This document shows positions 1 to 54,494 of a stretch of DNA of 54,494 nucleotides, piece by piece. A program made the position numbers and the translations under genes. The notes under the pieces were generated by a model. That model did no database searches and was not told the origin of the DNA. It worked only from the letters and a program-made list of their open reading frames with translations. Position 1 is the stretch's first letter; each line of letters opens with the position of its first letter. The DNA lies in sequence record SRR20825006_2186; one strand, written 5' to 3'.

Positions 1-78
1 CATTTTCATGGCACTGGTTATCTGCATCGTTGATGAGATGGATGATATCCTGTTACGTATTTCCTTTAGATTCGCCAT
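1..78 (-). CDS. atpG: ATP synthase F1 subunit gamma, 5' fragment (runs off window)
   Basis: Read manually: ATG at 78 gives MANLKEIRNRISSISSTMQITSAMKM, the conserved gamma N-terminus; follows atpA. Not in the ORF track. Confidence 0.95.
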   Translation of the reverse strand, partial: MANLKEIRNRISSISSTMQITSAMKM

Positions 79-86
79 ATTCTATT

Positions 87-173
87 TTGTCATTCCGCAC
101 TAATGCGGAATCTTTTTTGTTATGGATTCCTGCAGTACCCCTCGACTACGCTCAGGGTTCTCCAGAAATGACA
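87..173. repeat. REP/MITE-like palindromic element
   Basis: Terminal inverted repeats TTGTCATT (87-94) / AATGACAA (166-173), internal hairpin ATTCCGCA-ctaa-TGCGGAAT (92-111), and second stem ACCCT...AGGGT (137-157) around CGACTACGCTC. Confidence 0.7.
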
Positions 174-177
174 ATTG

Positions 178-1758
178 TTATGCCTTGTACTTACTAGAAA
201 GATCCTTACAAACAGCAGTCAATGTATCGGTTACCTCGTCGGTCAATTTACCGGCTTTAAGGGCATCCAACACATCTCTGTGCTTTGCGTTCAAGAACTC
301 CAAGTAATCTTTTTCGAACTCTTTTACCTTGTCAACCGGTACATTCCTCAACAAGTTCTTGGAACCTGCAAAGATAATGGCCACCTGATCTTCCACGGTA
401 AATGGGTCGTTCTGACCCTGTTTCAAGATCTCCACGTTTCTACGTCCTTTTTCAATAACGTTCAAGGTAGCGGCATCCAAATCGGAACCGAACTTGGCAA
501 AGGCTTCCAATTCACGGAACTGGGCCTGGTCCAACTTCAAGGTACCTGCCACTTTTTTCATGGATTTTATCTGTGCATTACCTCCCACACGTGATACGGA
601 GATACCTACGTTAATCGCAGGACGAACCCCTTGGTTGAACAAGTCCTGCTCCAAGAATATCTGACCATCGGTAATGGAAATTACGTTGGTAGGGATATAT
701 GCGGAAACGTCACCTGCCTGTGTTTCGATAATGGGAAGGGCTGTCAAAGAGCCTCCACCTTTTACCATAGGTTTCAATGAATCCGGAAGGTCGTTCATGT
801 TTTTTGCGATATCATCATCACCAATAACTTTAGCGGCACGCTCCAACAATCTTGAGTGCAAGAAGAAAACGTCACCAGGGTATGCTTCACGTCCTGGAGG
901 TCTTCTCAAAAGCAAGGATACCTCACGGTAAGCAACCGCTTGTTTTGACAAGTCATCATAGATAATCAAAGCCGGACGGCCTGTATCCCTGAAGAACTCA
1001 CCGATAGCTGCACCGGCAAATGGTGCATATACCTGCATTGGGGCAGGATCGGAAGCGTTAGCGGCAACAATGGTCGTATAGGCCAAAGCTCCTTTTTCTT
1101 CCAATGTTTTGGCGATGGCGGCAACCGTTGATGCTTTCTGACCTACGGCAACGTAGATACAGTAAACCGGCTCACCTGCATCATAAAATTCTTTTTGGTT
1201 TAGGATGGTATCGATACAAACGGTAGTCTTGCCTGTTTGCTTATCACCGATTACCAACTCCCTTTGCCCACGACCTACGGGAATCATGGCATCGATTGCC
1301 TTGATACCTGTCTGCATGGGTTCGTCAACGGGTTGTCTAAAAATTACACCAGGAGCCTTACGTTCCAAAGGCATCTCGTAGGTTTCACCGGAGATAGGTC
1401 CTTTACCGTCGATAGGTTTACCCAAGGTATCCACCACACGCCCAACAATTCCCTCACCAACGTTGATGGAAGCAATACGCTCGGTTCTCTTAACAGTAGC
1501 GCCTTCCACAACTTCTTTGGACGGGCCCAACAATACAACACCTACGTTGTCTTCCTCCAAGTTAAGAACGATACCTTGCATGCCTCCGTCGAACTCTACC
1601 AACTCCCCGTACTGGGCATTGGAAAGTCCATATACACGGGCAATACCATCACCTACTTGTAATACGGTACCTACTTCATCCAAAGAAGCGGATGCTTCGT
1701 AACCTGATAACTGTTTTTTCAAAATTGCTGATACCTCAGCGGCTTTTACTCCTGCCAT
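178..1758 (-). CDS. atpA: ATP synthase F1 subunit alpha
   Basis: 526 aa; [11 protein letters not shown]-loop [35 protein letters not shown]. Confidence 0.99.
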
Positions 1759-1760
1759 TT

Positions 1761-2300
1761 TTATAGACTATTTGTAAATTCTCTTTTTAATCCGTTCAAT
1801 TTGTTTGCGATGCTTGCATCGTATTGGGTATCTCCTACCCTAAGCACAAATCCTCCGATGATGCTCTCATCGATCTTATTCTCCAAAGTCACCTTGTTTC
1901 CGGTCGCCTTGGTCACAGTATCCAAAATTTTCTTCTCCAATTCGGAAGTCAATGGAACCGCTGTTGTAACATAAGCCACCTCTTCGCCCTTCAATTTTTC
2001 GTTGAGGATGATGTATTTAAAGGCCACTTCTTGTAACATGGCAATTCGTTTGTTGCTTATTAAGGTTTGAAGAAGCCCCTTTGTAATTTCGTTGGCTTCT
2101 TTGAAGATTTCCAACAAACTGTTCTTCTTCACTTCCGACTTGATGATCGGGCTCTCCAACATATTTTGAAGCTCCACGCTCTCAGAAATGGTCGCAGCTA
2201 TCTCCCGCATGTCCTTTTCCACGGCATCGGCCGCTTTCTTCTCGACTGCGAAATCCAAGGTTGCTTTTGCGTAACGTATGGCTGCCCTGTTTTGGTTCAT
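1761..2300 (-). CDS. atpH: ATP synthase F1 subunit delta
   Basis: 179 aa; AIRYAKA N-terminus, [20 protein letters not shown]-terminus; operon position. Confidence 0.97.
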
Positions 2301-2306
2301 GGTCTA

Positions 2307-2807
2307 CTAGTTCAGTTTAATATCGCCCAACATATCCTCGACCAACTTTTGTTGTTTGCCTTTCTCGGACAGTTCTTGTTTGATTACTTTTTCGGCAATC
2401 TCTAAGGATAGGTTGGCCACTTGTGCTTTAATATCGGCAACAGCTGCTTTCTTTTCGCTTTCGATGGTAGCTTGGGCCTGCTTGATCATTTTATCGCCTT
2501 CCACCTGAGCTTGTTCTTTGGCTTCAGAGATTATGCTCGCCTTTATATCCCTTGCTTCTTTTAACAGAACATCCCTTTCGGCTCTGGCCTCTTTTAAAAG
2601 TCTTTCGCTGTCGGCTGTAACGTTCTGCATCTCCTTCTTGGCAGCTTCTGCAGCTTCAAGGGCGCCTTTAATGCCTTCTTCTCTTTTTTCTACCGCTCCA
2701 AGAATGGGTTTCCAGGCATACTTTCTAAGTAAGAACAATAGCGCTACAAAGAGCAACAATTGCCAGAAAAACAACCCGAAGGAAAACTGTTCGATTAACT
2801 TTTCCAT
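2307..2807 (-). CDS. atpF: ATP synthase F0 subunit b
   Basis: 166 aa; N-terminal TM helix, AWKPI, long Ala/Glu/Lys coiled coil. Confidence 0.97.
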   Translation of the reverse strand: MEKLIEQFSFGLFFWQLLLFVALLFLLRKYAWKPILGAVEKREEGIKGALEAAEAAKKEMQNVTADSERLLKEARAERDVLLKEARDIKASIISEAKEQAQVEGDKMIKQAQATIESEKKAAVADIKAQVANLSLEIAEKVIKQELSEKGKQQKLVEDMLGDIKLN

Positions 2808-2853
2808 TTATCTTAAAATATAAATTTCTTTAAAACTATATCACTTTTAATCA

Positions 2854-2887
2854 ATGAAGGACCATAGCCAACCGCTATGGCCTTCAT
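2854..2887 (-). promoter_or_regulatory. Intercistronic stem-loop between atpE and atpF
   Basis: ATGAAGG-a-CCATAGC-caacc-GCTATGG-CCTTCAT: 14-bp stem with one bulge; no long U-tract on the coding strand. Confidence 0.6.
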
Positions 2888-2904
2888 CAATGTTTTTACG
2901 GTTA

Positions 2905-3096
2905 TTACGCTGCAAAAAGAGCGGCGAAACCGATACCTTCAATAAGGGCTGCTGCAATCAACATTGCTGTTTGGATCTTACCAGAAGCTTCAGGTTGACG
3001 AGCAATGGCTTCCATTGCCTGTCCACCGATTCTACCGATACCCAATCCTGCTCCGATTACGATCAAACCAGCACCTACGATGTTTGGAATTGTCAT
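2905..3096 (-). CDS. atpE: ATP synthase F0 subunit c
   Basis: 63 aa; GAGLGIG glycine motif, ARQPE loop, ion-binding Glu in LIEG. Confidence 0.98.
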   Translation of the reverse strand: MTIPNIVGAGLIVIGAGLGIGRIGGQAMEAIARQPEASGKIQTAMLIAAALIEGIGFAALFAA

Positions 3097-3133
3097 GATA
3101 TATGAATTTAAATATTAAACGTTCTACTCTTAA

Positions 3134-4273
3134 TTAATGATGATCTTCTTCTACCGCCATACCAAAATATAGGGCGGACAACATGGTGAAAATATATGCC
3201 TGTAATGCCGCCACCAACAATTCCAACAAGGAAAGGGCGAATGCCAACAAGAAAGACAATGGACTTCCTATCCAGTTCTTAAAAATGAACATAAGTCCGA
3301 TAATACTCATCAATACTACGTGGCCCGCAGTAATGTTGGCGTATAAACGAATCATCAACGAAAATGGCTTGATGAACGTCCCCAACAATTCGATGGGCGC
3401 CAATATAATCTTCATGGGGACCGGTACGCCTGGCATCCAAAAGATGTGCTTCCAGTAGTTTTTGTTCCCTGTAAATGTTGTAATAAGGTATGTGATCATG
3501 GCCAAAGCAAAAGTAACGGCAATATTGTTGGTTACGTTTACCCCAAGTGGTGTTAACCCCAATAGGTTGATGACCCACACAAAGAAGAACACAGTAAGCA
3601 AATAACTCATGTATTTTTTGTACTTGTGCTCCCCAATATTTGGAATGGCAATCTCATCACGAACAAATAGTACCAAAGGTTCCAAAAACCTTCCTACACC
3701 TCTTGGCATTGTACTTTTCTGATATCTTTTCGCCATGGAACGGAAAACCAAAAACATCAAAAGCGCAACGGCCATGATAAAAACAACGTTTTTGGTAATG
3801 GAGAAATCCAAGGGCTTTTCATTGGTCGGATGCGCATCGTCCACTACCAAATCCTCTCCAAAAGCATCTTCAGTATGCGTTTCATCACCGTGGTGGCCTC
3901 CAAAATTGATTGTGCCCTCGGCATCCGTCTTATATATTTTGTTGTGGTAAAGGGCGTAGTAATTCCCATCCACTTCTGCTACTGCCTCTCCGTGCTCAAA
4001 CCGCGAAGAAGAAAAAACCTTGAGTCCATTGTCCCAAAGAATCACAGGAAGCGGGAACCCGATGTATTTGTGCTCTCCTTCGTCCGTAGTGTAGGAATAC
4101 AGATTGAAGTCATACGAATCCAACAAGTGATGATCAATATATTCCTTGATTTGGGTCTTTAAATCATGCGCACCGGTTTCAACTTCCTCTCCCTCATGAT
4201 TTTGGGCCGATACAAATCCCGCAATCAAAAAAATTACGGCAACTAGTTTTTTACTGAAAAAAGAATATCGCAT
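3134..4273 (-). CDS. atpB: ATP synthase F0 subunit a (N-terminally extended)
   Basis: PFSLMIRLYANITAGH, LELLVAALQAYIFTMLS; ATG at 4273 preferred over the TTG at 4282. Confidence 0.97.
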   Translation of the reverse strand: MRYSFFSKKLVAVIFLIAGFVSAQNHEGEEVETGAHDLKTQIKEYIDHHLLDSYDFNLYSYTTDEGEHKYIGFPLPVILWDNGLKVFSSSRFEHGEAVAEVDGNYYALYHNKIYKTDAEGTINFGGHHGDETHTEDAFGEDLVVDDAHPTNEKPLDFSITKNVVFIMAVALLMFLVFRSMAKRYQKSTMPRGVGRFLEPLVLFVRDEIAIPNIGEHKYKKYMSYLLTVFFFVWVINLLGLTPLGVNVTNNIAVTFALAMITYLITTFTGNKNYWKHIFWMPGVPVPMKIILAPIELLGTFIKPFSLMIRLYANITAGHVVLMSIIGLMFIFKNWIGSPLSFLLAFALSLLELLVAALQAYIFTMLSALYFGMAVEEDHH

Positions 4274-4305
4274 ATGATCCAACTATGGGTCCTCAAAAAT
4301 TGGTG

Positions 4306-4313
4306 CAAAAATA
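4306..4313 (-). promoter_or_regulatory. Bacteroidota -7 promoter box (TATTTTTG) upstream of atpB
   Basis: Matches TAnnTTTG, 33 nt upstream of the ATG; a -33 TTTG at canonical spacing was not evident. Confidence 0.55.
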
Positions 4314-4391
4314 CATTGCTCCTTCAAAAGAAAAAAGCTTTTTCGGGTATTATTTTTTTCTTTGTTTTTTTTGAAGAAAATCCACCCTTTG

Positions 4392-4781
4392 TTACACAGT
4401 ATTAAGCAGTTTCACCAAAAAGTAGGTTTCCAGAACGAGCGCAAATCCATAGGGTACAAAGAACACAAGGAACTCCAAACGCTCCAGAGTGCCGTCCAAA
4501 ATATAGGAGGGGTATAGAAAAATGAAAAAAAGTGTAAACTTTAGAAGACTCCCCCCTAAAAAAAAGAAGCCGAGCAAGTCCCTGTATTTGTTCCTGAAAA
4601 TGTAAATGGCAAAAAAAACGATCAAAGCCATTATCAGGTTGAGCACATAGCTCTTTATAATATGTAGTGAGCGCGGGTCATGGCCCTTGCCCTCCAAAAT
4701 CCATGACTGTGCAAAGAACAAGGCTATTAATCCTACTAACAAAAGGAAAACAAATCGAATAGGGTAAGTCCTTAACTTCAA
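4392..4781 (-). CDS. AtpI-like 4-TM membrane protein (DUF6168-like)
   Basis: Hydrophobic, FLGGSLLK and FFVPY motifs; likely TTG start at 4781 overlaps the upstream TGA; directly before atpB. Confidence 0.75.
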   Translation of the reverse strand: MKLRTYPIRFVFLLLVGLIALFFAQSWILEGKGHDPRSLHIIKSYVLNLIMALIVFFAIYIFRNKYRDLLGFFFLGGSLLKFTLFFIFLYPSYILDGTLERLEFLVFFVPYGFALVLETYFLVKLLNTV

Positions 4782-5008
4782 TCGTTGATTTTTTTGACCT
4801 GTTGAATTACCAAATATATGGAAATACCAACCGCAAGTACCGTGCAGATGGGCAAGAATACCCTTTCCGTCCCAAAATGACCATCCAACCATTTACCGCC
4901 CCATACGCCCAAATAAATGACAACGCCCATTTGAATGGCGGAACCAGACAAACGGGCGGCTGTATTGATTGTCTTTTTATACTTTTTAGGAGGCTTTTGC
5001 TGGCTCAT
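4778..5008 (-). CDS. AtpZ/AtpI family protein
   Basis: MSQQKPP start at 5008; AIQMGVVIYLGVWGGKWLDGHFG is the AtpZ-type G.WLD motif; two TM helices. Confidence 0.85.
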   Translation of the reverse strand: MSQQKPPKKYKKTINTAARLSGSAIQMGVVIYLGVWGGKWLDGHFGTERVFLPICTVLAVGISIYLVIQQVKKIND

Positions 5009-5411
5009 TCTTTGTGGTTGACTGCATTTTGGTTGCCGATGCAGATGCAACACCCTTGCCCATGGTACAGGCGGCATTAAAGGTTGCCCCGGGTTCCACG
5101 GCCAATTTTGCTACGCTTACGGTACCTTCGATATATGCAGAAGATTTTAGGGAAAGGAGGTCCTTTACATTGAGCTCACCATTGAATTTGCCTTCGATAT
5201 CAGCATTCACGCACTCTACCTTTCCGTTGATATAGCCATCCTTTCCGATAACGACCTTACCCGACGTGGTCACATTGCCCTCCAGTTTGCCATCTATTCT
5301 AAAGTCGGCTTCCGAAGTAATATCGCCTTTTATTTTAGTGTTCTTTTCAATTCTGTTGGGCTGCCCGCCAAATTCATTCATAGGTCGTGGTTTTTTGTTG
5401 TCAGAAAACAT
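4986..5411 (-). CDS. Bactofilin (polymer-forming cytoskeletal protein)
   Basis: 141 aa; beta-helical repeats IKGDITS..DFRIDGKLEGNV..GKVVIGKDG..LAVEPGATFNAAC. Confidence 0.93.
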   Translation of the reverse strand: MFSDNKKPRPMNEFGGQPNRIEKNTKIKGDITSEADFRIDGKLEGNVTTSGKVVIGKDGYINGKVECVNADIEGKFNGELNVKDLLSLKSSAYIEGTVSVAKLAVEPGATFNAACTMGKGVASASATKMQSTTKNEPAKAS

Positions 5412-5432
5412 AGTGTTCTAGGGTTTTGGGGA

Positions 5433-7964
5433 TTAAAATTGTGCTTTGTATGATTCCAAATTCTTATGGACCTGTATAATTTTATAATTGTCGGATAAAA
5501 CTACAAAATTCTCATCTTTAATGAGGTAGTCCTTATTGTTTTTTATAAGCTCAGCAAAGCCTAGGGCGAAATCTTGGGATGGAAACCCATGTACCACCAC
5601 AAACTCATCTTCCAAATTATAGATGTCCTTGGATATAATGTTCTTGTAATTTAGTTCGTCCACCACCTCGACCAAACGGTTTTTGAGCTTGGTCGCATTT
5701 TCATCATTCTTGATCTTGAACGGAAAAACCACTTTCCAGTTTCCTGCTCCTGTGGAACCTGTTTCCGGGGAAAACTCCTTGGTCTCCAATTTGGGCAATT
5801 GCTCCTCTACCATTTGTTCCGCTTTCTTCCCTTCTGGATTGTTAGGGTAGGTAAGTGCAACGTAGTTAAGTGCTTCCTTAAAAGGCTCAAACCCTTGCAA
5901 ACGGCCAATGGCGTTCGCTTTCAGCATCTCGAACTTGGGCACAATGGGATCTCCCGTAAATTGGTTGATATATTCTTCCGATTGGGTAATAACTTCCAAA
6001 AATTGCTGCTGTTCATACTTTTTGAACAAGGCCGCATACCTCGCATCAGGACTATCCGTATTTCCGTCAAGTACAGCCTGTGGGTTCAACAAAATTTCTG
6101 CGTAGCGTGTATCCGGGTGATTGGTGATGATGTTCTGTTTCATGTCCACTGCCAATGGGCTTCCGGACTCCTCATAAATCTTGTACAGATTATATTTTGA
6201 TGGCAAAATCAAGCGCTCTTCGGGACTGGAGGACAGTACGCGCTCCAATTTGGCAGCGGCCAGCATATGGTCCTTGAACTTCTCTTTATAAATCAGTCCC
6301 AATTGATAATTGGCGAAGTTGCGTTCAACCTTCAAACTATCGATAACGGCCACATCGGTGGGCACTTGTTCCAAATAATACTCGACTGAATATTTTTGGT
6401 CCTCGGTCAACACTTCTTCGCTGGCAGCAATCTCCTCTCCTGTTGCTTCGGAAACCAAGGTTTTGGATTTGTTGCTCCAGCGCCAATCGTCCTCTAAATT
6501 CCTTGTGCCCCAACGGGTCTTAAAATCGTTTCTGCCGTGGCCCAGACTGGTAATGTTATAGAAATAGAACTTTCCCTGATTCTCTTTACCGCCCTTACTG
6601 TTGGCAAACGTAGCAAAACCGGCATTGGTACGTTCCAGTTGTTTCTCCGCCTCCGCTTCTTCCTTGCGTTTCATCTCGGCAATATAATCCTCAAAATAAG
6701 CGGTTCGTTCTGCAACGGGCATTTGGTACAATGTAATCACGCTATCGGCGTGCTGAACGATATCCTCATATTTGATTACATCCTCTAGGTTGTCCAGTTT
6801 TTTACTGATACTGCGATGCTTTCTTGTGTTTTCGTTCAGGTTGGTCAAAGTACTATCGTAGTAGGAACCTGCCAATCGATATTCATCCTTATCAAAATAA
6901 TAGTCTGCCAAACTTTGATAGTTCAAGGCGAACAACTTGCGTTCTCCTTGGGTCGCCTGAATCGATTTGTTATAATAAGCCAAGGCCAAACTATCCTGAC
7001 CATAAGCCATGTGATATTCGGCCACTTGACGGTAGATCTTGTCCAAAAAGGGCCGGTTCTCCCGGTTCTCTTCCAGATCGGTGAGGTATTCCAACATCTC
7101 CTCTCGGTTTTCTTCGGCAAGTTCGGTGTTCTGTATTGTCTTTAAATGGGCATTGATCATGTACACCCGTGGTGATTTACGGTTGAGCTCGATGACCTTG
7201 TTGTATGCGTAGTTGGCACTGTCCTGATGCCCCAATTGGTCGTACAGCTGCCCAATGATGAACAGGTATCTTCCCTTTTCGGGATTCTTTTTGGTGTACG
7301 CTTGAGATATTTTTAATTTTTGAATGGCGGTATCGGGCGCATTCAAGTTGATATAGCACTGGGCGAGAACCGCATTGGCATCGGCATATTCCTGGTCCTT
7401 CAGCTTTTCGTATTTGAAAAGCCGCTTCAAGTTTTTAATGGCCACTTCGGGGTTGTCCAACCGCATGTTGGTTTTTTCCCGCCAAATGGTGGCTTCGTTC
7501 AATTTGTCGCTCTTGCTGTACTTTCTAAGGATGTAGTTGAAAGATTCCAGCGCGGGAATATAACGCTGGTCAAAATAGCGGGACTTGCCCAACAAAAGGA
7601 ATGCTTCATCGATCTGTGGATTCCGCTCCTCGTCCTTGATGTCCATGCTGTGCTTTTGGATGGCCTTGGTGGCCTTTTCCTCAGCGATTAGAAAGTTGGG
7701 GTTGTTGTCCTCGGAGTCCAGTTTTATCTCATCGGTCACCTTGAGGCGCTCCACGGGAAGGATTTCCCAATAGTCGTCCCGATAATTGGCATTGATTTCT
7801 TCCAGCCCTTTTTGAAAGGCAAGGTTACCGTTGTACAAGGTATTGAACTCGGTATTGATGGCGTGCCAATTTCGGTTGATGAACTTGTCCTTTTGGGTGG
7901 AACAGGCATTGAATGCAAGTCCTCCCAAAACCATGGCGCCTAAAAATGTATGATGAAGCTTCAA
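5433..7964 (-). CDS. sprE: T9SS/gliding TPR lipoprotein, SprE/PorW family
   Basis: 843 aa; lipobox AFNAC, KAIQKHSM, TPR repeats, FYFYN...WG.R.LEDDWRWS; syntenic with bactofilin/atpZ as in Flavobacteria. Confidence 0.82.
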   Translation of the reverse strand: MKLHHTFLGAMVLGGLAFNACSTQKDKFINRNWHAINTEFNTLYNGNLAFQKGLEEINANYRDDYWEILPVERLKVTDEIKLDSEDNNPNFLIAEEKATKAIQKHSMDIKDEERNPQIDEAFLLLGKSRYFDQRYIPALESFNYILRKYSKSDKLNEATIWREKTNMRLDNPEVAIKNLKRLFKYEKLKDQEYADANAVLAQCYINLNAPDTAIQKLKISQAYTKKNPEKGRYLFIIGQLYDQLGHQDSANYAYNKVIELNRKSPRVYMINAHLKTIQNTELAEENREEMLEYLTDLEENRENRPFLDKIYRQVAEYHMAYGQDSLALAYYNKSIQATQGERKLFALNYQSLADYYFDKDEYRLAGSYYDSTLTNLNENTRKHRSISKKLDNLEDVIKYEDIVQHADSVITLYQMPVAERTAYFEDYIAEMKRKEEAEAEKQLERTNAGFATFANSKGGKENQGKFYFYNITSLGHGRNDFKTRWGTRNLEDDWRWSNKSKTLVSEATGEEIAASEEVLTEDQKYSVEYYLEQVPTDVAVIDSLKVERNFANYQLGLIYKEKFKDHMLAAAKLERVLSSSPEERLILPSKYNLYKIYEESGSPLAVDMKQNIITNHPDTRYAEILLNPQAVLDGNTDSPDARYAALFKKYEQQQFLEVITQSEEYINQFTGDPIVPKFEMLKANAIGRLQGFEPFKEALNYVALTYPNNPEGKKAEQMVEEQLPKLETKEFSPETGSTGAGNWKVVFPFKIKNDENATKLKNRLVEVVDELNYKNIISKDIYNLEDEFVVVHGFPSQDFALGFAELIKNNKDYLIKDENFVVLSDNYKIIQVHKNLESYKAQF

Positions 7965-8063
7965 AATTATCGATAATCTTGTGTAACCTTAAACTCAAAA
8001 ATGAGCGGATTATTATAAGGCTTATCGATAAAATGCAAGAATTTTAATGTCGCTTTTCAAACA

Positions 8064-8759
8064 TCAACCGGCAAAGAAGGCTTCGAGCTCCTTCATGGTT
8101 TGCGCAGAGGTATGGATATCCTTCACAATTTCACCCTTGTTGAGCACCACGATCCGTTCGCATACTTCGGTTACGTGGATCAAATCGTGACTGGATACCA
8201 GTACCGTCACGCCTTCTTTGGCAGCCAAATCCTTGATGATTCCCTTTAATCGGATTTGGGTGGTCGGGTCCAGATTGGCAAAAGGCTCGTCCAAGATCAC
8301 CACTTCGGGGTTGCCGATAAAGCTGGCCACAATGCCCACTTTCTTCTGGTTTCCTTTGGAAAGGTCCCGCAAATACTTTTTCTGGCCCAAGATCTCATCG
8401 TGAAAGAAATCCTCAAAATTGGACAACAGGGCATCCACATCGGCCTTGTTCCTGCCGCGCAGCTCCCCGATAAAGTAGAAGTATTCCTCTGGAGTGAGGT
8501 ACCCGATCAAGAAGGTCTCATCGATAAAGGCAGAGGTAAAGGGCTTCCAGTCCTCGCTCTGGTCCACTTGCACATTTTTATTGATGATATGGCCGGATGA
8601 GGGCTGGATTAAATCGAGCAACAAACTGAAAAGCGTTGTTTTCCCCGCTCCATTGTTCCCGACCAGGCCAAAGCTCTGTCCTTTGGGAATCTCCAAGTGG
8701 TCAATGTTCAAAACGGTGTTCTCGCCGTAGGTCTTGGTCAAATTATGAACTGTGATCAT
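8064..8759 (-). CDS. ABC transporter ATP-binding protein
   Basis: Walker A GNNGAGKTT, signature LSKGN, Walker B VVILDEP, H-loop SSH. Confidence 0.96.
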   Translation of the reverse strand: MITVHNLTKTYGENTVLNIDHLEIPKGQSFGLVGNNGAGKTTLFSLLLDLIQPSSGHIINKNVQVDQSEDWKPFTSAFIDETFLIGYLTPEEYFYFIGELRGRNKADVDALLSNFEDFFHDEILGQKKYLRDLSKGNQKKVGIVASFIGNPEVVILDEPFANLDPTTQIRLKGIIKDLAAKEGVTVLVSSHDLIHVTEVCERIVVLNKGEIVKDIHTSAQTMKELEAFFAG

Positions 8760-8780
8760 GTTTTTTATATTAATGGTGTG

Positions 8781-10250
8781 TTATTTCTGTTTGTATGCCA
8801 GTAAAGTTTTGTACTTCTCCTTTTTGTAGATGCCCTCGATCATGGTGAACACCTTGTTCTTGAAAACGAATCCGAGCAGTCCAAAAACGGCCACAAAAAT
8901 GTATCCGGCCATCGGGTTGATCAAAAAGTGGCCAATGGCGTAAATACCAATGGGCAATACCAATTTTGGTAAAGTGAGCAGAAGCGTTTTTGCGTTAAAA
9001 GCCTGCTTGTCTCCAAATGCCTTTTTGTTGGAGGTAAGATCTATCGGCGTTTTGACGTAAGCTCCGCCCCAAAGCACCAGATAGCTGTTGATTCCAATGT
9101 TGTAAATGGCCCCTACCAAAACAGCGGCATAGGCTTCCCATCCAAAATAGATATAGAAAGTGGCCAAAATGGTGGATATAATGGTCGCAATGATCACCAA
9201 ATACCATTTTGAGGAGAGGTATTCGCGGTATTTGATGTTTTGGCTCATCATCAAGGGGTAATAACTACTGTCCCAACTGGGCACGTACTGCCCAAAACTG
9301 AACAGGAAGCCCCCCGTGACAAAAATTCCCGCAAAAATCTTCCAAAAAGGTCCATCGTAAACCTCAAGTGCGCCAGTGAAAAAGAGGAGTCCGTAAAAAA
9401 TAAAAAACGCTCCCGCAATCACAGCGGAACGTGATCGTTTGTTTCGTTTGATCAGTTTGATATCGTTCTTCAGGAAGGTTCCCAGATTCCCAAAGCGATT
9501 CAACCACTCCAAGTTTTCGGTCTTGGCCTCGGTCTGTTTCTTGGCCAAACCGCCATCCAGATACATATGTTTTTTAAAATAGGCAAAGGCCCCATAGTAC
9601 AATCCTATCAAAATCAACCAAGGGATAATCGCCGTCCAAGGGGTGTCGTAGAAAAAATCGAAAATTGGACCGGTATAGATGGTAATATCAAACCATTGGT
9701 AATACTGTGATGCACCTGCAACAATGAACAATGCCGCAATGGTATAAAAAACCACATTCTGGTTGTTCACCATTACATTGATAAAGTTGTTGCAGTAAAT
9801 TATGGCCATTAATGCCAGATGCCAACCTACGACTTGCAAAGGTGGATATCCCTCCACAAGTAAAACTATACTAAACGGAATAAAGAAGAAGGCATGTGCA
9901 AGGTTAAAGAAGGATATTACCGTTTTTCCCAATGAAAAATTGACCACCTTGCTCTTGCTAATCGGCAGATAGAGCAAAGGTTTGATATTGGTAACGGGCA
10001 TTTTTTGCAGCATGTACCTAAACACCAGGTCAAAGGCCAGGTAATAGATCATAAACTGATTGACAACACGAAGCGGATCCCCAATTTCCATTTCCTTGAT
10101 CAGGAAAAAGGCTCCGACACCCATTCCCAGGAAAACCACAATAAAGTATAGGGCCCCCAGGGCCATCAATATCTTAAACCAAATCTCGGTCTTAAAAGTT
10201 GCTGACCTAAAAAAAGACTTCCATTGGAGTCCAATAAAATGTTTGAGCAT
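8781..10250 (-). CDS. DUF5687-type polytopic membrane protein (probable ABC permease)
   Basis: 489 aa; about 12 hydrophobic segments in two halves; directly upstream of the ABC ATPase. Confidence 0.8.
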   Translation of the reverse strand: MLKHFIGLQWKSFFRSATFKTEIWFKILMALGALYFIVVFLGMGVGAFFLIKEMEIGDPLRVVNQFMIYYLAFDLVFRYMLQKMPVTNIKPLLYLPISKSKVVNFSLGKTVISFFNLAHAFFFIPFSIVLLVEGYPPLQVVGWHLALMAIIYCNNFINVMVNNQNVVFYTIAALFIVAGASQYYQWFDITIYTGPIFDFFYDTPWTAIIPWLILIGLYYGAFAYFKKHMYLDGGLAKKQTEAKTENLEWLNRFGNLGTFLKNDIKLIKRNKRSRSAVIAGAFFIFYGLLFFTGALEVYDGPFWKIFAGIFVTGGFLFSFGQYVPSWDSSYYPLMMSQNIKYREYLSSKWYLVIIATIISTILATFYIYFGWEAYAAVLVGAIYNIGINSYLVLWGGAYVKTPIDLTSNKKAFGDKQAFNAKTLLLTLPKLVLPIGIYAIGHFLINPMAGYIFVAVFGLLGFVFKNKVFTMIEGIYKKEKYKTLLAYKQK

Positions 10251-10346
10251 GGTTGGCGTTTTTTTAGTTGGTGTCTAATTTATCGGATTTGTTACAGAAG
10301 AGACATGCTTTTTATAAAAATAGGCGTGCAAAAAGTATGTAATGCT

Positions 10347-10354
10347 TAATTTTG
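10347..10354 (+). promoter_or_regulatory. Bacteroidota -7 promoter box (TAATTTTG)
   Basis: Matches TAnnTTTG, ending 17 nt before the ATG at 10371. Confidence 0.55.
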
Positions 10355-10370
10355 CAGCAAAATTCGATAC

Positions 10371-11420
10371 ATGAGTCATTTTCATGCCCTAAAAATAGCC
10401 GCGGTGGACCGATTGACGCCAAATGCCGTGGCCCTTACCTTTGACATACCAGAAAACTTAAAAGAGGATTACAGCTTTAAAGCTGGTCAATACATTACCC
10501 TAAAATTCACTTTGGATGGAAAGGAACTTCGCAGGGCCTATTCCATTTCATCACCCCCTTCGTCTGGCAAATTGACCGTGGGCATCAAAAAAATGGAAGG
10601 AGGGACTTTTTCCGTCTATGCCAACGAACAATTAAAGGCAGGGGACTCTATAGAGGTGATGTTTCCTGAGGGACGATTTATTTTTGATGAAACCTCGCCA
10701 AAAAAAATAGCGGCCTTTGCGGCCGGTAGCGGAATCACCCCGATCATGAGCATTGCACAAACCGTGTTGGAGAGCAACCCAGAAAGCAATTTTGTCTTGG
10801 TCTTCGGAAATCAATCTCCCGAAGAGACCATGTATTTTAAGACCATACAATCCATTAAGGAACGTTATGGAGACCGCTTTTTTGTACAGTATGTGTACAG
10901 CAGGTCCACCGAGGAAGATGCCCTTTTTGGACGGATAGAGCGTTCGACCGTGAATTTTGTGCTCAAAAACAAGTTCAAGGGAACCGAGTTTGATGGTTTT
11001 TACCTTTGCGGTCCCGAAGAAATGATAGATCAGGTAACGGATACCTTACAAGACAATGGTGTTCCCAAGGAAAAAATCCATTTTGAGCTCTTTACCACGG
11101 ATGATGATGGCGATGACGAGCTTGCTGAAGAACTGGAAGGCAAAACTAGAGTGGATGTTCTTTTGGACGATGAGACCTTTACCTTTGTAATGGACAAAAA
11201 GGAACGGGTGTTGGATGCGGTCCTAAAAGAAGATATAGATGCTCCGTACTCTTGCCAAGGCGGTGTTTGCAGTAGCTGCATTGCGCGACTTACCGAAGGG
11301 AAGGTGGAAATGGTAAGAAACCAGATCCTTACCGATAGTGAAATTGAAGAAGGGTTTATCCTCACCTGTCAATCGCATCCTACCACCCCAAGTATAAAGG
11401 TGGATTATGACGATGTATAG
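10371..11420 (+). CDS. FAD/NAD(P) reductase with C-terminal 2Fe-2S ferredoxin (PaaE-like)
   Basis: RAYSISS FAD motif, AAGSGITP, YLCGP, and YSCQGGVCSSC...LTCQ ferredoxin. Confidence 0.93.
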   Translation: MSHFHALKIAAVDRLTPNAVALTFDIPENLKEDYSFKAGQYITLKFTLDGKELRRAYSISSPPSSGKLTVGIKKMEGGTFSVYANEQLKAGDSIEVMFPEGRFIFDETSPKKIAAFAAGSGITPIMSIAQTVLESNPESNFVLVFGNQSPEETMYFKTIQSIKERYGDRFFVQYVYSRSTEEDALFGRIERSTVNFVLKNKFKGTEFDGFYLCGPEEMIDQVTDTLQDNGVPKEKIHFELFTTDDDGDDELAEELEGKTRVDVLLDDETFTFVMDKKERVLDAVLKEDIDAPYSCQGGVCSSCIARLTEGKVEMVRNQILTDSEIEEGFILTCQSHPTTPSIKVDYDDV

Positions 11421-11435
11421 ATTGAAATGACCGAA

Positions 11436-12209
11436 CTAGGTCTTGGTCAACAATTTTTCCAAGGCCCTGCTTCCATGTTCGTACCCTATATTGAAAGCGT
11501 TTTCGATACCTTTTTTATCAAGAACGCCTATGGTCTCCAATTCGCTAGGCTCGATAAAGAGATCACATTCCATCATCTTTTCATGATTCGATGCATGGAT
11601 CATTAAACTGGTGACCCTTGCAGTCAACTGAAAGGAATTTCTCAAATCCTTTTTTTCCAAGGGAACGGTTATGGACACGTTGCTCCCAATGGTGTAATCT
11701 GTAATATGATGTACATATTCCTTTGGAAAATTGTTCATGATTCCCCCATCTGCATACAGTACATCATCAATGGTTACGGGGCTAAAAACGGGCGGTAAGG
11801 CGGCTGATGCCAATAAAGGTTTGATGAGTTCCCCCTCATAAAACACCTTCTCGCTACCTTTCAATAAATCTGTTGCGACCACAAAAAGAGGGCGTTTTAA
11901 ACTTTTGAAGTTGTTCTCGGGAAAAAAATGCTTAAAAATGCTAAAATACCGCTCCGTGTCGATAAACCCGGGTTTGTTGATGGCAAAAAAGCTATACTGG
12001 AACAATGGGGTCTCTTTGAAGAACTTGAGCATATCCTCCACCGAATTGTCGTTGGCATATAGGGCACCGACCAATGCACCGATACTTGTGCCCGCGACCA
12101 CCTTGGCCTCAATCTGATGTTCGCGCATGGCCTTTATAAGTCCTATATGTGCCATGCCACGGACACCTCCCCCGGAAAGCACCAAACCTATGGATTTATC
12201 TTCAAGCAT
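11436..12209 (-). CDS. Patatin-like phospholipase
   Basis: LSGGGVRG, GTSIG nucleophile elbow, ADGG. Confidence 0.95.
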   Translation of the reverse strand: MLEDKSIGLVLSGGGVRGMAHIGLIKAMREHQIEAKVVAGTSIGALVGALYANDNSVEDMLKFFKETPLFQYSFFAINKPGFIDTERYFSIFKHFFPENNFKSLKRPLFVVATDLLKGSEKVFYEGELIKPLLASAALPPVFSPVTIDDVLYADGGIMNNFPKEYVHHITDYTIGSNVSITVPLEKKDLRNSFQLTARVTSLMIHASNHEKMMECDLFIEPSELETIGVLDKKGIENAFNIGYEHGSRALEKLLTKT

Positions 12210-12309
12210 TTCTCAAAAGTAATACCGTGTAAAGGTAACATAATGATAGTTTTCCAAGGTTACTACAACATTGTATTTCGATTAAAAGACCTCGCTACAA
12301 TCAAAAAAC

Positions 12310-12336
12310 CAAACCCATTTAGTCAAAACTCCGTAA
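12310..12336 (+). promoter_or_regulatory. Possible ECF sigma promoter for the fasciclin gene
   Basis: AAAC (12311-12314), 17 nt, CGTA (12332-12335), resembling the generic ECF AAC/CGT pattern; no TAnnTTTG seen nearby. Confidence 0.3.
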
Positions 12337-12365
12337 GTGATTATATAAACTAAAAATTTAATCTC

Positions 12366-12923
12366 ATGAAATCTATTAAAACATTAACGTTACTAATTGC
12401 TTGTGCTGGATTTATGACCATCACTACAGGTTTTTCACAAACTAAAATGGTAGGGGGAGCCCCCATGTATCCAAGCAAGGATATTGTTTCCAATGCCGTA
12501 AACTCTAAAGACCATACTACTTTGGTCGCTGCCGTAAAAGCTGCTGGATTGGTAGAAACTCTGCAAGGTGAAGGCCCATTTACCGTATTTGCCCCGACCA
12601 ACAGTGCATTCGAAAAATTGCCCGATGGAACTGTGGCTACGCTGCTCAAACCAGAGAACAAAGCAAAATTGCAAGGAGTACTTACCTATCACGTAGTGGC
12701 TGGAAAATACAACGCCAAAGACTTGAAAAAATGGATTAAGAAAGGTGACGGCATGGCCGAGCTTACCACAGTGAACGGAGATACCTTGACCGCCATGATG
12801 GACAAAGGTATGATCATGATCAAGGACGGTGCCGGAAACGTGTCCACCGTAACCATCGCCGACGTGAACCAATCCAATGGGGTTATCCATGTGGTGGATA
12901 CTGTTGTGTTACCTTCAAAATAA
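12366..12923 (+). CDS. Fasciclin (FAS1) domain protein, secreted
   Basis: Signal peptide ending FS-Q; FTVFAPTNSAF, LTYHVV, SNGVIHVVDTV. Confidence 0.96.
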   Translation: MKSIKTLTLLIACAGFMTITTGFSQTKMVGGAPMYPSKDIVSNAVNSKDHTTLVAAVKAAGLVETLQGEGPFTVFAPTNSAFEKLPDGTVATLLKPENKAKLQGVLTYHVVAGKYNAKDLKKWIKKGDGMAELTTVNGDTLTAMMDKGMIMIKDGAGNVSTVTIADVNQSNGVIHVVDTVVLPSK

Positions 12924-12951
12924 ACAGTTCCTTCATAATTTGAATTAGCAG

Positions 12952-12981
12952 AAGAGCGACAATTGTCGCTCTTTTCTTTTT
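12952..12981 (+). terminator. Rho-independent terminator
   Basis: Perfect palindrome AAGAGCGAC-AATT-GTCGCTCTT followed by TTCTTTTT, about 30 nt after the fasciclin stop. Confidence 0.85.
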
Positions 12982-13115
12982 AGATATCTGATAATCAGAT
13001 CTCCTGTATCACGAGATATTTATTTTTCAGGATCTGTAATCTTGCACAAATACTTTCGACCTAAATGAATAGTGATAATTGTTGTATGTTTAGGAGAAAC
13101 ATTAAATAGAAAAAC

Positions 13116-13451
13116 ATGGCCAATTCATATTACGACCCAGCAGACCTTAGAAAATTTGGCAACATCACAGAATGGAGCGAGGAACTGGGCAAAAAGTTTT
13201 TTGACTACTACGGAAAGGTTTTTGAGGAAGGTGCCCTCAGTGCCCGCGAAAAATCCTTGATTGCCCTCGCCGTGGCGCACGTGGTAAAGTGCCCATACTG
13301 TATAGATGCCTATACCAAAGATGGACTGCAACGTGGCATTACCAAAGAAGAAATGATGGAGGCCGTACACGCCGGTGCGGCTATAGAGAGCGGTGCGACA
13401 TTGGTACACGGTGTTCAGATGATGAACAAGTACGATAAACTTTCCATGTAG
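13116..13451 (+). CDS. AhpD/CMD-family peroxidase-like protein associated with ArsS-type radical SAM
   Basis: 111 aa; GALSAREKSLIALAVAH..CPYCIDAY; adjacent to the radical SAM gene. Confidence 0.88.
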   Translation: MANSYYDPADLRKFGNITEWSEELGKKFFDYYGKVFEEGALSAREKSLIALAVAHVVKCPYCIDAYTKDGLQRGITKEEMMEAVHAGAAIESGATLVHGVQMMNKYDKLSM

Positions 13452-13538
13452 TATTGGAGCGCTTCTTTTGAAGGGGTTGGACTGAAAAATATTTCAAGTG
13501 GAACATCAAGGTTTCCTCTAGGATTATAAAAAGTAGAT

Positions 13539-14627
13539 ATGACGCAAAGCATACTCACAGACATAAAAAAAGCAGCTAAAAAATCATTAAAAGCGCGGGA
13601 AGACGAGCTTGCCAATACCCAAAAGCAGTTGGAGATATTGAGCGGTGACCTTTTTGCCAAGGGAGAACTTCCTTTTTTTAAGGATAAAATCGCAGAAACA
13701 GGTCAATTCCCGTTGAAGCCAAAAAAATTGGAGGTGCTCCAGATCAATGTAGGCTACATGTGCAACCAAGTCTGTGCGCACTGTCATGTGGATGCGGGGC
13801 CCGACCGACAGGAAATCATGACCCGTGAAACCATGGAACAATGTCTGGAGGTCATCCGCAACACCGGGGCCCATACTTTGGACCTTACAGGCGGAGCTCC
13901 CGAAATGAACACTGATTTTAGATGGTTTGTAGAGGAAGCATCAAAAGCGGGCATTCAAGATTTCATCGTCCGCTCCAATTTGACCATCATTTTGGCAAAT
14001 AAAAAGTACCACGACCTGCCCGAGTTCTTTAAAAAACATAACGTCCATGTGGTATCGTCCATGCCGCACTATACCCGGGGCAAAACCGACAAGCAGCGGG
14101 GCGATGGTGTTTTTGACAAATCCATCAAAGCTTTGCAGATGCTCAACCAAGTAGGTTACGGCATGCCAAACAGCGATCTGCGCTTGGATTTGGTCTACAA
14201 TCCTTCAGGGGCCTTTTTACCTACGGACCAAAGCGCGATGGAACGAGATTTCAAAAAGGCCTTAAAAGAAGATTTTGATATCGATTTCCACAATCTTTTT
14301 GCCATCACCAATCTGCCCATTTCACGATTTTTGGACTACCTCATCGCATCCGATAATTACGAGGATTATATGTATTCCTTGGTTGAGGCCTATAATCCGG
14401 CCGCAGTTGAAAACGTAATGTGCACCAATACCATCTCGGTGAGTTGGGACGGTTGGTTGTACGACTGCGATTTCAATCAAATGCTGGACCTAAAAGTGGC
14501 GAGCAAGGTAAAGCACATCAAAGATTATAATGATGATGTATTGAGCAATCGGGAGATTATCATTTCACAACATTGTTACGGTTGCACCGCAGGGGCCGGT
14601 AGTAGTTGCCAGGGAACGGTGGCTTAA
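13539..14627 (+). CDS. arsS: Radical SAM / Cys-rich (DUF3641) protein, ArsS family
   Basis: CNQVCAHC motif, DLTGGAPE, LDLVYNP, YDCDFNQML, C-terminal HCYGCTAGAGSSCQG. Confidence 0.88.
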   Translation: MTQSILTDIKKAAKKSLKAREDELANTQKQLEILSGDLFAKGELPFFKDKIAETGQFPLKPKKLEVLQINVGYMCNQVCAHCHVDAGPDRQEIMTRETMEQCLEVIRNTGAHTLDLTGGAPEMNTDFRWFVEEASKAGIQDFIVRSNLTIILANKKYHDLPEFFKKHNVHVVSSMPHYTRGKTDKQRGDGVFDKSIKALQMLNQVGYGMPNSDLRLDLVYNPSGAFLPTDQSAMERDFKKALKEDFDIDFHNLFAITNLPISRFLDYLIASDNYEDYMYSLVEAYNPAAVENVMCTNTISVSWDGWLYDCDFNQMLDLKVASKVKHIKDYNDDVLSNREIIISQHCYGCTAGAGSSCQGTVA

Positions 14628-15562
14628 TCCACAACGGAAGGGAACACTCCGCGTGTGCCCATGTCAACAACATTTTCGCCCAATAAGGGTTCATATTTGC
14701 CGTTGCCATTGCCGTCTTCCCATTCAAAACTATTGTTTATGGATATGACCACTTCAATGTTGATGTCCTCAGTGGCATTTGCTGGAATTACCAAAGCAGA
14801 TGGAAACTGTCCTGTTACCACGCATGAGCCTTCAGGAACCGGAGACGTTTCGTTAATGGGATTGGGCACCGTGGTTTGCGGCGCATTGCCTTGCGTTAAT
14901 TGCGTTAGGACAAACCCGTTAATATTCCCTTGGGTTTCCAGACCAAAATACCCTTGGGCCTTATTCCCATTGATATCTACTGTAAGTTTGTCCAAGGTAT
15001 AATTGCCGATATAAGTGTTGTAACCCAAAAAAGACCCAACAGTGGCATCCACATCAATATTATCGTCAACGCCATCCGGCCAGTCGGGAATTTCTGTCTC
15101 GGCTCCCTCAAGGTTGTATACGATTTTGTATTTCTGGTACCCAATAGAAGCCCTAAAATATTCATACGTGCCGGCAACTACGTAACTCAATGGAATGCTA
15201 AAGGTGTTGATCTCTTCATTCAAAAACACTTCGCTGTCAAAATCGATGGCTGTGGCTCCCCCACTTCCCGTAGTTGCGGTCGAAGTGATGGTGGCACCCT
15301 CATCATAGGGAGTGAACTTGTCCGGATACAGACCCATAAAATGCAACCCCAGAACATCAAAATCAGGGTTTTGTGCTGCATTTCCTTCGGGAACCGATAC
15401 AGGATTGCCCAAATTGTCCAATCGCTCGGCTTCGTCATCCATTATAAATGTAATGTTCAATCGGGCGACTTCGGGTTCAGGGCTTCCTGTAGACGATTCG
15501 GTGGAACAGGAGAACAGTGCGATGCCCATCAAAGTTGTAAAAATCAAGTTTGTTTTTTTCAT
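14624..15562 (-). CDS. Hypothetical acidic lipoprotein
   Basis: Start MKKTNL at 15562, lipobox LFSC; Asp/Glu/Gly-rich; DGNGNGKYE Ca-loop-like motif. Confidence 0.8.
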   Translation of the reverse strand: MKKTNLIFTTLMGIALFSCSTESSTGSPEPEVARLNITFIMDDEAERLDNLGNPVSVPEGNAAQNPDFDVLGLHFMGLYPDKFTPYDEGATITSTATTGSGGATAIDFDSEVFLNEEINTFSIPLSYVVAGTYEYFRASIGYQKYKIVYNLEGAETEIPDWPDGVDDNIDVDATVGSFLGYNTYIGNYTLDKLTVDINGNKAQGYFGLETQGNINGFVLTQLTQGNAPQTTVPNPINETSPVPEGSCVVTGQFPSALVIPANATEDINIEVVISINNSFEWEDGNGNGKYEPLLGENVVDMGTRGVFPSVVD

Positions 15563-15664
15563 AGTCTGCTTTTTTTGTGATTTTGGGTTGTGCGGGCCAA
15601 AAGGACAAGGAAAGATATAACAAATGACCTTATCGAAATGATGCAGCAACGAATAATTGGTTGC

Positions 15665-16714
15665 TCACCTTTCCAAAATTACCATCAATCGCTCCAATAC
15701 ATCCTTTGGTTTGATGGTTTTCATGGTGTTTTCGTACCCTTGGGGCACTTTGTTCCCATATACCGAGGTAGGAATCAGCGGGTATGTTTCCCGGTCTGCC
15801 ATAAGTGCATTTTCCATAGGTTGTCCGAATGGATAAAAGCCGGCATACGGATGGGTAACCCCCCATAGTGTGACCACAGGAATGCCATAATTCGCCGCCA
15901 TATGCGCATTGCCACTGTCCATGGACAGCATTACATCCAAATTGGAGATGAGTTGTAGTTCTTCGGAAAGATTTAATTTGCCCGCCATGCAAAATACATT
16001 TTCACTGGTTTGGGCCATACCTTCCAAGACTTCAATTTCTTTGGTCCCACCGCCAAAAAGCAAAATTTTATACTTATCGGTATCATCCAGTTTTTTGATG
16101 ATTTCCTTGGTAGATTCCAATGGATACATTTTGCCTTCATGAGCTGCAAAGGGGGCAATCCCTACCCATTTTTTCACATCCTGTCCTACCAATCCCAACA
16201 CTTTTTTGGAAAGTTGAATACGCTCTAATGGCTTGGCATTTGATAAATCAACCGGGAATCCCAATTGTCCAAAAACATCAGCATAGCGCTGGTGGGTTGT
16301 CCTTAGCTGCTCAAAAACTTTGTTTTTAGATCGCGTTAGTGCTTTTTTTTCCTTCCTTCCTTTATCAATTTGGGCAAACGGAACCCGTTCCAGAGAAAAA
16401 TACTTTTTAAGTATCCTGCTTCGCAACACATTGTGTAGGTCGGCAACGGCATCAAACTGTAAGGGCTTTAATTCTTTATAGAGGCGCCAAAGCCCCATCA
16501 AACCTTTGTGTCTATTTTTAACATCGGCCTCTTTGACCTGCACATGCTCCAAGCCATCAAATATGGGCATGAAGTTCTTTTTGGTGAGGATGGTCAACCG
16601 AATTTCAGGGTATTTATCAATGAGCGCGCGGAGCACGGGAACGGTCATTGCCACATCGCCCATGGCTGACAAACGAATGACCAGAATATGGGTATGTTTA
16701 CCCTTTTTGACCAC
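15665..16714 (-). CDS. Glycosyltransferase family 9 (heptosyltransferase-like)
   Basis: ILVIRLSAMGDV, DLHNVLRS, SMDSGNAHMAA..PVVTLWG. Confidence 0.94.
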   Translation of the reverse strand: MVKKGKHTHILVIRLSAMGDVAMTVPVLRALIDKYPEIRLTILTKKNFMPIFDGLEHVQVKEADVKNRHKGLMGLWRLYKELKPLQFDAVADLHNVLRSRILKKYFSLERVPFAQIDKGRKEKKALTRSKNKVFEQLRTTHQRYADVFGQLGFPVDLSNAKPLERIQLSKKVLGLVGQDVKKWVGIAPFAAHEGKMYPLESTKEIIKKLDDTDKYKILLFGGGTKEIEVLEGMAQTSENVFCMAGKLNLSEELQLISNLDVMLSMDSGNAHMAANYGIPVVTLWGVTHPYAGFYPFGQPMENALMADRETYPLIPTSVYGNKVPQGYENTMKTIKPKDVLERLMVILER

Positions 16715-17303
16715 GCAACACCGGGTTTAGTTCGTCGTCGTTGTACATCTTCATCTGTTTGTAGACTTTCATGTACTTGTCTCCAGCTTCTATATCGGCC
16801 AACAACTGGTCAATGGCGGTGGAAAGGTCTTTCCTCTGTTCCAAAAGCACCGCTAGTTTCTCACTGCATTTTTTAATGTGTTCTGGTGATGCATCGGTAC
16901 GGTTCACCTCTTCTTGCATGTGATATATTTTCAAAGCCAAGATCGACAATCTATCTATAGCCCATGCGGGACTTTCGGTATTAATGGTAGCACCCTCTTT
17001 TACTTGTACTGATTGGTATTTATTCAAAAAGTAACCATCAATATACTCTACCAAATCCGTACGGTCCTGATTACTTGCGTCTATTTTTCGTTTAAGGTCC
17101 AAGGCGGCCACAGGGTCTATATTGGGATCCCTGATAATATCCTCGTAATGCCACTGCACGGTATCAATCCAGTTTTTCCTATACAGCAAATGCTCTACTT
17201 TATCCTTTGGATAAGGGTTGCTGAATTCTTGGTACACATCGTCCTTGATATGGTAAGTATCTATACTTTCCTGAAATATCTTGAAGGCAAAATCGCTGAA
17301 CAT
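16698..17303 (-). CDS. DUF4254 family protein
   Basis: QWHYEDIIR, IDASNQDRTD, TESPAWAIDRLSILALK, YKQMKMYND; overlaps GT9 by 17 nt. Confidence 0.88.
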   Translation of the reverse strand: MFSDFAFKIFQESIDTYHIKDDVYQEFSNPYPKDKVEHLLYRKNWIDTVQWHYEDIIRDPNIDPVAALDLKRKIDASNQDRTDLVEYIDGYFLNKYQSVQVKEGATINTESPAWAIDRLSILALKIYHMQEEVNRTDASPEHIKKCSEKLAVLLEQRKDLSTAIDQLLADIEAGDKYMKVYKQMKMYNDDELNPVLRGQKG

Positions 17304-17318
17304 AGCTTAAAATTTGTT

Positions 17319-17326
17319 CAAAGATA
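17319..17326 (-). promoter_or_regulatory. Bacteroidota -7 promoter box (TATCTTTG)
   Basis: Matches TAnnTTTG, 16 nt upstream of the DUF4254 ATG. Confidence 0.55.
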
Positions 17327-17342
17327 TTGCTTTATGCCATAT

Positions 17343-18272
17343 TTAGTTGAGATGAACGGCAAAAAGCGAACAGGCCAATACCACAAAGCCTACCATTAAA
17401 GCTTCCTGAAGCCTTCTTTTTTTCATGGCTTCAAAATAATTGGTAAAAAATACGGCGGCAGGAAAAAAGGTAAGCAAAACGGGCGATGCATCGGCAGGAG
17501 TAAAGAGAATAATACCGGTGCCCAAAACAAAGATTAAAAACACGATCCGAAGCAACAGTAATTTACCCCCGCTCACGTTTCTCAGCCTGATGAACACGGC
17601 AATGGAAACGAGTATGGTCAAAATCAGATAGATCAATGTCTTTATGTTCAATACCTGAAAGAACGATTTGCTGGTAAAAAGGCCCAAGGAAAATTGATAA
17701 TGGTCCTCAAAAAAGTTCAATGACCCTTTGAGTTTCAAAACGGTGAACGCAAGTATAAAAATTGTACCTACCCCCAACAATGGAACCAACCAATTTTTGA
17801 ACGTTTTACGGTCGTAGACCCCGATCACAAAAAAAACGAGGAGCATAAAGGCAAGGGCCCAATCGTAGAACAAACTTGCAATGGCAATCAATAGGGAGGC
17901 ATCAAAAATTTTGTGTTTGACATTTTTTGTGGACTTGATGGACAATATCCTCCAGAAGGCCAAGAGCAAAAAGAAGTTGGCGAACAGTACGTTTTGAAGC
18001 ACCAATTCATCTGAAAACGAAACAATCAGAAGCACAAAAAAGAGCATCGCGTAGGAGTTTGATTCCGTTGCCTTTTCGGTTCTTACAATTTGATTGGTGA
18101 TGAAAACCGAGATCAACAAAACCGCAAACAGCATCATTTCCAGGGGGATAACCTGATTGAGTTTTTGGTCGCCCAGTTGAAAAAAAACATTGGTAAAATA
18201 GAATAGGAACAGGAAACTGGCGAGAACTATATTGTTTATGGGTTTAGTTTTTCCGAAAAAGCTTGAAATCAT
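17343..18272 (-). CDS. DUF6427-type polytopic membrane protein
   Basis: 309 aa, highly hydrophobic, KIFDASL motif; conserved-looking position between DUF4254 and purD. Confidence 0.72.
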   Translation of the reverse strand: MISSFFGKTKPINNIVLASFLFLFYFTNVFFQLGDQKLNQVIPLEMMLFAVLLISVFITNQIVRTEKATESNSYAMLFFVLLIVSFSDELVLQNVLFANFFLLLAFWRILSIKSTKNVKHKIFDASLLIAIASLFYDWALAFMLLVFFVIGVYDRKTFKNWLVPLLGVGTIFILAFTVLKLKGSLNFFEDHYQFSLGLFTSKSFFQVLNIKTLIYLILTILVSIAVFIRLRNVSGGKLLLLRIVFLIFVLGTGIILFTPADASPVLLTFFPAAVFFTNYFEAMKKRRLQEALMVGFVVLACSLFAVHLN

Positions 18273-18284
18273 CCTATCTTTTGC

Positions 18285-18292
18285 TACTTTTG
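18285..18292 (+). promoter_or_regulatory. Bacteroidota -7 promoter box (TACTTTTG)
   Basis: Matches TAnnTTTG, 20 nt before the ATG at 18312. Confidence 0.5.
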
Positions 18293-18311
18293 TAAAGTAA
18301 ATATAGCCAAG

Positions 18312-18533
18312 ATGAGCAAGTTTTTTTACGGTATAGAGGACTTATTTGTAAACTACCTTTTCGCACCATTGGATTTTTTCCGCTTTATGCACAGCTGGTG
18401 GGGTTCCAACTCCATTAACTGGATTTTTATGATCATCGGTTTTGTGGCGATGGTGTACTGGATGGGCCAGTTGAAGATTTTCAACAAGAACGGTGAAGAG
18501 GACAAGAGCATAAGCTCCCACTCATACATCTAG
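18312..18533 (+). CDS. Small membrane protein (DUF6341-like)
   Basis: 73 aa; FFYGIEDLFV..PLD..R, SWW.SN.INWIF, YWM.QL; own promoter box; 3' end overlaps purD convergently. Confidence 0.8.
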   Translation: MSKFFYGIEDLFVNYLFAPLDFFRFMHSWWGSNSINWIFMIIGFVAMVYWMGQLKIFNKNGEEDKSISSHSYI

Positions 18534-19799
18534 ATCGAATCCTAAATCTTTTCGGTAATACATTCCATCAAAATGGAGTTTTTCCATATTTTGATAGGAT
18601 GTTTTTAGTGCTTCCTTAAAGTCTTTTCCAAAGGAAGTAACCGCTATTACGCGCCCTCCGTTGGTCACTACTTTTCCTTCTGATAGTTTTGTTCCTGCAT
18701 GGAAAACTAGGGAATCCTGAATGTTCTCCGCCCCTGTGATTTCTTTTCCTTTTTCGTAGGCTTCGGGATACCCTCCGGAAACAGCCATCACCGTTGTTGC
18801 CGTTCTTTGGTCAATTTGAAGGTCAATTTGATCAAGCGTGCCGTTGGCCATTGCAACCAAGACATCAACAAGGTCATTTTTAAGCCTAGGAATCACCACT
18901 TCGGTCTCGGGATCTCCCATACGAACGTTGTACTCGATTACCTTGGGTTCGTCACCTACTTTAATCAATCCAATGAAGATAAAGCCCACATAGGGCAAAT
19001 TATCGCTTTTAAGGCCGTCTACGGTCGGTTTTACGATTTCTCGCTCTATCTTGTCCATAAAGATTGAATCGGCAAAAGGAACTGGGGAAATGGCCCCCAT
19101 ACCTCCCGTGTTGAGTCCGGTGTCTCCCTCACCTATCCTTTTGTAATCTTTCGCGGTGGGAAGGGTTTTGTAATTGGTTCCGTCCGTCAATACAAAACAG
19201 CTTAGTTCTATCCCGTCCAAAAACTCTTCTATGACCACCGTGGCACTTGCGTTTCCGAATTTGGAATCGACCAGCATGGATTTAAGCTCATCCTTGGCCT
19301 CTTGCAAATCTTGAAGGATTAAAACCCCTTTTCCAGCTGCAAGTCCATCTGCTTTTAGTACGTAAGGTGGTTTTAGGGTTTCCAAAAAGGCATACCCCTT
19401 TTCCAATGTCTCACTGGTAAAACTTTCGTAAGCTGCCGTTGGAATATTGTGCCGCATCATAAATTCCTTAGCAAATTCCTTGCTGCCTTCCAATTCTGCC
19501 GCAGCTTTTTCCGGCCCGATAACAGGAACGGAGTTCAGTTCATCATCGTTCAAGAAAAAATCATGTATCCCATTTACCAGAGGGTCTTCTGGTCCCACAA
19601 CCACTAAATCGATGCTCTCTTTCAGCACCAATTGCTTGATGGCTTCAAAATCGTTCACGCCGACCTCAACATTTGTGGCAATTTGTGAGGTGCCCGCATT
19701 GCCGGGCCCTACAAAAAGATTGGATGTTTTAGGACTTTGAGAGATTTTTAGGGAAATGGCATGTTCGCGACCGCCAGAACCCAAGACCAGGATATTCAT
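18522..19799 (-). CDS. purD: Phosphoribosylamine--glycine ligase
   Basis: MNILVLGSGGREHA, LEGSKEFAKEFM, KADGLAAGKGV, GDTGLNTGGMG, EYNVRMGDPE; ATG at 19799. Confidence 0.99.
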   Translation of the reverse strand: MNILVLGSGGREHAISLKISQSPKTSNLFVGPGNAGTSQIATNVEVGVNDFEAIKQLVLKESIDLVVVGPEDPLVNGIHDFFLNDDELNSVPVIGPEKAAAELEGSKEFAKEFMMRHNIPTAAYESFTSETLEKGYAFLETLKPPYVLKADGLAAGKGVLILQDLQEAKDELKSMLVDSKFGNASATVVIEEFLDGIELSCFVLTDGTNYKTLPTAKDYKRIGEGDTGLNTGGMGAISPVPFADSIFMDKIEREIVKPTVDGLKSDNLPYVGFIFIGLIKVGDEPKVIEYNVRMGDPETEVVIPRLKNDLVDVLVAMANGTLDQIDLQIDQRTATTVMAVSGGYPEAYEKGKEITGAENIQDSLVFHAGTKLSEGKVVTNGGRVIAVTSFGKDFKEALKTSYQNMEKLHFDGMYYRKDLGFDLDV

Positions 19800-19814
19800 G
19801 ATTTGATGTTTTGG

Positions 19815-19822
19815 CAAAAATA
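19815..19822 (-). promoter_or_regulatory. Bacteroidota -7 promoter box (TATTTTTG) for purD
   Basis: Matches TAnnTTTG, 16 nt upstream of the ATG; supports the 19799 start over the TTG at 19817. Confidence 0.55.
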
Positions 19823-19922
19823 ACTCAATTCAAATTTAATTTAAGGGTTATTTGCAAATGATCTGGGCTTACTTTTCGACACGAATTGCACAAATTTCCA
19901 CTAAGCCGTTACGGAGCGTAGT

Positions 19923-20002
19923 TGTCATTTCGAGCGAATGCGAGAAATCTACAACAAATCAGATTTCTCAATCGTCGCTTCGCTCCTCTTTTCGAAATGA
20001 CA
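19923..20002. repeat. REP/MITE-like palindromic element
   Basis: 11-bp terminal inverted repeat TGTCATTTCGA / TCGAAATGACA plus internal 9-bp stem GAGAAATCT / AGATTTCTC; same termini as the element at 87-173. Confidence 0.8.
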
Positions 20003-20015
20003 TTTGACGAATGAT

Positions 20016-20987
20016 TTATGGTAAAAACTCTCTGTGGGCCTCCCATAACTTTTCATCCGAAAGCGATTTGAAATACTCGAACACTTTTTTGAGCCCTTCG
20101 GAACGATGTACCTTGGGTTCCCAATCCAAAATTTCCTTGGCTCGGGAAATATCGGGCTGACGTTGCATGGGGTCGTCTTGTGGTAATGGTTTGAACACGA
20201 TTTTTTGGTCGGTTCCCGTTAGTTTGATGATTTCTTCGGCAAACTCCAAAATCGTGGTTTCATCCGGGTTACCGATGTTGATGGGTTCTACATAATCGCT
20301 CATCAAAAGGCGATAGATTCCCTCAATTTGGTCATCGATATAGGTAAAGGATCGGGATTGCGAGCCGTCCCCAAACACGGTCAAATCCTCTCCACGAAGG
20401 GCCTGACCCATAAAAGCGGGAACCACTCGGCCGTCATTAAGGCGCATTCGAGATCCGTAGGTGTTAAAAATCCGAACGATACGGGTGTCCAGTCCATGGT
20501 GCCGGTGATAGGCCATGGTTATGGATTCCATAAAGCGTTTGGCCTCATCATATACTCCTCGCGGCCCAATGGGACTCACGTTTCCGTAATATTCCTCATT
20601 CTGGGGATGTACCAACGGGTCACCATACACCTCGGATGTGGAGGCGACTAAAATGCGTGCTCCGTGATCTCTGGCCAATCCCAAAAGATTGAGTGTTCCC
20701 AAGGAACCAACTTTGAGAGTTTCGATGGGAATCTTTAAATAGTCGATTGGACTTGCAGGAGATGCAAAATGAAGGATATAATCCATCTTGCCCGGAACAT
20801 GGACAAATTTGGTAACATCGTGATGAAAAAATTCAAACCGCTTTAGGTGGAACAGGTGCTCTATGTTCTTGATATCCCCTGTAATCAGGTTATCCATGCC
20901 AATAACATGGTGGCCTTCGGCAATGAACCGATCACAAAGGTGTGAGCCTAAAAACCCTGCAGCTCCGGTGATGAGTGTTTTTTTCAT
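20016..20987 (-). CDS. UDP-glucuronic acid decarboxylase (UXS-like SDR)
   Basis: [42 protein letters not shown]. Confidence 0.93.
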
Positions 20988-22135
20988 TCTTGATCATTCT
21001 TCTTTTTAGCAGGGTTTTCCTTTTTTCCCTTAATGGACTCTATTTTCCTTTTCAACCGAATCTTCTGCTTTAACGTGGTAAAGTTGTAATTGTACCTGAA
21101 AAATATATAGGCTAAAAAAATTACAACACTGACAAGCATTATCACCATTCCTGTATTCTTTGCCTTGCTTCCCAAAATAATAAACAGCACCACAAAGATG
21201 ATATTGAAACAGCCTATGATAAAACTTGCCTGTTTGTGGGAAAGCCCCCAAAAATCAATAAGAACATGATGTACATGGTTCCTGTCCGGAGAGAATGGCC
21301 CTCTTTTGTTTGCCAACCGGATTGCAAACACTCTTGCTGTATCAAAAAGAGGAACTATCAAAATGCTTATAGCTATCAATGGCGCATTTTCCAACAAAAA
21401 TGGAAGCTCTCCATATGCCGTAGGTTCAAGGGCCAGAAACTTCAACGTCAAAACACTAATAATGAATCCGACTATTAAAGAGCCGGTGTCGCCCATAAAA
21501 ATCTTTTTACTCGATGATATATTGAATCCAAAAAAGGCCATTAAACATGCATTCATTGTAATAGCGATAAGGGCAAAATAATACTCTTTTGACAAATAGA
21601 AAATAGTTGTGTAAATAACCATAATCACTATACCAACTATTGACGCAAGCCCATCTATTCCATCAATTAGATTATATGAATTGATAATAGTAAGCATTAA
21701 AAACCCTCCAATGACGAGATATAAATAATACGGAATTTCATAAATATTGAGAAAGCCATTCAATGATTCTATTCCGAAACTGTCATTGACCAAAACAAAG
21801 GCAATTGCAATCACTTGAGCAATTAGTTTTGACCCGGGAGACAGTACTACCATATCATCCTTTAAACCAACAATGAACAAGATGGTGAGACCGGGAATGA
21901 TGAATATGTCTTCGGTATGTTCGTGCCAGTTCTTAATAAAGAATAGAGCAATAATGATTGTGAAAAAGAAGGAAACCCCTCCCAATGTTGGTGTTCTCCG
22001 ACTATGTGAACTTCTTTGGTTTGGGTCATCCATTAACCTTTTGTATTCCACAACACCTATTATCTTGGGGATTGTGAGATACACTAAGAGGAAGGATCCA
22101 ATAAAAACTAAGACCGCTGTTTCCAGAAAGTTCAT
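20984..22135 (-). CDS. WecA/TagO-like undecaprenyl-phosphate sugar-1-P transferase (MraY family)
   Basis: [44 protein letters not shown]. Confidence 0.93.
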
Positions 22136-22152
22136 CTTACTTAAAATTTACG

Positions 22153-23346
22153 CTATTTACTCATGAACAATAGCATTTGTTTTGCAATATTATTTCTTTT
22201 AAAATCAGCCACAAAGGTATCAAACGGATATTCTTTGTTTTTTTCAGTTTTTAGCTTTTTCACCTTATTTATAAATTCCTCTTTATTTTCAGGTTCATAG
22301 GATTCACCTATTCCATAGCTCTCAATCAATTCTTTAGATTCTCCTTCCACACCCAAGAGTATAGGTTTGTGCATGGCCGCCAGCTCAAATATTTTTGATG
22401 GAATCACAGATTTAAAGGTTGTCGACTTCTTGAGGTTTACAAGTCCTACATCTAAGATTGAAATGTACATGCCAACTTTATTTTTGGGTACCGAATCCAA
22501 CATCGTAACATTTTTTAATGCTAGTTTTTCCTTTAGGTTAAATAGATTTTCTTTCTCCGCTCCTGAGCCCAAAAACAAAAAATGAATATTCGGGTCCTTG
22601 ATTTCCTTAGCGGCGATTAATACAAAATCGAGTTTATGTGCCATCCCATGGGTACCTATGTACCCGATTATAAATTTTCCCTCTAAATCATGGTTTTTTA
22701 AAATCTCTTGGTTTTTTGGCGATGGTTGAAACAGCGAGTCATCGATTCCATTTTTAAACACTCCTATTTTGCTGGATGGAATATTATGCTTTTCAATCAA
22801 TTGCTTTTTAAAGCTATCTGTGACAGTAACAATTTTATAGGCAGTTTTATACATTCTTCTTTCCAAATACTCAAAATACCTGATGATAAAGTTGCTCTTC
22901 ATAGCACCTACAGCTTTTATGGATTCTGGCCAAATGTCCCTCACCTCCATAATCCATTTTTTCCTTTTTAAAATGGACAGCCATCTACCTGCTATAGCGG
23001 TAAAAAATTGTGGAGACGTGGCTATAATCAAATCTGTTTTTATAAAAAGACCTGCGAATATTGCTGAAATCATAAAGCTGTTATAGTCCACAATTCTTTT
23101 TATGAAGCCTTCGTTGGCGGCAATATAGGTCCAAACCCGAATTACCCTGATACCGTCGATCCACTCTTCTTGTCTCAGTTTATTTTTATAGCCCTCAAAA
23201 ACCTTCCCTTTTGGGAAGTTTGGTGCTCCGGTAATGACCGTTACATCTGCCCCTTGTTCTACCCATTCCTTGCAGTGCGCATAAGTGCGTGAAGCAGGGG
23301 CATTGAATTCGGGGGGGAAATTGTCCGTTAGAAAAAGAATTCTCAT
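22153..23346 (-). CDS. GT4 glycosyltransferase (WbuB-like)
   Basis: MRILFLTDNFPPE, APNFPKG, ATSPQFF, EVRDIWPES, IPSKIFE. Confidence 0.92.
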   Translation of the reverse strand: MRILFLTDNFPPEFNAPASRTYAHCKEWVEQGADVTVITGAPNFPKGKVFEGYKNKLRQEEWIDGIRVIRVWTYIAANEGFIKRIVDYNSFMISAIFAGLFIKTDLIIATSPQFFTAIAGRWLSILKRKKWIMEVRDIWPESIKAVGAMKSNFIIRYFEYLERRMYKTAYKIVTVTDSFKKQLIEKHNIPSSKIGVFKNGIDDSLFQPSPKNQEILKNHDLEGKFIIGYIGTHGMAHKLDFVLIAAKEIKDPNIHFLFLGSGAEKENLFNLKEKLALKNVTMLDSVPKNKVGMYISILDVGLVNLKKSTTFKSVIPSKIFELAAMHKPILLGVEGESKELIESYGIGESYEPENKEEFINKVKKLKTEKNKEYPFDTFVADFKRNNIAKQMLLFMSK

Positions 23347-24917
23347 CTATTTACTTTTCTTATGGTTGTCTCTAAAGTTTGATTAAAACTCACCTCAATT
23401 TTAATTGCGCTTCTTCGGATATTGAAGCCTTCCGCAATATGGCATGACTGATTGGAAACCTTTATTCCCTCTCCTTTAAAAAAGATCACAATTCCTTCTG
23501 TTTGCAAAATGACTGAATCCTCCTCTTGTTCTATATTGATGATACTTGGATGGAAATGAAAATGTGCGACTGCACATTCTTTTTGGTTTTTGATACTATC
23601 AATTATTTTGAATCCACTATCCTCAATCCTAAACTCTCTTTCATGAAGGGTAGGGTAATATCCATTGTGAGAGGCTTTAATATAACTATCCCCTTCTTCA
23701 AGTTCAACGACCTTGGCCCTTTTGCCCACTCTAAAACCACCCCAAACCTGTGTCTGTTCTCTGTTGCCTATTTTAACAGTATTGTGTGCGGCGGTTTCTC
23801 GCTCTTTCTGTCTTAATTGGTTTTTTTCATAAGTTGAAGTTCCTGTATCCACAAGTATTGGCTTCTGGTCCACATACAGTTCAAAACTAAAAGTATCGGA
23901 ATGCGCATGACCCAGTTGATAATCTGGACCAATATTTCCCACGTCCATAAAAACTTCAAAATTGGTCCTTTCGAACTTTCGATATCCAGAATCATCCAAT
24001 CTACCGGATTTCCAAGTTATACCAAGTTCTTTGGCATAATTAAAAAGAGTTTGGGATGATGGGGCAATTTCATAAGCACTATCATTTACCATAGGAATAT
24101 TGCCGTTGGAAAAAGTTGCCGTTTGAAGCCATGAAAGCATTTTTACAACCTTCTCCTTTAATAATGGTAACAGTCTGTCAGACCTCCAAGGATTCGATTG
24201 GGAAAGATTTATACAGTCCAGTAAACGATGCAATAAAATCTGATGGTACATGGGAGACAGCTCAAAGTGGGCACCATCGTTCAAAACCTGTTCCTCCAAT
24301 TCTGTTTTTAGAATAGATTCTACCTTTTGGTAAAGTTGTTCATCCTTGAAATAGTATGCTCCAAAAAATAGCGAAAATCCATTTTCCAAGAGATGGTTTC
24401 CCAATAGATGGTATTCCAGATTGTGGTACAGCCTCTGATAGTGCTTGTAAAGGGTTTCGTTTATAGCATGGTCCTTTATCTGGTTTCTTGAAAGAAACTT
24501 TATCCAGTTTATCCCTCTCAACGAAATTGGATAGGGTTCAAGCCCGTCTTGCAATTGCTTTTTGGTCTCCATGTAATCCTTGATTAAATCAAGGCCCTTT
24601 TTTGTTGTTATACTTTTTTGGTTGAGGAAATCAAAATAATTAAGGTTATAGGTCCACAATTTTCCAAAGCCACTATAGTTCCAATCTATCTGTCCCTGAA
24701 ACTGGTGTGAAACATTTAGAAAGCAAAATGTTTTTTCCAAAAAAAAAGAATCAGCAAAAAATACAGGGTCATTCCATTTCAATGGCTCAATTTCCTTTAT
24801 CAATGGTTTGTTATAAGCTGTATTGCCAAACTTTTTTCTTGCCAAATAATATAGTCGATAAAAAACCTGCTTTTGGCGCAGGTATCTAATAGTATTGATG
24901 AGCTTTAAAAAATTCAT
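23343..24917 (-). CDS. Heparinase II/III-like protein
   Basis: LEYHLLGNHLLEN, DGAHFELSPMYH, GHAHSDTFSFEL, VDTGTSTY, AHNTV. Confidence 0.9.
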   Translation of the reverse strand: MNFLKLINTIRYLRQKQVFYRLYYLARKKFGNTAYNKPLIKEIEPLKWNDPVFFADSFFLEKTFCFLNVSHQFQGQIDWNYSGFGKLWTYNLNYFDFLNQKSITTKKGLDLIKDYMETKKQLQDGLEPYPISLRGINWIKFLSRNQIKDHAINETLYKHYQRLYHNLEYHLLGNHLLENGFSLFFGAYYFKDEQLYQKVESILKTELEEQVLNDGAHFELSPMYHQILLHRLLDCINLSQSNPWRSDRLLPLLKEKVVKMLSWLQTATFSNGNIPMVNDSAYEIAPSSQTLFNYAKELGITWKSGRLDDSGYRKFERTNFEVFMDVGNIGPDYQLGHAHSDTFSFELYVDQKPILVDTGTSTYEKNQLRQKERETAAHNTVKIGNREQTQVWGGFRVGKRAKVVELEEGDSYIKASHNGYYPTLHEREFRIEDSGFKIIDSIKNQKECAVAHFHFHPSIINIEQEEDSVILQTEGIVIFFKGEGIKVSNQSCHIAEGFNIRRSAIKIEVSFNQTLETTIRKVNR

Positions 24918-26161
24918 GCCAGCAAAGTATTCTTTTCATTGTAGGTAAGCAGTCCAATAAAAAAAAGCACGGGTAAAATCCCTGCTTGTCTGCTTAAAAA
25001 CGGTTCAATCATACAAACGATAAAAACGATTCCTGTATAGATCATGAGTAAAATATTCTGATTGTAATATGCCCTGCGAAAAATTGATATAAAAATTCCA
25101 AAAAACAAAAAAAATCCAATAACCCCAGACCCGATAAACGTTTTTAAAAACTCATTATGTGGGTCATATACGCCCTTATATAGAAGAAATGTAAAGTCAT
25201 TCTTTATCAGTTTTTCTTTCATTTTAGTATTGATGTCGCCAATGCCATAACCAAATACGGGTGCCTCGCCAATAAGCTCCAGGGAACACTTTGTGTATTG
25301 AAAACGTTCTATTAGGCTTCCTTCCTTCTTTTCGTTAATGGCCCCCATTTGTTCAATGGACTGACGGAACCTGGTTTTTGCCAAATAAAATCCCAAAGAC
25401 ATAATAAGAATGAAAACCGACATGATTATCATTCGCTTTTTTGCCTTGCTCTTTCTAAGCTTTTGGTAGGTAATGTAACACAATAGGGCCACCAAGAGCA
25501 TGATGGCAATTTTGGACACCAATAAGAAGATTACAAATATGAATGTAAAGGCAACAATATATCTGAAAACTCTATTTTTTAAAATATCCTTATTAAAATA
25601 AAGAAACAAAAAGGCAGATAGCAGTGAAAAGGAAAAGTATAGCCTGTGCACATCGAACACGACAAAGTTTGCGCCACCATGGTATGCTATATAATGAAAA
25701 GTTTCCAGAGTTATGCCTTCATTGATCGTACGGTCAATGAAATAAAACTTTTCGGTGATAAAAAAATGGGCCAAATGGGCGAAACAGTAGAGGCATATCA
25801 AAAAGTTACTTATTACAAAAATTCGCATCATCTGGAATGAAGGCCACTTTTTGACCAATAAAAACAAGAGGGGGGCTGCTAGATAAAACAACCTGTGTTC
25901 AATTGCTTTTAATCCATTTGATGTGTCAGTTGACCATGCTATTGTAATCAATTGCCACAAAAAAAGAAGAATGAAAAATATAAAGGAGCTTTTGAATGTT
26001 TGAATGTTGTTTGTGATACCAGACCGTTTTGCACGAAAGATTGCCATTAATATCATCAATCCTATTAATGGCGCCAATATCTTGACATCTAACGGCAGTA
26101 AAAAAACAAATATGCCAGTGACCCAAAAAGTTACTTTTTCAAGATATTTATCTTTAACCAT
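24914..26161 (-). CDS. O-antigen ligase / Wzy_C family membrane protein
   Basis: About 11-12 TM segments; ER...FGYGIG..., DPHNEFL...GVIG periplasmic motif. Confidence 0.87.
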   Translation of the reverse strand: MVKDKYLEKVTFWVTGIFVFLLPLDVKILAPLIGLMILMAIFRAKRSGITNNIQTFKSSFIFFILLFLWQLITIAWSTDTSNGLKAIEHRLFYLAAPLLFLLVKKWPSFQMMRIFVISNFLICLYCFAHLAHFFITEKFYFIDRTINEGITLETFHYIAYHGGANFVVFDVHRLYFSFSLLSAFLFLYFNKDILKNRVFRYIVAFTFIFVIFLLVSKIAIMLLVALLCYITYQKLRKSKAKKRMIIMSVFILIMSLGFYLAKTRFRQSIEQMGAINEKKEGSLIERFQYTKCSLELIGEAPVFGYGIGDINTKMKEKLIKNDFTFLLYKGVYDPHNEFLKTFIGSGVIGFFLFFGIFISIFRRAYYNQNILLMIYTGIVFIVCMIEPFLSRQAGILPVLFFIGLLTYNEKNTLLA

Positions 26162-26165
26162 TCAT

Positions 26166-28286
26166 CTATTCAATTGTGATCCATTGTTGCCTTTGTAAAG
26201 ATTCTATAGCTGCAATGGAGGTCTTGCTTGTGTTAATTATTTCATCAAATGAAATAATTGGATTCCCCCCATTTTGCTGTTGATGTATTAATTCTTTAAA
26301 CTGGTTAAAATGCCCTTTGTCCTGTTTGGAGGACATGTTCTTCCCGTTCTTAAAACCATAAGTCTTCAATTTTCTCCAATTGTCCATGATCATGGTTCTT
26401 CCTTGGGAATACACTTCTACACGCTCTTTGGAATATGCTTTACTGCCATTTGAAAAATAGTTGATTGTTGCATTGGCACCGTTTTCGTATTTTAGAAGAA
26501 TACTGGCATTATCCGTGTTTTCTTTTGGGTTCATCCCCATCGCATTCATGCATACAGCTTTAACATTGCTCCCTGATAAATAATTACACAAATCGATGTA
26601 ATGACAGGCTTCTCCAATTATTCTGCCCCCCCCTATTTCCATGTCATGTACCCAAACATCCGAGGGTATAAATCCGGCGTTCATAGTTGCTACGATATTC
26701 ATTGGGCTATTATTATTGCCCAATAATTGTTTCATCCTTTTTGCAATCGGGGCAAATCTTCTATTGAAGCCGACGTTTAAACTAACATTTTGGTCTCTAT
26801 ATACATCTATTATTTCCTGAATTTCGGAATAGGTCAATGCCAAAGGTTTCTCAACAAAAACACTTTTTCCCGATTTTAAGGTTTCCAGCACCATTGGTGC
26901 ATGCATATTGTGCTTTGTTGTAATTAAGACCAAATCCACTTCATTATCTCCCAGGATCTCATGATAATCCGAAGTGGACTTCGCGATTGAATAGCGTTTA
27001 GCCATAATCGTGGAGGATAACCCCCCTGAGCTGCCAATATATTTTATATGGGCATTCAATTTTTCTAAATTGGGTAAAATGGTTGAGCTTGTAAAGTTAC
27101 CAGCTCCAATAATTCCAATAATCCCCTTTTTACCTTCAAAGGAAGTTTCCTTTATGGTTACGGTACTGCTTGGTTCACTTTCCTGATTGTACTCCAAAAT
27201 TGAGGCAATTGACTTGGAACCGCTCATATCTCCATAAATATTTTGAAAGTCCTTTAATGGTACTCGCTCAGTAATTAAAGGTTTTACATCTACAGTGCCT
27301 TTTGAAATCGCGTTCAATATGGCTTCAAAATTTCTTTTTTCGGTCCAACGGACATATCCGATTGGATAATCATTACCTTTTTGTTCGTATTCCTCATCAT
27401 ATCTTCCAGGGCCATAGGAACAAGATACTTGGAATGAAATTTCTTTTTCGTAAAAATCTGCTCTACTAATGTTTAGACCAATAACCCCAACCAAGACAAC
27501 CCTTCCTCTTTTTCTACACATTTTGGCTGCTTGTGAAATAATCTCATTGCTTTTATTGGATGCGGTGATAATTACTCCGTCGGTACCTATTCCCTTGGTA
27601 TAAGATTCAACAAATTTTACTTGATCGGTACCCTCAGCCGGATTTATGGCCTTAATACCCTTTTCCGCGGCTATCCTTACCTTATCGGGATCAAAATCAA
27701 AACCAATAACATTGCATCCATTTGCCATAAGCAGTTCAGCTGTTACCAAACCTATAAGACCAAGACCAACCACTACCATAGTTTCACCAAAAGTTGGGTT
27801 CAATAATCTTATACCTTGCAACCCAATGGCGCCAATAACAGTAAAAGTAGCCTCGTCGTCAGTAACGTTATCAGGAATTTTAACCACCAAATTTTTGGGG
27901 ATGTTCACATATTCTGCATGATTTCCATTCGAGGCAACACGATCACCAATTTGAAATTCCGTTACACCTTTACCTACACCAATTACTTCGCCCACATTAC
28001 AATACCCTAGAGGCAATGGTTGGTTCAGTTTATTGCGGACAGAATCTATTGTAGGCTTTAGGCCATCGGTCTTTACTTTGTCCAAAACCATTTTTACTTT
28101 ATCTGGTTGTTGTTTGGCTTTTTGGATAAAATTTGCCTTTCCAAACTCGACCAACATACGCTCAGTACCTAGGGACACCAACGATTTTTTGGTCTTGATC
28201 AGAACATGACCTGATTTTACCTTGGGTACTGGCACTTCTTCCAATATTGTTTCCCCGTTCTTTATATCTTGGATTATCTGCTTCAT
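26166..28286 (-). CDS. Bi-domain oxidoreductase (MDR/Zn-ADH-like + Gfo/Idh/MocA)
   Basis: 706 aa; SLVSLGTE, PLGYC, VGLGLIG, SCSYGPGRYD; second Rossmann IGAGNF, VFVEKP, GFNRRF, GGRIIGEACHYID. Confidence 0.92.
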   Translation of the reverse strand: MKQIIQDIKNGETILEEVPVPKVKSGHVLIKTKKSLVSLGTERMLVEFGKANFIQKAKQQPDKVKMVLDKVKTDGLKPTIDSVRNKLNQPLPLGYCNVGEVIGVGKGVTEFQIGDRVASNGNHAEYVNIPKNLVVKIPDNVTDDEATFTVIGAIGLQGIRLLNPTFGETMVVVGLGLIGLVTAELLMANGCNVIGFDFDPDKVRIAAEKGIKAINPAEGTDQVKFVESYTKGIGTDGVIITASNKSNEIISQAAKMCRKRGRVVLVGVIGLNISRADFYEKEISFQVSCSYGPGRYDEEYEQKGNDYPIGYVRWTEKRNFEAILNAISKGTVDVKPLITERVPLKDFQNIYGDMSGSKSIASILEYNQESEPSSTVTIKETSFEGKKGIIGIIGAGNFTSSTILPNLEKLNAHIKYIGSSGGLSSTIMAKRYSIAKSTSDYHEILGDNEVDLVLITTKHNMHAPMVLETLKSGKSVFVEKPLALTYSEIQEIIDVYRDQNVSLNVGFNRRFAPIAKRMKQLLGNNNSPMNIVATMNAGFIPSDVWVHDMEIGGGRIIGEACHYIDLCNYLSGSNVKAVCMNAMGMNPKENTDNASILLKYENGANATINYFSNGSKAYSKERVEVYSQGRTMIMDNWRKLKTYGFKNGKNMSSKQDKGHFNQFKELIHQQQNGGNPIISFDEIINTSKTSIAAIESLQRQQWITIE

Positions 28287-29051
28287 TTAGCTCAGTAATT
28301 TTCTTTTTTCTTCTTTATTGGGGTAGTTTATCAAAACGGCCTTAAACTTTCCCTTGAAAACAAATAGGCTTCCGGCTGCCACACCAATAATCTTGTATTT
28401 GGCGATAACATTTTTAATGTCTTCCAAGCTACCGGCTCCTCCCAATACAGTTAATGGTAAATCTATTGCAGATCTTACCAAGTCGATTAAATTAATATCA
28501 TAACCTTTCATTACACCATCATTGTCAATGGAATTGACTACAATTTCTCCTGCTCCAAGGGATTCAAATTTTTTAGCAAGATCTACAGGATTCTTTCCTG
28601 TGGATTTAGTACCGTTGTTTGTGTATACCTGATACTTGCCGAATAACCCCTTCTTTTTTACATCTAGTACTACAATAACACTTTGCACTCCAACTGCGTT
28701 CGCGATATCGGTCACTAAGTTTGGATTTTCAATTACAGCTGAACTAAGTGCTACCTTTTCTGCCCCCAGATGAATAATTTTTTTGGCATGTTCCACTGTT
28801 TTAACACCTCCTCCATAGCATAATGGCATTCGGGATTCGTTGGCAAGGTTTTCGATCATTACAAAGTCCGGTTCCCTTCCTTCTTTTGTGGCATCGATAT
28901 CGAGGACCATAAGTTCGTCCACTTCCTTTTCATTAAATATTTTTACCGCATTTATGGGGTCGCCGACATACTTACCTTCCTTGAATTGAACAGTCTTTAC
29001 AAGTCCTTTGTTCTTTACCAACAAACAAGGTATTATTCTTGAGCGAAGCAT
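28287..29051 (-). CDS. HisF-like cyclase subunit of sugar amidotransferase (WbuZ/AglZ type)
   Basis: RIIPCLL, YVGDPINAVKIFNEKEVDEL, AAGSLFVF..AVLINYP; inside the polysaccharide locus. Confidence 0.92.
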   Translation of the reverse strand: MLRSRIIPCLLVKNKGLVKTVQFKEGKYVGDPINAVKIFNEKEVDELMVLDIDATKEGREPDFVMIENLANESRMPLCYGGGVKTVEHAKKIIHLGAEKVALSSAVIENPNLVTDIANAVGVQSVIVVLDVKKKGLFGKYQVYTNNGTKSTGKNPVDLAKKFESLGAGEIVVNSIDNDGVMKGYDINLIDLVRSAIDLPLTVLGGAGSLEDIKNVIAKYKIIGVAAGSLFVFKGKFKAVLINYPNKEEKRKLLS

Positions 29052-29054
29052 AGA

Positions 29055-29669
29055 TTATAGGTTTGCGAAGTTTTTAAATAATTGAATCCCGTTGCTATGG
29101 CTCTTTTCTGGGTGGAATTGCATACCAAAAATATTTTCGTGGTTCACTGCTGAAGAAAATTCAAGTCCATATTCGGTTGTGGCTAGGATATCATCTTTTG
29201 AACTACAGGAAAAATAGTAGGTGTGAAGAAAATAAAACCCTTCTTCAAATCCTATATTATCAAAAATAGGATGCCTTTTTACTGGCTCGATACTGTTCCA
29301 TCCCAAATGCGGCAAGTGAGGTTTGTGCTCAAAAATGTTACTGTCAAACTTCTTTACTTCCCCATCGATGAAACCTAGACCCTGCAGTTTTCCCTCATCA
29401 CTGCGTTTTGCCAATATCTGCATGCCAACACAAACTCCCAAGACCGGTATTTTGTTTTCCAGTACCAATCGGTTTAATTCAGCCTGAAACCCAGAATCCA
29501 AAAGCTCCTGCATTGTTTCGTCAAAAGCACCAACACCAGGTAAAATCAGCTTTGTAGCGTCGCCAAGTTGTTCTGGGTTTTCAGCAACTACACATTCTAT
29601 ATCCAACTGTTTATAAATATTTAAAATGGCCTGAATGTTCCCAGATCCATAATTTACGATTTTTATCAT
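29055..29669 (-). CDS. HisH-like glutaminase subunit (WbuY type)
   Basis: LILPGVGAF, catalytic GVCVGMQ, PHLGWN, QFHPEKS. Confidence 0.93.
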   Translation of the reverse strand: MIKIVNYGSGNIQAILNIYKQLDIECVVAENPEQLGDATKLILPGVGAFDETMQELLDSGFQAELNRLVLENKIPVLGVCVGMQILAKRSDEGKLQGLGFIDGEVKKFDSNIFEHKPHLPHLGWNSIEPVKRHPIFDNIGFEEGFYFLHTYYFSCSSKDDILATTEYGLEFSSAVNHENIFGMQFHPEKSHSNGIQLFKNFANL

Positions 29670-30796
29670 CGCTTTCCTCCTTTTTCAAGTCCAAACATCC
29701 GCATCACCTTTGCTCCAATGTTATAGATGCTTTCTTGTGATTTGTAGTCTTTATATGTTTTGTTGGGCTCATCCATATAGCCTTGCAACTCTTCTACGGA
29801 TATGCCCAATTTGTTGGCCACAAATTCAAAATCCTGTTTTATAGTTATTGGGTTGTAAGCAGGCTTTTCAAGTTCTTCCAATGCTTCTTCCCTAGTCATT
29901 TGGTTTGTTAATATCAAACTTGAAAACTGAACTTTTCTCGTGTCATATCCAAATTTCTTTGGCAGCCAATATGCTTCATAGAATCTGGTAAAGCGTGATT
30001 CAAAATGTTTTTGAGGGTATTTTTGGTAACCATAATTGTCAACCAAAAATTGCATGGCCTCATCCTTATTGTATGGAATATAGTCCAATGGCCTAATCAG
30101 CTTTATTCCTTTAAAATATGGCAAATATACTTTATGCCACAAGATATTGGTTACGGGATAATCTTTAAGTTTCCCGGTACCGTGTTTTTTATAAATATCC
30201 TTTAGTTGAATCGAATCTGACTGATAATACATCCATTCCAATGGATTTCTAACACATTCTGTTGAATAGTTGCCCCCAGTAAGAATATATTTGATTTTAT
30301 GCTTAGAGGCAAATTTATACATGGTTGCAAAAAATGCGTGATCCTGAGGTGTATCTATATGTGGCACTCCTGATTTAAAAAACGCCAACTGCAAATCTTT
30401 TATTTCTTCCCAATTTATGACTTCTGTATAAAGATCGAGACCAAGACCGTCCACCAAACGCTCAATATTATTGACGGCAATTTGTGAGTTCCATCCGGCA
30501 TCAACATGAAACACCAAAGGTCTTAAACCATATTTTTCCTTCATGGCATATAATAAGTAAGAACTGTCTATTCCCCCACTCATTCCCATTAGACAATCGA
30601 AATCCTTCCCCTTTCCTTCCTTTTTTATTTTGGCCACAATTTCCTTCAATCTTTTTTCCCCTCGTTCATCCGTGTGCCAATAGGGTAAAATATCATTATA
30701 GAATGTATTGCAATGGTCACATACTCCATTTTCGTCAAAAACAATTTTTGAGTCTGTTGTATCCATTACACAATTTGCGCATATCTGATATTCCAT
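29666..30796 (-). CDS. N-acetyl sugar amidotransferase (WbuX/WbpG family)
   Basis: N-terminal CxxC...CxxC, PP-loop SGGIDSS, HVDAGWNS, KHFESRFT. Confidence 0.93.
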   Translation of the reverse strand: MEYQICANCVMDTTDSKIVFDENGVCDHCNTFYNDILPYWHTDERGEKRLKEIVAKIKKEGKGKDFDCLMGMSGGIDSSYLLYAMKEKYGLRPLVFHVDAGWNSQIAVNNIERLVDGLGLDLYTEVINWEEIKDLQLAFFKSGVPHIDTPQDHAFFATMYKFASKHKIKYILTGGNYSTECVRNPLEWMYYQSDSIQLKDIYKKHGTGKLKDYPVTNILWHKVYLPYFKGIKLIRPLDYIPYNKDEAMQFLVDNYGYQKYPQKHFESRFTRFYEAYWLPKKFGYDTRKVQFSSLILTNQMTREEALEELEKPAYNPITIKQDFEFVANKLGISVEELQGYMDEPNKTYKDYKSQESIYNIGAKVMRMFGLEKGGKR

Positions 30797-30825
30797 TATA
30801 GATTCCTCTTTACGTTTTTACTTAA

Positions 30826-31986
30826 TTATTGTTCGATCGCTCTTTTGGCTATTTTGGAGTAGGTAAATCTTTCTACTCCCCTTCCCATAGCATTTGTTTT
30901 CATTTTTGAGTATAGCTCTTTGTTTTTGTATATGTCCAATATTTTATTTGCTATGCTTTTAACTGTGACCTCATCAAGAAATTCACAGTTTCCACCCACA
31001 TCTACATGATCTATGTTGTTCCACTTCTTAAAAACACATGGCAGCCCAACTCCCACAGATTGTTCCCATAATACTGAATGGGTACCCGGAAAAAAGCCAA
31101 GGTCGGAAGCAAACAAAATAGAATATATATCTTGAGATGAAAGCCACCCTAAAAATATTATGTTTTTGTTGGCGGACAACCTTTCTATTTCAGCTTTCAT
31201 CTCGTTGTTGGGCGATCCAAATATAATAAGCTTGATGTTGTCTGTCTTTAAGACTTCCATTGCCCTCATCAAGTAATGAATATTCTTCCTTCTATCAATC
31301 TTGCCTCCAGTAACAATGACAAAATCATTTTCTTCCAGCTTTAATTTTTTCCTCGTGCTCTTTCTAATGTTTTCCCGTTGAGCAAAATCAAATGAGCTAT
31401 CATCAGCTCCCAACTCGAGAAGTTCAACTTTTCTTTCATCAATTCCATATACATTTTTGAAAAATTCGACCCGCAAAGGTAAGGTGCCGTAAAATTTTGT
31501 GGTGTATGGCTCTATTTTTTTTACACAATACCTATAGATTATTTTGTGTAGAATGTTTTTGGAAACCCAATTTCTTGCGCTGTTTATGAAATCTGTATGC
31601 CCATCCACATATACTTTGGCATCCTTTTTTTTCTTCACATAACGTACAATTTGATTGATGCTCAAAAATTGTGAATCGTGCAAAAATATAATGTCTGGTT
31701 CGAATCTGGACAGTACCTCTCCAAGACCGCTGTAAATTCTTAATTTCTTTACTAATATGTGAGGCAGCCAGCTTACATATGGAATTCTGGAAACAGGGAT
31801 TCCGTTTTCGTTAACATAAACACTTGGTTCCACATATCCTAGTGCCTTATTGTCCAAATAGGTTTCTGTAGATGCGACGATTTCAATATCGTGCCCCTGT
31901 ATTTTATGCAGCTTAGGCAGAATGTTTTCTTGATATCCATAATTATCTATGTAAAAAGCCGCCAAACAACAGTGTAGTATTTTCAT
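30826..31986 (-). CDS. GT4 glycosyltransferase
   Basis: GYQEN.L N-terminus, [28 protein letters not shown]. Confidence 0.88.
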
Positions 31987-32594
31987 TCATTCATTTTTTG
32001 GATGAAAAGTTTTGGGTCCCTAATATAAACTGCCAACCTTATAAGTTTCTCATCAGTAAAGTTCCACCATTCAGATTTTAACAGTTCGGCTATAATCGAT
32101 TCTGAGAATCTTTTCTTTATCTCGAGGGCCGGTACTCCACCTACAATCGTGTATGGGGGTACGTCTTTTGTGACAACACTACCCATTCCCACCACTGCCC
32201 CCGTCCCAATGGTAACGCCTTGTTTTATAAGTACATTTTGACCAATCCAAACATCATGGCCGATTTTTGTCTCAAGGATTTCCTTACGCTTGTGTGTGGC
32301 ATATTTTTTTTTTACACTATCCCTTCCTTCATAAAACACAGGAGATGTGGAAACCCAATCGATTGGATGCATCCCTCCACCAACTATGACTCCATTGGCT
32401 ATGGAACAAAAAGATCCTATCTCGGCATGGTTTATGTCGCAATTGTAGCCACAGAATGAATGTTTGTCCATTGAGGAGTTTACAAAATTGGTACCTGCCT
32501 CGACCTTTGATGTAGGATGAATTTTTGAGTGTGCTATTGCACTGCCCCTTATTTTTTTAAAAAATTTAGCCCAATAATAAATGAGTTTTTTCAT
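31983..32594 (-). CDS. Hexapeptide-repeat O-acetyltransferase (CatB/XAT-related)
   Basis: [41 protein letters not shown]. Confidence 0.9.
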
Positions 32595-32627
32595 ATACCT
32601 TATTTTATCATTCGAAACTAATAGTTA

Positions 32628-33740
32628 TCAGTTATTTATTGGTATAAATTGAAATGGTGCACATTGGTTTTCCCCCTTCAATATTTTGTACATAAAAAAT
32701 AAAATCTGGGTTATCAATAACAAATATAGGAATAGCTTGTACTTTGACCTGCCCAAATAATACGCAATTGCCGCAAGACAAAAAATTTCAAACCAAATGA
32801 ACAAATAATAGATTCGTCCTAAAATCTCATACTTCCAAAAGAAATTATAAAGTATGGCACCAAAAAAATATAAATTGTAATAGATTTTGAGCCTGGGGTT
32901 TTTCTGTAGAAAGCTTTTTGAAAGGATAATAACAAGGAGGCCAACCAAGAAAAAATAGATTCCCCCCAAACCCATACTCAATGGCTCGTCGAAGTCTTGT
33001 AAAAAACGTGTTACATAATGTTGGTATTTCGGAATCTTTGAAGCTCCATAAACTACCAAGCTCCTGACATCTATCCTATCACCAATTATAAAGGTGACAA
33101 TATAGATGAAAACCCACTTTTTGCCAGTAAAGGAAATTTTGTTAATGAAAAAATAAAATGGGTATGCCATCAAAATACTGGTGTGAAAGGAAAATGCCAG
33201 CAATAAGTACAAGGAATATTTTAGCAAGGATTTTTCCTCGATATATTTAATTGCGTACATGAAGATGACCAAGGCGATGGTTTGCCGCATCCCGTTCATG
33301 GATGCAAAAAAGAATCCAGTAGTGAAGGCAAAAAACAAACCCCATTTTAAAAGATATGGGAAAACCTCATAACTTTTAATAAAATAATACCAAGTAATAA
33401 GAGCCGTAAACATGAAAAGGCTCCACGAGCCCAGCCCTAAAGCGCTAAGTACACGTCCAACTAACCAATATCCGAGTTCATATCTGTTCCATTGGCCATT
33501 ACCCTCCGCTATACCATCAAAATCATGTTTATATCCTAAAAAATCAACCCCCACATCATACCTAAGACCAATTACGAGCATCAATACAAAAAGGCCCAAC
33601 ATAAGGGGCCATCTCCAAATGGTCGTTCTTTTTCCAATACGAACCAGGCTGTTGCGGGCAACAAGTAATTTTTGGTTATGGGAAGAAACCGTATACAATA
33701 ATACCAACAATAAAAGATATATGATGTAGGCCAATATCAT
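32628..33740 (-). CDS. EpsG-family polysaccharide polymerase (Wzy)
   Basis: GLRYDVGVDF..Y, E.GY, NGMRQTIA, FHTS; multi-TM. Confidence 0.88.
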   Translation of the reverse strand: MILAYIIYLLLLVLLYTVSSHNQKLLVARNSLVRIGKRTTIWRWPLMLGLFVLMLVIGLRYDVGVDFLGYKHDFDGIAEGNGQWNRYELGYWLVGRVLSALGLGSWSLFMFTALITWYYFIKSYEVFPYLLKWGLFFAFTTGFFFASMNGMRQTIALVIFMYAIKYIEEKSLLKYSLYLLLAFSFHTSILMAYPFYFFINKISFTGKKWVFIYIVTFIIGDRIDVRSLVVYGASKIPKYQHYVTRFLQDFDEPLSMGLGGIYFFLVGLLVIILSKSFLQKNPRLKIYYNLYFFGAILYNFFWKYEILGRIYYLFIWFEIFCLAAIAYYLGRSKYKLFLYLLLITQILFFMYKILKGENQCAPFQFIPINN

Positions 33741-33760
33741 GTTTGGTCGTTGTTATAAAT

Positions 33761-34930
33761 TCATTGAATATCAATATTCTCCATTATTTGCAACAGTTTT
33801 TTCTGTTCTATGCTCCAGTTAAAGACCGTTTTGGCAAATTTTGAAGACTTAACACAACTCTTGTATAATAATTTGTCCTCATTTAATTTATCAATTGCCT
33901 CGGTTATATCGTTTACATTTTCAGGATTCACCAGAATCCCCGCTTTTGCAACTTCATGCACGTGTTTTATTTCCGGAAAATTACTGGCTATGTAGGGTAC
34001 TCCGACCATTATGGTTTCATATAGTTTGTTCGGTGCTGCCAGATAATAGCTAATAGAGACATTTTCGATTAAAACTAAACTAATATCCGCACTTTTGGTC
34101 CAAAAAAGTAGTTCTTTCCAAGGTACAGGGGGCAAAATATGCAAGTTGGCGAATCCAAAATCACCAGCTGTTTTTAATAACTTGTCCTTGTATTCTTCTG
34201 TAATAAACCCCAGAAGAACCAAATGGATTTTATTTTGGATTTTAGATTTTGCGCAGGCTTTTATCGATACTTCCAGTCCTCTTCCAGGAGACAACATACC
34301 TTGGTATAATAATATTTTACTTGCCTTTGGTAAGTTTAGTTCCTTCCTGATCAGGTTTTCATTGTCCACATCCACATAAGAGGGAACATTTCTAATAACC
34401 TCAACTTTATCCAGACCATACCATTTTTCCATCAACTTTGCCCTTTCCAGATCTGCAGCTATTACCCCGTTCGATTTATTCAACATCCATTTCTCTATTT
34501 TAATGACCTGTCGATTCAAAAACTTATTCAATTTTTTATTGCCCACCCTTTTTCGGTCACCTTCCAGTTCATTCGCAGAATATATGAACTTGGTCTTGAA
34601 AAACTTTGAAATAACATATACGATTACCAAATCTTCAATTCCAATGGGTATATAAATATCAGCCTTTTGCTTTTTTGCGCTGAAATATAACCTGGCCATC
34701 CCTTCTAAAATTCTGAAGATGGAAAAAAGTGAACTTTTAAGCGCTCGGGATTTTATGGAAATATATGTTGTTTCATACGGATATTCTGATATGGGCTTGC
34801 CTCCTCTGGGCATAATGCTCAACACATTTACTTGGTATTTGCCACTTTGTTGAAGTGCATGAGCAGTTCTGTGCACCCTCGAAATAAAGGTAATATCACT
34901 TGCTCTTATGATACAGATTTTCTTTTTCAC
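33761..34930 (-). CDS. GT4 glycosyltransferase
   Basis: GTG start; LYQGMLSPGRGLE, APNKLYE..GVPYIASNFP. Confidence 0.9.
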   Translation of the reverse strand: MKKKICIIRASDITFISRVHRTAHALQQSGKYQVNVLSIMPRGGKPISEYPYETTYISIKSRALKSSLFSIFRILEGMARLYFSAKKQKADIYIPIGIEDLVIVYVISKFFKTKFIYSANELEGDRKRVGNKKLNKFLNRQVIKIEKWMLNKSNGVIAADLERAKLMEKWYGLDKVEVIRNVPSYVDVDNENLIRKELNLPKASKILLYQGMLSPGRGLEVSIKACAKSKIQNKIHLVLLGFITEEYKDKLLKTAGDFGFANLHILPPVPWKELLFWTKSADISLVLIENVSISYYLAAPNKLYETIMVGVPYIASNFPEIKHVHEVAKAGILVNPENVNDITEAIDKLNEDKLLYKSCVKSSKFAKTVFNWSIEQKKLLQIMENIDIQ

Positions 34931-34966
34931 GTATTTATATTGTAGTTCTGCCCAGAGTACTATTGA

Positions 34967-36034
34967 TTATCCTAATAAACATTTTTTAAGGAACCCCAAG
35001 GAACTAGTTCTTTCATCTTGCATTATCTGATCTATTTTTTCATAATCAAAGTCGTCCTGCAGGACTTTTTCGTCAATGTCCTTTAGATTATGGAATAACC
35101 TGTCCTTTCTGTTTATAAGTCCCAAAAGATTCTCTATTCTGGTAATGCCTCGATTGGGATTGGACAACACAATGAACTTCTTGTTGAAAATTATGGAAAA
35201 TACGGTGCAGTGGAACGAATCTGTTACAACTATTTCACTCTTACCAATATAATAAAGCCATTTTGCAACACTGTTAAATAACCAAAAGTCATACTTGTTG
35301 GAAATCTTTAACCCCTTGATTTTTTTAAATTTTAGGTTGTTTTTTTTGGCAAATGCCTTAAAAAATAATTTGTTCTCCTTCGAATCGTCCAAAAGCATAT
35401 AAGACAATAAATTGTTTTTGCCTTTTTTAGCTTTTATTTCTCGTTTTACAATATTTTCATAATGGCTCTTGTCCAAGAGCAAGGTCGAATCAAGAACCAA
35501 TTCAGCTTCTGCGTTGAAGATATCATTGCATATTTTTACTCCAGAAGCTTCACGCACAGAAATATGATCAAAACGCTGTACCAAATTGCCAATTTCATTA
35601 GTAATCTCCTCATTACCTTCCCATTCATCCAAACCGAAACTGGCAGCGTATGATACTTTTTTATTCTGTCGGTTTACGAAATCAAAAAAATAGCGCCTCA
35701 GATTATCATGTTGTTCCCTGTAACGCCATACTTGGTCACTGCCAACAATAAAGGTGTCCAACTCTTTGTTCAAATCACTGATATCGCTGCCAATGGGAAG
35801 AATATCAATATACTTATTCCTGAATCTTGTGAAATTATATCCTAGCAAAAATCGAATTAAATCGAACAATTGTTGTTTGAGACCATTGGACGTTTTCGGC
35901 TTAAAATCAATAATCTTAACATCCAATCCCAATTCCTTTACCGCATTTAAGATCGCATAGGTTTGTAATAGCGCACCAAAATTATTGTTGGAATAATGAA
36001 ACGTTAAAATTCCTACTCTAAGACTCTTCTTCAT
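34967..36034 (-). CDS. Polysaccharide pyruvyl transferase family protein
   Basis: NFGALLQTYA, IVGSDQVW, SYAASFG, ISVRE, VTDSFHCTVFSI. Confidence 0.93.
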   Translation of the reverse strand: MKKSLRVGILTFHYSNNNFGALLQTYAILNAVKELGLDVKIIDFKPKTSNGLKQQLFDLIRFLLGYNFTRFRNKYIDILPIGSDISDLNKELDTFIVGSDQVWRYREQHDNLRRYFFDFVNRQNKKVSYAASFGLDEWEGNEEITNEIGNLVQRFDHISVREASGVKICNDIFNAEAELVLDSTLLLDKSHYENIVKREIKAKKGKNNLLSYMLLDDSKENKLFFKAFAKKNNLKFKKIKGLKISNKYDFWLFNSVAKWLYYIGKSEIVVTDSFHCTVFSIIFNKKFIVLSNPNRGITRIENLLGLINRKDRLFHNLKDIDEKVLQDDFDYEKIDQIMQDERTSSLGFLKKCLLG

Positions 36035-37557
36035 GATTTAAGTTTGGGTAATTTATCCTTTATTTTTTTCAACTGTTCGCGTTCAAAGGTATCCATTCCA
36101 AACTGGTAAAACGTAAAAGCATATATTAACACTGAAATAAATCCGATTATAATAAGCTTAACTAAATTATCTGGCAAATAATATGCGGGTATTGAACAAA
36201 CCAACAATGTAAGCAAGAAAGGTGGTATAATTTTGAAAATTACACTATGATAATAGAGTTTTAACGACAATCCCAATATTTTTTTGGAAATAATCAACCT
36301 AAACAAGCATGCCAAAAGCTCTATCATAATGAAAGAAATTAAGCCATAGTAGGCAGGGTAACCCAGTTCAAAGATAAGGTAAGCTATTGGTAGGTTAAGA
36401 ATCAGTATAGTTCCTACAATAGACTGATAAAGTTTAATATTTCCAACTGATTGAATCGCTGTTTGAAGCCCAATGGTTAATTGGTTGGTTAAAGTGCCGC
36501 CCAAATAGAGCAACGAGAAGATAATTGTATTTTCAGGTATTTCCTTTAACCAAATTTTGAAAATATAGTTGATGTTGAACGCAAAGGGAATCAACAGAAA
36601 AGACAAGAGGAAAAAGCTGAACTTCGTTGCTCTCAACGAAAGTGAAATCATAGATTTGCGTTCACCTTTACCCTCATTTTTCATTATTTGGGGGTTTACG
36701 GCCTTTAGCATATTGGACGAAAAGCTAAATATTTGACTTCCCACTTGTGCGGCAACTCCGAATGATGCATTTACAACGGTTCCAAAAAACAGATTCATTA
36801 TTACAGCCAACCCTTGGTTTTTGGCAACGCCACATAAAGCCCCAAAAGAATTCCAACCAGCAAAGGATGACATTTCTTTAAAAACTCTCACATCAAAAAG
36901 CTTAATTGATAGTGACCGACATTCATCGAAGTTGCTATAACAATAGAATGCTTTGATTAACCTTGTAGCTAAGGTTATAACCAAGATGCTAAAAGAATAC
37001 ATTTCCAACTTGCTTTCGGACAACATGGATATCCAAAATGCGGACACCAATTTTAAAGTGACTTCAACTGTGCTAACAATGGACTCGAACGCCAACTTTT
37101 CGTGTGAGATAATGGAAGCATCAAAAGGAACAAAAACAATGGTTAAAAAAGAGGTGCCCACCAAACATTGGAATGTGAACTTTGCAGCCGATATCCTGTC
37201 CTGTGGAATGGTCAGAAACCCATCAAACAAAAAAAGCCCTGAAATCTCCAACCCCATAAGAATCAAAATAGCAAGACCTAAATGCAAGCAAACACTCGAA
37301 TAAAAAACACTTTTTAATTTATGCTCTTGTTTGGCCCCAATAAAATAAGACAAAAATCTCTGTGTAGAGAGCGCCATAGCCGAATTTAAAAAGGCCAAAA
37401 GACCAACAACCCCCATGATAAGATTGTAGATTCCATAATCTACAACACCTAATTCAATTAATAAAATTCTGGTTATCAACAAGGATAATACCATTGTAAT
37501 AACCATTTTCAGGTATAGAAAAGAAGTGTTTTTTAAAATCAGTTTGGAAGAACTCAT
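36031..37557 (-). CDS. wzx: Wzx-type flippase (MOP superfamily)
   Basis: 508 aa; KNTSFLY, R.LL.ELGVVDYGIY, TQRFLS, FAGWN, PQIMK; 12-14 TM. Confidence 0.88.
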   Translation of the reverse strand: MSSSKLILKNTSFLYLKMVITMVLSLLITRILLIELGVVDYGIYNLIMGVVGLLAFLNSAMALSTQRFLSYFIGAKQEHKLKSVFYSSVCLHLGLAILILMGLEISGLFLFDGFLTIPQDRISAAKFTFQCLVGTSFLTIVFVPFDASIISHEKLAFESIVSTVEVTLKLVSAFWISMLSESKLEMYSFSILVITLATRLIKAFYCYSNFDECRSLSIKLFDVRVFKEMSSFAGWNSFGALCGVAKNQGLAVIMNLFFGTVVNASFGVAAQVGSQIFSFSSNMLKAVNPQIMKNEGKGERKSMISLSLRATKFSFFLLSFLLIPFAFNINYIFKIWLKEIPENTIIFSLLYLGGTLTNQLTIGLQTAIQSVGNIKLYQSIVGTILILNLPIAYLIFELGYPAYYGLISFIMIELLACLFRLIISKKILGLSLKLYYHSVIFKIIPPFLLTLLVCSIPAYYLPDNLVKLIIIGFISVLIYAFTFYQFGMDTFEREQLKKIKDKLPKLKS

Positions 37558-37592
37558 AATGTGATTCTAAATCGACAAGCATTAGGCCTGGT

Positions 37593-38975
37593 TTATTGTC
37601 CCCAGTTGAATGTCCTTTTGATTTTATTCCATATTCTCTTGGTTAAACTTACCTTGTTCAACTTGGAATTAATAGCGATAAATGGCTCGAGCTCTTTTTT
37701 TAAGGCGCTCAAATCTTCATGGTTTTTTGAGCTAAAGGAAACCTCTTGCATTTTAATTCGATTCTCGTAGATACGAGCTCGTTTCTCGTCGGCAAGTTTC
37801 TGAGCAGAGTATCTTTTTTGTGGCCTCCATTCGTTATTTTTATCCTGGAGAAAAAGTCGATGTCTCAATCCCTCCCTCCTATGCCTAAACCCTCCTGCCT
37901 GACTCTTTATCAAATCTTCTTTGGAAAGTTCTTCGACAAAAAGGGTTTGCTCTTCCACCCCTTTTTTTATGAGCTCATCCAGATATTGGTTTCTTACCAC
38001 AATTACATTGGTTCCCTTGGCATCATCCAAATATTGTGGAAGCCAGGCATCTCCAAAAGAGATATCCGCTGTTTCTCCAATCACATCGTCACAATAGTCA
38101 CATGCTTTCAATTTAAATAGGTTTAATCCCCAATTGGTACCAAACAGACTCTTGTTGAGTTTGACTTTTTTTTCGTTGGAGGTGGTTAGGATAGATGTGC
38201 CATAATCCGAAGCCGATCTGTTGGGTATCTTATGTCTAAAATCAAACTTTATCAATTCCTGTTTGGGAACGCCAAATTGATTCAGAAGCACATCCATGTA
38301 GTGTGTTGTTTTCAAATGACCACAAAAAATGGAAACTGTATGGACAATCCTTTCCTTGAACACCTCTTCTGAAAATCTCAACAGTTGTATGCCTTTAATG
38401 AAACATGGCACGCCCACAATTGCATACTTTCCCGGATAGTTCCTAATTCTTTCCAGTACTTTTTCCAATGTTATCGGATAATACCGCGATTTGGCACCTT
38501 CTTGTAGTTCCAATAGGTTGGAACTTATGTCATATTCATAAAAAACATCGCTTTTGTCATTGTCGGATTGTTTCACATGAATAATAAAATCCACCTTCCT
38601 TTCATTGAACAATTGAGCGCATAGCCATGAGACCCCTCCCCCTGAACTTCCTTTTTGCCTATAGTCCCCTTCCTTTACAAACCCAGCATAAATACTCCTA
38701 AAATGACCTATTTCTTTTTCCCTCATGATCTGATCTACATTGGAAAACAATTTTTTAGAAATATTGTCTTCATTGAAATCATGATTAGCAAATGGACAAA
38801 CCACGTGTGTTTCAGAAGCGGCAGAAGAGCTCTTATAGGGTTCAAAATTACCATTGGAGGTTAGGCCCATTTTAAGAACGCTTCCCTCCGAAGCGGTACA
38901 GACGCCACAACCGGAACAATATCCTCCTTTGACCACAGTGTCCATTAATTCTTTCGTTGAGACCTTTGATAACAT
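37593..38975 (-). CDS. FrhB/FdhB-family (F420 hydrogenase beta-like) Fe-S flavoprotein
   Basis: CSGCGVC...VCP ferredoxin, GSSGG, KSRYYP, VGVPCF, FCGH, ACDYCDD..ADISFGDAW. Confidence 0.9.
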   Translation of the reverse strand: MLSKVSTKELMDTVVKGGYCSGCGVCTASEGSVLKMGLTSNGNFEPYKSSSAASETHVVCPFANHDFNEDNISKKLFSNVDQIMREKEIGHFRSIYAGFVKEGDYRQKGSSGGGVSWLCAQLFNERKVDFIIHVKQSDNDKSDVFYEYDISSNLLELQEGAKSRYYPITLEKVLERIRNYPGKYAIVGVPCFIKGIQLLRFSEEVFKERIVHTVSIFCGHLKTTHYMDVLLNQFGVPKQELIKFDFRHKIPNRSASDYGTSILTTSNEKKVKLNKSLFGTNWGLNLFKLKACDYCDDVIGETADISFGDAWLPQYLDDAKGTNVIVVRNQYLDELIKKGVEEQTLFVEELSKEDLIKSQAGGFRHRREGLRHRLFLQDKNNEWRPQKRYSAQKLADEKRARIYENRIKMQEVSFSSKNHEDLSALKKELEPFIAINSKLNKVSLTKRIWNKIKRTFNWGQ

Positions 38976-38986
38976 ATTTATGTGAT

Positions 38987-40201
38987 TTAGTTGTTCATGA
39001 TACCACAGAAATCAAGTACCTGTTTCCCTCTTTCAATCGTTAATTCCTTAAATTGTTTGTGTGCAACCAAAAAAGCAATAATGTCTGCCTTATCTACCGC
39101 TTTTTGATAGTCTGTCAGCTTAAATACTTTATGCGACGTTATATTTGGCTCCACAATGTAATATTCCTCGTCTTGTGCATTCTGTAATACCTTTTGTACA
39201 ATATATTTTGCAGGTGATTCTCTTAAGTCATCAATATTAGGCTTAAAGGCAAGCCCCATCAAAGCTATCTTGGGTTTGCGACCATGTTTTAATTGGAACT
39301 CCAATTTTGTGTTCTTAATCTTTTCTGCGCACCAAAACGACTTATAATTGTTTATCTCCCTGGCGGTACCAATAATTTTTGACTCCATAGGATAGTCAGC
39401 AACAATAAAATATGGATCTACTGCTATGCAGTGCCCACCAACACCACATCCGGGGTTTAAAATATTAACCCGTGGGTGCTTATTCGCCAACGAAATCAGT
39501 TCCCAAACATTTATTCCAGCTTTATCGCATATCAATGATAGTTCATTGGCAAAAGCGATTTGAACATCCCTTGATGAATTTTCCACCAACTTGCACATTT
39601 CAGCAGTTCTTGCATTGGTTTTATGTAGTGTTCCTTTTATGAACTGCGCATAAAATTCAGCAGCTTTATCTGTTGAAACATCATCAATCCCTCCAATTAC
39701 CCTATCATTGTTTACCAACTCAAACATTACATTTCCGGGCAATACTCTTTCTGGGCAATAGGCTACATAAAGTTTTCCTTTAAGTTCGGGCCTATGTTCG
39801 TATATTAATTCCAACATTCGCTCAGTGGTCCCAATGGGAGAGGTTGACTCAATAATATATAAATCCTCCTCCTTTAATAATGGTATTATTGCCAAGGTTG
39901 CAGCTTTAACAAAAGAGATGTCGGGCTGATTCTTATCCTTAAATGGTGTTGGAACAACAATGATATAAGTGTTTGCCTTTACAGGTGTAATAGCTGCTTT
40001 CAAATACCCATGGGTCACCGCTTTTAATACTGCTTCATCCAGTTCAGGCTCTACAATGTGTATTTTCCCGGCATTAATCGTTTCTACCACCTCCGGATTA
40101 ATGTCTACTCCGTGGACATATCTTTTATTCTGGGCAATCAATGCAGCTGTTGGCAAGCCTATGTAGCCCATCCCAATCATTACAACTTCTGGTTGATTCA
40201 T
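38987..40201 (-). CDS. wecC: UDP-N-acetyl-D-mannosamine dehydrogenase
   Basis: GMGYIGLPTA, YCPERVLPG, AEMCKLVENSSRDVQIAFANEL, GVGGHCIAVDP, FKPNIDDLRESP. Confidence 0.94.
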   Translation of the reverse strand: MNQPEVVMIGMGYIGLPTAALIAQNKRYVHGVDINPEVVETINAGKIHIVEPELDEAVLKAVTHGYLKAAITPVKANTYIIVVPTPFKDKNQPDISFVKAATLAIIPLLKEEDLYIIESTSPIGTTERMLELIYEHRPELKGKLYVAYCPERVLPGNVMFELVNNDRVIGGIDDVSTDKAAEFYAQFIKGTLHKTNARTAEMCKLVENSSRDVQIAFANELSLICDKAGINVWELISLANKHPRVNILNPGCGVGGHCIAVDPYFIVADYPMESKIIGTAREINNYKSFWCAEKIKNTKLEFQLKHGRKPKIALMGLAFKPNIDDLRESPAKYIVQKVLQNAQDEEYYIVEPNITSHKVFKLTDYQKAVDKADIIAFLVAHKQFKELTIERGKQVLDFCGIMNN

Positions 40202-40206
40202 TTTTT

Positions 40207-41799
40207 TTACTTTTCTTGGGTTTTATTTGTGCCTTTAAACATAAATGGTCCTAAATCTATCTGCTCCTTGTTCCTTTTTTGTCCATCAAAATCTATTTGA
40301 GGGGCATTTTTTAGGGTCCCAATACCGATACAAGGAGATGTTTCCGTTAAGTGATAATCCCCATTTTTCAAATCAACAAAATTTGGGTCGAATGGAGTTA
40401 TACTTACTCCTTGAGGTGCCTCAAAACCATTGTTCCAAAAATTGGTGAATTCAAAGTCAAAATTCACTTCAAGGGGGTTTACCGAAAAAAAGGTGCTTCT
40501 AGAATAGTTTTCTACGTTGGTGACAATACAGTTGACCATCTTGTTGTCTACATTTTCCCTGTCGGCATTTATCAAAAATTCACCCCCGTCAAAAACACAG
40601 TTCATAAAAGTGTTGTTGTCAACAATCGACATTGTTGCAGGATTGTAATGGAAAAATTTTATGGCATTCTCTTTGGAGTTTCGGAAAACACAATTCTCAA
40701 AAACGTTAAATCTGCCGGCATATTGGGCGCCTTCATCTTCTGTTGTGTCAAAAAATAAAATTGAGGAGGCTGCGCCATCAGATGTGCAATTTCTGATTGT
40801 ATTATAGCTGGCGCCATCTCTAATCGAATACCCACAATTAATTGCCTTGCAATTTTCAATAAGGTTGTTTTTAACCCCCCTGTGCCTCAATTCATACCCG
40901 TTTATTTTCATGTTCACGGCAACACAGTTTCTTATGATGTTGTTTTCACAATCTCGTTTAAGATCAATTCCATGTCCATTATATTTTAGATTGCCTACTC
41001 GTTCCACATAGCTGTTCTCAATAATGTTGTAGTTACCACCTACATGGATATAATAATCCATTGCACTATTGTATCCTGTTGAATTATCATTGCTATATAT
41101 GCGACAATTATTGACACGATTATGATTTCCATAAATTGACAGACCTTCTGCGCATGCATTGTATACAATGCTATTTTCTATTGTATTGTAGCTGCCAATG
41201 CTTTTTTTGTTGTTGGCCCCAAAGGCAATTTCCTTTCCATTGTATTCTTCATTTACATCCCCAAAAAACATGGCAACAATCTTATTGATATTAACATAAT
41301 GAGCATTTAAAGCGTAGAGCCCAATCTTGTAGTTGGTGATTTGGATGTTTCTTATGTTGATATATTTTCTGTTGTGCAAAGATATCCCTATACCTGAAGT
41401 CCTGTTGTTGCCATCCAATAGTGGCATCTTGTCCGGATTCAGACCATCTCCATATTCCCAATTTAGTTTTGGGGCATCCCCAGGTATGGATGAATATCCT
41501 TCAAAAGTTATCTGCTTATTAGCTCTACCATTTCTTTCAAAAACAACGTTCTCATTACTGTAGTCACCTGCCTTTATAAAAACTGTATCGCCTGGTTTAA
41601 CTGGACTTTTTGAAGATGCCGCATATGGAATGGTGCGCCAAGGTTTGGATTGGGACAAACCACTGTTGTCATCGTCTCCTGACAAGGAAACATAATATGT
41701 TTTTTGGGCAGACAATATCATAAAATTGCCAATTGCCATTAGGGCAATAGGTAGCAGTTTTAGAATTCCAATTCTATTTTTCGTCAATTCAACGATCAT
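40207..41799 (-). CDS. Secreted right-handed beta-helix protein (pectin lyase-like fold)
   Basis: Signal ending LSA-Q; YYVS..GDDDNSGLS..PWRTI, PGDTVFIKAGDY, Asn-rich N.I.N repeats, C-terminal DP.FVD...DYHL...SPCIG...DLGPF. Confidence 0.85.
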   Translation of the reverse strand: MIVELTKNRIGILKLLPIALMAIGNFMILSAQKTYYVSLSGDDDNSGLSQSKPWRTIPYAASSKSPVKPGDTVFIKAGDYSNENVVFERNGRANKQITFEGYSSIPGDAPKLNWEYGDGLNPDKMPLLDGNNRTSGIGISLHNRKYINIRNIQITNYKIGLYALNAHYVNINKIVAMFFGDVNEEYNGKEIAFGANNKKSIGSYNTIENSIVYNACAEGLSIYGNHNRVNNCRIYSNDNSTGYNSAMDYYIHVGGNYNIIENSYVERVGNLKYNGHGIDLKRDCENNIIRNCVAVNMKINGYELRHRGVKNNLIENCKAINCGYSIRDGASYNTIRNCTSDGAASSILFFDTTEDEGAQYAGRFNVFENCVFRNSKENAIKFFHYNPATMSIVDNNTFMNCVFDGGEFLINADRENVDNKMVNCIVTNVENYSRSTFFSVNPLEVNFDFEFTNFWNNGFEAPQGVSITPFDPNFVDLKNGDYHLTETSPCIGIGTLKNAPQIDFDGQKRNKEQIDLGPFMFKGTNKTQEK

Positions 41800-42929
41800 A
41801 AGCTATGATTATTGATAAATTGAACAATCCGTTCCGATGCTTTTCCATCACCATAAGGATTATGCAATTTTGTCATCTTTTCATAAGCATCTTCGTCTTC
41901 TAACAATTTTGATGCTTTCGAAACGATTAGATTTTTATCTGTGCCCACCAAAATAACTGTTCCAGCATCAACGGCTTCCGGTCTTTCTGTTGTATCCCTC
42001 ATTACCAAAACTGGTTTCCCCAAACTAGGCGCTTCTTCCTGTACACCTCCACTGTCGGTTATTATCAAATACGATTGGTTCATGAGCCATACAAATGAAG
42101 GGTAAGATAAAGGGGCAATCAATTCTATATTCGGCAAATCACCAAGTATTTTGTATACAGGTTCTTGAACTTTAGGATTTAAGTGTACTGGATAAACTAT
42201 TTGAACATCACTATATTTTTGGGAAACTTCTTTTAACGCTTCGCAAATGTTCAAAAACCCTTCTCCATGGTTTTCTCGACGGTGCCCCGTCACCAAAATT
42301 AATTTTTTATTCGCGTTCAAAATCTGTGACAACCTGTTGATTTCCTCATCCTCATATGTACTAGAACTCACTTTAGCAACGCTTATCTTCAACGCATCAA
42401 TTACTGTATTACCTGTTACTACAACCGAATCTGAAGGCTTGTTTTCCTTTAAAAGATTTTCTTTAGATGTTTCCGTTGGCGCAAAATGAATGTCACTGAC
42501 TACTCCCGTGACACATCGGTTCATTTCTTCTGGGAAAGGAGATTTTTTGTTAAAGGTTCTCAACCCCGCTTCAACATGGCAAACTCTTGACCCAGAATAA
42601 AAGGCTGCAATACTTGTAGCCATTGTTGTTGTGGTGTCACCATGTACGTAAACATAGTCCGGTTCAAACTCTTCGAGAACTTCTTTTAAATTCAAGATGA
42701 TGTCTGCCGTTAAACCATAGAGGTTTTGATTGGGTTTCATAAGGTTAAGATCGTAGTCCGGTTTTATCTCAAAAAAAGACAGAACCTGATCCAACATTTC
42801 CCTATGTTGCGCAGTAATACAAACTTTGGTCTCGAATTCATCCGTATAATTCTCAAATTGCTTTACTAAAGGAGCCATTTTGATGGCCTCTGGACGAGTC
42901 CCAAAAACAATAAGGTTTTTTTTCTTCAA
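41796..42929 (-). CDS. wecB: UDP-N-acetylglucosamine 2-epimerase (non-hydrolysing)
   Basis: FGTRPEAIKMAP, VHGDTTT, HVEAGLR, TGHRREN, TDSGGVQEEAP, NPYGDG; TTG start. Confidence 0.97.
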   Translation of the reverse strand: MKKKNLIVFGTRPEAIKMAPLVKQFENYTDEFETKVCITAQHREMLDQVLSFFEIKPDYDLNLMKPNQNLYGLTADIILNLKEVLEEFEPDYVYVHGDTTTTMATSIAAFYSGSRVCHVEAGLRTFNKKSPFPEEMNRCVTGVVSDIHFAPTETSKENLLKENKPSDSVVVTGNTVIDALKISVAKVSSSTYEDEEINRLSQILNANKKLILVTGHRRENHGEGFLNICEALKEVSQKYSDVQIVYPVHLNPKVQEPVYKILGDLPNIELIAPLSYPSFVWLMNQSYLIITDSGGVQEEAPSLGKPVLVMRDTTERPEAVDAGTVILVGTDKNLIVSKASKLLEDEDAYEKMTKLHNPYGDGKASERIVQFINNHSL

Positions 42930-42959
42930 AAATTTATTATTAGCTGACTGTTAAACTAC

Positions 42960-43541
42960 CTACTTCTTTGAATAGTTTTGATAGAACTGTCCGGTTTCCA
43001 AATAATTTTTCAAGGTTGGTGCCTTTTGGTCTTTATCAGAAAGCAACAAATTCTTAGAATTGATTTTCCATTCTATGCCTAAATCTATATCCCGATAAAC
43101 TATACCCCCCTCAGCTTCTTTCTTATGATGGTTGTCACACTTATAAAAGACAGTTGCAGAATCGCTCAAAGTCAAAAATCCGTGTGCAAATCCTCTTGGT
43201 ACAAACAGTTGCCTTTTGTCCTTGCTGTTCAGCTCAATAGATAAATGCTCGCCAAAGGTAGGGGAATCTTTACGCAAATCGACCACTACATCCTGAATTC
43301 TACCCTCCAATACCGAAACCAATTTGGCTTGGGCATGCTCACCCTTTTGATAATGCAATCCGCGCAACACTCCTTTTTTGGAGAAAGATCGGTTGTCTTG
43401 CACAAAGTTTATTTCTTGACCTATAACTTCACAAAACTCTCTGTGATTAAAACTCTCAAAGAAATACCCCCGTTCATCCTCAAAAATCTTGGGTTCGAGA
43501 ACAAAGCACCCCTTTAATCTTGTCTCTGTCGCCTTTATCAT
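42960..43541 (-). CDS. rfbC: dTDP-4-dehydrorhamnose 3,5-epimerase
   Basis: [35 protein letters not shown]. Confidence 0.97.
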
Positions 43542-44407
43542 ATTTTTTTGTTCAAAACGCCCAACAGTCTTTTACCGTAACCGCTTTTCATCAATGGCTC
43601 GGCCAATTTTTTCAACTGATTTTCATCTATATATCCCATTTCAAAGGCCGCAACTTCTATGGATCCCGTTATCAATCCTTGTCGCTCTTCAATCACCTCC
43701 ACAAATTGTGAGGCCTGCATCAACGCCTGAAATGTCCCTGTGTCCAGCCACGCCGTACCTCTATCCATTATACCTACGCTGAGCTTCCCTCTTTTTAAAT
43801 ACGCTTTGTTGACATCGGTAATCTCCAGTTCTCCTCTACTGCTGGGTTGTATGCCTTTGGCAATAGAAATCACTTCATTATCATAAAAATAAATCCCCGG
43901 CACCACATAATTGGATTTGGGTTTTTTGGGCTTCTCTTCTATACTGATGGCTTTTCCCTCATCATTAAACTCTACTACGCCGTATCGTTGCGGATCGTTT
44001 ACTCTGTAGGCGTATATAATCCCCCCTTGGGGGTCACTATTTTCCTGCAGTAATTTGGACAAACCTGCTCCATAAAAAATATTGTCTCCCAAAATGAGAG
44101 CCACCTTATCTGACCCGATAAAATCTTCTCCTATGATAAACGCCTCAGCCAATCCGTTTGGGGACTCTTGGGCTGCATAAGAAAAGGAACAACCATACTT
44201 TTTCCCATCTCCCAAAAGTTCCTTAAACAGCGGAAGGTCTTTTGGGGTGGAAATAATCAATATTTCCTGGATTCCTGCATACATCAAAGTAGAAAGGGGA
44301 TAGTAGATCATCGGCTTGTCGTAAATGGGCATCAGCTGCTTGCTTACCGAAAGGGTAAGTGGGTGCAGTCTGCTTCCTGTTCCTCCTGCCAAAATGATTC
44401 CCTTCAT
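43538..44407 (-). CDS. rfbA: Glucose-1-phosphate thymidylyltransferase
   Basis: [44 protein letters not shown] at 44407 overlaps the rfbB stop. Confidence 0.97.
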
Positions 44408-45471
44408 TGTGTTTGATATTGCTTTATATAATATTCCAAATAGTCCCCTGAGGTAACATGGTCCAACCATTCCTGGTTTTCAAAATACCAATCTATGGTC
44501 ATTTCGAGCCCTTCTTCAAAGGTGACCGAGGGTTTCCACCCTAATTCTTTGTTTATTTTGGATGCATCGATTGCATACCTTAAATCATGTCCCGGGCGGT
44601 CTTTTACAAAGGTTATCAGTTTTTCTGAAGTTCCCTCCTTTCTTCCAAGTTTTTTATCCATTAGTTGGCATAGCAAGCGGGTCAATTCTATATTCCGCCA
44701 TTCATTGAAACCGCCAATGTTGAAGGTTTCTCCTTTTTTTCCTTTATGAAATATCAAATCGATGGCCTCGGCATGGTCCTTTACGTATAACCAATCCCGT
44801 GTATAATCTCCATCACCATAAACGGGAAGCGGCCTATTTTTTATGATATTGCTGATGAACAACGGTATTAATTTCTCGGGAAATTGATTAGGGCCGTAAT
44901 TATTGGAACAATTCGAGATTATGTAAGGCAAACCATAGGTTTCACCATATGCTCTTACAAAATGGTCAGAGCTTGCCTTGGATGCCGAGTAAGGTGAGTT
45001 GGGGTCGTATGCCGTACTTTCATTGAAAAAACCTTCATGGCCCAAGCTTCCAAAAACCTCATCGGTGCTGATATGATAAAATAAAAAATCAGCGTTGTCA
45101 TTTGCCAATTTTAATGAAGCGTTCAATAAATTGACGGTGCCCAAAACATTGGTGCGCACAAAAGATACCGGGTCAGATATAGATCGGTCTACATGGGATT
45201 CCGCGGCCAAGTGAATTATCCCATCAAAATTGATTTGGGAGAAAAGGTCATTAACAAAATACGCATCAGTAATATCTCCTTTAACAAATGAATAATTTGG
45301 GGCTTGCTCTATATCTTTCAGGTTTTCCAAGTTTCCCGCGTAGGTCAAAGCATCTAGATTAAAAATTTGATAATCCCTGTATTCAGCTACAAACCGCCGA
45401 ACCACATGAGAGCCGATAAAGCCGGCTCCTCCCGTAATTAAAATGTTTTTTGGACTGTTTTTTTTATCCAT
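44404..45471 (-). CDS. rfbB: dTDP-glucose 4,6-dehydratase
   Basis: [46 protein letters not shown]. Confidence 0.97.
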
Positions 45472-45510
45472 CTAATCACATTTATACGCCTTTATGGCCT
45501 TGCGTTTGGA

Positions 45511-46287
45511 TTATAAGAGAACACTGTTCTTTGGCCTCTTTGCTAATGTACGATAATTCGAATCCAATACAAGATCCACCTTCTCCGTCAGCCCGTTCTC
45601 TTTCAATATTTGTTTGGCAAAATCGTGCCATGTCATGGGGTTCCCATCCGTAAAATGATACACCCCAAAAGGTTTTTCTCCCAATACGATTTCGTTCAAA
45701 ATAAATTTGACCAATGACTCTGTGTTTGTAGGACACCCTTTTTGGGCATCTGTAACATACAAATCCTCTCCGGCTAGTGCCTTGCTTAAAATTGTACGGT
45801 AGAAATTATGTCCATATTTTTTACTGTACAACCAAGATGTGCGAATTATGTAATGGTTGGGTTGAATTTTTTGAATAAATTTTTCTCCGGCCAACTTGGA
45901 CTTTCCATATACATTGAGGGGATTGGTTTTATCTTCCACCGTGTAGCCTCCGTCCTTTTTACCGTCGAAAACATAATCCGTGGAAATATGGATCAAAGTA
46001 GTCTGCTGTTTTTTGCAAACTTCTGCTAGATTTTTGACCCCTTCCGCGTTGATTTGATACGCTAAATCCGGGGATTTTTCTGCCTGTTCAACATTCGTAT
46101 AGGCGGCACAATTGATACAGAAATCATAGTGTCCTTTTTCAAAAGTGTCCCGTAATTGATCACTACAGGTTATATCTAGCTCATTGGATGTCTTAAAATC
46201 AAAGGAAATAGCATCCAGACCTGATACAACCTCAGCAAAAGTCTTTCCGAGTTGACCATCAGACCCTGTGACAACAACCTTAACCAT
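45511..46287 (-). CDS. rfbD: dTDP-4-dehydrorhamnose reductase (short C-terminus)
   Basis: TGSDGQLG, NCAAYTNVE.AE, HISTDYVFDG, YGKSKLAGE, RTSWLY; ends at RPKNSVLL. Confidence 0.92.
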   Translation of the reverse strand: MVKVVVTGSDGQLGKTFAEVVSGLDAISFDFKTSNELDITCSDQLRDTFEKGHYDFCINCAAYTNVEQAEKSPDLAYQINAEGVKNLAEVCKKQQTTLIHISTDYVFDGKKDGGYTVEDKTNPLNVYGKSKLAGEKFIQKIQPNHYIIRTSWLYSKKYGHNFYRTILSKALAGEDLYVTDAQKGCPTNTESLVKFILNEIVLGEKPFGVYHFTDGNPMTWHDFAKQILKENGLTEKVDLVLDSNYRTLAKRPKNSVLL

Positions 46288-46296
46288 ACAAGTATT

Positions 46297-47292
46297 CTAA
46301 ACTTCAATTTCAGATGCTTTCCTATTGAGGTACTTTAGGAAAGACAGCAAAAAGAATATCGCAATGAACAATAAAGGTAGAACAATTATCTTCTTTCCAA
46401 AGAACGCCTTACCGACCTGATGGGGATTGCCAAAATTGATAATGCTGATAGGGCCGTTAAGTTGTTTTAACTCCATTTTCTTTTCCTCTATGTCCTCTAT
46501 CAGCTCTGTTTTTAAGGTGATAAGCCCTGTAACATTCAATCTTTCCTCATTCTGCAAAACCAGTTTTCCGGTTTCAAGTGGAGAGCCCTGTTTGTTCAAG
46601 TTCTTGGAGTAACTCTGGATAATCGTATCTATCTGAGAAATCAACACCTCGCTTTTTTCAATCCTCTCCCTTGAATTTTCGTTTTGTACCGATAAGAGTT
46701 CCGTGAAATATCCATTGGAATTGATATAGTCCAAAAGCTTACGGGCTATTTCCTCGCCGTTGGAGTTCTTATAGGTAAATGTTATCCTATGGTTGAGTTC
46801 CGTTTTCTTTAGCAACTCCTCTCGGATCACATCAGCGATCAAATCCGTGTTCTGAAATTTTTGGAGCACTTCCAAGTATTCCAGTTGCTTCTCATTGTCT
46901 TCTTTCTCCTCTTTTTTTACGGCAACTATTGAGATTTCAAAACCCTTAAGGTCTTCCCCAGTGATATCGAGCCGATTCAAAAAAGTTGGGTTCTTGTCCT
47001 TGATATTGGACTCTATCTCTGAGATTACATCGTACAAATAATCCTTGCTCTCCAAGTTTGGCCTTACAATGACGTCCAACTGGACTTTCTCTGTTGTTAT
47101 GAATTTTAGACCATATCCTATGGCCACGCCCAAAACAACCAGACCTATGAGTATCAATGCGCTTTTCTTCAAGTATATAAAAAGACGTAAAAAAAATACG
47201 CCTAACTTATTGAACCCATTTCGAAGCATCTGGAACAATTGTCCCAAATCTATCTCGTCCGAATTATTCTGATTTACTGGTTGGTCTGCCAT
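46297..47292 (-). CDS. Wzz-like polysaccharide co-polymerase / chain-length regulator
   Basis: N-terminal DEIDLGQLF, TM helices near both ends, coiled-coil middle; first gene of the locus. Confidence 0.72.
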   Translation of the reverse strand: MADQPVNQNNSDEIDLGQLFQMLRNGFNKLGVFFLRLFIYLKKSALILIGLVVLGVAIGYGLKFITTEKVQLDVIVRPNLESKDYLYDVISEIESNIKDKNPTFLNRLDITGEDLKGFEISIVAVKKEEKEDNEKQLEYLEVLQKFQNTDLIADVIREELLKKTELNHRITFTYKNSNGEEIARKLLDYINSNGYFTELLSVQNENSRERIEKSEVLISQIDTIIQSYSKNLNKQGSPLETGKLVLQNEERLNVTGLITLKTELIEDIEEKKMELKQLNGPISIINFGNPHQVGKAFFGKKIIVLPLLFIAIFFLLSFLKYLNRKASEIEV

Positions 47293-47294
47293 AC

Positions 47295-48983
47295 CTATGA
47301 ATTGAATATTTGTTTTAAAATTCTGTCCGTTATCAAATATGTGGGTTTTACCCCTGTTGTTCCAAGTCCGCCCGAAGCCAAAGTGCTACCGGTCTCTAAA
47401 GGATTGTCCGATGCGTAGTAAGCGTATCTCACCTTCACATCTTTTTTGATGCTCTTTCGTATCTGCGATGCCGATTGTATCGCTTTTTGATAGTGTACCC
47501 CTTCCATTTCCAATCCGATCACGTTCCATGTGGATTCATTAAAAAACCGGAGAATATCCCTGTTCTGAAGCGATGTTCCCAACACGGTCACCATGGTCCC
47601 TTCCATGACCTTCAAACCGTGCCCTTCAAAATCGGAACCGTTAAGTTCGTTATTGAAAGGGTAGTTGTCGGCAGTACCTTCGAAAATATGTGCGGAGGGA
47701 ATCATCAAATCTCCTTTGCCCCCTTCCAAGATGCCCGCCTTCCCCATAATGGAGACCGAATCCACATTCAGAAAAATCTTATCCTCTCCATCTTCCATCG
47801 GTTTCAGCAGTTCGTCTATGGTCTCGTAGGCCTGCTCGCCAAAGGCGTAGTCCATCACAAATATAACGGGTTTTTCTTCTTTTTTGAGATTTGCCGGGAG
47901 CTGGTAGCAACAGCTTTTGCCGCCAAATTTGGCGGTATCAAAAATCTGGACATCAATGTTGGCCCCGGACTCGTCTTTCAAAAATATCATCCCATTGCTC
48001 TGGGCCAGATCCCTGACCTTCTTGTTGAGCGATTTGTTCTTGTCGGAACCCAAAGCCTCATAGATATCCAAAGATTCATTGTCCGGGAATTCCTCCGCCA
48101 ATGCCCTTTTGGCAAAGAGCGAGTTCATAACACTGTGCATATTGGCACTGATGATATGAAGTGGTCTGTCCATCAAGTTGTGTTCCTTAAGGGTCGCCTT
48201 GATCTTATCGGCCCACTTTTCCCCATGGATATGATGGCCCAACCGCTCTCTTAGCAGCGGACTGAACGTGATTGTTCTCTTGTTGCCCGTGGTCTCCTCT
48301 TCAATGGCCAGTTTGCCCAGCCAATAGATTACGTTTAAAAAGCGGTCCGGGTCCTTCGGGGTCTTTAACTTGTTTTCAAGGTCCACCACCTCATCAAAGG
48401 TCCTGCCCAAGATATTGGCACAATGTATCAATGCCACTTCTCTTTCTTCATTGTCCTTTTCTTCGGACAGTACAAACTCGGTAAGCTTGTCCCAGTCCCT
48501 TATGGTGGATGTCCCATCGCCCACCAAGACCCTTTTGGAGATTTTGCCGGACTCCACGAACAAAAAGGTCAGGTGGGTCAAAATATCGTAAATGTCGCTA
48601 CGCCCTCGTGTGATCTCGATGTTCATCTGCTCATCATCGATGCGGTAGCAATTTCTTCTTCGCTTTGGAGGTACAATGGGCCTTAAATGTGATTTGCCGA
48701 AACCTTCGTCGGAAGTGAGGTTAATGAATCGGCATTCTTCTATCCCTTCGGGCAAGCGTTCCAACACATAGACCAACCCGTTCAGTTCGGCCTTGTCCTC
48801 AGCAATGGTCCCATAAATTTCCGGACGGAGCAATAAAAGTGCGGTTCTAAGAGCATTACCAGAAACCCCCGAAGGCTTGTAAAATCCCCTGTTCAGCAAA
48901 TGGCGCATGGTAATGTACAAGCGTTCGATCGCATTGGTGGACTCCTGCGCCCTAGTGGTCTGTTTTACTTCTGTTGCCATCAT
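47295..48983 (-). CDS. DUF6909-type conserved protein with nucleoside phosphorylase-like C-terminal motifs
   Basis: About 562 aa; IISANMHS, IMGKAG, GDLMIP, GLEMEG, YYASDNPL; start ATG at 48983 or 48980. Confidence 0.8.
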   Translation of the reverse strand: MMATEVKQTTRAQESTNAIERLYITMRHLLNRGFYKPSGVSGNALRTALLLLRPEIYGTIAEDKAELNGLVYVLERLPEGIEECRFINLTSDEGFGKSHLRPIVPPKRRRNCYRIDDEQMNIEITRGRSDIYDILTHLTFLFVESGKISKRVLVGDGTSTIRDWDKLTEFVLSEEKDNEEREVALIHCANILGRTFDEVVDLENKLKTPKDPDRFLNVIYWLGKLAIEEETTGNKRTITFSPLLRERLGHHIHGEKWADKIKATLKEHNLMDRPLHIISANMHSVMNSLFAKRALAEEFPDNESLDIYEALGSDKNKSLNKKVRDLAQSNGMIFLKDESGANIDVQIFDTAKFGGKSCCYQLPANLKKEEKPVIFVMDYAFGEQAYETIDELLKPMEDGEDKIFLNVDSVSIMGKAGILEGGKGDLMIPSAHIFEGTADNYPFNNELNGSDFEGHGLKVMEGTMVTVLGTSLQNRDILRFFNESTWNVIGLEMEGVHYQKAIQSASQIRKSIKKDVKVRYAYYASDNPLETGSTLASGGLGTTGVKPTYLITDRILKQIFNS

Positions 48984-48992
48984 ATCTTCTGG

Positions 48993-49000
48993 CAAAAATA
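48993..49000 (-). promoter_or_regulatory. Bacteroidota -7 promoter box (TATTTTTG)
   Basis: Matches TAnnTTTG, 10 nt upstream of the ATG at 48983; may also drive the downstream polysaccharide locus. Confidence 0.5.
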
Positions 49001-49033
49001 AATGAATTCCTATGAAAGTTAAGCTGTTCTAAG

Positions 49034-50533
49034 TCAACTAATTTTAAATGGATGAAGTCCATCGGCCACTTTTCGGTCGTTGGCAAGGCGTTGGACCTTG
49101 TTCTGCCCTCCCAGTTTACCTATGGATTTCATATAATCCTGGAAACCATTTGGTTTGATGCTGCTTATCTTTAGCGGTTGGAGAATATTGCCATCGATAA
49201 GGTCAAAATAGTAGCTGTTCTGTTGTTTCATGCTCTCCTCTATGATGTCAATAAACTTTTTCATGTCAGATGGCTCCCTTTGAAATTCGATGAACCATTC
49301 ATGATAGGGCAGTTCCCCTTCCACGGGATTGGTCTGCGGGGCTACGGTAAATTCGTTTACCAGTGCATCCGTCCCTTCAACGGCTAGGCGTAGTGCCTCT
49401 TCAACCTCTTTAGCGATTACGTGTTCCCCAAAAGCAGAAATAAAATGCTTGATGCGCCCCGAAACCATTATTTTATATGGGTTTTTGGAAATAAACCGAA
49501 CGGTATCCCCAAGATTATAGCCCCAAAGTCCAGCATCTGTAGAAATTACCATTGCATAATCGACCCCTATTTCCACATCTGCAATGGTCAATCGTTTTGG
49601 GTTCTCATCAAAAAATTCATCGGCCTTGACAAACTCATAAAAAATACCCGCGTCCAGCAACAACAACATCCCCTTTTCCTTTTGGGAGTTTTGGTAGGCA
49701 AAAAATCCTTCACTGGCGGGGAACAGTTCAATACTGTCCACCTTTCTCCCTATAAGATTTTCAAATTTGGCCCTATATGGCTCGTAATTCACTCCTCCAT
49801 ATATGAACAATTGAAACTCTTTGAAAAGTTCCCCGACTTTTTTCCCTGTCTTGGAGTTCAATTTTTCAAAGTACATCTGCACCCATGACGGAATACCGGC
49901 TATTACCGACATATTCTCTTTTTCGGTCTCCTCGACAATTTTGTCCACCTTGGTCTCCCAATCCTCAATGCAATTGGTTTCCCAGCTTGGCAATCGGTTC
50001 TTTTGAAGGTAGTTGGGCACATAATGGGCCGAAATCCCTGAAAGCCTTCCCAGCTTGATTCCGTTTTTTTCTTCAAGTTCAGGACTTCCTTGTAAAAAGA
50101 TCATCCGGCCATCCACAAAATCAGCGTTCCCCGTTTCGTGTATGTAATTGAGAATGGCATTTCTGGAAGCTTCCACCTGGTTTTTGATGGAAGGTTTGGT
50201 AATCGGAATATATTTGGCGCCCGAAGTGGTTCCCGAGGTTTTTGCAAAATAGATGGGCTTTCCGGGCCACAGCACATCTTCTTTTCCATCAATTATCTGT
50301 TGTACATATCCCTTTAGTTCCTCATAATCACGTATGGGAACGCGCTCTACAAAATCTTGGTGGGATGTAATGGTTGCAAACTGATGGTCCTTGCCAAAAA
50401 GGGTCCCCTTACCCTGGGTAATCAAGTTGTTAAATACCTTTTGTTGGGTTTTCACAGGTTGATTCACCCATTTTTCGGTTTTCTTGGCTATCCGATTCGC
50501 AAATATTTTCGCGGCAAATGCTTTTAAGGACAT
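49034..50533 (-). CDS. GH3-family acyl-acid amido synthetase-like protein
   Basis: AKTSGTTSGAKYIP (adenylation motif 1), FPASEG, GLWGYNLGD, GGQNKVQRL. Confidence 0.92.
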   Translation of the reverse strand: MSLKAFAAKIFANRIAKKTEKWVNQPVKTQQKVFNNLITQGKGTLFGKDHQFATITSHQDFVERVPIRDYEELKGYVQQIIDGKEDVLWPGKPIYFAKTSGTTSGAKYIPITKPSIKNQVEASRNAILNYIHETGNADFVDGRMIFLQGSPELEEKNGIKLGRLSGISAHYVPNYLQKNRLPSWETNCIEDWETKVDKIVEETEKENMSVIAGIPSWVQMYFEKLNSKTGKKVGELFKEFQLFIYGGVNYEPYRAKFENLIGRKVDSIELFPASEGFFAYQNSQKEKGMLLLLDAGIFYEFVKADEFFDENPKRLTIADVEIGVDYAMVISTDAGLWGYNLGDTVRFISKNPYKIMVSGRIKHFISAFGEHVIAKEVEEALRLAVEGTDALVNEFTVAPQTNPVEGELPYHEWFIEFQREPSDMKKFIDIIEESMKQQNSYYFDLIDGNILQPLKISSIKPNGFQDYMKSIGKLGGQNKVQRLANDRKVADGLHPFKIS

Positions 50534-51403
50534 TTAATTGAAGTCAATATAATTTTGGGGGTCCACCGGTTTGCCCTTTCTCCAAAGTTCAAAATGAAGA
50601 TGGGGTCCCGTAGTAAGTTCTCCCGTGTTTCCGATTGATGCGATTACCTCGCCTGCCCGTACCAAATCCCCTTGTGCCTTGCTCAGGGAACCATTGTGCT
50701 TATATACCGAGGTTATCCCTTCTTGATGTTCTATGATCATTACGTAACCCGTTTCTGTGGTCCATTCCGCAAAAAGCACCGTGCCATCCGCAATTGACTT
50801 GACCGGGGTTTCCCGTGGTGCTACCAAATCCACGGCGTAATGTTTCGTTTTTTGGTCAAACCCTTGGGATATGGTGCCGTTTACAGGTGAAAAGAATAAT
50901 GTCCCCAAGTTTTCGATATCCCTTTCAAAAAGATTGTACTTATCTTCCAGTTCAACCTCTTCCCTCAACAATAGATCCTGTCGTATTGGCGTAAGGTCTA
51001 CGGAAGCAGGGTCCAATTTGTACTGCTCAAACAGAGAGTCCCTATTCACTTGGTTGTTTTCAATGTCACCCCGCAAGACCTTCCTTACATTATCCAAATA
51101 CCGATTGGTATAATTGAGTACGGTAACCAAAGAATCTGTTTTATAAGTAAGGTCGGTTGCCTGTCGTTTTAATCTGGTAGAGGAGTAGCCCGGAATATAT
51201 TCGCGCAATGGGGTAAAAGCTATGATCAAGGTCGTAACTCCGATCAGCACAATAATGAACATGGTACCGGTAACAAAAACGTTAAGCCTGTTCAGCTTAA
51301 AAGATATCTTTTCCTCAAAAGTGCTTTCATTGAGAATGACCAAGCGATACTTGTGCAATAGCTTGCGTTTGAACTCCTTTCTTTTCTTTTTGTCCTTTGC
51401 CAT
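50534..51403 (-). CDS. M23 family metallopeptidase, membrane-anchored
   Basis: N-terminal TM, HYAVD (HxxxD), YKHN, TGPHLHFELW (HxH); ATG at 51403. Confidence 0.94.
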   Translation of the reverse strand: MAKDKKKRKEFKRKLLHKYRLVILNESTFEEKISFKLNRLNVFVTGTMFIIVLIGVTTLIIAFTPLREYIPGYSSTRLKRQATDLTYKTDSLVTVLNYTNRYLDNVRKVLRGDIENNQVNRDSLFEQYKLDPASVDLTPIRQDLLLREEVELEDKYNLFERDIENLGTLFFSPVNGTISQGFDQKTKHYAVDLVAPRETPVKSIADGTVLFAEWTTETGYVMIIEHQEGITSVYKHNGSLSKAQGDLVRAGEVIASIGNTGELTTGPHLHFELWRKGKPVDPQNYIDFN

Positions 51404-51409
51404 GATGAA

Positions 51410-51417
51410 CAAAGATA
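51410..51417 (-). promoter_or_regulatory. Bacteroidota -7 promoter box (TATCTTTG)
   Basis: Matches TAnnTTTG, only 6 nt from the M23 ATG. Confidence 0.55.
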
Positions 51418-51569
51418 GTCTTAGATTTTAATATGCATGTTAAGCTTTTTAAAAAGCTTGGGCCGGTAAGTTCTTAAAAATCATTCTCAAATGCCAATTT
51501 TCGTTAATCGAACACGCTCTTTCACTTCTTTTTAGTACTTTTACATTTCTAATTAAAGGTTTTGATATT

Positions 51570-51767
51570 ATGATTGCTCAAACTATATTTCTTGGTATGC
51601 TAGGTCCTTGGCAGATTGTTTTGATCGTGGCCGTGGTAGTTTTGCTTTTTGGAGGCAGAAAGATTCCAGAGCTGATGAAAGGACTTGGTAGCGGTATCAA
51701 AGAGTTCAAGGACGCGACAAAAGAAGACGATAAATTGGAAGGCGAAACAAAAGAGTCAAAATCCTAA
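51570..51767 (+). CDS. tatA: Twin-arginine translocase TatA/TatE subunit
   Basis: [38 protein letters not shown]. Confidence 0.96.
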
Positions 51768-51989
51768 ATTTGACCTTTTTGACGGTTTGAGGTGTGCCGA
51801 ATTACAAAAAAATTCGAGCAGCAACAACACTTTTTTACCATTCAGCGCCACATTTTCGCTCTTTCACAACAAAAAATTATCACCCCAATTACCTTATCCT
51901 ACTTTAGCGGCTATAACTGAACCGTTAGGCCTCTAAATGCTTAACCTCCAAACGAACACATCATGTTTGTTTGTGCAGATGGAGTGGTA

Positions 51990-54041
51990 ATGAAAAAACT
52001 GATCTTGCTTATTTTTCTTTTGTGCGCACTTGGGACCTTTTCCCAAGAGCTTGCCTTTTCCGAGTATGGGGGAACCTCTTCCACATCCGAAAAGGAGAAC
52101 CTTACAAAAGAACCAGAAACCACAGACTTTGTAAAGCACCTCGATGGTCTTAACGACAAAAAGCTGGACAGGTATCTTCGCAAGCGAGGGACTACGGACA
52201 AGCTCATCGACAAAGGAAATGCGTACTTTGACCTAATGTGGTATGCAGAGGCCGCCCGCATTTTTGATTTGGTCCTGGAAAAAACCGCAGCCAAACACAC
52301 CCAGCACTTGCTCTCGAGAGCTGGAGACTCCCATTACTATACAGGTAACTTGGAAAAAGCGTACCACTGGTACCATGAGCTGCACCAATTGTACAAGGAG
52401 GAAATGGAAGAGGATGCCTTGTTCAAGTACAAGGAAACATTAAAAGGTACGGGCAAATATCAAAGAGCCGCCACCCTGACCAAAATTTTAAGACAGAAAA
52501 GAAACGAGCCCCTAAATGAACTCGATAAGGTTGATCCCAGCACTTGGGAAGCAACTTATGATGTTTCGATCAAAAATTTGAAAATCAACTCTCCCTACTC
52601 CGATTTCTCCCCCATGTTTCACAATGGCTCGGATATCGTCTATGCTTCGGCCAAGGACACTTTGTTTTTAACGACACGTCGGTATCGCTGGACCAATCAA
52701 CCTTTTTTGGACCTTTACCTTGCGCAACAAAAAGGTGGAGACGGTGAACTTTCCGCGCCCAAAAAGTTTTCTAGAAAGATCAACACCAAATATCACGAAG
52801 CCTCAATGGCTTTCTCTCCTGATCAAAAAACAATCTATTTTACGAGGAACAATTATGGAAAGCGTCTGAAAAGGGGCGAAAACGGAATCAACCACTTAAA
52901 GATTTACCGTTCCGAGTTTAAAGATGGCGAATGGACCAAGGCAGAGGAGCTTCCCTTCAATAGTGAAAACTATTCCACAGGCCATCCTGCGGTAAGCCCG
53001 GATGGGGGAAAAATGTATTTTGTTTCGGATAGGCCCGGGGGTTTTGGCGAAACAGATATATATGTGGTGGATATTGATGCAAATGGGGCATTCTCCGAGC
53101 CAAAAAACCTTGGAAAGACCATCAACACCGAAGCGAAGGAAATGTTTCCTTACGCGGTCGAAAACGCGCTCTATTTTTCTTCCAACAGGCCGATGGGCCT
53201 CGGAGGACTGGATGTATATAAATCCGATGGTACAAATGAAACTTTTGGAGTAGGTGTGAACTTGGGCGAACCCATCAACAGTAACAGGGACGATTTCTCC
53301 TATATTGTCGATGCTTCCGGTGAGCAAGGTTATTTTGCGTCCAATCGTAAAGGGGGCAAAGGGGATGATGATATTTATTCCTTTAAATCCATTCCAAACT
53401 TCAACGCCATTGTTGGTTCCGTTGCCAGTGAGTCCTCGGGCATTCCATTGGAAGAAACCAATATAACTTTGTATGATAAAGACGGTATATTCTTGAGCAA
53501 GGCCGTTTCGGACACCACAGGTAGATACGTTTTCAAAAACCTAGATCCATCGACGGGTTATACCCTTGTGGCCACAAAAAATGGTTTTATGGACGACTCC
53601 ATTTCTGTAAAAACCAAAGAGAATGAAAATGTTCCGGTTACCCAATTCTTAAGGAAGGCCGTAAAAGAAAAACCAATAACAGAAGTGTACGAGCCAAGCA
53701 ATGTTTATTTTGCATTCGACAGTTATGAAATTACACCAAAGTACGCTCAGGAGCTGGACAAACTGGTAACGGTACTCAAGGAAAACAAAACACTTTCCCT
53801 AAAAATTGAATCCCATACCGACGCCATTGGTTCAGAAAGCTACAATAAATATTTATCGGACAAGCGCGCCAAATCCACTCGTGACTATATTGTTTCCCAG
53901 GGAATCGACGTTTCAAGAATCTTAAGTGCCGTTGGATACGGGGAAGAGCGCCTGTTGAACAATTGTTCCAATGGAACACCGTGTGCCGCCGACCAGCATC
54001 GCCTGAACAGAAGGTCGGAATTTATCCTTGTAGCCGAATAA
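51990..54041 (+). CDS. TPR-PD40-CarboxypepD_reg-OmpA protein (PorE-like architecture)
   Basis: Start MKKLILL at 51990; TPR region, PD40 repeats (FSPDQKTIYFTR, YFVSDRPGGFG), OmpA domain (VYFAFD, ESHTD, NRRSEF). Confidence 0.92.
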   Translation: MKKLILLIFLLCALGTFSQELAFSEYGGTSSTSEKENLTKEPETTDFVKHLDGLNDKKLDRYLRKRGTTDKLIDKGNAYFDLMWYAEAARIFDLVLEKTAAKHTQHLLSRAGDSHYYTGNLEKAYHWYHELHQLYKEEMEEDALFKYKETLKGTGKYQRAATLTKILRQKRNEPLNELDKVDPSTWEATYDVSIKNLKINSPYSDFSPMFHNGSDIVYASAKDTLFLTTRRYRWTNQPFLDLYLAQQKGGDGELSAPKKFSRKINTKYHEASMAFSPDQKTIYFTRNNYGKRLKRGENGINHLKIYRSEFKDGEWTKAEELPFNSENYSTGHPAVSPDGGKMYFVSDRPGGFGETDIYVVDIDANGAFSEPKNLGKTINTEAKEMFPYAVENALYFSSNRPMGLGGLDVYKSDGTNETFGVGVNLGEPINSNRDDFSYIVDASGEQGYFASNRKGGKGDDDIYSFKSIPNFNAIVGSVASESSGIPLEETNITLYDKDGIFLSKAVSDTTGRYVFKNLDPSTGYTLVATKNGFMDDSISVKTKENENVPVTQFLRKAVKEKPITEVYEPSNVYFAFDSYEITPKYAQELDKLVTVLKENKTLSLKIESHTDAIGSESYNKYLSDKRAKSTRDYIVSQGIDVSRILSAVGYGEERLLNNCSNGTPCAADQHRLNRRSEFILVAE

Positions 54042-54054
54042 ATCACACTTCCGG

Positions 54055-54076
54055 AGGGATTTGCTCCCTGCTTTTT
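54055..54076 (+). terminator. Weak putative terminator after the OmpA gene
   Basis: AGGGA-tttgc-TCCCT followed by GCTTTTT; only a 5-bp stem. Confidence 0.35.
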
Positions 54077-54085
54077 CAAGAATAT

Positions 54086-54145
54086 TGCACTTTATCGATA
54101 TCCCTGTCCGACCAACAGCGCTTGGTTCGCGTGCACTTTATCGAT
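54086..54145. repeat. 14-bp perfect direct repeat TGCACTTTATCGAT x2
   Basis: Copies at 54086-54099 and 54132-54145 in intergenic DNA. Confidence 0.75.
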
Positions 54146-54281
54146 CAAAGGGATAGGCTGGTAGACCTCTGGTCCTAAGCTGCCTATTTCACCTTGTTTT
54201 TAATGCGTTTTGTCCTTTTGTTTTCGGTTCCATCCCAGTATATCGAATCTTTGGCCTGTATTTAATCCTTAAATCAGACAT

Positions 54282-54452
54282 ATGAAAAAATTACTACTCG
54301 TTAAAGAAATCTATTTGGAGGGGTTTAGAAACCTTGGGCACATCATCATAGAAAAATACTTTAAAGTATTCGCATGGTTTAGCTTTGTTATGTTCTTTAT
54401 AGTGCTTTATGCATTTGTATATAGGATGGCCACAGGTTTTGCATTTGATTGA
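54282..54452 (+). CDS. Small membrane protein, 56 aa (DUF6747-like)
   Basis: Read manually: MKKLLLVKEIYLEGFRNLGHIIIEKYFKVFAWFSFVMFFIVLYAFVYRMATGFAFD; one TM; below the ORF-track cut-off. Confidence 0.85.
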   Translation: MKKLLLVKEIYLEGFRNLGHIIIEKYFKVFAWFSFVMFFIVLYAFVYRMATGFAFD

Positions 54453-54494
54453 TAAGTCCATCATATTTAAAAAACCAAAAGGCCCTACAATTGT

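Follow-up and report, generated by a model that had tools for sequence, protein, structure and literature searches.

A candidate route from UDP-D-ManNAcA to an L-configured amino-uronic acid in a flavobacterial surface-polysaccharide locus

An operon in the window (the whole stretch of DNA analysed, 54,494 nucleotides from sequence record SRR20825006_2186) on balance appears to make and install an L-configured 2-amino-uronic acid, starting from UDP-D-ManNAcA and using a heparinase II/III-like protein (HEP), a bi-domain oxidoreductase (FUS) and a glycosyltransferase of the GT4 family. Their genes lie together with wecB, wecC and that of a WecA-like transferase in a single minus-strand operon running from about 46287 to 20016 (Table 1), which is tightly packed, with 4-nt overlaps at the Wzy_C/HEP, HEP/GT4 and WecA/SDR junctions. 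The genes named in a sequence-only reading of this DNA were all recovered by Pfam and NCBIfam profile matches, in their assigned places and on the minus strand. The initiating transferase that it had set beside GT4 is also there, beginning 18 nt outside the range that it had covered. That reading was silent on the Wzy_C gene and on the WbuX/HisH/WbuZ acetamidino module.

Table 1. Features of the operon, with the profile matches on which their assignment is based
Feature	Coordinates	Strand	Profile match
wecB, non-hydrolysing UDP-GlcNAc 2-epimerase (to UDP-ManNAc)	41796-42929	-	TIGR00236, 509.9 bits (cut-off 210); Pfam Epimerase_2, E 3e-124
Exported beta-helix protein	40207-41799		
wecC, UDP-ManNAc 6-dehydrogenase (to UDP-ManNAcA)	38987-40201	-	NF008286, 522 bits (cut-off 459)
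WbuX-type N-acetyl sugar amidotransferase	29666-30796	-	TIGR03573, 326.2 bits (cut-off 203)
HisH-like glutaminase subunit (WbuY equivalent)	29055-29669	-	TIGR01855, 221.9 bits (cut-off 105)
WbuZ/AglZ/HisF2 acetamidino-modification protein	28287-29051	-	NF038364, 383.9 bits (cut-off 310)
FUS, 706-aa bi-domain oxidoreductase (MDR + Gfo/Idh/MocA)	26166-28286	-	Pfam and NCBIfam matches
Wzy_C-family membrane protein (polymerase or ligase-like)	24914-26161	-	Pfam Wzy_C, E 7e-20
HEP, 524-aa heparinase II/III-like protein	23343-24917	-	Hepar_II_III_C, E 8e-49; Hepar_II_III_N, E 1.5e-12
WbuB/WcaI-like GT4	22153-23346	-	Best NCBIfam match WcaI family, E 7e-40, 137 bits (below cut-off 276)
WecA/WbpL-like polyprenyl-phosphate HexNAc-1-P initiating transferase	20984-22135	-	Glycos_transf_4, E 3e-31; TIGR02380, E 7.5e-40 (below cut-off)

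How would such a sugar be made? WecB and then WecC would form UDP-ManNAcA, and their family assignments bear out the earlier statement that the pair makes UDP-D-ManNAcA. Going from there to the L-galacto configuration means inversion at both C3 and C5, as had been correctly stated. HEP, a cytoplasmic protein with a polysaccharide-lyase fold, would take the C5 proton beside the carboxylate and re-protonate C5 from the other face, yielding the L-gulo epimer; since the monomer has a free hydroxyl at O4 instead of a glycosidic leaving group, re-protonation would be expected rather than elimination. FUS would invert C3 by oxidation to the 3-ketone and reduction from the opposite face, giving UDP-L-GalNAcA, with one nucleotide-binding domain for each half-reaction. 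Either domain could serve either step, and the two proteins could act in either order. WbuX, HisH and WbuZ, to judge from their adjacency, would probably turn the 2-acetamido group into 2-acetamidino to give L-GalNAmA, and the translationally coupled GT4 would attach the L-sugar to HexNAc-PP-lipid, the product of the WecA-like transferase. The proposed split, in which HEP is the C5 epimerase and FUS the C3 redox epimerase, is plausible. The same net change is brought about by GDP-mannose 3,5-epimerase, a single SDR enzyme that works via a 4-keto intermediate, and it has been proposed for Bordetella WbmF/G/H in the synthesis of L-GalNAc3NAcA, again with SDR enzymology and a 4-keto intermediate. 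Unlike the single-SDR nucleotide-sugar 3,5-epimerases, the route suggested here would use two proteins of other folds. A 4-keto uronate, being a beta-keto acid, tends to decarboxylate, and this risk may be the reason for a different, two-protein solution.

What is a protein with a lyase fold doing in a biosynthetic operon? The structure model of HEP (pLDDT 91) matched heparinase III (PL12; 5jmf, E 4e-23) and lyases of families PL17, PL33 and PL15 in Foldseek, with E values reaching 1e-13, and at the sequence level HEP matched heparinase III 5jmd (E 7e-13). Residues N174, H175, Y224, H225, H337 and H339 do not vary across 33 sequences, and they include the Asn, Tyr-His and His aligned with heparinase III. 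By analogy, the chemistry common to HEP and these lyases would be abstraction of the C5 proton from a uronate. The model also matched human dermatan-sulfate epimerase 1 (6hzn; E 3e-12, TM 0.56, 13% sequence identity), which has the lyase fold and epimerises uronate C5 without cleaving. The link between the heparinase II fold and this epimerase, drawn earlier, thus finds support in the model, the likeness being one of fold. The human enzyme has a polymer as its substrate and works in the secretory pathway of eukaryotes, whereas HEP is proposed to act on a nucleotide sugar or a fresh residue. Of the solved structures related to HEP, almost all are lyases, which counts against an epimerase. Still, HEP is plausibly a uronate C5 epimerase, whose substrate would be UDP-ManNAcA or a residue that has just been transferred.

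Exopolysaccharide operons often include a lyase or hydrolase for their own product, AlgL of the alginate operons being an example. With lyases as its closest solved relatives, HEP might be imagined to degrade or trim the polysaccharide of this locus in that way, FUS then being an unrelated sugar oxidoreductase. This seems very improbable. A Kyte-Doolittle hydropathy scan found neither a signal peptide nor a TM segment in HEP (top 11-residue mean of 0.85 in residues 1-50; top 19-residue mean of 1.07 in the whole protein), in agreement with the earlier remark that no signal peptide was obvious. The same is true of 75 of the 77 homologues, N-terminal hydropathy reaching 2.0 in only two. Polymers of the Wzy type are assembled beyond the cytoplasm, which would leave a lyase inside it with nothing to cleave. 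HEP is also about 120 residues shorter than heparinase III-type lyases and scores far under the HepC equivalog cut-off (50.9 bits against 700). Unlike these lyases, which belong to polysaccharide-utilisation loci, it is found in a biosynthetic operon, translationally coupled to a cytoplasmic glycosyltransferase and elsewhere fused to GT domains. Moreover, the exported beta-helix protein already present is a more natural depolymerase candidate.

FUS combines an N-terminal ADH_N/ADH_zinc_N half (residues 86-298) with a C-terminal half made up of GFO_IDH_MocA and its C-domain (residues 390-704; Pfam). An NCBI protein from Muricauda ruestringensis matches it with 100% identity; the source is a marine flavobacterium, and this surface-polysaccharide locus also holds rml, pyruvyl-transferase and WbuXYZ genes. 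Both domains of FUS retain their nucleotide-binding motifs, and GLGLIG, D197, GAGNF, E479-K480-P481, E559 and H562 are invariant in 35 sequences. The structures closest to the Gfo domain are sugar C3-dehydrogenases (KanD2, levoglucosan dehydrogenase, GenD2 and DgpA in Foldseek, and the WbpB/WlbA type), with which it has the Rossmann motif, the EKP motif and the Glu/His pair in common. FUS matches the UDP-GlcNAc 3-dehydrogenase family at E 2.6e-26, its score being under every NCBIfam equivalog cut-off. The association of Gfo/Idh/MocA enzymes with oxidation at sugar C3, made in the sequence-only reading, is therefore upheld by structural comparison, and a role for FUS in C3 oxidation and re-reduction is plausible. 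The locus has no aminotransferase partner for FUS, so the ketone would presumably be re-reduced and not aminated.

FUS differs from the sugar C3-dehydrogenases in its additional MDR domain, which is zinc-free: Y95 replaces the zinc-ligand His, and the structural zinc lobe is missing. MDR enzymes without zinc are usually reductases of C=C bonds, not of ketones, which is a point against C3 redox chemistry. Together with the lyase catalytic positions kept in HEP and the quinone oxidoreductase and polyketide enoyl-reductase domains among the Foldseek neighbours of the N-domain, it would suit a genuine eliminase. HEP would then remove the 4-OH of the UDP-uronate to leave a 4,5-ene, and FUS would reduce the product, the MDR domain as ene-reductase and the Gfo domain as ketoreductase, to a 4-deoxy or otherwise rearranged uronic acid instead of L-GalNAcA. 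Such an outcome is unlikely. FUS is missing from 41 of 80 related loci that have HEP, as it is from two E. coli loci; an eliminase there would leave an unsaturated nucleotide sugar and no reductase. In Ralstonia, where the locus carries FUS, HEP and GT4 as well, the polymer contains an ordinary N-acetylgalactosaminuronic acid, as its composition is given in PMC12819619.

The 80 loci, a blind sample fetched with the HEP profile, span Bacteroidota, Campylobacterota, Nitrospirota, Planctomycetota, Clostridia and Methylococcaceae. A GT4-family gene lies immediately downstream of HEP in 61 of the 76 loci having a downstream ORF, and FUS immediately upstream in 29 of 73 having an upstream one; FUS is found anywhere in 39. 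The HEP-GT4-FUS arrangement is not due to chance. What had been seen as a two-protein unit of HEP and FUS is better described as a core of HEP and GT4 to which FUS is optional, a point that is new here. This optional status suggests that HEP alone gives the L-gulo sugar. If so, bacteria with HEP alone would make L-GulNAcA and those with HEP and FUS L-GalNAcA. The WecA-like transferase family is present in 31 of the 80 loci.

The close tie between HEP and GT4, which extends to fusion proteins (P0142 and P0180), could also mean that HEP, and perhaps FUS, work at the cytoplasmic membrane face on an intermediate already linked to lipid. In that case GT4 would transfer D-ManNAcA from UDP-ManNAcA, and only afterwards would the residue be epimerised, on the Und-PP-oligosaccharide, with the same end product. 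Known members of the fold act on glycosidically linked sugars, and no characterised uronate C5 epimerase (alginate, heparan, dermatan) is known to act before polymerisation. We nonetheless think this order of events rather unlikely. HEP has no membrane segment, and an O4-substituted residue would tend toward elimination and not epimerisation. Named members of the WbuB/WcaI group, to which GT4 is related, use L-galacto-configured donors, which fits an L-sugar donor made before transfer. GT4 would accordingly transfer the L-sugar itself.

Does the gene pair travel with wecB and wecC, as proposed? Both genes cluster with HEP and GT4 in all five annotated loci that were opened, three with FUS (Ralstonia EPS I, Parabacteroides distasonis and a Sphingobium plasmid) and two without it (an E. 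coli IncC plasmid and an E. coli chromosomal galF-gnd cluster). In the blind sample, on the other hand, a WecB-family epimerase lies within ±9 kb of HEP in 38 of 80 loci and a nucleotide-sugar 6-dehydrogenase in only 19. When only the 40 loci flanked by 8 kb or more on each side are counted, 11 have a dehydrogenase; of the 26 of these with FUS, only 4 do. Flanks of this size can miss wecC, which in the window is 14 kb from HEP; even so, the low count is a point against the epimerisation pathway.

Two known systems are the closest. The Ralstonia solanacearum EPS I operon has the order FUS-HEP-GT4 ("dehydrogenase - heparinase - glycosyltransferase WbuB"), as in related loci, and includes the ManNAcA pathway as wecB (epsC) and wecC (epsD). 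The uronic acid of EPS I is said to have been assigned the L configuration by Orgambide in 1991. The polymer consists of GalNAc, N-acetylgalactosaminuronic acid and a 3-hydroxybutyrylated trideoxy-hexosamine, as described in PMC12819619, which agrees with the suggestion that the gene set goes with a galacto-configured amino-uronic acid derived from ManNAcA. The Ralstonia dehydrogenase is 47% identical to FUS over the full length, and its WbuB 28% identical to GT4. The HEP proteins of Ralstonia (612 aa, a different subfamily) and Sphingobium are only 16-21% identical to the flavobacterial one and lack the H337/H339 pair; the transfer from EPS I thus rests on synteny and FUS. A bacillosamine-type pathway (DegT, acetyltransferase, PglF-like) takes the place of the rml, pyruvyl-transferase and WbuXYZ genes there.

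The second is WeeE/WeeF of Acinetobacter, which may be of the same families as FUS and HEP; no Acinetobacter proteins are among the 120 matches listed per search. The precedent named in the sequence-only reading has been published: a role for WeeE/WeeF in forming UDP-L-GalNAcA was postulated in 2001, and the pair was renamed gnlA/gnlB in 2022 (PMC9676051). There gnlAB is a predicted module in seven A. baumannii K loci, and it also occurs in the A. venetianus RAG-1 emulsan cluster, beside ManNAcA genes. The prediction is marked there as unconfirmed and gives no mechanism for either protein. No published enzyme assay of the FUS or HEP family was found in the literature. The route may be called uncharacterised as far as enzymology is concerned, but the link from gene to sugar is not new, having been published for Acinetobacter (PMC9676051).

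Unlike the Acinetobacter setting, the flavobacterial locus adds WbuXYZ. The module (28287-30796) abuts FUS, the WbuZ gene meeting the FUS start codon, and WbuX homologues occur in 6 of the 80 related loci, all six with FUS (Fisher one-sided p = 0.011). This adjacency suggests the acetamidino sugar L-GalNAmA as the product, which is also new here; L-GalNAmA is a known natural sugar, described from Vibrio vulnificus YJ016 (PMC3210612). On the other side of FUS, the Wzy_C gene separates it from HEP, an insertion seen in this locus only, and proteins resembling its product are found in just 3 of the 80 loci.

The polysaccharide genes of the window form a single long minus-strand operon (ORF listing and HMM scans), in which several junctions are 4-nt overlaps and purD follows the last gene. 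Every gene named in the sequence-only reading is present. FUS, a fusion of a medium-chain dehydrogenase (MDR) with a Gfo/Idh/MocA domain, and HEP, a heparinase II/III-like protein, are encoded on the same strand with only a Wzy_C gene between them, and by family assignment WecB and WecC are the suppliers of UDP-D-ManNAcA. All three subunits of the acetamidino module, WbuX/HisH/WbuZ, lie above their curated cut-offs. The best match of GT4, the WbuB/WcaI-like glycosyltransferase encoded next to HEP, is NF007640 (WcaI family), with 137.1 bits, which is below the cut-off of 276. Taken alone, the window is ordinary: a normal polysaccharide locus with a module whose role has already been guessed in print.

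Polysaccharide genes of the window, from the start of the operon to its end
Gene or product	Coordinates	Strand	Remarks
rmlD	45511-46287	(-)	operon start; then rmlB, rmlA, rmlC
wecB	41796-42929	(-)	above equivalog cut-off
exported beta-helix protein, 530 aa	40207-41799	(-)	between wecB and wecC
wecC	38987-40201	(-)	above equivalog cut-off
FrhB/FdhB-like protein (F420 hydrogenase beta-subunit family)	37593-38975	(-)	after wecC
Wzx-like flippase		(-)	between FrhB-like and pyruvyl transferase genes
polysaccharide pyruvyl transferase	34967-36034	(-)	a GT4 next in transcription order
EpsG-type polymerase	32628-33740	(-)	then hexapeptide acetyltransferase, then another GT4
WbuX	29666-30796	(-)	TIGR03573, 326.2 bits vs cut-off 203
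HisH	29055-29669	(-)	TIGR01855, 221.9 bits vs cut-off 105
WbuZ	28287-29051	(-)	NF038364, 383.9 bits vs cut-off 310
FUS, 706 aa	26166-28286	(-)	MDR half + Gfo/Idh/MocA half
Wzy_C protein	24914-26161	(-)	between FUS and HEP
HEP, heparinase II/III-like	23343-24917	(-)	
WbuB/WcaI-like GT4	22153-23346	(-)	best match NF007640
WecA-like initiating transferase	20984-22135	(-)	
SDR	20016-20987	(-)	last operon gene before purD

Some features of the locus stand apart from this module. There are two polymerase-like membrane proteins, of the Wzy_C and EpsG families, and the former splits the FUS/HEP pair, which is directly adjacent in most related loci. The FrhB/FdhB-like gene is two genes from the pyruvyl transferase, with the flippase in between. 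The beta-helix gene overlaps wecB by 4 nt, and its product, with an N-terminal hydrophobic stretch resembling a signal peptide, appears to fold as a right-handed parallel beta-helix (ESM Atlas features Pel9A-like/Beta_helix; in Pfam, only a weak match to DUF5123). A role as an exported depolymerase or as a polymer-level modifying enzyme is possible; nothing similar to this gene turned up in the 80 related loci.

How would UDP-D-ManNAcA be turned into an L-configured amino-uronic acid? D-manno and L-gulo sugars differ at C5 only, D-manno and L-galacto sugars at both C3 and C5. In the pathway proposed here, the lyase machinery of HEP would take H5, next to the carboxylate of the uronate, and the enolate would be re-protonated on the opposite face; epimerisation rather than elimination is expected because O4 of the monomer is a free hydroxyl. 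FUS would oxidise C3, through one or the other of its domains, and then re-reduce it from the opposite face, which would explain the fusion of two nucleotide-binding domains. (The Gfo family includes C3 ketoreductases as well as C3 dehydrogenases.) This division of labour, with HEP as C5 epimerase and FUS inverting C3, is a reasonable prediction. WbuX/HisH/WbuZ, directly upstream of FUS, suggest that the final sugar here would be the 2-acetamidino form, L-GalNAmA, and GT4 would then add the L-sugar to a lipid-linked HexNAc. A 4-keto route of the RmlC/GME type (compare GDP-mannose 3,5-epimerase) was set aside as the principal model for a chemical reason: with a uronate it would pass through a beta-keto acid, which presumably makes it unlikely.

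The sole solved relatives of HEP by sequence are heparinase III proteins (5jmd, E 7e-13). Its AlphaFold model (pLDDT 91, alignment of 33 sequences) has the (alpha/alpha) toroid plus beta-sandwich fold, and Foldseek matched it to 5jmf (E 4e-23, TM 0.64), to PL17, PL33 and PL15 lyases, and to human dermatan-sulfate epimerase 1 (6hzn_A, E 3e-12, TM 0.56), bearing out the earlier suggestion that HEP and this epimerase have a heparinase-type fold in common. Residues N174/H175, Y224/H225 and H337/H339 correspond to the GNH, YH and H..D motifs in alignments with 5jmd and 4mmi, and none of the six varies among the 33 aligned sequences; N174, Y224 and H337 occupy what we take to be the positions of the catalytic Asn, Tyr and His of the heparinase III literature. 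However, heparinase III/PL12 lyases are exported and score with the HepC model, whereas HEP reaches just 50.9 bits with that model (NF045573), far under the cut-off of 700, and lacks any N-terminal hydrophobic stretch or transmembrane segment. The signal peptide that had seemed to be missing is indeed absent: within the first 50 residues the Kyte-Doolittle mean over 11 residues peaks at 0.85, and an N-terminal hydrophobicity of 2.0 is reached in just 2 of 77 homologues. Three things contradict the idea that HEP is a lyase that trims chains: its missing export signal, its coupling to a cytoplasmic glycosyltransferase, and the separate exported beta-helix protein in the locus.

The very large HEP family comprises 10,164 cluster representatives (E ≤ 1e-3), annotated merely as 'alginate lyase/heparinase family'. 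Seven atypically long representatives were scanned, and these included two glycosyltransferase-HEP fusions (cluster representatives P0142 and P0180) and one methyltransferase-HEP fusion. The glycosyltransferase fusions fit a rival order of events, in which epimerisation takes place after transfer, on the lipid-linked sugar, rather than on the nucleotide sugar. Unusual uronic acids are known in archaeal glycans, and HEP-family proteins with 25-30% identity are carried by haloarchaeal megaplasmids of Haloarcula, Halobellus and Haladaptatus (plasmid matches H42-H48).

FUS is 100% identical to the NCBI entry 'bi-domain-containing oxidoreductase [Muricauda ruestringensis]', which makes this species, or one very closely related to it, the source of the window. 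The FUS family, also very large, is annotated merely as 'bi-domain-containing oxidoreductase'. The C-terminal half is a Gfo/Idh/MocA domain in which the Rossmann motif GAGNF (394-398), the EKP motif E479-K480-P481 and the acid/His pair E559/H562 are invariant in 35 sequences. Its structural neighbours KanD2, GenD2, levoglucosan dehydrogenase and DgpA are sugar C3-oxidising enzymes, in agreement with the link between this family and C3 oxidation drawn in the sequence-only reading; FUS scores 92.9 bits with the UDP-GlcNAc 3-dehydrogenase equivalog NF040723, under the cut-off of 450. The N-terminal half has the medium-chain dehydrogenase fold, with the GLGLIG Rossmann motif and D197 intact, and its structural neighbours are alcohol/threonine dehydrogenases, quinone oxidoreductase and polyketide enoyl-reductase domains. 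Zinc-dependent medium-chain alcohol dehydrogenases have catalytic and structural zinc ligands, but FUS has neither set: in the alignment to 1rjw, Y95 stands in the place of the zinc-ligand His and nothing corresponds to the structural-zinc loop. Neither S38 nor Y95 varies across the 35 sequences of the family. Such a zinc-free domain fits another reading, in which HEP would act as an eliminase and FUS would reduce both the ene and the keto group, so that another sugar results (for example, a 4-deoxy one). On the other hand, neither the composition of EPS I nor the existence of many loci without FUS agrees with elimination. The FUS model has a pLDDT of 84.6, with loops 55-63 and 291-314 of low confidence yet highly conserved. 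FUS is conserved far more than HEP: across the 39 loci where the two occur together, median identity to the window is 69% (N half) and 57% (C half), and 46% for HEP.

The link from genes to sugar comes from Ralstonia. A tblastn search of PLSDB with FUS returned 139 records, 132 of them Ralstonia megaplasmids, where the match is the EPS I locus: epsA, a phosphatase, a tyrosine kinase, wecB, wecC, two transporters, a transferase and an acyltransferase, then the trio 'dehydrogenase' (FUS), 'heparinase' (612 aa) and 'glycosyltransferase WbuB', followed by a sugar transferase, an acetyltransferase, a DegT aminotransferase and a PglF-like protein. This 'dehydrogenase' is 47% identical to FUS over 713 aa, and the WbuB is 28% identical to GT4. 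The uronic acid of EPS I, as described by Orgambide in 1991, is said to have the L configuration. A Sphingobium plasmid carries nearly the same gene set. The HEP proteins of Ralstonia and Sphingobium form a distant subfamily, 16-21% identical to HEP of the window (E 9e-12), which keeps the NH, YH, HN and Arg positions but lacks H337/H339. Since Ralstonia HEP is so remote, what is carried over from EPS I to this locus rests on conserved gene order and FUS, not on HEP orthology. In a 2026 paper citing Orgambide 1991, the three sugars of the EPS I trimer are given as N-acetylgalactosamine, N-acetylgalactosaminuronic acid and a 3-hydroxybutyrylated 2-N-acetyl-trideoxyhexose (PMC12819619).

The probable gene-to-sugar link is well supported by synteny with a locus of known product, and the earlier interpretation, a route from UDP-ManNAcA to an L-galacto-configured amino-uronic acid, is in part supported; the link is not new, however, having already been postulated in print. 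The Acinetobacter lead of the sequence-only reading turned out to be that postulate: seven A. baumannii K loci have two adjacent genes encoding homologues of WeeE and WeeF from the emulsan cluster of A. venetianus RAG-1, renamed gnlA and gnlB, with the product, UDP-L-GalNAcA, flagged as predicted (Cahill, Hall and Kenyon 2022, PMC9676051). The gnlAB/WeeEF module is here likened to FUS and HEP by description, as a putative counterpart. No Acinetobacter protein was among the 120 matches listed in each of three homology searches, and no Acinetobacter locus among the 80 of the blind sample, which came from an HEP profile search of genome contigs. Within the literature searched, gnlA/gnlB and WeeE/WeeF occurred only in PMC9676051 and its preprint, and the supplement of that paper has no mention of gnlA, gnlB or heparinase. 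The same search found no paper joining 'heparinase' with L-GalNAcA or ManNAcA, or a 'bi-domain' oxidoreductase with heparinase, no mechanism or assay for the module, and no assayed enzyme for making L-GalNAcA, L-GulNAcA or L-GalNAmA.

Other annotated loci show how the module varies. A Parabacteroides distasonis record has a GT4, FUS (65% identity), HEP (41% identity), wecC, wecB and a GT4. HEP with wecB, wecC and GT4, and no FUS, occurs in IS26-bounded segments on IncC-type plasmids of E. coli, Enterobacter and Citrobacter; FUS-less HEP is also found in the chromosomal galF-gnd cluster of four E. coli genomes. Altogether, wecB and wecC accompany HEP and GT4 in all five annotated loci examined, and FUS is present in three. 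A DNA-level search of E. coli genomes with the FUS gene, the reach of which does not extend to distant homologues, gave no match. On the E. coli IncC plasmid NZ_CP034402.1 (locus L085, locus coordinates 6610-19060), the IS26-bounded segment is a small surface-polysaccharide cluster of wecB, wecC, an Amj-like flippase, a polymerase, a glycosyltransferase, HEP, GT4 and a nucleotidyltransferase. Such a cluster is unusual cargo for conjugative IncC-type plasmids.

For the blind sample, species-representative genome contigs from many phyla were searched with the HEP profile; ORFs were called within about 9 kb of HEP in the resulting 80 loci, the 1,025 neighbour proteins were clustered, and the cluster representatives were annotated. 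A WbuB/WcaI-like GT4 was present in 71 of the 80 loci and lay directly downstream of HEP in 61 of the 76 with a downstream ORF. FUS was present in 39/80, directly upstream of HEP in 29 of the 73 loci with an upstream ORF. These counts make HEP plus GT4 the core unit and FUS a frequent but optional addition. Further neighbours were a WecB-family 2-epimerase (38/80), a WecA-like transferase (31/80), an AsnB-type amidotransferase (11/80) and RmlA (2/80). WbuX was found in six loci, all with FUS (p = 0.011), and WbuX/HisH/WbuZ stand directly upstream of FUS in four loci besides the window (L013, L016, L026 and L042). The WecB-like neighbour was considered as an FnlC-type L-FucNAc epimerase, but it scores as wecB (349 bits vs cut-off 210), and FnlA/FnlB-type genes are absent among the recurrent neighbours in the 80 loci.

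The expected co-occurrence with wecB and wecC held in the window and in the annotated loci, but a nucleotide-sugar 6-dehydrogenase (phmmer E ≤ 1e-10) lies within ±9 kb of HEP in just 19 of the 80 blind loci. Twelve of the 21 dehydrogenase proteins are WecC-like, with scores >460 bits. Restricting the count to the 40 loci with flanks of 8 kb or more on each side leaves 26 with FUS, 25 with the epimerase and 11 with the dehydrogenase; just four of the 26 with FUS have the dehydrogenase. In the window itself wecC is 14 kb from HEP, and 9-kb flanks would miss it too; despite this precedent, the dehydrogenase shortfall is unexplained. ManNAcA genes are thus much commoner near HEP than other sugar-pathway genes, but far from universal at about 9 kb.

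A stand-alone Gfo/Idh/MocA gene (~381 aa) is directly upstream of FUS in L002, L009, L018, L039 and L079, and several genes upstream of it in L054, pointing to an additional redox step in these variants of the locus. Two protein clusters, c22 (~757 aa, five loci) and c23 (~320 aa, five loci), had no Pfam or NCBIfam match. They are found just upstream of HEP in mostly FUS-less loci (L066:1320-3593 and L074:7679-8641; members L037, L050, L057, L070, L074-L076 and L078) and may be alternative HEP partners.

From the optional nature of FUS, HEP alone is predicted to yield L-GulNAcA, and HEP with FUS L-GalNAcA. We tentatively suggest, while leaning slightly toward doubt, that HEP could be the first uronate C5 epimerase to act at the level of nucleotide sugars or lipid intermediates, built on a polysaccharide-lyase scaffold and belonging to a modular toolkit spread across phyla: HEP and GT4 for L-GulNAcA, the MDR and Gfo fusion added for L-GalNAcA, and WbuXYZ added for L-GalNAmA. 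L-configured amino-uronic acids such as these three occur in the capsules, O-antigens and biofilm matrices of a wide range of bacteria; examples are Ralstonia EPS I, a cause of wilt, and the capsules of Acinetobacter. In the sections concerned, L-GulNAcA of the V. cholerae VPS is expected to come from D-ManNAcA via C5 inversion, with no enzyme named (PMC3901696), while L-GalNAmA is recorded for V. vulnificus YJ016, and L-GulNA for Idiomarina, V. parahaemolyticus K15 and Pseudoalteromonas, in a review (PMC3210612). If a lyase fold does serve as a cytoplasmic C5 epimerase, thousands of annotations would be corrected, sugar composition would become predictable from K- and O-locus sequence, and enzymes would be gained for making rare L-uronic nucleotide sugars. 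If the toolkit reading is true as well, the rare L-amino-uronic acid of a glycan would be predictable from gene content.

Beyond the polysaccharide genes, an ArsS-type arsenosugar-biosynthesis radical SAM protein (TIGR04167, 445 bits vs cut-off 300) is encoded at 13539-14627 (+), a few kb outside the locus. The region is flanked by type IX secretion components, PorW/SprE and a PorE/CHU_0125-like OmpA protein (5433-7964 (-) and 51963-54041 (+)), which are consistent with a Bacteroidota host.
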